Source: Macrostomum lignano
Lineage: Eukaryota
Reading direction: 5' to 3'
Assembly: GCA_002269645.1 (NCBI GenBank)
Contig: NIVC01004910.1
Span: 1 to 31,783 of the forward strand
Length of the DNA: 31,783 bases
Shown: piece by piece, positions 1-31,783 of the stretch
Layout of the letters: each line of letters starts with the position of its first letter
Position numbering within the stretch: position 1 is the stretch's first letter
Notes under the pieces: model-generated
What the model was told of the DNA's origin: nothing
Database searches by the model: none
What the model saw: the letters and a program-made list of their open reading frames with translations, nothing else
Position numbers and translations under genes: made by a program

Positions 1-708
1 TCTCCTCTCGTTTCTCTCCTCTCTGCACTCTCATCTTTACCCTCTCTTTCTCCTCACTACTTTCTTCTCTTAAATCTCTGATCTCTGATCTTTCATCTCT
101 CTTCTCTCACCTCTCTCCTCTCTTGCCTCTCTTCTATTGCCTCTGTACGCTCTTATCCCTCCTTTCTCTTTCTCTCCTGTCTCCTCTCTGCTATCTCATA
201 TCTCCTCTCTCATATCCTCTCCCTTCATCTCTCTCTCCTCTTCTCTTCTCTCTCCTTTTCCCGCCTTACTCCCCTCTTCTCTCCATCTGTCATTCTAATT
301 CTCTCCACTCATTTCTACTCTGTTTACTATCATCTCATCTCTCTCCTCTCTCCTCTCTCTCTTCTCCTTTCGCTTCTCTCTCCTCTCTCTCCTCTCATCT
401 CTACTACCTTATTTATATCTTCTCCCTGGTCTTTTGTCTCTACTCTCTCTCTTGTCTCCTTTCTCCCCTCTTTTCTCCTCTCTTCTCTCTCCTCTCTCCC
501 CTCCTCTCTCATCTCATCTCCTCATCTCACTCTTTCTTTCTCCTCTACTCTCCCCTCTCTTCTATTGCCTCTGTACGCTCTTATCCCTCATCTATTCTCT
601 CTCCTATCATCTCCAATCTGTCATGTCTAATCTCTCCACTCAATTTTACTCTATTTTCTATCATCTCTTCTCTCTTCTCTTTTCAGTCTTCTCTTTACTC
701 TCTTCTCT
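1..708 (+). repeat. Complex polypyrimidine (CT-rich) tract, 5'-truncated by window
   Basis: Very G-poor; ends in shared CTCTTTACTCTCTTCTCT. Confidence 0.95.
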
Positions 709-1101
709 GACTGATTGAAGATGCCAAATCCATCAAAATCCTCTCCGCGAAGCAAAAATCCTGTCTGTGCAACTAAAAACCATCGAAATCCTCTCAGTGA
801 AACTGGACTCCTTCGAAATCCTCTCCTTGAAACCTGAATCCATCAAAATTGTTTCCATAAAACAGAAATCAATCATAAATTATCTCAGCGAAACAGAAAG
901 CCTCTCCGTGAAGCTGAACATGATCGAAATCCTCTCCGTGAAACTGAACACCATGGAAATCCTTTCGTGAAACTGAACATCATCGAAATCCTCTCCACGA
1001 AACAGAAATCTTCTCCGTCAGAATTTAAACATTGAAATCGTCTCCGCTAAACTTGACTTAATCGAATTTTTTCCGTCAAACAACTCAACTCGCCAGATTC
1101 A
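709..1101 (+). repeat. Degenerate 30/20-bp minisatellite (GAAACTGAACACCATCGAAATCCTCTCCGT / GAAACAGAAATCCTCTCCGT)
   Basis: GAAATCCTCTCC core recurs at 20-30 bp spacing. Shorter versions at ~2145-2316, 5289-5436, 7921-8137, 10741-10950, ~15520-15609, 17798-18024, 26034-26174. Confidence 0.9.
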
Positions 1102-1135
1102 TTAGGGTTAGGGTTAGGGTTAGGGTTAGGGTTAG
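1102..1135 (+). repeat. Interstitial telomeric repeat (TTAGGG)5TTAG
   Basis: Read directly. Confidence 0.97.
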
Positions 1136-2053
1136 AACTACGCACAGCTTCGTGTTAAAAGGCACAGATAAAAATATTGAACTAATTGAATCAATTCATT
1201 GCGCAACCGATTTCTCAGTCAGTCAGTATCAGCCTCAGGTAAAGTTAACAAAAACATTGCGCAATCTAAATCAACCTCCAATACACAGCAGCAGTGAGAA
1301 GTTGAACCCTCCCCCAGCTTTATCTATTACGTCTCGCAAAACTGAGTACAATCTTTGCAGCAAGTTAAAAGTATGGAAATAGTTTTTCAAATGCTGTGCT
1401 TTTTCTTTTCATATTTAAAGCAAACAACTTATATCCCCGAACTCAGCGTTGCAAGATCTTCCAGCAATATAAGTTTCTCCTATCAAAGTTTAAAACTCGA
1501 GGAACAGTTAGCGTTTGAAACTGTCTGATTTATAGCATTGAAGTATCGAGTGTACGTTCACTGCCTGCTTGCAAGTTGATGCATTGAATTTCAATGTCCA
1601 ACAAATACACAGGGCTGCCCATTGAAAGGCAGGAAAACTTATCAGTAGCCATATCATTGCGCAATTATCTATAAGTCAGCCAGTGAGCCAGGGTCCAAGT
1701 GTACACACGCAGCCACTGAGAACGCTCCCACCCCCACTGGAAGAAAATACACTACAGAGATAGGGAAAAGTTGTGGCGCAATCACTAAAAATTCGTGCAT
1801 TTTTCAGCTCCAAGCAGAAAGAGGGGACAATTAAGATTATCAAAGGTCAAGATTCGTTTTCTGCTTTTTTGAGGATCTTAGAAATTAAAATTTCAGAATT
1901 AAAATAGCCTATAGCCGACCTCGGATAATTTCCAATCTTCCCATATAAGTTTCAACGCTGAGTTGCACTATTCAAGGAGGAGTTGTCGAAATGACAGACA
2001 GACATACAGACAGACATACAGACAGACAAACAACGCGTCAACTTTAGTATATA
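1132..2053 (-). mobile_element. Non-autonomous Helitron-like element H1 (subfamily I, one internal monomer)
   Basis: Minus strand: TATATACTAAAGTTGACGCG start, (TGTC/TGTA)n at ~1993-2028, imperfect terminal palindrome then CTAA. No TIRs, TSDs or coding capacity. Class assignment is by structure only. Confidence 0.6.
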
Positions 2054-2316
2054 CGAGGCCAACTCCTCCTTCGGAGAAGAAAGGGGAAGAACTCCAATCA
2101 GCGGAATTCCATTCCCTGAACTCCATCAGCGGAATCCCATTTTCCAACACCTCTCCGCGCAACAGAAATCGTCTCCGTGAAACTGAACACTATCGAAATC
2201 CTCTCCGTGAAACTGAACACCATCGAAATATTCTCCGCGAAATAGAAATCCTCTCCGTGAAACTGGACTAAATCGAAATTTCTACGTCAAACAGCCCAGC
2301 TCTCAGAATTCATTGG

Positions 2317-2338
2317 TTAGGGTTAGGGTTAGGGTTAG
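2317..2338 (+). repeat. Interstitial telomeric repeat (TTAGGG)3TTAG
   Basis: Read directly. Confidence 0.95.
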
Positions 2339-3290
2339 AGCTACACACAGCTGCGTGTTGAAAGGCGCCGTAAAAACATTGAACCAATTAAATTGCGCAA
2401 CTTATTTCTCAGGCAGTCAGTATCAGCGTCAGTTAAAGTTAACAAAAAGATTGCGCAATCTAAATCAGCCCTCCAATACACAGCAACCGACCCCCTTCCA
2501 ATACGCAGTGCAGCTAGAAATTGAACCCCCCCTACTAACTATTGGGGGGGGGGTCGGTCGAACCCCCATTGAACTCCAAAATGAGCAAAATCTTTGCAGA
2601 AAGCTAAAAGTATGAAAATCTTTTCTTGAATGCTGTGAATTTAATTTTCATATTTAAAGCAAAAAACTTATATCCCCGAACTCATCGCAGCAAGATCTTT
2701 CCAGCAATATAAGTCTCTCCTCTCTAAGTTCAAAACTCGAGCAACAGTTAGTGTTTGAAACTTTCTGATTTTAAGCATTGAAATATCGAGTGTACGTTCA
2801 CTGCCTGCTAAAGATGCTCGCAAGTTTATGCATAAAAATGCACTGAATTTCACTGTGCAAAAAATACACAGGGCTGCCTGTTAAAAAACAGAACACAAAT
2901 AGTTGCGCAATTGTCTATAAAGTCAGCCAGTGAGCCAGGGTCCGATTGTACACACGCCGCCAATGAGAACGCGCCCATTCCCCCACAGGAGAGAAAACGC
3001 ACTGGCGACATAGGAAAAAGTTGTGGCGTAATCACTCAAAATTTATGCCAATTTTCAGCTCCGAGCAGAAAGAGGGACAAATAAGATTATCAAAGGTCAG
3101 AATTGCTGCTTTCTGCTTTTTTAGGGATCTTAAAATTTAAAAATGAAAGATTAAAATAGCCTAAAGCCATCCTCGGAAAATTTGCAGTTTTCCCATATAA
3201 GTTTCAACGCTGAGTTGCAAGTATTCTAGGAGGAGTTATCGAACTGACATACATACAGACAAACAACGCACCACTTTTAGTATTAAGAGA
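2335..3290 (-). mobile_element. Helitron-like element H2 (subfamily II)
   Basis: Minus-strand 5' TCTCTTAATACTAAAAG; 3' palindrome ACACGCAGCTGTGTGT (2343-2358), 4 nt, then CTAA. Subfamily II diagnostics on + strand: GCCTAAAGCCATCCTCGG and GCAAGTATTCTAGGAGGAGTTAT. Confidence 0.62.
2343..2358 (-). terminator. Putative Helitron 3' terminal palindrome (replication-termination hairpin), representative copy
   Basis: Minus strand ACACGCAGCTGTGTGT is self-complementary apart from one G.T wobble (an A.C mismatch on + strand), followed by AGCT-CTAA. A variant ACACGAAGCTGTGCGT occurs in other copies. Canonical Helitrons end with a 16-20 nt palindrome shortly before CTRR. Confidence 0.55.
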
Positions 3291-3694
3291 GATTGTCTAT
3301 AAAGTCAGCCAGTGAGCCAGGGTCCAATTGTACACACGCCGCCAATGAGAACGCGCCCATTCCCCCACAGGAGAGAAAATGCACTGGCGACATAGGAAAA
3401 AGTTGTGGCGTAATCACTCAAAATTCATGCAAATTTTCAGCTCCGAGCAGAAAAAGGGTACAATTAAGATTATCAAAGGTCAGAATTGCCGTTTTCTGCT
3501 TTTTTAGGGATCTTAAAATGTAAAATAAAAGATTAAAATAGCCTAAAGCCATCCTCGGAAAATTTGCAGTTTTCCCACATAAGTTTCAACGCTGACTTGC
3601 AAGTATTCTAGGAGGAGTTATCCAACAAACACACACACACACAGACAAACAACGCACCAGTTTTAGTATTAAGAGATAGAGAGAGAGAGATAGA
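3291..3694 (-). mobile_element. 3'-truncated subfamily II element (intact 5' end)
   Basis: Repeats the 5'-proximal ~400 bp of H2 and abuts the H2 5' end with no spacer. Confidence 0.6.
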
Positions 3695-3695
3695 T

Positions 3696-4122
3696 GCCTG
3701 CTAATGTGGGAGGCTCGCACGTTTATTCATTGAATTTCACTGCCGCCTCAACACCCCTAACCCGGGGGGGGGGTTCTATTTGCTCCATTGCTCAGTGCAC
3801 ACAGTTGTGGCGCAATCACAAAAAAATTGTCAACCGGCCCGGCTACACCCCCTCAGTTAAAAGAATACACTACACAGATAGGCCAGCTGTTGTGGCGTAA
3901 TCATTAAGAGTTGCGCAAGGTAATCGTAATCCCTATTGTTATACTATTTCTGCTTTTTTAGGGATCTTAAAATATGAAAATGCAGAATTTTAATCGCCTA
4001 AAGCCATCCTCGGACAATTTTCAGTTTTCCCATATAAGTTTCAACACTGACTTGCAAGTAGTCTGGGAGGAGTTATGCAACAAACGGACGCACAAACATC
4101 GCACCAACTTTAGTATTAGGAG
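3696..4122 (-). mobile_element. 3'-truncated, strongly diverged element (third variant)
   Basis: Intact 5' end (TCTCCTAATACTAAAG on minus). Body only partly alignable (AATACACTAC-AGATAGG; GTTGTGGCG-AATCA twice). Confidence 0.5.
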
Positions 4123-4129
4123 AGTGGAA

Positions 4130-4146
4130 CTCCTCCTTCGGAGGAG
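4130..4146 (-). terminator. Second conserved hairpin CTCCTCC-GAA-GGAGGAG (candidate secondary terminator), representative copy
   Basis: Perfect 7-bp stem also at 6831, 9586, 11902, 15052, 18977, 22098, 24874, 27127, 29585; loop variant at 16764; one stem mismatch at 2063. Always ~7-10 nt from the next element 5' end. Confidence 0.45.
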
Positions 4147-4285
4147 AAAGGGGAAGAACTCCCATCACCGGAATTCCATTCCCTGAAATATCCATCAACT
4201 GAAATTCCATGTCTTGAACCCTATCTTCCAAATCGTCTCCAAATTCTTTAGAAAACCTTTCAAAGACCATAGCTCAAAGACTCTC

Positions 4286-5288
4286 ACGTCTCTCATATCT
4301 ACTCTCTCCACTCTGTGCTATTATCGTGACTCTCTTCTCTCTCCTCTCTCTCATCTCATCTCTACCCGTACTCCCTTATTTATGTTTTCTCCCTCGTCTT
4401 TCGTCTGTACCCTCTCCTGTCTCTTGTCTCCTCTCTTCTCTCATATCTCTCCTCTTCACTTCTGTCTCCTGTCTTCTCTCTTCTCTCTTATCTCTCCCTC
4501 TTCTCTCCTCTTTTATATGTCATCCCTATTCACTTATCTATCGTCTCTCTTAACCCTCTCTCTCTTCTCTTTTCTTTCCTCTCTGCTCTCATTTCTCATA
4601 TCTCATATACGCTCTCACACTCCACTTACTTGTCTCCAATCTTTCTTTCCTCCTTTCCACTTTTCCCTGTCTCTTCTCTTCTCTCTTTTCTATCCTCTCC
4701 ATTCTCTCTTTTCTCCTCCCTTGCTCCTTTTATCTTCTCCCCTCTCTTCTCTAATCTCTTCTCTCTTCTCTCTTATGTTCTCACTCATCTCTTATCATCG
4801 CATCTCTCATCTCTCCTCTCCTCACTACTTTCCTCTCTTAACTCTCTTATCTATTTCATCTCTCTCCTCTCTCCTCTTTCTCTTCTCCTCTCGCTTCTTC
4901 TCTCGCTTCTCTCTCCTATCTCTCCTCTCATCTCTACTACCGTATTTATATCTTCTAACTGGTCCTTCGTCTCTACTCTCTCCTTTCTCCTTTCTCCCCT
5001 CTTTTCTCCTTTCTTGTCTCTCCTGTCTCCCCTCCTCTCTCATCCCTCATCCCCTCATCTCACTCTTTCTTTCTCCTCTACTCTCCCCTCTCTTCTATTT
5101 TCTCTGTACGCTCTTATCCCTAATCTATTTTCTCTCCTCTCTCCTCTTTTCTACTCTCTCCCTCTTCGTTCCCGCCTAAATCCCCTCTTCTCTCCAATCT
5201 GTCATGTCTAATATCTCCACTTATTTCTACTCTGTTTTCTATCATCTCATCTCTCTTCTGCTTTCATTTTCTCTTTACTCTTTTCTCT
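4286..5288 (+). repeat. Complex CT-rich tract
   Basis: Near-identical to 9736-10740. Confidence 0.95.
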
Positions 5289-5436
5289 GACTGATTGAAG
5301 ATGCCAAATCCATCAAGATCCTCTCCGCGAAGCAGAAATCCTGTCCGTGCAACTGAAAACCATCGAAATTCTCTCTTTTAAACTGGACTCAATCGAAATT
5401 TTCTCCGTCAAAAAAATAAATATCAGGATTCATTGG

Positions 5437-5470
5437 TTAGGGTTATTGTTAGGGTTAGGGTTAGGGTTAA
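5437..5470 (+). repeat. Telomeric repeat with TTATTG variant: TTAGGG TTATTG (TTAGGG)3 TTAA
   Basis: Read directly. Confidence 0.95.
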
Positions 5471-6822
5471 AGCTACACAGCTGCGTGTTCAAATAAAAAT
5501 TGAACCAATTGAATCAATTGATTGCGCAACCGATTTCTCAGTCAGTCAGTATCAGTCTCAGTTAAAGTTAACAAAAAGATTGCGCAATCTAAATCAACCC
5601 TCCAGTACACAGAGACCGACCTCTTTTCAATACGCAGTAGCAGTTAGAAATTGAACGCCGAACTGTTGGGGGCATTGAACCAAAAAATGAGTACAATCTT
5701 TGCATAAAGCTAAAAGTATGGAAATAGTTTTTTTGATGCTGCTCTTTTAGTCTTTACATTTATAGCAAACAATTTATATCCTCGAACTCAGCGTTGCAAG
5801 ATCTTTTCAGCAGTATAAGTATCTTCTCTTAAAGTTTAGAACTCGAAGAGCAGTTAGCGTTTGAAAGTTCCCGTTTTAAGGCATTGAAATATCGCGTGTA
5901 CGTTCACTGCCTTCCAAAGAGGCTCGCAAATTTATTCATTCATTACACAGGCTGGCTATTACACAGGGCAGCCTATTGAAAGGCACAGATAATAAAACAA
6001 ATTGATGGCGCAACCGATTTCACAGTCAGTCAGTATCAGTCTCAGTTAAAGTTAAGAAAAACATTGCGCAATCTAAATCAACCCTCCAATACACAGCGCC
6101 CGACCGCCTTCCACTACGCAGTGGCAATTAGCAATTGAACCCCCCAAATTTATCTCTGACCTATCGCAAAAATAAGTACAATCTTTGCAGCAAGTTAAAA
6201 GTAAAAGTAATAAAATCGTTTTTTGAATGCTGTGCTTTTAATTTTTACAGTTAAAGCAAACAACTTATATCCCTGAACTCAGCGTTGCAAGATCTTTCCA
6301 GCAATATAAGTCTCTCCTCTCAAAGTTCAAAAATCGAGCAACAGTTAGCATTTGAAACTTTCTGATTTAAAGCATTGAAATATCGAGTGTACGTTCACTG
6401 CCTGCTAGAGAGGCTCGCAAATTGATGCATTGAATTTCACTGTCCGCCAGTTAGCTAGGGTCCAAGTGTACACACGCCGCCACTGAGAACGCTCCTATCC
6501 CCCACTGGAGAGAAAAACACTGCCAAGTTAGCAAAATTTTATGGCGCAATCACTTAAAATTCATGCAGATTTTCAGCTCCAAGCAGAAAGAGGGGACAAT
6601 TAAGATTATCAAAGGTCAAGACCGCCGTTTTCTGCTTTTTTGAGGATCTTAGAAATTAAAATTTCAGAATTAAAATAGCCTATAGCCGACCTCGGATAAT
6701 TTCCAATCTTCCCATATAAGTTTCAACGCTGAGTTGGCACTATTCAAGGAGGAGTTGTCGAAATGACAGACACACAGACAGACAGACAGACAGACAAACA
6801 ACACGTCAACTTTAGTATATAC
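5467..6822 (-). mobile_element. Helitron-like element H3 (two internal monomers)
   Basis: Same termini as the other copies. Monomer anchor CGCAACCGATTT at 5525 and 6009 (484 bp apart). Confidence 0.6.
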
Positions 6823-6954
6823 GAGTGGAACTCCTCCTTCGGAGGAGAAAGGGGAAGAACTCCCATCACCGGAATTCCATTCCCTGAAATCCATCAGCTG
6901 AAACTCCATGACTTGAATCCCATCTTCCAAATCATCTCCAAAACCTCTGTAAAG

Positions 6955-7920
6955 CCTTTTGCTCTCCTCTTGCCCTCTTATCTCTACAGTGTAGTCTCTT
7001 ATCTTTTCTCTCTAATCTGCTTTTCATCTCTAGTCTCTCATCTCTGCTCTCTCTTCTTTGCTATCTTATATCTAGTCTCTCCTTTCTCTCCTCTCATCTC
7101 TACTCCCTTATGTATCTCTTCTCCCTCGTCTTTCGTCTGTACCCTCTCTTGTCTCGTGTCTCCTCTCTTCTCTCTTATCTCTCTCTCTTCTCTCCTCTCT
7201 CATATGTCATCTCTACTCACTTATCTATCGTCTCTCTTTACCCTCTCTCTTCTCTCTGCTCTCATTTCTCATATCTCATATACGCTCTCACACTCTACTT
7301 TCTTGTCTCCCATCTTTCTTTCCTCCTTTCCACTATCCCCTGTCTCTTCTCTTCTCTCTTTTCTCCTCTCCTTTCTCCTTTCATCTTCTCCCCACTCTTC
7401 TCTAATCTCTAATCTCTTCTCTCTTATGTTCTCACGCATATCTTCTCATCGTATCTCTCATCTCTCCTCTCCTCACTACTTTCCTCTCTTAACTCTCTCA
7501 TCTCTGATCTTTCATCTCTCTCCTCTCTCCTCTCTCTTCTCCTTTCGCTTCTCTCTCCTCCCTCTCCTCTCATCTCTACTACCTTATTTATTTCTTCTCC
7601 CTGGTTTTTTCGTCTCTACTCTCTCCTGTTCTCCTTTCTCCCTCTTTTCTCCTCTCTTCTCTCTCCTGTCTTCCCTCCTCTCTCATCCCTCATCCCCTCA
7701 TCTCACTCTTTCTTTCTCCTCTACTCCCCCTCTCTTGTATCCCTTTGCTATCTCATATCTCCCCTCTCATCTCCTCTCTCTTTCTCTTCTCTCTCCTTCG
7801 TTCCCGCCTACTCCCCTCTTCTCTCCTATCTGTCATGTCTAATCTCTCCACTCATTTCTACTCTGTTTTCTATCATGTCATCTCTCTTCTCTTTTCATTC
7901 TTCTCTTTACTCTCTTCTCT
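6955..7920 (+). repeat. Complex CT-rich tract
   Basis: Shared landmarks CCTCGTCTTTCGTCTGTACCC and CTGTCATGTCTAATCTCTCCACTCA. Confidence 0.95.
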
Positions 7921-8137
7921 GACTGATTGAAGATGCCAAATCCATCAAGATCCTCTCCGCGAAGCAGTCTGTGCAACTGAAAACCATCGAAATCCTCTCT
8001 GTAAAACTGACCATCGAATCCTCTCAGCGAAACAGAAATCCTGTCCGTGAAACTGATAACCATCGAAATTCTCTCTTTAAAACTGGACTCAATCGAAATT
8101 TTCTCCGTCAAAAGATAAAAATATCATGATTCACTGG

Positions 8138-8170
8138 TTAGGGTTATTGTTAGGTTAGGGTTAGGGTTAG
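8138..8170 (+). repeat. Telomeric repeat with TTATTG and TTAGG variants
   Basis: Read directly. Confidence 0.93.
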
Positions 8171-9576
8171 AGCTACACACAGCTGCGTGTCCAAATAAAA
8201 ATTGAAACAATTGAATCAATTGATTGCGCAACAGATTTCTCAGTCAGTCAGTATCAGTCTCAGTTAAAGTTAACAAAAAGATTGCGCAATTTAAATCAAC
8301 CCTCCAGTACACAGAGACCGACCCCTTTTCAATACGCAGTGGCAATTAGAAATTGAACCCCCAACTGTTGGGGCATTGAACTAAAAATGAGTACAATCTT
8401 TGCAGAAAGCTAAAAGTATGGAAATAGTTTTTTTATGCTGTGCTTTTAGTCTTTATATTTAAAGCAAACAATTTATATCCTTGAACTCAGCGTTGCAAGA
8501 TCTTTTCAGCAGTATAAGTCTCTTCTCTTAAAGTTTAGAACTCGAAGAGCAGTAAGCATTTGAAAGTTCCCGTTTTAAAGCATTGAAATATCGAGTGTAC
8601 GTTCACTGCCTGCCAAAGAGGCTCGCAAGTTTATTCATTAATTACACAGGCCGGCTATTACACAGGGCAGCCTATTGAAAGGCACAGATAATAAACAAAT
8701 TGATGGCGCAACCGATTTCACAGTCAGTCAGTATCAGTCTCAGTTAAAGTTAACAAAAACATTGCGCAATCTAAATCAACCCTCCAATACACAGCAGCAG
8801 TGAGAAGTTAAACCCTCCCCCAACTTTATCTATTACGTCTCGCAAAACTGAGTACAATTTTGCAGAAAGTTAAAAGTATGGAAATACTTTTCAAATGCTG
8901 TGCTTTTTCTTTTCATATTTAAAGCAAACAACTTATATCCGAACTCTGCGTTGCAAGATCTTTCCAGCAATATAAGTTTCTCCTCTCAAAGTTTAAAACT
9001 CGAGGAACAGTTAGCGTTTGAAATTTACGATTTCCCGACTTCTTGCTAGAGATGCTCGCAAGTTTATTCATTTGAAATTCACTGCCCAGCTAATACACAG
9101 GCCGATAATAAACCAATTTGAATCTCGGCCCCACGTTCTATCTGTTTATAAAACAGCTATGTACACTCAGCCCAAGCCCAACCCCCCGTTCCGGGGGAAT
9201 CATTAAATTTAACCCAACCCCCCGACACGCGGGCGGTTTTATTTGCAATTGAACCCAGAACACGCGCACCCACCACCCCTCAATACACAGCGGCCCGCGG
9301 GCGGAGGTTGGGGTGGCTATTTTTACAAACTGGCTGCAGCCCCAGGCAGAGTGGCAAAAGAAGGTTATTGGGGGTCAAAAAGGCAGTTTTCTGCTTTTTT
9401 GAGGATCTTAGAAATTAAAATTTCAGAATTAAAATAGCCTATAGCCGACCTCGGATAATTTCCAATCTTCCCATATAAGTTTCAACGCTGAGTTGGCACT
9501 ATTCAAGGAGGAGTTGTCGAAATGACAGACAGACAGACAAACAACGCGTCAACTTTAGTATAGATAGATAGATAGA
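8167..9576 (-). mobile_element. Helitron-like element H4 (two monomers plus unique GC-rich insert)
   Basis: Minus-strand 5' TCTATCTATCTATCTATACTAAAG; 3' palindrome then CTAA. Monomer anchors at 8227 and 8707. Confidence 0.62.
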
Positions 9577-9735
9577 CGAGTGGAACTCCTCCTTCGGAGG
9601 AGAAAGGGGAAGAACTCCCATCACCGGAATTCCATTCCCTGAAATATCCATCAACTGAAATTCCATGTCTTTAACCCTATCTTCCAAATCGTCTCCAAAT
9701 TCTTTAGAAAACCTTTCAAAGACCATAGCTCAAAG

Positions 9736-10740
9736 ACTCTCACGTCTCTCATATCTACTCTCTCCACTCTGTGCTATTATCGTGACTCTCTTCTCTCTCT
9801 CTCTCTCATCTCATCTCTACCCGTACTCCCTTATTTATGTTTTCTCCCTCGTCTTTCGTCTGTACCCTCTCCTGTCTCTTGTCTCCTCTCTTCTCTCATA
9901 TCTCTCCTCTTCACTTCTGTCTCCTGTCTTCTCTCTTCTCTCTTATCTCTCCCTCTTCTCTCCTCTTTTATATGTCATCCCTATTCACTTATCTATCGTC
10001 TCTCTTAACCCTCTCTCTCTTCTCTTTTCTTTCCTCTCTGCTCTCATTTCTCATATCTCATATACGCTCTCACACTCCACTTACTTGTCTTCAATCTTTC
10101 TTTCCTCCTTTCCACTTTTCCCTGTCTCTTCTCTTCTCTCTTTTCTATCCTCTCCATTCTCTCTTTTCTCCTCCCTTGCTCCTTTTATCTTCTCCCCTCT
10201 CTTCTCTAATCTCTTCTCTCTTCTCTCTTATGTTCTCACTCATCTCTTATCATCGCATCTCTCATCTCTCCTCTCCTCACTACTTTCCTCTCTTAACTCT
10301 CTTATCTATTTCATCTCTCTCCTCTCTCCTCTTTCTCTTCTCCTCTCGCTTCTTCTCTCGCTTCTCTCTCCTATCTCTCCTCTCATCTCTACTACCGTAT
10401 TTATATCTTCTAACTGGTCCTTCGTCTCTACTCTCTCCTTTCTCCTTTCTCCCCTCTTTTCTCCTTTCTTGTCTCTCCTGTCTCCCCTCCTCTCTCATCC
10501 CTCATCCCCTCATCTCACTCTTTCTTTCTCCTCTACTCTCCCCTCTCTTTATTTTCTCTGTACGCTCTTATCCCTAATCTATTTTCTCTCCTCTCTCCTC
10601 TTTTCTTCTCTCCCTCTTCGTTCCGCCTAAATCCCCTCTTCTCTCCAATCTGTCATGTCTAATATCTCCACTTATTTCTACTCTGTTTTCTATCATCTCA
10701 TCTCTCTTCTGCTTTCATTTTTCTCTTTACTCTTTTCTCT
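9736..10740 (+). repeat. Complex CT-rich tract
   Basis: Near-identical to 4286-5288. Confidence 0.95.
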
Positions 10741-10950
10741 GACTGATTGAAGATGCCAAATCCATCAAGATCCTCTCGCGCGAAGCAGAAATCCTGTCCG
10801 TGCAACTGAAAACCATCGAAATCCTCTCCGTGAAACTGGACTCCTTCGAAATCCTTTCCGTGAAACTGAAAACCATCGAAATTCTCTCTTTTAAACTGGA
10901 CTCAATCGAAATTTTCTCCGTCAAAAAAAATAAATATCAGGATTCATTGG

Positions 10951-10984
10951 TTAGGGTTATTGTTAGGGTTAGGGTTAGGGTTAA
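10951..10984 (+). repeat. Telomeric repeat with TTATTG variant
   Basis: Read directly. Confidence 0.95.
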
Positions 10985-11892
10985 AGCTACACACAGCTGC
11001 GTGTTCAAATAAAAAATTGAACCAATTGAATCAATTGATTGCGCAACCGATTTCTCAGTCAGTCAGTATCAGTCTCAGTTAAAGTTAAGAAAAACATTGC
11101 GCAATCTAAATCAACCCTCCAATACACAGCAGCAGTGAGAAGTTGAACTCTCCCCCCAACTTTATCTATTACGTCTCGCAAAACTGAGTACAATTTTTGC
11201 AGAAAGTTAAAAGTATGGAAATAGTTTTTCAATGCTGTGCTTTTTCTTTTCATATTTAAAGCAAACAATTTATATCCCTGAAATCAGCTTTGCAAGTTTT
11301 TCCAGCAATATTAATTTTTTCTCTAAAGTTAAAAACTCGAGCAACAGTTTGCGTTTGAAACTTTCTGATTTAAAGCATTGAAATATCAATTGTACGTTCA
11401 CTGCCTGCTAAAGAGGCCCGCAAGTTTATGCATTGAATTTCAAGGTTCAACAAAACACAGGGCTGCCTATTGAAAATTAGAACACAAATCTTTGCGCAAT
11501 TGTCTATAAAGTCAGCCGGTGAGCCAGGGTCCGATTGTACACATGCAGCCATTTAGAACCCCATCCCCCACTGGAGAGAAAATACACTACAGAGATAGGG
11601 AAAAGTTGTGGCGCAATCACTAAAAATTCATGCAAATTTTCAGCTCCAAGCAGAAAGAGAGGACAATTAAGATTATCAAAGGTCAAGACCGCCGTTTTCT
11701 GCTTTTTTGAGGATCTTAGAAATTAAAATTTCAGAATTAAAATAGCCTATAGCCGACCTCGGATAATTTCCAATCTTCCCATATAAGTTTCAACGCTGAG
11801 TTGGCACTATTCAAGGAGGAGTTGTCGAAATGACAGACACACAGACATACAGACAGACAGACAAACAACGCGTCAACTTTAGTATATATAGA
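10981..11892 (-). mobile_element. Helitron-like element H5
   Basis: Minus-strand 5' TCTATATATACTAAAG; (TGTC)n; perfect-type terminal palindrome followed by TTAA instead of CTAA. Confidence 0.62.
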
Positions 11893-12060
11893 CGAGTGGA
11901 ACTCCTCCTTCGGAGGAGAAAGGGGAAGAACTCCCATCACCGGAATTCTATTCCCTGAAATATCCATCAACTGAAATTCCATGTCTTTAACCCTATCTTC
12001 CAAATCGTCTCCAAATTCTTTACAAAATCTTTCAAAGACCATAGCTCAAAGACTCTCAAG

Positions 12061-12762
12061 TCTCTCATATCTCCTCTCTCCTCTCTCTCATCTCATCTCT
12101 ACCCCTGCTCCCTTATTTATCTCTTCTCCCTCGTCTTTCGTCTGTACCTTCTCCTGTCTTCTGTCTCCTCTCTTCACTCTTATCTCTCCCTCTTCTCTCC
12201 TCTCTCATATGTCATCTCTACTCACTTATCTATCGTCTCTCTTAACCCTCTCTCTCTCTTCTCTTTTCTCTTCTCTCTGCTCTCATTTCTCATATTTCAT
12301 ATACGCTCTGACACTACTTTCTTGTCTCCCATCTTTCTTCCTCCTTTTCACTATCCCCTGTCTCTTCTCTTCTCTCTTTTCTATTCTCTCCATTCTCTCT
12401 TTTCTCCTTTCCTTGCTCCTTTCATCTCTCTCCTCTCTCCTCACTCTCTTCTCCTTTCGCTTCTCTCTCCTCTCTCTCCTCTCATCTTTACTACCTTATT
12501 TATATCTTCTCCCTAGTCTTTCGTCTGTACTCTCTCCTGTCTCCTCTCTCCCCTGCTCTCTCATCCCTCATCTCCTCATCTCACTCTTTCTTTCTCCTCT
12601 ACTCTCCCCTCTCTTCTATTGCCTCTGTACGCTCTTATCCCTCATCTATTCTCTCTCCTATCATCTCCAATCTGTCATGTCTAATCTCTCCACTCAATTA
12701 TACTCTGTTTTCTATCATCTCTTCTCTCTTCTCTTTTCAGTCTTCTCTTTACTCTCTTCTCT
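12061..12762 (+). repeat. Complex CT-rich tract (short lineage)
   Basis: Near-identical to 19136-19836 and 29741-30448. Confidence 0.95.
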
Positions 12763-13155
12763 GACTGATTGAAGATGCCAAATCCATCAAGATCCTCTCC
12801 GCGAAGCAAAAATCCTGTCTGTGCAACTAAAAACCATCGAAATCCTCTCAGTGAAACTGGACTCCTTCGAAATCCTCTCCTTGAAACTTAAATCCATCAA
12901 AATTGTTTCCATAAAACAGAAATCAATCATAAATTATCTCCGCGAAACAGAAAGCCTCTCCGTGAAGCTGAACATGATCGAAATCCTCTCCGTGAAACTG
13001 AACACCATGGAAATCCTTTCGTGAAACTGAACATCATCGAAATCCTCTCCACGAAACAGAAATCTTCTCCGTCAGAATTTAAACATTGAAATCGTCTCCG
13101 CTAAACTTGACTTAATCGAATTTTTTCCGTCAAACAACTCAACTCGCCAGATTCA
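12763..13155 (+). repeat. Degenerate 30/20-bp minisatellite
   Basis: Near-identical to 709-1101. Confidence 0.9.
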
Positions 13156-13195
13156 TTAGGGTTAGGGTTAGGGTTAGGGTTAGGGTTAGGGTTAG
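13156..13195 (+). repeat. Interstitial telomeric repeat (TTAGGG)6TTAG
   Basis: Read directly; longest tract in the window. Confidence 0.97.
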
Positions 13196-14120
13196 AACTA
13201 CGCACAGCTTCGTGTTAAAAGGCACAGATAAAAATATTGAACTAATTGAATCAATTCATTGCGCAACCGATTTCACAGTCAGTCAGTATCAGCCTCAGGT
13301 AAAGTTAACAAAAACATTGCGCAATCTAAATCAACCCTCCAATACACAGCAGCAGTGAGAAGTTGAACCCTCCCCCCAACAATCTTTGCAGATTAAAGTA
13401 CAATCTTTGCAGAAAGTTAAAAGTATGGAAATAGTTTTTCAAATGCTGTGCTTTTTCTTTTCATATTTAAAGCAAACAACTTATATCCCCGAACTCAGCG
13501 TTGCAAGATCTTGCCAGCAATATAAGTTTCTCCTCTCAAAGTTTAAAACTCGAGGAACAGTTAGCGTTTGAAACTGTCTGATTTATAGCATTGAAGTATC
13601 GAGTGTACGTTCACTGCCTGCTTGCAAGTTGATGCATTGAATTTCAATGTCCAACAAATACACAGGACTGCCCATTGAAAGGCAGGAAAACTTATCAGTA
13701 GCCATATCATTGCGCAATTATCTATAAAGTCAGCCAGTGAGCCAGGGTCCAAGTGTACACACGCAGCCACTGAGAACGCTCCCACCCCCCACTGGAAAGA
13801 AAATACACTACAGAGATAGGGAAAGTTGTGGCGCAATCACTAAAAATTCATGCATTTTTCAGCTCCAAGCAGAAAGAGGGGACAATTAAGATTATCAAAG
13901 GTCAAGATTCAAGTTTTCTGCTTTTTTGAGGATCTTAGAAATTAAAAATTTCAGAATTAAAATAGCCTATAGCCGACCTCGGATAATTTCCAATCTTCCC
14001 ATATAAGTTTCAACGCTGAGTTGGCACTATTCAAGGAGGAGTTGTCGAAATGACAGACAGACATACAGACAGACATACAGACAGACAAACAACGCGTCAA
14101 CTTTAGTATAGATAGAGAGA
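13192..14120 (-). mobile_element. Helitron-like element H6
   Basis: Minus-strand 5' TCTCTCTATCTATACTAAAG; 3' CTAA fused to (CCCTAA)6. Confidence 0.62.
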
Positions 14121-14123
14121 GGG

Positions 14124-15045
14124 TTAGAACTACGCACAGCTTCATGTTAAAAGGCACTGATAAAAATATTGAACTAATTGAATCAATTCATTGCGCAACC
14201 GATTTCACAGTCAGTCAGTATCAGTCTCAGTTAAAGTTAACAAAAACATTGCGCAATCTAAATCAACCCTCCAATACACAGCAGCTGTGAGAAGTTGAAC
14301 CCTCCCCCCAACTTTATCTATTCCGTCCCGCAAAACTGAGTACAATTTTTGCAAAAAGTTAAAAAGTATGGAAATAGTTTTTTAAATGCTGTGCTTTTTC
14401 TTTTCATATTTAAAGCAAACAACTTACATCCCCGAACTCAGCGTTGCAAGATCTTTCCAACAATATAAGTTTCTCCTATCAAAGTTTTATAACTCGAGGA
14501 ACAGTTAGCGTTTAAAGCTGCCTGATTTATAGCATTGAAGTATCGAGTGTACGTTCACTGCCTGCTTGCAAGTTGATGCATTGAATTTCAATGTCCAACA
14601 AATACACAGGGCTGCCCATTGAAAGGCAGGAAAACTTATCAGTAGCTATATCATTGCGCAATTATCTATACAGTCAGCCAGTGAGCCAGGGTCCAAGTGT
14701 ACACACGCAGCCACTGAGAACGCTCCCACCCCCCACTGGAGAGAAAATACAGTACAGAGATAGGGAAAAGTTGTGGCGCAATCACAAAAAATTCATGCAT
14801 TTTTCAGCTCCAAGCAGAAAGAGGGGACAATTAAGATTATCAAAGGTCAAGATTCAAGTTTTCTGCTTTTTGAGGATCTTAGAAATTAAAATTTCAGAAT
14901 TAAAATAGCCTATAGCCGACCTCGGATAATTTCCTATCTTCCCATATAAGTTTCAACGCTGAGTTGGCACTATTCAAGGAGGAGTTGTCGAAATGACAGA
15001 CAGACATACAGACAGACAAACAACGCGTCAACTTTAGTATATAGA
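14124..15045 (-). mobile_element. Helitron-like element H7, joined directly to H6
   Basis: Only GGG (14121-14123) separates its 3' TTAG from the H6 5' end. This spacer-free junction defines the element boundaries. Confidence 0.65.
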
Positions 15046-15210
15046 GTGGAACTCCTCCTTCGGAGGAGAAAGGGGAAGAACTCCCATCACCGGAATTCCA
15101 TTCCCTGAAATATCCATCAACTGACATTCCATGTCTTGAACCCTATCTTCCAAATCGTCTCCAAATTCTTTACAAAACCTTTCAAAGACCATAGCTCAAA
15201 GACTCTCATG

Positions 15211-15440
15211 TTTCTCATATCTCCTCTCTCCTCTCTTCACTGATATCGTGACTCTCTTCTCTCTCCTCTCTCTCATCTCATCTCTACCCCTACTCCCTTT
15301 TTTGTCTCTTCTCCCTCGTCTTTCGTCTGTACCCTCTTCTGTCTCCTGTCTCCTGTCTCTTATCTCTCCCTCTTCTCTCCTCTCCCGTATGTCATCTCTA
15401 ATCTCTCCTCTCTCATATCTACTCTCTTTTCTCTCCCATT
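15211..15440 (+). repeat. Truncated CT-rich tract
   Basis: Only the first ~230 bp, then a second diverged copy of the conserved block. Confidence 0.85.
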
Positions 15441-15609
15441 GGAAGAACTCCTATCACCAGAATTCAATTCCCTGAACTTCATTAGCTGAATTCCATGACC
15501 CGAGTTCCATCATCCAAGTCCTCTCCGAAGACAAAAGATCCTCTCCGTGAAACTGGACTCAATCGAAATTTACTTCGTCAGACAGAACTCAACTCTTAGG
15601 ATTCAGTGG

Positions 15610-15631
15610 CTAGGGTTAGGGTTAGGGTTAG
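15610..15631 (+). repeat. Telomeric repeat CTAGGG(TTAGGG)2TTAG
   Basis: Read directly. Confidence 0.92.
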
Positions 15632-16580
15632 AGTTACACACAGCTGCGTGTTGAAAGGCACCAATAATAAAAAATTGAACTATTTAAAGCAACAGATTGA
15701 GCAATCGATTTCTCAGTCAGCCAGTATCAGTCTCAGTTCAAGTTAGCAAAATGATTGCGCAATTTAAATCAACCATCCAATACACAGCGACCGCCCCCCC
15801 TTCCAATACGCAGTGGCAAGTAGACGTTGAACCCCCCAACTTTATCTCTGACCTGTCGCAAAAATAAGTACAATCTTTGCAAAAGTATGGAAATCGTTTT
15901 TTGAATGCTGTATTTTTAGTTATTATCATATTTAAAGCAAACAACTTATATCCCGAACTCAGCGCTGCAAGCTCTTTCCAGCAATAAAAGTCTCGTCTCT
16001 CAAAGTTCAAAAATCGAGCAACAGTTAGCGTTTGAAACTTTCTGATTTAAAGCATTGAAATATCGAGTGTACGTTCACTGCCTGCAGCAGAGGGAGGCTC
16101 GCAAGTTTATTCATTGAATTTAACTGTCCAAAACTACACAGGGCAGCCTATTGAAAATCAGAACACATATCGTTGCGCAATTGTCTATCTATACAATCAG
16201 CCAGTGAGCTAGGGTCCGATTGTACACACGCAGCCACTGAGAATGCGACCATCCCCCCACTGGAGAGAAAATACACTGTAGAGATAGGAGACAGTTCTGG
16301 CGCAATCACTCAAAATTCATGCAAATTTTCAGCTCCAAGCAGAAAGAGGGGACAATTAAGATTATCAAAGGTCAAGACCACCGTTTTCTGCTTTTTTAGG
16401 GATCTTAAAATGTAAAAATGCAATATTAAAATAGCCTAAAGCCATCCTCGGTAAATTTGCAGTTTTCCAATATAAGTTTCAACGCTGAGTTGCAAGTATT
16501 CTAGGAGGAGTTATGCAACAGACAAACAAACACACAAACATCGCACCAACTTTAGTATATATAGAAGATAGATAGATAGA
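15628..16580 (-). mobile_element. Helitron-like element H8 (subfamily II)
   Basis: Subfamily II diagnostics as in H2; terminal palindrome ACACACAGCTGCGTGT on + strand; minus-strand 5' TCTATCTATCTATCTTCTATATATACTAAAG. Confidence 0.62.
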
Positions 16581-16757
16581 AAATTTCAGAATTAAAATAG
16601 CCTATAGCCGACCTCGGATAATTTCCAATCTTCCCATATAAGTTTCAACGCTGAGTTGGCACTATTCAAGGAGGAGTTGTCGAAATGACAGACAGACATA
16701 CAGACAGACATACAGACAGACAAACAACGCGTCAACTTTAGTATATATAGATAGAGA
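16581..16757 (-). mobile_element. 3'-truncated subfamily I element (5'-terminal ~175 bp only)
   Basis: AAATTTCAGAATTAAAATAGCC...ACTTTAGTATATATAGATAGAG abuts the H8 5' end directly. Confidence 0.6.
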
Positions 16758-16960
16758 GTGGAACTCCTCCTCTGGAGGAGAAAGGGGAAGAACTCCCATC
16801 ACTGGAATTCTGAAGGGGAAGAACTCCCATCAGCTGAAATTCCATGACTTGAATCCCATCTTCCAAATCATCTCCAAATCCTCTACAATGCATTTCAATT
16901 ACCGGATATCTTGTTTTCCCTATTTGCAAAAACTCACTGGCATTGTCCAGACTCGGACTC

Positions 16961-17797
16961 TCATGTCTCTGCTCTCATTTCTCATATCTCATATCTTTCA
17001 TATCACCCTCTCCTTTCTTATCTTCCATCTTTCTGCCCTCCTTACTACCGTCTCTTGTCACCTTTCTTTTCTCTCCTCTCCATTTTTTCTTCTCCCCTTT
17101 CCTTTCTCCTCTCATCTTTTCCCCTCTCTTCTCAAATCTCTCTCTCTCTCTTTTCTCACTTATCTCTTTTCTATTTGCATCTCTCATCTCTCTCCTCTCA
17201 TCTGTACTATCTTATTTATCTCTTCTCCCAGGTCTTTCAAATTTACTCTCTCCTGTCTCCTCTCTCCCCTCGTCTCTCCTCTCTCATATCTCTTCTCTAC
17301 TCACTTATCTATTCTCTCTACTCTGCTCCCCTTTTACACTTTCCTATATGCTCTCACTCTCACTCTCTCCTTTCTTATCTCCTGTTTTTACACTCCTTTC
17401 TACCACCTGTCTCCTCTCGTTTCTCTCCTCTCTGCACTCTCATCTTTACCCTCTTCTTTCTCCTCACTACTTTCTTCTCTCAAATCTCTGACTCCTGATC
17501 TTTCATCTCTCTCCTCTCAACTCTCACCTCTCTCCTCTCTTTCCTCTCTTCTATTGCCTCTGTGCGCTCTTATCCCTCTTTTCTTCTCTGTCCTGTCTCC
17601 TCTCTTCTATCTCATATCTTCTCTCTCATATCCTCTTCCTTCATCTCCTCTCTCCTCTTCTCTTCTCTCTCCTTCGTTCCCGCCTTACTCCCCTCTTCTC
17701 TCCCATCTGTCATGTCTAATCTCTCCACTCATTTCTACTCTGTTTTCTATCATCTCATCTCTCTTCTCTTTTCATTCTTCTCTTTACTCTCTTCTCT
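16961..17797 (+). repeat. Complex CT-rich tract (third lineage)
   Basis: Shares CCCAGGTCTTTCAAATTTACTCTC with 22256-23367. Confidence 0.93.
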
Positions 17798-18024
17798 GAC
17801 TAATTGAAGATGCCAAATCCATCAAGATCCTCTCCGCGAAGCAGAAATCCTGTCCGTGCAACTGAAAACCATCGAAATCCTCTCCGTGAAACTGAACACC
17901 ATCGAAATCCTCTCCACGAAACAGAAATCCTCTCCGTCAAAATTAAAACATTGAAATCGTCTCCGCTAAACTGGACTTAATCGAATTTTTTCCGTCAAAC
18001 AACTTAACTCTCCGGATTCATTGG

Positions 18025-18046
18025 TTAGGGTTAGGGTTAGGGTTAG
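18025..18046 (+). repeat. Telomeric repeat (TTAGGG)3TTAG
   Basis: Read directly. Confidence 0.95.
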
Positions 18047-18968
18047 AACTACGCACAGCATCGTGTTAAAAGACAACTGATTGAACTAATTGAATCAATT
18101 CATTGCGCAACCGATTTCACAGTCAGTCAGTATCAGTCTCAGTTAAAGTTAACAAAAGCATTGCGCAATCTAAATCAACCCTCCAATACACAGCAGCAGT
18201 GAGAAGTTGAACCCTCCCCCCAGCTTTATCTATTACGTCTCGCAAAACTGAGTACAATCTTTGCAGCAAGTTAAAAGTATGGAAATAGTTTTTCAAATGC
18301 TGTGCTTTTTCTTTTCATATTTAAAGCAAACAACTTATATCCCGAACTCAGCGTTGCAAGATCTTTCCAGCAATATCAGTTTCTCCTATCAAAGTTTAAA
18401 ACTCGAGGAACAGTTAGCGTTTGAAACTGTCTGATTTATAGCATTGAAGTATCGAGTGTACGTTGACTGCCTGCTTGCAAGTTGATGCATTGAATTTCAA
18501 TGTCCAACAAATACACAGGGCTGCCCATTGAAAGGCAGGAAAACTTATCAGTAGCCATATCATTGCGCAATTATCTATACAGTCAGCCAGTGAGCCAGGG
18601 TCCAAGTGTACACACGCAGCCACTGAGAACGCTCCCACCCCCCACTGGAAAGAAAATACACTACAGAGATAGGGAAAAGTTGTGGCGCAATCACTAAAAA
18701 TTCATGCATTTTTCAGCTCCAAGCAGAAAGAGGGGACAATTAAGATTATCAAAGGTCAAGATTCAAGTTTTCTGCTTTTTTGAGGATCTTAGAAATTAAA
18801 ATTTCAGAATTAAAATAGCCTATAGCCGACCTCGGATAATTTCCAATCTTCCCATATAAGTTTCAACGCTGAGTTGCCACTATTCAAGGAGGAGTTGTCG
18901 AAATGACACACACACACACACACACACACAGACAGACAGACAAACAACACGTCAACTTTAGTATATAC
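18043..18968 (-). mobile_element. Helitron-like element H9
   Basis: Same termini. Microsatellite partly converted to (AC)n at 18906-18930. Confidence 0.6.
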
Positions 18969-19135
18969 GAGTGGAACTCCTCCTTCGGAGGAGAAAGGGG
19001 AAGAACTCCCATCACCGGAATTCTATTCCCTGAAATATCCATCAACTGAAATTCCATGTCTTTAACCCTATCTTCCAAATCGTCTCCAAATTCTTTACAA
19101 AATCTTTCAAAGACCATAGCTCAAAGACTCTCAAG

Positions 19136-19836
19136 TCTCTCATATCTCCTCTCTCCTCTCTCTCATCTCATCTCTACCCCTGCTCCCTTATTTATCTCTT
19201 CTCCCTCGTCTTTCGTCTGTACCTTCTCCTGTCTTCTGTCTCCTCTCTTCACTCTTATCTCTCCCTCTTCTCTCCTCTCTCATATGTCATCTCTACTCAC
19301 TTATCTATCGTCTCTCTTAACCCTCTCTCTCTCTTCTCTTTTCTCTTCTCTCTGCTCTCATTTCTCATATTTCATATACGCTCTGACACTACTTTCTTGT
19401 CTCCCATCTTTCTTCCTCCTTTTCACTATCCCCTGTCTCTTCTCTTCTCTCTTTTCTATTCTCTCCATTCTCTCTTTTCTCATTTCCTTGCTCCTTTCAT
19501 CTCTCTCCTCTCTCCTCACTCTCTTCTCCTTTCGCTTCTCTCTCCTCTCTCTCCTCTCATCTTTACTACCTTATTTATATCTTCTCCTAGTCTTTCGTCT
19601 GTACTCTCTCCTGTCTCCTCTCTCCCCTGCTCTCTCATCCCTCATCTCCTCATCTCACTCTTTCTTTCTCCTCTACTCTCCCCTCTCTTATATTGCCTCT
19701 GTACGCTCTTATCCCTCATCTATTCTCTCTCCTATCATCTCCAATCTGTCATGTCTAATCTCTCCACTCAATTATACTCTGTTTTCTATCATCTCTTCTC
19801 TCTTCTCTTTTCAGTCTTCTCTTTACTCTCTTCTCT
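19136..19836 (+). repeat. Complex CT-rich tract (short lineage)
   Basis: Near-identical to 12061-12762. Confidence 0.95.
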
Positions 19837-20228
19837 GACTGATTGAAGATGCCAAATCCATCAAGATCCTCTCCGCGAAGCAAAAATCCTGTCTGTGCAA
19901 CTAAAAACCATCGAAATCCTCTCAGTGAAACTGGACTCCTTCGAAATCCTCTCCTTGAAACTGAATCCATCAAAATTGTTTCCATAAAACAGAAATCAAT
20001 CATAAATTATCTCAGCGAAACAGAAAGCCTCTCCGTGAAGCTGAACATGATCGAAATCCTCTCCGTGAAACTGAACACCATGGAAATCCTTTCGTGAAAC
20101 TGAACATCATCGAAATCCTCTCCACGAAACAGAAATCTTCTCCGTCAGAATTTAAACATTGAAATCGTCTCCGTTAAACTTGACTTAATCGAATTTTTTC
20201 CGTCAAACAACTTAACTCGCCAGATTCA
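19837..20228 (+). repeat. Degenerate 30/20-bp minisatellite
   Basis: Near-identical to 709-1101. Confidence 0.9.
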
Positions 20229-20262
20229 TTAGGGTTAGGGTTAGGGTTAGGGTTAGGGTTAG
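20229..20262 (+). repeat. Telomeric repeat (TTAGGG)5TTAG
   Basis: Read directly. Confidence 0.97.
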
Positions 20263-22089
20263 AACTACGCACAGCTTCGTGTTAAAAGGCACAGATAAAA
20301 ATATTGAACTAATTGAATCAATTCATTGCGCAACCGATTTCACAGTCAGTATCAGTCTCAGTTAAATTTAACCAAAAGATTGCGCAATTTAAATCAACCC
20401 TCCAGTACACAGAGACCGACCCCTTTTCAATACGCTGTGGCAGTTAGAAATTGAACCCCCATCTGTTGGGGCATTGAACCAAAAAATGAGTACAATCTTT
20501 GCATAAAGCTAAAAGTATGGAAATAGTTTTTTTGATGCTGCTCTTTTAGTCTTTATATTGAAAGCTAACAATTTATATCCTCGAACTCAGCGTTGCAAGA
20601 TCTTTTCAGCAGTATAAGTCTCTTCTCTTAAAGTTAGAACTCGAAGAGCAGTTAGCGTTTGAAAGTTTCCGTTTTAAAGCATTAAAATATCGAGTGTACG
20701 TTCACTGCCTGCCAAAGAGGCTCGCAAGTTGATTCATTCACTACACAGGCCGGCTATTACACAGGGCAGCGCATTGAAAGGCACAGATAATAAAACAAAT
20801 TGATGGCGCAACCGATTTCACAGTCAGTCAGTATCAGTCTCAGTTAAAGTTAACAAAAACATTGCGCAATCTAAATCAACCCTCCAATACACAGCAGCAG
20901 TGAGAAGTTGAACCCTCCCCCCAACTTTATCTATTACGTCTCGCAAAACTGAGCACAATTTTTGCAGAAAGTTAAAAGCATGGAAATAGTTTTTTCAATG
21001 CTGTGCTTTTTCTTTTTATATTTAAAGCAAACAACTTATATCCCGAACTCAGCGTTGCAAGATCTTTCCAGCAATATAAGTTTCTCCTCTGAAAGTTTAA
21101 AACTCGAGGAACAGTTAGCGTTTGAATTTACCATTTCCCGACTTCTTGCTAGAGAAGCTCGCAAGTTTATTCATTGAATTTCACTGCCAAACTAATACAC
21201 AGGGCCGATAATAAAAAATGAACCAATTGAATCAATTGATTGTGCAATATATTTCTGTGTTAGTCAGTATCAGTCTCAGTTAAAGTTAACAAACAGATTG
21301 CGCAATCTAAATCAACCCTCAAATACACACCGACCGACCTCCTAACTGTTGGGGGGTCGGTCGAACGCCATTGAAATCCTAAAATGAGTACAATCTTTGC
21401 AGAAAGTTTAAAGTATGGAAATAGTTTTTGCAATGCAGAGCTTTTAGTTTTCATATTTAAAGCAAACAATTTATATCCCTGAAATCAGCTTTGCAAGTTC
21501 TTTCCAGCAATATAAATTTTTTCTCTCAAAGTTAAAAACTCGAGCAACAGTTTGCGTTTGAAACTTTCTGATTTAAAGCATTGAAATATCGATTGTACGT
21601 TCACTGCCTGCTAAAGAGGCCCGCAAGTTTATGCATTGAATTTCAAGTTCAACAAAATCACAGGGCTGCCTATTGAAAATTAGAACACAAATCTTTGCGC
21701 AATTGTCTATACAGTCAGCCAGTGAGCCAGGGTCCGATTGTACACAGGCAGCCATTTAGAACGCCCCATCCCCCACTGGAGAGAAAATACACTGCAGAGA
21801 TAGGGAAAAGTTGTGGCGCAATCACTTGAAATTCATGCAAATTTTCAGCTCCAAGCAGAAAGAGGGGACAATTAAGATTATCAAAGGTCAAGACCGCCGT
21901 TTTCTGCTTTTTGAGGATCTTAGAAATTAAAATTTCAGAATTAAAATAGCCTATAGCCGACCTCGGATAATTTCCAATCTTCCCATATAAGTTTCAACGC
22001 TGAGTTGCCACTATTCAAGGAGGAGTTGTCGAAATGACAGACAGACACACAGACAGACAGACAAACAACGCGTCAACTTTAGTATATAC
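20259..22089 (-). mobile_element. Helitron-like element H10 (three internal monomers)
   Basis: Monomer anchors at ~20329, 20807 and 21243; same termini. Confidence 0.6.
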
Positions 22090-22255
22090 GAGTGGAACTC
22101 CTCCTTCGGAGGAGAAAGGGGAAGAACTCCCATCACCGGAATTCTATTCCCTGAAATATCCATCAACTGAAATTCCATGTCTTTAACCCTATCTTCCAAA
22201 TCGTCTCCAAATTCTTTACAAAATCTTTCAAAGACCATAGCTCAAAGACTCTTAC

Positions 22256-23367
22256 GTCTCTCATATCTACTCTCTCCTCTCTTCGCTATTATCGTGACTC
22301 GCTTCTCTCTCCTCTCTCTCATCTCATCTCTACCCCTACTCTCTTATTTATCTCTACTCCCTTATTTATCTCTTCTCCCTCGTCTTTCGTCTGTACCCTA
22401 TCCTGTCTACTCTCCTATCTTCTATCTTATCTCTCCCCTTTTCTCTCCTCTCTCATATCTAATCTCTAATCACTTATCTATCGTCTCCGCTCTACTTTCT
22501 CTCTTCTTTTTTCTCTCTTCTCTCTGCTCTCATTTCTCGTATCTCTTATACGCTCTCACCCTCTCCTTTCTTATCTCCCATCTTTCTTCCCTCCTTTCTA
22601 CTGCATCACCTGTCTCCTCTCTTCTCTTTTCTCTCCTCTCCATTCTCTCTTCTCTACTCTCATCTCCCCTCATCTCTTCTCTAATCTCTAATCTCTTCTC
22701 TCTCTTATTTTCTCACTCATCTCTTTTCTCATTGCATCTCTCATCTCTCCTCTCTCTCTCTCTCCTCTCATCTGTACTATCTTTTTTATCTCTTCTCCCA
22801 GGTCTTTCAAATTTACTCTCTCCTGTCTCCTCTCTCCCCTCGTCTTTCCTCTCTCATATCTCTTCTCTACTCACTTATATATTCTCTCTCCTCTGCTCCC
22901 CTTTTACACTTTCCTATATGCTCTCACTCTCACCCTCCCCTTTCTTATCTGCTGTTTTTACACTCCTTTCTACCACCTGTCTCCTCTCGTTTCTCTCCTC
23001 TCTGCACTCTCATCTTTACCCTCTTCTTTCTCCTCACTACTTTCTTCTCTTAAATCTCTGATCTCTGATCTTTCATCTCTCTCCTCTCACCTCTCACCTC
23101 TCTCCTCTCTTTCCTCTCTTCTATTGCCTCTGTACGCTCTTGTCCCTCCTTTCTTCTCCATCCTGTCTCCTCTCTGCAATCTCATATCTCCTCTCTCATA
23201 TCCTCTCCCTTCATCTCCTCTCTCCTCTTCTCTTCTCTCTCCTTCGTTCCCGCCTTACTTTCCTCTTCTCTCCCATCTGTCATGTCTAATCTCTCCACTC
23301 ATTTCTACTCTGTTTTCTATCATCTCATCTCTCTTCTCTTTTCATTCTTCTCTTTACTCTCTTCTCT
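22256..23367 (+). repeat. Complex CT-rich tract (longest)
   Basis: Third-lineage landmarks. Confidence 0.95.
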
Positions 23368-23906
23368 GACTGATTGAAGATGCCAAATCCATCAAGATCC
23401 TCTCCGCGAAGCAGAAATCCTGTCCGTGCAACTGAAAACCATCGAAATCCTCTCCGTGAAACTGGACTCCTTCGAAATCCTCTCCTTGAAACTTAAATCC
23501 ATCAAAATCGTCTCCATAAAACAGAAATCAATCATAAATTATCTCCGCGAAACAGAAATCCTCTCCGTGAAGCTGAACATCATCGAAATCCTCTCCGTGA
23601 AACTGAACACCTTCGAAATCCTCTCCGTGAAACTGAACACCTTCGAAATCCTCTCCTTGAAACTTAAATCTATCAAAATCGTCTCCATAAAGCAGAAATC
23701 AATCATAAATTTAACTCCGCGAAACAGAAATCCTCTCCGTGAAGCTGAACATCATCAAAATCCTCTCCGTGAAACTGAGCACCATCGAAATCCTCTCCAC
23801 GAAACAGAAATCCTCTTTGTCAAAATTAAAACATTGAAATCGTCTCCGCTAAACTGGACTCAATCAATTTTTTCCGTCAAACAACTCAACTCTCCGGATT
23901 CATTGG
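23368..23906 (+). repeat. Degenerate 30/20-bp minisatellite, expanded
   Basis: Longest copy, with an internally duplicated block (AAACTTAAATC-ATCAAAATCGTCTCCATAAA twice). Confidence 0.9.
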
Positions 23907-23928
23907 TTAGGGTTAGGGTTAGGGTTAG
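23907..23928 (+). repeat. Telomeric repeat (TTAGGG)3TTAG
   Basis: Read directly. Confidence 0.95.
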
Positions 23929-24865
23929 AACTACGCACAGCTTCGTGTTAAAAGGCACTGATAAACTATTGAACTAATTGAATCAATTCATTGCGCAACC
24001 GATTTCACAGTCAGTCAGTATCAGTCTCAGTTAAAGTTAACAAAAACATTGCGCAATCTAAATCAACCCTCCAATACAAAGCAACTGACCCCCTTCCTAT
24101 ACACAGCGCCAGTTGGAAGTCGAAACCCCCAACTTTATCTCTCACCTCTCGCCAAAATGAGTACAATCTTTGCAGAAAGTTTAAAGTATGGAAATAGTTT
24201 TTGCAATGCAGAGCTTTTAGTTTTCATATTTGAAGCAAACAATTTATATCCCTGAAATCAGCTTTGCAAGTTCTTTCCAGCAATATAAATTTTTTCTCTC
24301 AAAGTTAAAAACTCGAGCAACAGTTTGCGTTTGAAACTTTCTGATTTAAAGCATTGAAATATCGATTGTACGTTCACTGCCTGCTAAAGAGGCCCGCAAG
24401 TTTATGCATTGAATTTCAACGTTCAACAAAATCACAGGGCTGCCTATTGAAAATTAGAACACAAATCTTTGCGCAATTGTCTATACAGTCAGCCAGTGAG
24501 CCAGGGTCCGATTGTACACAGGCAGCCATTTAGAACGCCCCATCCCCCCACTGGAGAGAAAATACACTGCAGAGATAGGGAAAAGTTGTGGCGCAATCAC
24601 TTGAAATTCATGCAAATTTTCAGCTCCAAGCAGAAAGAGGGGACAATTAAGATTATCAAAGGTCAAGACCGCCGTTTTCTGCTTTTTTGAGGATTTTAGA
24701 AATTAAAATTTCAGAATTAAAATAGCCTATAGCCGACCTCGGATAATTTCCAATCTTCCCATATAAGTTTCAACGCTGAGTTGCCACTATTCAAGGAGGA
24801 GTTGTCGAAATGACAGACAGACACACAGACAGACAGACAAACAACGCGTCAACTTTAGTATATAC
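23925..24865 (-). mobile_element. Helitron-like element H11
   Basis: Same termini. 5'-proximal half is near-identical to H13 (identical ORF translations at 24469-24690 and 29181-29402). Confidence 0.6.
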
Positions 24866-25025
24866 GAGTGGAACTCCTCCTTCGGAGGAGAAAGGGGAAG
24901 AACTCCCATCACCGGAATTCCATTCCCTGAATATCCATCAACTGAAATTCCATGTCTTGAACCCTATCTTCCAAATCGTCTCCAAATTCTTTACAAACCT
25001 TTCAAAGACCATAGCTCAAAGACTC

Positions 25026-26033
25026 TTACGTCTCTCATATCTACTCTCTCCTCTCTTCGCTATTATCGTGACTCGCTTCTCTCTCCTCTCTCTCATCTCA
25101 TCTCTACCCTACTCCTTATTTATCTCTCTCCCTCGTCTTTCGTTGTACCCTCTCCTGTCTCTTGTCTCCTCTCTTCTCTCATATCTCTCCTCTTCACTTC
25201 TGTCTCCTGTCTCCTCTCTTATCTCTTCCTCTTCTCTCCTCTCTCATATGTCATCTCTCCTTACTTATCTATCGTCTCTCTTAACCCTCTCTCTCTCTTC
25301 TCTTTTCTCTCCTATCTGCTTCATTTCTCATATCTCATATACGCTCTCACACTCTACTTTCTTGTCTCCATCTTTCTTTCCTCCTTACCACTATCCCTGT
25401 CTCTTCTCTTCTCTCTTTTCTATCCTCTCCATTCTCTCTTCTCTCCTCTCCTTTCTCTTTTCATCTTCTCCCCTCTCTTCTCTAATCTCTAATCTCTTCT
25501 CTCTTATGTTCTCACTCATCTCTTTTCTCATCGCATCTCTCATCTCTCCTCTCCTCACTACTTTCCTTCTCTTAACTCTCTTATCTCTGATCTTTCATCT
25601 CTCTCCTCTCTCCTCTCTTTCTTCTCCTTTCGCTTCTCTCTCCTCTCTCTCCTCTCATCTCTACTACCTTATTTATATCTTCTCCCTGGTCTTTCTTCTG
25701 TACTCTCTCCTGTCTCCTTTCTCCCCTCTTTTCTCCTCTCTTCTCTCTCCCCTCCTCTCTCATTTCTCATCCCCCATCTCACTTTTTCGTTCTCCTCTAC
25801 TCTCCCCTCTCTTCTATTTCCTCTGTATGCTCTTATCCCTCATCTATTCTCTCTCCTATAATCTCTCTTTTCTCCCTTGCTATCTCATATCGCCCTCTCA
25901 TATCCTCTCTCCTTCGTCCCGCCTTACTCCCCTCTTCTCTCCATCTGTCATGTCTAATCTCTCCACTCATTTCTACTCTGTTTCTATCATCTCATCTCTT
26001 TCTTTTTTCATTCTTCTCTTTACTCTCTTCTCT
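25026..26033 (+). repeat. Complex CT-rich tract
   Basis: Shared landmarks. Confidence 0.95.
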
Positions 26034-26174
26034 GACTGATTGAAGATGCCAAATCCATCAAGATCCTCTCCGCGAAGCAGCAATCTTGTCTGTGCAACTG
26101 AAAACCATCGAAATCTGTGAAACTCAATCGAAATTTTCTCCGTCAAAAAAGAATAAAATATCAGGATTCATTGG

Positions 26175-26208
26175 TTAGGGTTATTGTTAGGGTTAGGGTC
26201 AGGGTTAG
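26175..26208 (+). repeat. Telomeric repeat with TTATTG and TCAGGG variants
   Basis: Read directly. Confidence 0.93.
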
Positions 26209-27120
26209 AGCTACACACAGCTGCGTGTCCAAATAAAAAATTGAACCAATTGAATCAATTGATTACGCAACCGATTTCTCAGTCAGTCAGTATCAGTCTC
26301 AGTTAAAGTTAAAAAAGATTGCGCAATCTAAATCAACCCTCCAATCCACAGCAGTAGTGAGAAGTTGAACCCTCCCCCAACTTTATCTATTACGTCTTGC
26401 AAAACTGAGTACAATATTTGCAAAAAGTTAAAAGTATGGAAATAGTTTTTCAAATGCTGTGCTTTTTCTTTTCATATTTAAAGCAAACAATTTATATCCC
26501 CGAACTCAGCGTTGCAAGATCTTTCCAGAAATATAAGTCTCTTCTCTCAAAGTTTAAAACTCGAGGAACAGTTAGCGTTTGAAACTGTCTGATTTATAGC
26601 ATTGAAGTTTGGAGTGTACGTTCACTGCCTGCTTGCAAGTTGATGCATTGAATTTCAATGTCCAACAAATACACAGGGCTGCCCATTGAGAGGCAGGAAA
26701 ACTTATCAGTAGCCATATCATTGCGCAATTATCTATACAGTCAGCCAGTAAGCCAGGGTCCAAGTGTACACACGCAGCCACTGAGAACGCTCCCACCCCC
26801 CACTGGAAAGAAAATACACTACAGAGATAGGGAAAGTTGTGGCGCAATCACTAAAAATTCGTGCATTTTTTCAGCTCCAAGCAGAAAGAGGGGACAATTA
26901 AGATTATCAAAGGTCAAGACCGCCGTTTTCTGCTTTTTTGAGGATCTTAGAAATTAAAATTTCAGAATTAAAATAGCCTATAGCCGACCTCGGATAATTT
27001 CCAATCTTCCCATATAAGTTTCAACGCTGAGTTGGCACTATTCAAGAGGAGTTGTCGAAATGACAGACAGACAGACAAACAATGCGTCAACTTTAGTATA
27101 TGTAGATAGATAGATAGAGA
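26205..27120 (-). mobile_element. Helitron-like element H12
   Basis: Minus-strand 5' TCTCTATCTATCTATCTACATATACTAAAG; 3' palindrome then CTAA. Confidence 0.6.
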
Positions 27121-27285
27121 GTGGAACTCCTCCTTCGGAGGAGAAAGGGGAAGAACTCCCATCACCGGAATTCCATTTCCTGAAATATCCATCAACTGAA
27201 ATTCCATGTCTTTAACCCTATCTTCCAAATCGTCTCCAAATTCTTTACAAAATCTTTCAAAGACCATAGCTCAAAGACTCTCAAG

Positions 27286-28242
27286 TCTCTCATATCTCCT
27301 CTCTCCTCTCTCTCATCTCATCTCTACCCTGCTCCCTTATTTATCTCTTCTCCCTCGTCTTTCGTCTGTACCCTCTCCTGTCTCTTGTCCCGTCTCTTCT
27401 CTCATATCTCTCCCTCTTCTCTCCTCTCTCATATGTCATCTCTACTCACTTATCTATCGTCTCTCTTAACCCTCTCTGTCTCTTCTCTTTTCTCTTCTCT
27501 CAGCTCTCATTTATCATATCTCATATACGCTCTCACACTCTACTTTCTTGTCTCCCATCTTTCTTTCCTTCTTTCCACTATCCCTGTCTCTTCTCTTCTC
27601 TCTTTTATATCCTCTCCATTCTCTCTTTTCTCCTCTCTTGCTCCTTTGATCTTCTCCCCTCTCTTCTCTAATCTCTAATCTCTTCTCTCTTATGTTCTCA
27701 CGCATCTCTTCTCATCGCATCTCTTATCTCTCCTCTCCTCACTACTTTCCTCTCTTAACTCTCTCATCTCTGATCTTTCATCTCTCTCCTCTCTCCTCAC
27801 TCTCTTCTCCTTTCGCTTCTCTCTCCTCTCTCTCCTCTCATCTCTACTACCTTATTTATATCTTCTCCCTGGTCTTTCGTCTGCTCTCTCTCCTGTCTCC
27901 TTTCTCCCCTCTTTTCTCTTCTCTTCTCTCTCCTTTCCTCTCTCATCTCTCATCCCTCATCTCACTCTTTCTTTCTCCTCTACTCTCCCCTCTCTTCTAT
28001 TTCCTCTGTACGCTCTTATCCCTCATCTATTCTCTCTCCTATTATCTCTCTTGTCTCCCTTTGCTATCTCATATCTCCCCTCTCATCTCCTCTCTCCTCT
28101 TCTCTTCTCTCTCCCTCTTCGTTCCCGCCTTACTCCCCTCTTCTCTCCCATCTGTCATGTCTAATCTCTCCATTCATTTCTACTCTGTTTTCTATCATGT
28201 CATCGCTCTTCTCTTTTCATTCTTCTCTTTACTCTCTTCTCT
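27286..28242 (+). repeat. Complex CT-rich tract
   Basis: Shared landmarks. Confidence 0.95.
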
Positions 28243-28643
28243 GACTGATTGAAGATGCCAAATCCATCAAGATCCTCTCTGCGAAGCAGAAATCTTGTCT
28301 GTGCAACTGAAAACCATCGAAATCCTCTCCGTAAAACTGGACTCCTTCGAAATCCTCTCATTAAAACTTAAATCCATCAAAATGGTCTTCATAAAACAGA
28401 AATCAATTATAAATTATCTCCGCGAAACAGAAATCCTCTCCGTGAAGCTGAACATCATCGAAATCCTCTCTTCGTGAAACTGAACATCATCGAAATCCTC
28501 TCTTCGTGAAACTGAACATCATCGAAATCCTCTCCACGAAACAGAAATCCTCTCTGTCAAAATTAAAACATTGAAATCGTCTCCGCTAAACTGGACTCAA
28601 TCGAATTTTTTTCCGTCAAACAACTCAACTCCGGATTCATTGG
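28243..28643 (+). repeat. Degenerate 30/20-bp minisatellite
   Basis: Contains tandem ~32-bp units TTCGTGAAACTGAACATCATCGAAATCCTCTC. Confidence 0.9.
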
Positions 28644-28664
28644 TTAGGGTTAGGGTTAGGGTTA
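28644..28664 (+). repeat. Telomeric repeat (TTAGGG)3TTA
   Basis: Read directly. Confidence 0.95.
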
Positions 28665-29522
28665 AACTACGCACAGCTTCGTGTTAAAAGGCGCTGATAA
28701 AAATATTGAACTAATTGAATCAATTCATTGCGCAACCGATTTCACAGTCAGTCAGTATCAGTCTAAGTTAAAGTTAACAAAAACATTGCGCAATCTAAAT
28801 CAACCCTCCAATACACAGCAGCAGTGAGAAGTTGAACTCTCCCCCCAACTTTATCTATTACGTCTCGCAAAACTGAGTACAATTTTTGCAGAAAGTTAAA
28901 AGTATGGAAATAGTTTTTTCAATGCTGTGCTTTTTCTTTTCATATTTAAAGCAAACAATTTATATCCCTGAAATCAGCTTGCAAGTTCTTTCCAGCAATA
29001 TAATTTTTCTCTCAAAGTTAAAAACTCGAGCAACAGTTTGCGTTTGAAACTTTCTGATTTAAAGCATTGAAATATCAATTGTACGTTCACTGCCTGCTAA
29101 AGAGGCCCGCAAGTTTATGCATTGAATTTCAAGGTTCAACAAAATCACAGGCTGCCTATTGAAAATTAGAACACAAATCTTTGCGCAATTGTCTATACAG
29201 TCAGCCAGTGAGCCAGGGTCCGATTGTACACAGGCAGCCATTTAGAACGCCCCATCCCCCCACTGGAGAGAAAATACACTGCAGAGATAGGGAAAAGTTG
29301 TGGCGCAATCACTTGAAATTCATGCAAATTTTCAGCTCCAAGCAGAAAGAGGGGACAATTAAGATTATCAAAGGTCAAGACCGCCGTTTTCTGCTTTTTT
29401 GAGGATCTTAGAAATTAAAATTTCAGAATTAAAATAGCCTATAGCCGACCTCGGATAATTTCCAATCTTCCCATATAAGTTTCAACGCTGAGTTGCACTA
29501 TTCAAGGAGGAGTTGTCGAAAT

Positions 29523-29554
<32 letters not shown>

Positions 29555-29576
29555 ACGCGTCAACTTTAGTATATAC
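28662..29576 (-). mobile_element. Helitron-like element H13
   Basis: Same structure; one base lost at the telomeric junction (GTTAAACTAC). Confidence 0.6.
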
Positions 29577-29740
29577 GAGTGGAACTCCTCCTTCGGAGGA
29601 GAAAGGGAAGAACTCCCATCACCGGAATTCTATTCCCTGAAATATCCATCAACTGAAATTCCATGTCTTTAACCCTATCTTCCAAATCGTCTCCAAATTC
29701 TTTACAAAATCTTTCAAAGACCATAGCTCAAAGACTCTCA

Positions 29741-30448
29741 AGTCTCTCATATCTCCTCTCTCCTCTCTCTCATCTCATCTCTACCCCTGCTCCCTTATTT
29801 ATCTCTTCTCCCTCGTCTTTCGTCTGTACCTTCTCCTGTCTTCTGTCTCCTCTCTTCACTCTTATCTCTCCCTCTTCTCTCCTCTCTCATATGTCATCTC
29901 TACTCACTTATCTATCGTCTCTCTTAACCCTCTCTCTCTCTTCTCTTTTCTCTTCTCTCTGCTCTCATTTCTCATATTTCATATACGCTCTGACACTACT
30001 TTCTTGTCTCCCATCTTTCTTCCTCCTTTTCACTATCCCCTGTCTCTTCTCTTCTCTCTTTTCTATTCTCTCCATTCTCTCTTTTCTCCTTTCCTTGCTC
30101 CTTTCATCTCTCTCCTCTCTCCTCACTCTCTTCTCCTTTCGCTTCTCTCTCCTCTCTCTCCTCTCATCTTTACTACCTTATTTATATCTTCTCCCTAGTC
30201 TTTCGTCTGTACTCTCTCCTGTCTCCTCTCTCCTCCTCTCTCATCTCATCTCCTCATCTCCTCATCTCACTCTTTCTTTCTCCTCTACTCTCCCCTCTCT
30301 TCTATTGCCTCTGTACGCTCTTATCCCTCATCTATTCTCTCTCCTATCATCTCCAATCGTCATGTCTAATCTCTCCACTCAATTTACTCTGTTTTCTATC
30401 ATCTCTCTCTCTCTCTCTCTTTTCAGTCTTCTCTTTACTCTCTTCTCT
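29741..30448 (+). repeat. Complex CT-rich tract (short lineage)
   Basis: Near-identical to 12061-12762. Confidence 0.95.
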
Positions 30449-30840
30449 GACTGATTGAAGATGCCAAATCCATCAAATCCTCTCCGCGAAGCAAAAATCC
30501 TGTCTGTGCAACTAAAAACCATCGAAATCCTCTCAGTGAAACTGGACTCCTTCGAAATCCTCTCCTTGAAACCTTAATCCATCAAAATTGTTTCCATAAA
30601 ACAGAAATCAATCATAAATTATCTCCGCGAAACAGAAAGCCTCTCCGTGAAGCTGAACATGATCGAAATCCTCTCCGTGAAACTGAACACCATGGAAATC
30701 CTTTCGTGAAACTGAACATCATCGAAATCCTCTCCACGAAACAGAAATCTTCTCCGTCAGAATTTAAACATTGAAATCGTCTCCGCTAAACTTGACTTAA
30801 TCGAATTTTTTCCGTCAAACAACTCAACTCGCCAGATTCA
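30449..30840 (+). repeat. Degenerate 30/20-bp minisatellite
   Basis: Near-identical to 12763-13155. Confidence 0.9.
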
Positions 30841-30865
30841 TTAGGGTTAGGGTTAGGGTTGTTAG
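30841..30865 (+). repeat. Telomeric repeat (TTAGGG)3 TTG TTAG
   Basis: Read directly. Confidence 0.93.
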
Positions 30866-31783
30866 AACTACGCACAGCTTCGTGTTAAAAGGCACAGATA
30901 AAAATATTGAACTAATTGAATCAATTCATTGCGCAACCGATTTCACAGTCAGTCAGTATCAGCCTCAGGTAAAGTTAACAAAAGATTGCGCAATCTAAAT
31001 CAACCCTCCAATCCAGCAGCTAGTGAGAAGTTGAACCCTCCCCCCAACTTTATCTATTACGTCTTGCAAAACTGAGTAACAATATTTGCAAAAGTTAAAA
31101 GTATGGAAATAGTTTTCCAAATGCTGTGCTTTTTCTTTTCATAGTTAAAGCAAACAACTTATATCCCCGAACTCAGCGTTGCAAGATCTTGCCAGCAATA
31201 TAAGTTTCTCCTCTCAAAGTTTAAAACTCGAGGAACAGTTAGCGTTTGAAACTGTCTGATTATAGCATTGAAGTATCGAGTGTACGTTCACTGCCTGCTT
31301 GCAAGTTGATGCATTGAATTTCAATGTCCAACAAATACACAGGACTGCCCATTGATAGGCAGGAAAACTTATCAGTAGCCATATCATTGCGCAATTATCT
31401 ATAAAGTCAGCCAGTGAGCCAGGGTCCAATTGTACACACGCCGCCAATGAGAACGCGCCCATTCCCCCACAGGAGAGAAAAATGACTGCGACATAGGAAA
31501 AAGTTGTGGCGTAATCACTCAAAATTTATGCCAATTTTCAGCTCCGAGCAGAAAGAGGGACAATTAAGATTATCAAAGGTCAAGACCGCCGTTTTCTGCT
31601 TTTTTAGGGATCTTAAAATTGAAAATGAAAGATTAAAATAGCCTAAAGCCATCCTCGAAAATTTGCAGTTTTCCCATATAAGTTCCAATCTTCCCATATA
31701 AGTTTCAACGCTGAGTTGGCCACTATTCAAGGAGGAGTTGTCGAAAATGACAGACAGACACACAGACAGACAGACAAACAACG
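30862..31783 (-). mobile_element. Helitron-like element H14 (subfamily I/II chimera, runs off window)
   Basis: Subfamily I monomer, subfamily II segment ~31420-31684, then subfamily I end. Window stops just after the (GACA)n tract. Confidence 0.55.

Follow-up and report, generated by a model that had tools for sequence, protein, structure and literature searches.

Telomere-type CCCTAA repeats recur throughout a 31.8-kb contig of Macrostomum lignano, which in its entirety (31,783 bp) is the window analyzed here, raising the question of whether such a locus represents a chromosome end, a satellite or the work of a mobile element. Our analysis makes it very probable that the window is a head-to-tail array of canonical-type non-autonomous Helitrons with an inherited internal telomere repeat. 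The Helitron family of the array is new; the element is of an ordinary kind and its cargo is unusual.

All repeats of the window lie on its minus strand. They include 16 Helitron 5' cores of the ATACTAAAG type, in addition to one element clipped at the contig end, 13 telomere blocks, each (CCCTAA)2-6, and 12 copies of a second hairpin, CTCCTCCGAAGGAGGAG. A telomere 18-mer matched the window 22 times, compared to 0 matches among 100 shuffles. Behind each telomere block there is a minisatellite with a 30-bp unit, while purine (GA) tracts of 143-860 nt are found in 12 of 13 units and account for 25% of the window. Thirteen A+B bodies are full-length and have their 5' core intact, and 12 of them end in a palindrome and a telomere block; the remaining one, H7, has neither. 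One additional body has lost its 5' end at the contig end and retains its telomere block, and three stubs are located at rc 15040, 27668 and 28115. The first-pass annotation had counted 14 full and three partial elements on the minus strand, in agreement with this recount (13 full-length, one end-cut, three stubs). It had also correctly described the elements as carrying telomere repeats and lying head to tail, H7 as the exception, and the cassette after H2 (window 2057-2316) as lacking the GA tract. H7 passes directly into the next 5' end.

Given that the real ends of the element are TC..ATACTAAAG and the second hairpin, the window consists of 11 complete (1,712-3,150 bp, i.e., about 1.7-3.2 kb) and two end-cut non-autonomous Helitrons, joined head to tail at exact or almost exact RTS-LTS junctions. 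Each element opens with TC(T/C/TA-rich)n-ATACTAAAG and follows a fixed order: module A with (TGTC)n, module B with a weak palindrome, (CCCTAA)2-6, the 30-bp minisatellite, a GA tract of 0-0.86 kb and a conserved block of ~170 bp, ending with the hairpin CTCCTCC-GAA-GGAGGAG and TTCCACTCG (or TTGGCCTCG). The units are as follows, in window coordinates.

1-2056, minus strand: U12, 5' end 2034-2056; telomere block 1102-1131 (5 repeats); GA tract 82-593; 3' part lost at the contig start.
2057-4123, minus strand: U11 (H2 plus two 5' stubs of H2), body A*-A-A-B; three 5' cores 4100-4116, 3653-3669 and 3267-3283; palindrome 2339-2358; telomere block 2317-2334; GA tract missing from the short cassette; RTS hairpin 2063-2079, then TTGGCCTCG.
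4124-6824, minus strand: U10, 5' core 6802-6818; telomere block 5449-5466; GA tract 4383-5177; RTS hairpin 4130-4146.
6825-9579, minus strand: U9, 5' core 9545-9561; telomere block 8155-8166; GA tract 7076-7859; RTS hairpin 6831-6847.
9580-11895, minus strand: U8, 5' core 11869-11885; telomere block 10963-10980; GA tract 9838-10629; RTS hairpin 9586-9602.
11896-15045, minus strand: U7, two bodies in one unit; the first (H7, ~14110-15040, 5' core 15024-15040) is broken off inside module B, and a second 5' end (core 14093-14109) is fused directly to the shortened H7; telomere block 13156-13191 (6 repeats); GA tract 12070-12643; RTS hairpin 11902-11918.
15046-16757, minus strand: U6, the shortest and most diverged unit; 186-bp 5' stub (core 16728-16744), then a complete 5' end 16542-16558; telomere block 15616-15627; GA tract of just 143 nt (15251-15393); RTS hairpin 15052-15068.
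16758-18970, minus strand: U5, 5' core 18948-18964; telomere block 18025-18042; GA tract 16994-17736; RTS hairpin 16764-16780 with loop variant AGA.
18971-22091, minus strand: U4, 5' core 22069-22085; part of module B duplicated; telomere block 20229-20258 (5 repeats); GA tract 19145-19704; RTS hairpin 18977-18993.
22092-24867, minus strand: U3, 5' core 24845-24861; telomere block 23907-23924; longest minisatellite of the array at 23414-23810, with some 13 repeats of the 30-bp unit; GA tract 22484-23306; RTS hairpin 22098-22114.
24868-27120, minus strand: U2, 5' core 27083-27099 with (TCTA)n ahead of it; telomere block 26187-26198; GA tract 25076-25845; RTS hairpin 24874-24890.
27121-29578, minus strand: U1, the reference anatomy; LTS 29556-29578; module A, which contains (TGTC)n and extends to 29188; module B 28665-29188, whose weak closing palindrome spans 28665-28684; telomere block 28644-28661; minisatellite (30-bp unit) 28305-28535; GA tract 27327-28186; conserved ~170-bp block that includes RTS hairpin 27127-27143, then TTCCAC.
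29579-31783, minus strand: U0, 5' end lost at the contig end; telomere block 30841-30858; GA tract 29752-30329; RTS hairpin 29585-29601.

Neighbouring units are 78-95% alike and frequently belong to different subfamilies. Similarity is mosaic, as the 3' halves of U0, U4 and U7 and those of U8 and U10 are 97-98.5% identical (the 3' 1.45 kb of U4 is 98.3% identical to U7 and 97.4% to U0, and the 3' 1.29 kb of U10 is 98.5% identical to U8), with 78-95% elsewhere. Segmental duplication inside the array, in which parts of it were later copied as blocks, is thereby demonstrated. Several units recur in a 99% identical copy of the array on contig C1873, which may be an allelic or duplicated-genome copy, while module B and the cassette of U11 have 98-100% identical copies on at least 40 contigs.

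The 3' end of the element was read from the second hairpin, which has 874 exact sites in the genome. Among the first 100 listed, a 5' end comes next in most, and in about 12 unrelated DNA lies directly beyond ...CACTCG, beginning with T. Such solo 3' ends, with CTCG before T, are C1:476380, C31:618695, C67:235819, C186:405793, C235:61215, C235:65860, C300:169443, C319:219331 and C294:44464, whereas C225 and C292 carry the variant CTTG before T; the 3' flank is T in 11/11. The hairpin has a 7-bp stem and a 3-nt loop, is located 9 nt before the end and folds with -6.8 kcal/mol; its stem is unchanging and its loop variable (GAA, AGA, AGC, ATC). Both the family and several sister subfamilies have the second hairpin as their real 3' end, and since the subfamilies differ in their bodies, this hairpin is older than the present cassette arrangement. 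The last four bases are CTCG, less often CTTG, and not the CTRR of canonical Helitrons. However, the CTRR consensus has published exceptions, with Paramecium elements ending in CCAA (PMC13085455), and we thus consider CTCG/CTTG a variant end rather than grounds for exclusion from the class.

At the other end, the 5' flank is A in 14 among the clear junctions, with host A followed by TC at at least 10 independent loci and by TT at 4. The initial TC also adjoins the 3' ends of other canonical Helitrons (CTAG directly before TC). At locus L018 host satellite passes into TCTCTCTATATACTAAAG with no cassette upstream, at L038 low-complexity DNA meets the LTS, and within the window four different non-hairpin contexts precede 5' ends. 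Judged by eye, the 5' terminus TCTCTATATACTAAAG is not an inverted copy of the 3' terminus GGAGGAGTTCCACTCG, and it has no hairpin. The Helentron/Helitron2/HINE class, which has short asymmetric terminal inverted repeats, a hairpin at either end and a TT or T(T/C) target, was rejected on this inspection and on the A that precedes the 5' end. The assignment to Helitrons made in the first-pass annotation is upheld by the TC start after host A, the 3' subterminal hairpin, the T flank and the probable RepHel-coding partners described below. The insertion between A and T and the lack of a target-site duplication are read from the flanks of different loci and not from a filled/empty pair, because no empty site was recovered. 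Array pieces at L021 and L024 start within module A; simple Helitron transposition does not predict such 5' truncations.

Rep (PF14214) matches were found on the same strand, 3-8 kb downstream of array pieces, on at least seven contigs, and PIF1 (PF05970) matches lie 2.3-2.7 kb beyond Rep; neither set of matches contains stops. On contig C1, for example, a 5' end at ~829,790 is followed by Rep at 825,550-826,065, PIF1 at 822,922-823,296 and then the first hairpin-2 end, at 819,050-819,111, while in L021 the gene start and introns are legible. The RepHel genes reside within these arrays and follow the LTS and module A that the non-autonomous units also have, and the nearest downstream end is hairpin 2. 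Further family modules precede every RepHel copy examined, and the ends of the autonomous element are therefore taken from the nearest LTS and RTS. The non-autonomous elements are presumably moved in trans by these intron-bearing genes of the same family. A second 131-nt block lies about 9 kb downstream in the RepHel region. None of the observations named beforehand as refuting the Helitron interpretation was made, solo ends, dispersed copies and a probable RepHel partner all being present.

Concerning the telomere-type repeat, most copies of the young subfamily share one identical repeat run, and the others have one repeat more or less or the point variants CCTTAA, CCATAA and CCTAA. Since one and the same variant is met on several contigs, each copy inherits its block and does not remake it at each insertion. 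No telomere repeat adjoins the solo 5' and 3' ends. A true telomere or subtelomere was rejected, since the contig has no terminal (TTAGGG)n array, its longest block counts 6 repeats and both its ends lie inside units. Fluorescence in situ hybridization (FISH) of M. lignano shows telomere signal at chromosome ends only (PMC5068713), a result that says little about blocks of 12-36 bp. The cargo, inherited and internal, consists of the telomere repeat, the minisatellite and the GA tract, and the telomere repeat is not a chromosome end, an insertion target or a freshly transduced flank.

It is unlikely, though conceivable, that the internal (CCCTAA)n is a relic or working part of a telomere-linked lifestyle and not passive cargo. 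The elements could descend from Helitrons integrating into the telomeric C-strand, as in Paramecium, with the present units being elements fused across such target sites; alternatively, the repeat and purine tract could recruit telomere-binding or other host factors that would help element replication, silencing or tolerance. If either were so, copies numbering on the order of a thousand would scatter triplex-prone DNA and short interstitial telomere repeats through a genome known for karyotype instability.

Three other origins have to be weighed against the preferred reading of an array of whole Helitrons. According to the first-pass annotation, a short (~0.93 kb) Helitron ending in palindrome 1 and CTAA inserted beside telomeric repeats and captured the cassette with a new hairpin by read-through, after which the extended unit spread as rolling-circle concatemers. 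The constant order of 5' end, body, palindrome, CTAA and cassette is in line with this, Helitrons are known to bypass their terminator and transduce 3' sequence (PMC13085455), and at C392:562975 the palindrome and telomere block meet the next 5' end directly, without a cassette. However, palindrome 1 has 359 exact copies genome-wide, and in 100 of the 100 listed it is followed by CTAA/TTAA, CCCTAA repeats and CCAATGAAT, with none ending there. Its stability does not exceed that of shuffled sequence, the common variant hardly folds, and the supposed terminal CTAA is the first telomere hexamer, often degenerate (CTCTAA, TTCTAA, CTTTAA). Hairpin 1 with CTRR has thus been abandoned as a terminus, and with it the short element. 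The captured telomeric flank fares no better: hairpin 2 is the general 3' end, with its solo copies, it predates the cassette arrangement, and RepHel-coding relatives already hold a telomere-like stretch at the matching internal position. What survives is that the spreading unit is the long one, as dispersed copies stop at the second hairpin. Rolling-circle concatemers remain one of two fitting mechanisms, but the mixed subfamilies and limited likeness of neighbours contradict a single concatemer event. Altogether this origin is improbable, and read-through capture would at most be an ancient event.

Telomere-targeted insertion, as proposed for Paramecium Helitrons, would make the array a series of insertions into a chromosome end or its vicinity. 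Behind every terminator-like module, including the unrelated 131-nt one, there are indeed CCCTAA repeats in one polarity, an AATGAA motif follows them in coding and non-coding copies alike, and the Paramecium precedent likewise has satellites and a pyrimidine tract (PMC13085455). At the 131-nt module the junction varies by locus, with GATGAAA, ..ATGGTAA or ..ATGGTAG directly before CCCTAA. Nevertheless, arrays start with TC..ATACTAAAG and stop at hairpin 2, both against non-telomeric DNA, and the 5' end is a recurrent breakpoint within the window. The inherited block variants, the contig lacking a terminal telomere array and, weakly for such short blocks, the FISH result also speak against it. 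A Paramecium-type telomere-targeting Helitron was rejected on the solo ends and the shared variants, and we regard this origin as very unlikely. An ordinary macrosatellite, amplified purely by unequal crossing-over and segmental duplication without unit transposition, would account for the higher-order structure with near-identical 3' halves and for the units shared with C1873, and unequal exchange clearly contributes. It is contradicted as the sole process because solo ends are dispersed in unrelated DNA; the near-identical copies on at least 40 contigs have differing flanks, and arrays are linked to RepHel genes. This explanation is scarcely credible.

For the array of whole Helitrons, growth by insertion between A and T, by rolling-circle multimers or by both is inferred. 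New copies may insert at the A-T dinucleotide offered by each junction of host A with the T of an LTS, which would set the incoming 3' end exactly against the resident 5' end. Alternatively or additionally, rolling-circle replication could overrun the terminator and deliver multimers, and unequal exchange and segmental duplication would afterwards reshape the array.

The genome of M. lignano consists of about 75% repeats by published accounts, and our results fix, from the termini themselves, where an abundant Helitron family of this regeneration model begins and ends, with about 900 exact 3' termini and about 1,900 first-pass module B matches. The family explains many short interstitial telomere-type blocks in the assembly that are invisible to FISH, and such contigs should be masked as Helitron arrays, not as subtelomeres or misassembled chromosome ends. 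It also places a metazoan case beside the 2026 Paramecium report linking Helitrons and telomeric repeats.

Among known systems, Drosophila DINE-1/DINE-TR1 and HINEs are likewise short non-coding elements whose ends are fixed and which contain a microsatellite and a central tandem repeat of variable copy number; they grow into satellite-like arrays and disperse repeats genome-wide. Bivalve examples of satellite-carrying non-autonomous Helitron-like elements also exist. DINE-1/HINE elements are, however, of the Helentron/Helitron2 type, which inserts at TT and has a hairpin at either end as well as short asymmetric terminal inverted repeats (PMC13085455), whereas here the ends are canonical-type, the target apparently so, and whole elements are arrayed, not the internal repeat alone. 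The telomere-capping Helitrons of Paramecium, whose transposases form their own clade, share non-coding parts filled by minisatellites and a long homopurine/homopyrimidine tract, and ORF-less derivatives that outnumber coding copies (PMC13085455). Their telomeric repeats flank the element left and right, differ from copy to copy and are interpreted as an insertion target at chromosome ends (PMC13085455), while in M. lignano the repeat lies inside the element and is passed on with it, and the ends adjoin ordinary DNA. With canonical Helitrons (Helitron1/HLE1) and their non-autonomous derivatives the family shares TC after host A, a single 3' hairpin ~9 nt from the end, a T flank, no terminal inverted repeats seen, a probable RepHel (Rep + PIF1) partner, and tandem arrays that run head to tail with RTS-LTS junctions. 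The present family differs from them in its last four bases (CTCG/CTTG instead of CTRR), in the introns of its RepHel gene and in the (CCCTAA)n, minisatellite and purine tract of up to 0.86 kb held by each copy.

The array in the window, which is all of contig C4910 (31,783 bp) in an assembly of 764 Mb and 5,269 contigs, is real. Its minus strand carries 16 copies of the 5' core ATACTAAA(G/A)(T/C)TG.., 12 copies of the hairpin CTCCTCCGAAGGAGGAG and 13 blocks of (CCCTAA)2-6, the telomere repeat of the free-living flatworm M. lignano being TTAGGG (PMC5068713). A search of the window with a telomeric 18-mer gave 22 matches vs none in 100 shuffles. Furthermore, a 30-bp minisatellite lies downstream of every telomere block, and purine tracts of 143-860 nt account for 25% of the window. 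The first-pass annotation had counted 14 full and 3 partial elements, with H7 as the one full element not followed by the usual cassette and with no GA tract after H2, and all of this was confirmed. RNA genes were considered and rejected, since Rfam returned no matches at gathering score and ARAGORN no tRNAs in the window.

Each unit consists, in order, of module A, module B, a weak palindrome, (CCCTAA)n, the minisatellite, the GA tract, a conserved block and a second hairpin (hairpin 2). The earlier proposal was that the element stops at the palindrome plus CTRR, the rest being a telomeric flank captured by terminator read-through. Solo ends in unrelated DNA place the boundaries elsewhere, at TC and at hairpin 2. 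Hairpin 2 has a constant 7-bp stem, a loop of GAA, AGA, AGC or ATC and a folding energy of -6.8 kcal/mol. It was searched together with the 45 following bases in the whole genome (874 exact sites), and ends were read from the first 100 sites listed. Most of these enter a 5' end after TTCCACTCG or TTGGCCTCG, belonging either to the same family or to one of at least five sister subfamilies, while at about 12 of the 100 unrelated DNA directly follows ...CACTCG|T (variant CTTG|T). Such solo 3' ends are:

C1:476380, solo 3' end, CACTCG|T
C31, C67, C186, C235 (twice), C300, C319 and C294, solo 3' ends, CACTCG|T
C225 and C292, solo 3' ends, CTTG|T

The 5' end was determined by searching the whole genome outward from the 5' core. 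Host A|TC was found at at least 10 loci and A|TT at 4, as well as a CTAG|TC junction with other canonical Helitrons that have a hairpin and end in CTAG. In L018, a locus on another contig, the first element of the array begins TCTCTCTATATACTAAAG directly behind a host 30-bp satellite, and in L038, a further such locus, behind low-complexity DNA. Within the window, what precedes a 5' end can also be module A, truncated or complete, a truncated module B (H7) or a variant module, and with four different contexts in this position the 5' end behaves as a recurrent breakpoint. On the minus strand of L038 (3255-3320, G000:C2695), two ~60-bp 5'-end stubs (ATACTAAAG..GTTCGATAACTTC) stand in tandem ahead of a complete 5' end, which looks like repeated initiation or joining at the 5' end.

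The palindrome is present in 359 exact copies in the genome. In all 100 listed copies it is succeeded by CTAA or TTAA, a run of CCCTAA repeats and CCAATGAAT, in that order. Its folding is no more stable than that of shuffled sequence, and its common variant hardly folds. It is not the terminus that, with CTRR, it had been taken for, and the supposed CTRR is the first telomere hexamer, often degenerate (CTCTAA, TTCTAA, CTTTAA). Among copies of the young subfamily, most have the block CTCTAA(CCCTAA)3CC in common, as in window unit U11, and the others show a one-repeat difference or point variants (CCTTAA, CCATAA, CCTAA) that recur across contigs. Given the shared block, the recurrent variants and the invariable continuation of the palindrome in the listed copies, the sequence comparison indicates that the telomere repeat is inherited inside the element; it is not the target of insertion and was not captured recently as a flank, contrary to the capture scenario. 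A model of a unit flanked by telomere repeats could draw on the AATGAA that coding and non-coding copies alike have behind the repeats and on a precedent in Paramecium, but the solo ends at TC..ATACTAAAG and hairpin 2 led to its rejection. The healing of broken ends by telomerase was also rejected, as the polarity is wrong, with C-strand repeats 3' of the module (an argument made as in PMC13085455). At G000:C392:562975-563032 the palindrome and CTAA(CCCTAA)3CC abut the next 5' end directly (ATATATACTAAAG); this copy, a rare deletion form, lacks the minisatellite, the GA tract and the 3' hairpin, and no other arrangement seen resembles the short element of the first-pass annotation.

Under the boundaries TC and hairpin 2, the window comprises 11 units that are complete (1,712-3,150 bp) and one cut-off unit at each contig end. 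The 3' hairpin and the telomere block occur once per unit, and three units have extra 5' stubs or a truncated body. The junctions between 3' and 5' ends read CACTCG-TATATAC (five times), CAC-TCTCTATCTA..ATAC, CACTCG-TCTATATATAC and similar forms, and perfect joints are found outside the window, e.g. CACTCG|TCTCTCTCTATATAC. The units are 78-95% alike except in two groups: U0, U4 and U7 are 97-98% identical over their 3' 1.45 kb, and U8 and U10 are 98.5% identical over their 3' 1.29 kb. The array has therefore undergone block duplication or exchange. In addition, ~3 kb of the array is repeated, probably as an allelic or duplicated-genome copy, at 99% identity near the end of C1873, mostly with differences in homopolymer length. 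Smaller features of the window are:

2910-3676, minus, 382-bp tandem duplication of module A (93% identity), each copy beginning exactly at the 5' end TCTCTTAATACTAAAA
3690-4123, minus, chimera preceding this duplication, joining the 5' half of module A to unrelated sequence and a module B 5'-part fragment
2899-2910, 1253-1264 and 1195-1206, palindromic octamer sites

The octamer TTGCGCAA, often as ATTGCGCAAT, occurs 2-3 times per module B in the window and likewise in L018 and L021, with variants TTGCGCCACAAC and TTACGCCACAAC in module A; ATTGCGCAAT looks like a bZIP/C-EBP-type site.

Concerning array formation, each Helitron insertion would leave a host A and the T of its own TC as a new A|T target, adjoining sequence that the transposase would bind. 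Insertion at a resident A|T would bring the incoming 3' end exactly against the resident 5' end, and would explain why neighbours often differ in subfamily and age. Alternatively, rolling-circle replication past the terminator would generate multimers of equal age, which would fit the near-identical 1.2-kb units that follow one another on C38, C102, C245 and C291, among other contigs. Both mechanisms fit the precise junctions, and the origin of the arrays is something that we infer; the 5'-truncated array pieces in L021 and L024 are explained by neither. The arrays are afterwards reshaped by unequal exchange and segmental duplication, a step that the identities between units show. Unrelated minisatellites were observed beside dispersed array pieces (L021 6700-7260, L024 8480-9400, L018 4040-4620), with periods, by eye, of ~60 bp (aaacctaacgaaagcgacacgacga...), ~22 bp (catagaagcgtcatgtaaaaaat) and ~30 bp (aatacaggttaatcatccagattacaggaaag), and the Helitron arrays of this genome tend to lie in or beside other tandem repeats. 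In L024 (5800-7795; G000:C462 ~555,300-557,300), a ~2-kb insertion inside the cassette of a young unit has ~390-bp direct terminal repeats (TGTAGCGTAAAGC...CTTTACA) and TTGG on both flanks. It looks like a small LTR retrotransposon, and the unit that holds it is therefore older than the insertion.

A search for a coding partner revealed at least 298 candidate Rep domains in the genome. In one Rep group, intron-broken open frames of ~227-250 aa lie on the same strand as array pieces and 3-8 kb downstream of them (C1, C659, C4584, C32, C109, C2383 and C413), with stop-free PIF1 helicase matches 2.3-2.7 kb beyond the array-linked Rep. The gene start (MPKRGRG...), introns and Rep exons are directly readable in L021. 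Upstream of the RepHel gene, the order runs from a 5' end and module A through two successive B-like modules to a 131-nt block and then a telomere-like stretch that is degenerate, TACCCTAAC(C/T)(C/A)CAACCCCC. A second 131-nt block occurs ~9 kb downstream of each RepHel start. On C1, where non-coding units flank the coding region on both sides in the same orientation, the nearest 3' hairpin downstream of RepHel is at 819,050-819,111; bounded by its nearest ends, the coding element would measure ~10.7 kb, and coding and non-coding elements likely share termini. A separate, intron-less Helitron family (L025-L032, e.g. G000:C111:320157-323699) has at least 7 copies with uninterrupted RepHel frames of 1,558-1,693 aa, and the annotation of M. 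lignano lists one of them as a hypothetical protein (94% identity to the queried copy).

CCCTAA repeats, with junctions that vary, likewise always follow a second, unrelated 131-nt module of this genome, so that a deeper link between the Helitron lineage and telomeric sequence is possible. Another abundant family abuts telomere repeats as (CCCTAA)n(CCTAA)CCCTAA-AGCATTGAAATTTCAGTAATTCTCTCTAAGAG... (e.g. C1:777125, C1:800119, C1:1153958, C6:553016, C7:146797, C11:424894 and C12:954086), and a third as (CCCTAA)n-CTCAAACCAAAATTTTAGGCACAGC (C6:936478, C7:183171). The genome as a whole is therefore marked by telomere-type blocks beside repeats, with 15,659 registers of (CCCTAA)2 vs ~2,000 for the backwards control.

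Based on the solo 3' ends and the 5' junctions, the family is by most tests a canonical-type Helitron, with 5' TC, one subterminal 3' hairpin and A and T flanks, and with CTCG, which is non-consensus, as its last four bases. The first-pass annotation was right to call it a Helitron. In the literature searched, we found no papers on Helitrons or telomere-bearing repeats of M. lignano, nor, in the C. elegans literature, anything on telomere repeats inside Helitrons. It is a new Helitron family with unusual cargo, the kind of element itself being known, and a Dfam or Repbase consensus may already have been deposited for it. In its microsatellite and variable tandem repeat it is similar to the satellite-bearing non-autonomous Helitron-like elements of insects and molluscs, although those have Helentron-type ends. 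The telomere-capping Helitrons of Paramecium are similar in their C-strand telomere repeats after a terminator-like sequence, their abundant satellites and a long homopurine/homopyrimidine tract (PMC13085455). However, the Paramecium repeats are external, variable and taken as target (PMC13085455), whereas those of the M. lignano family are internal and fixed.
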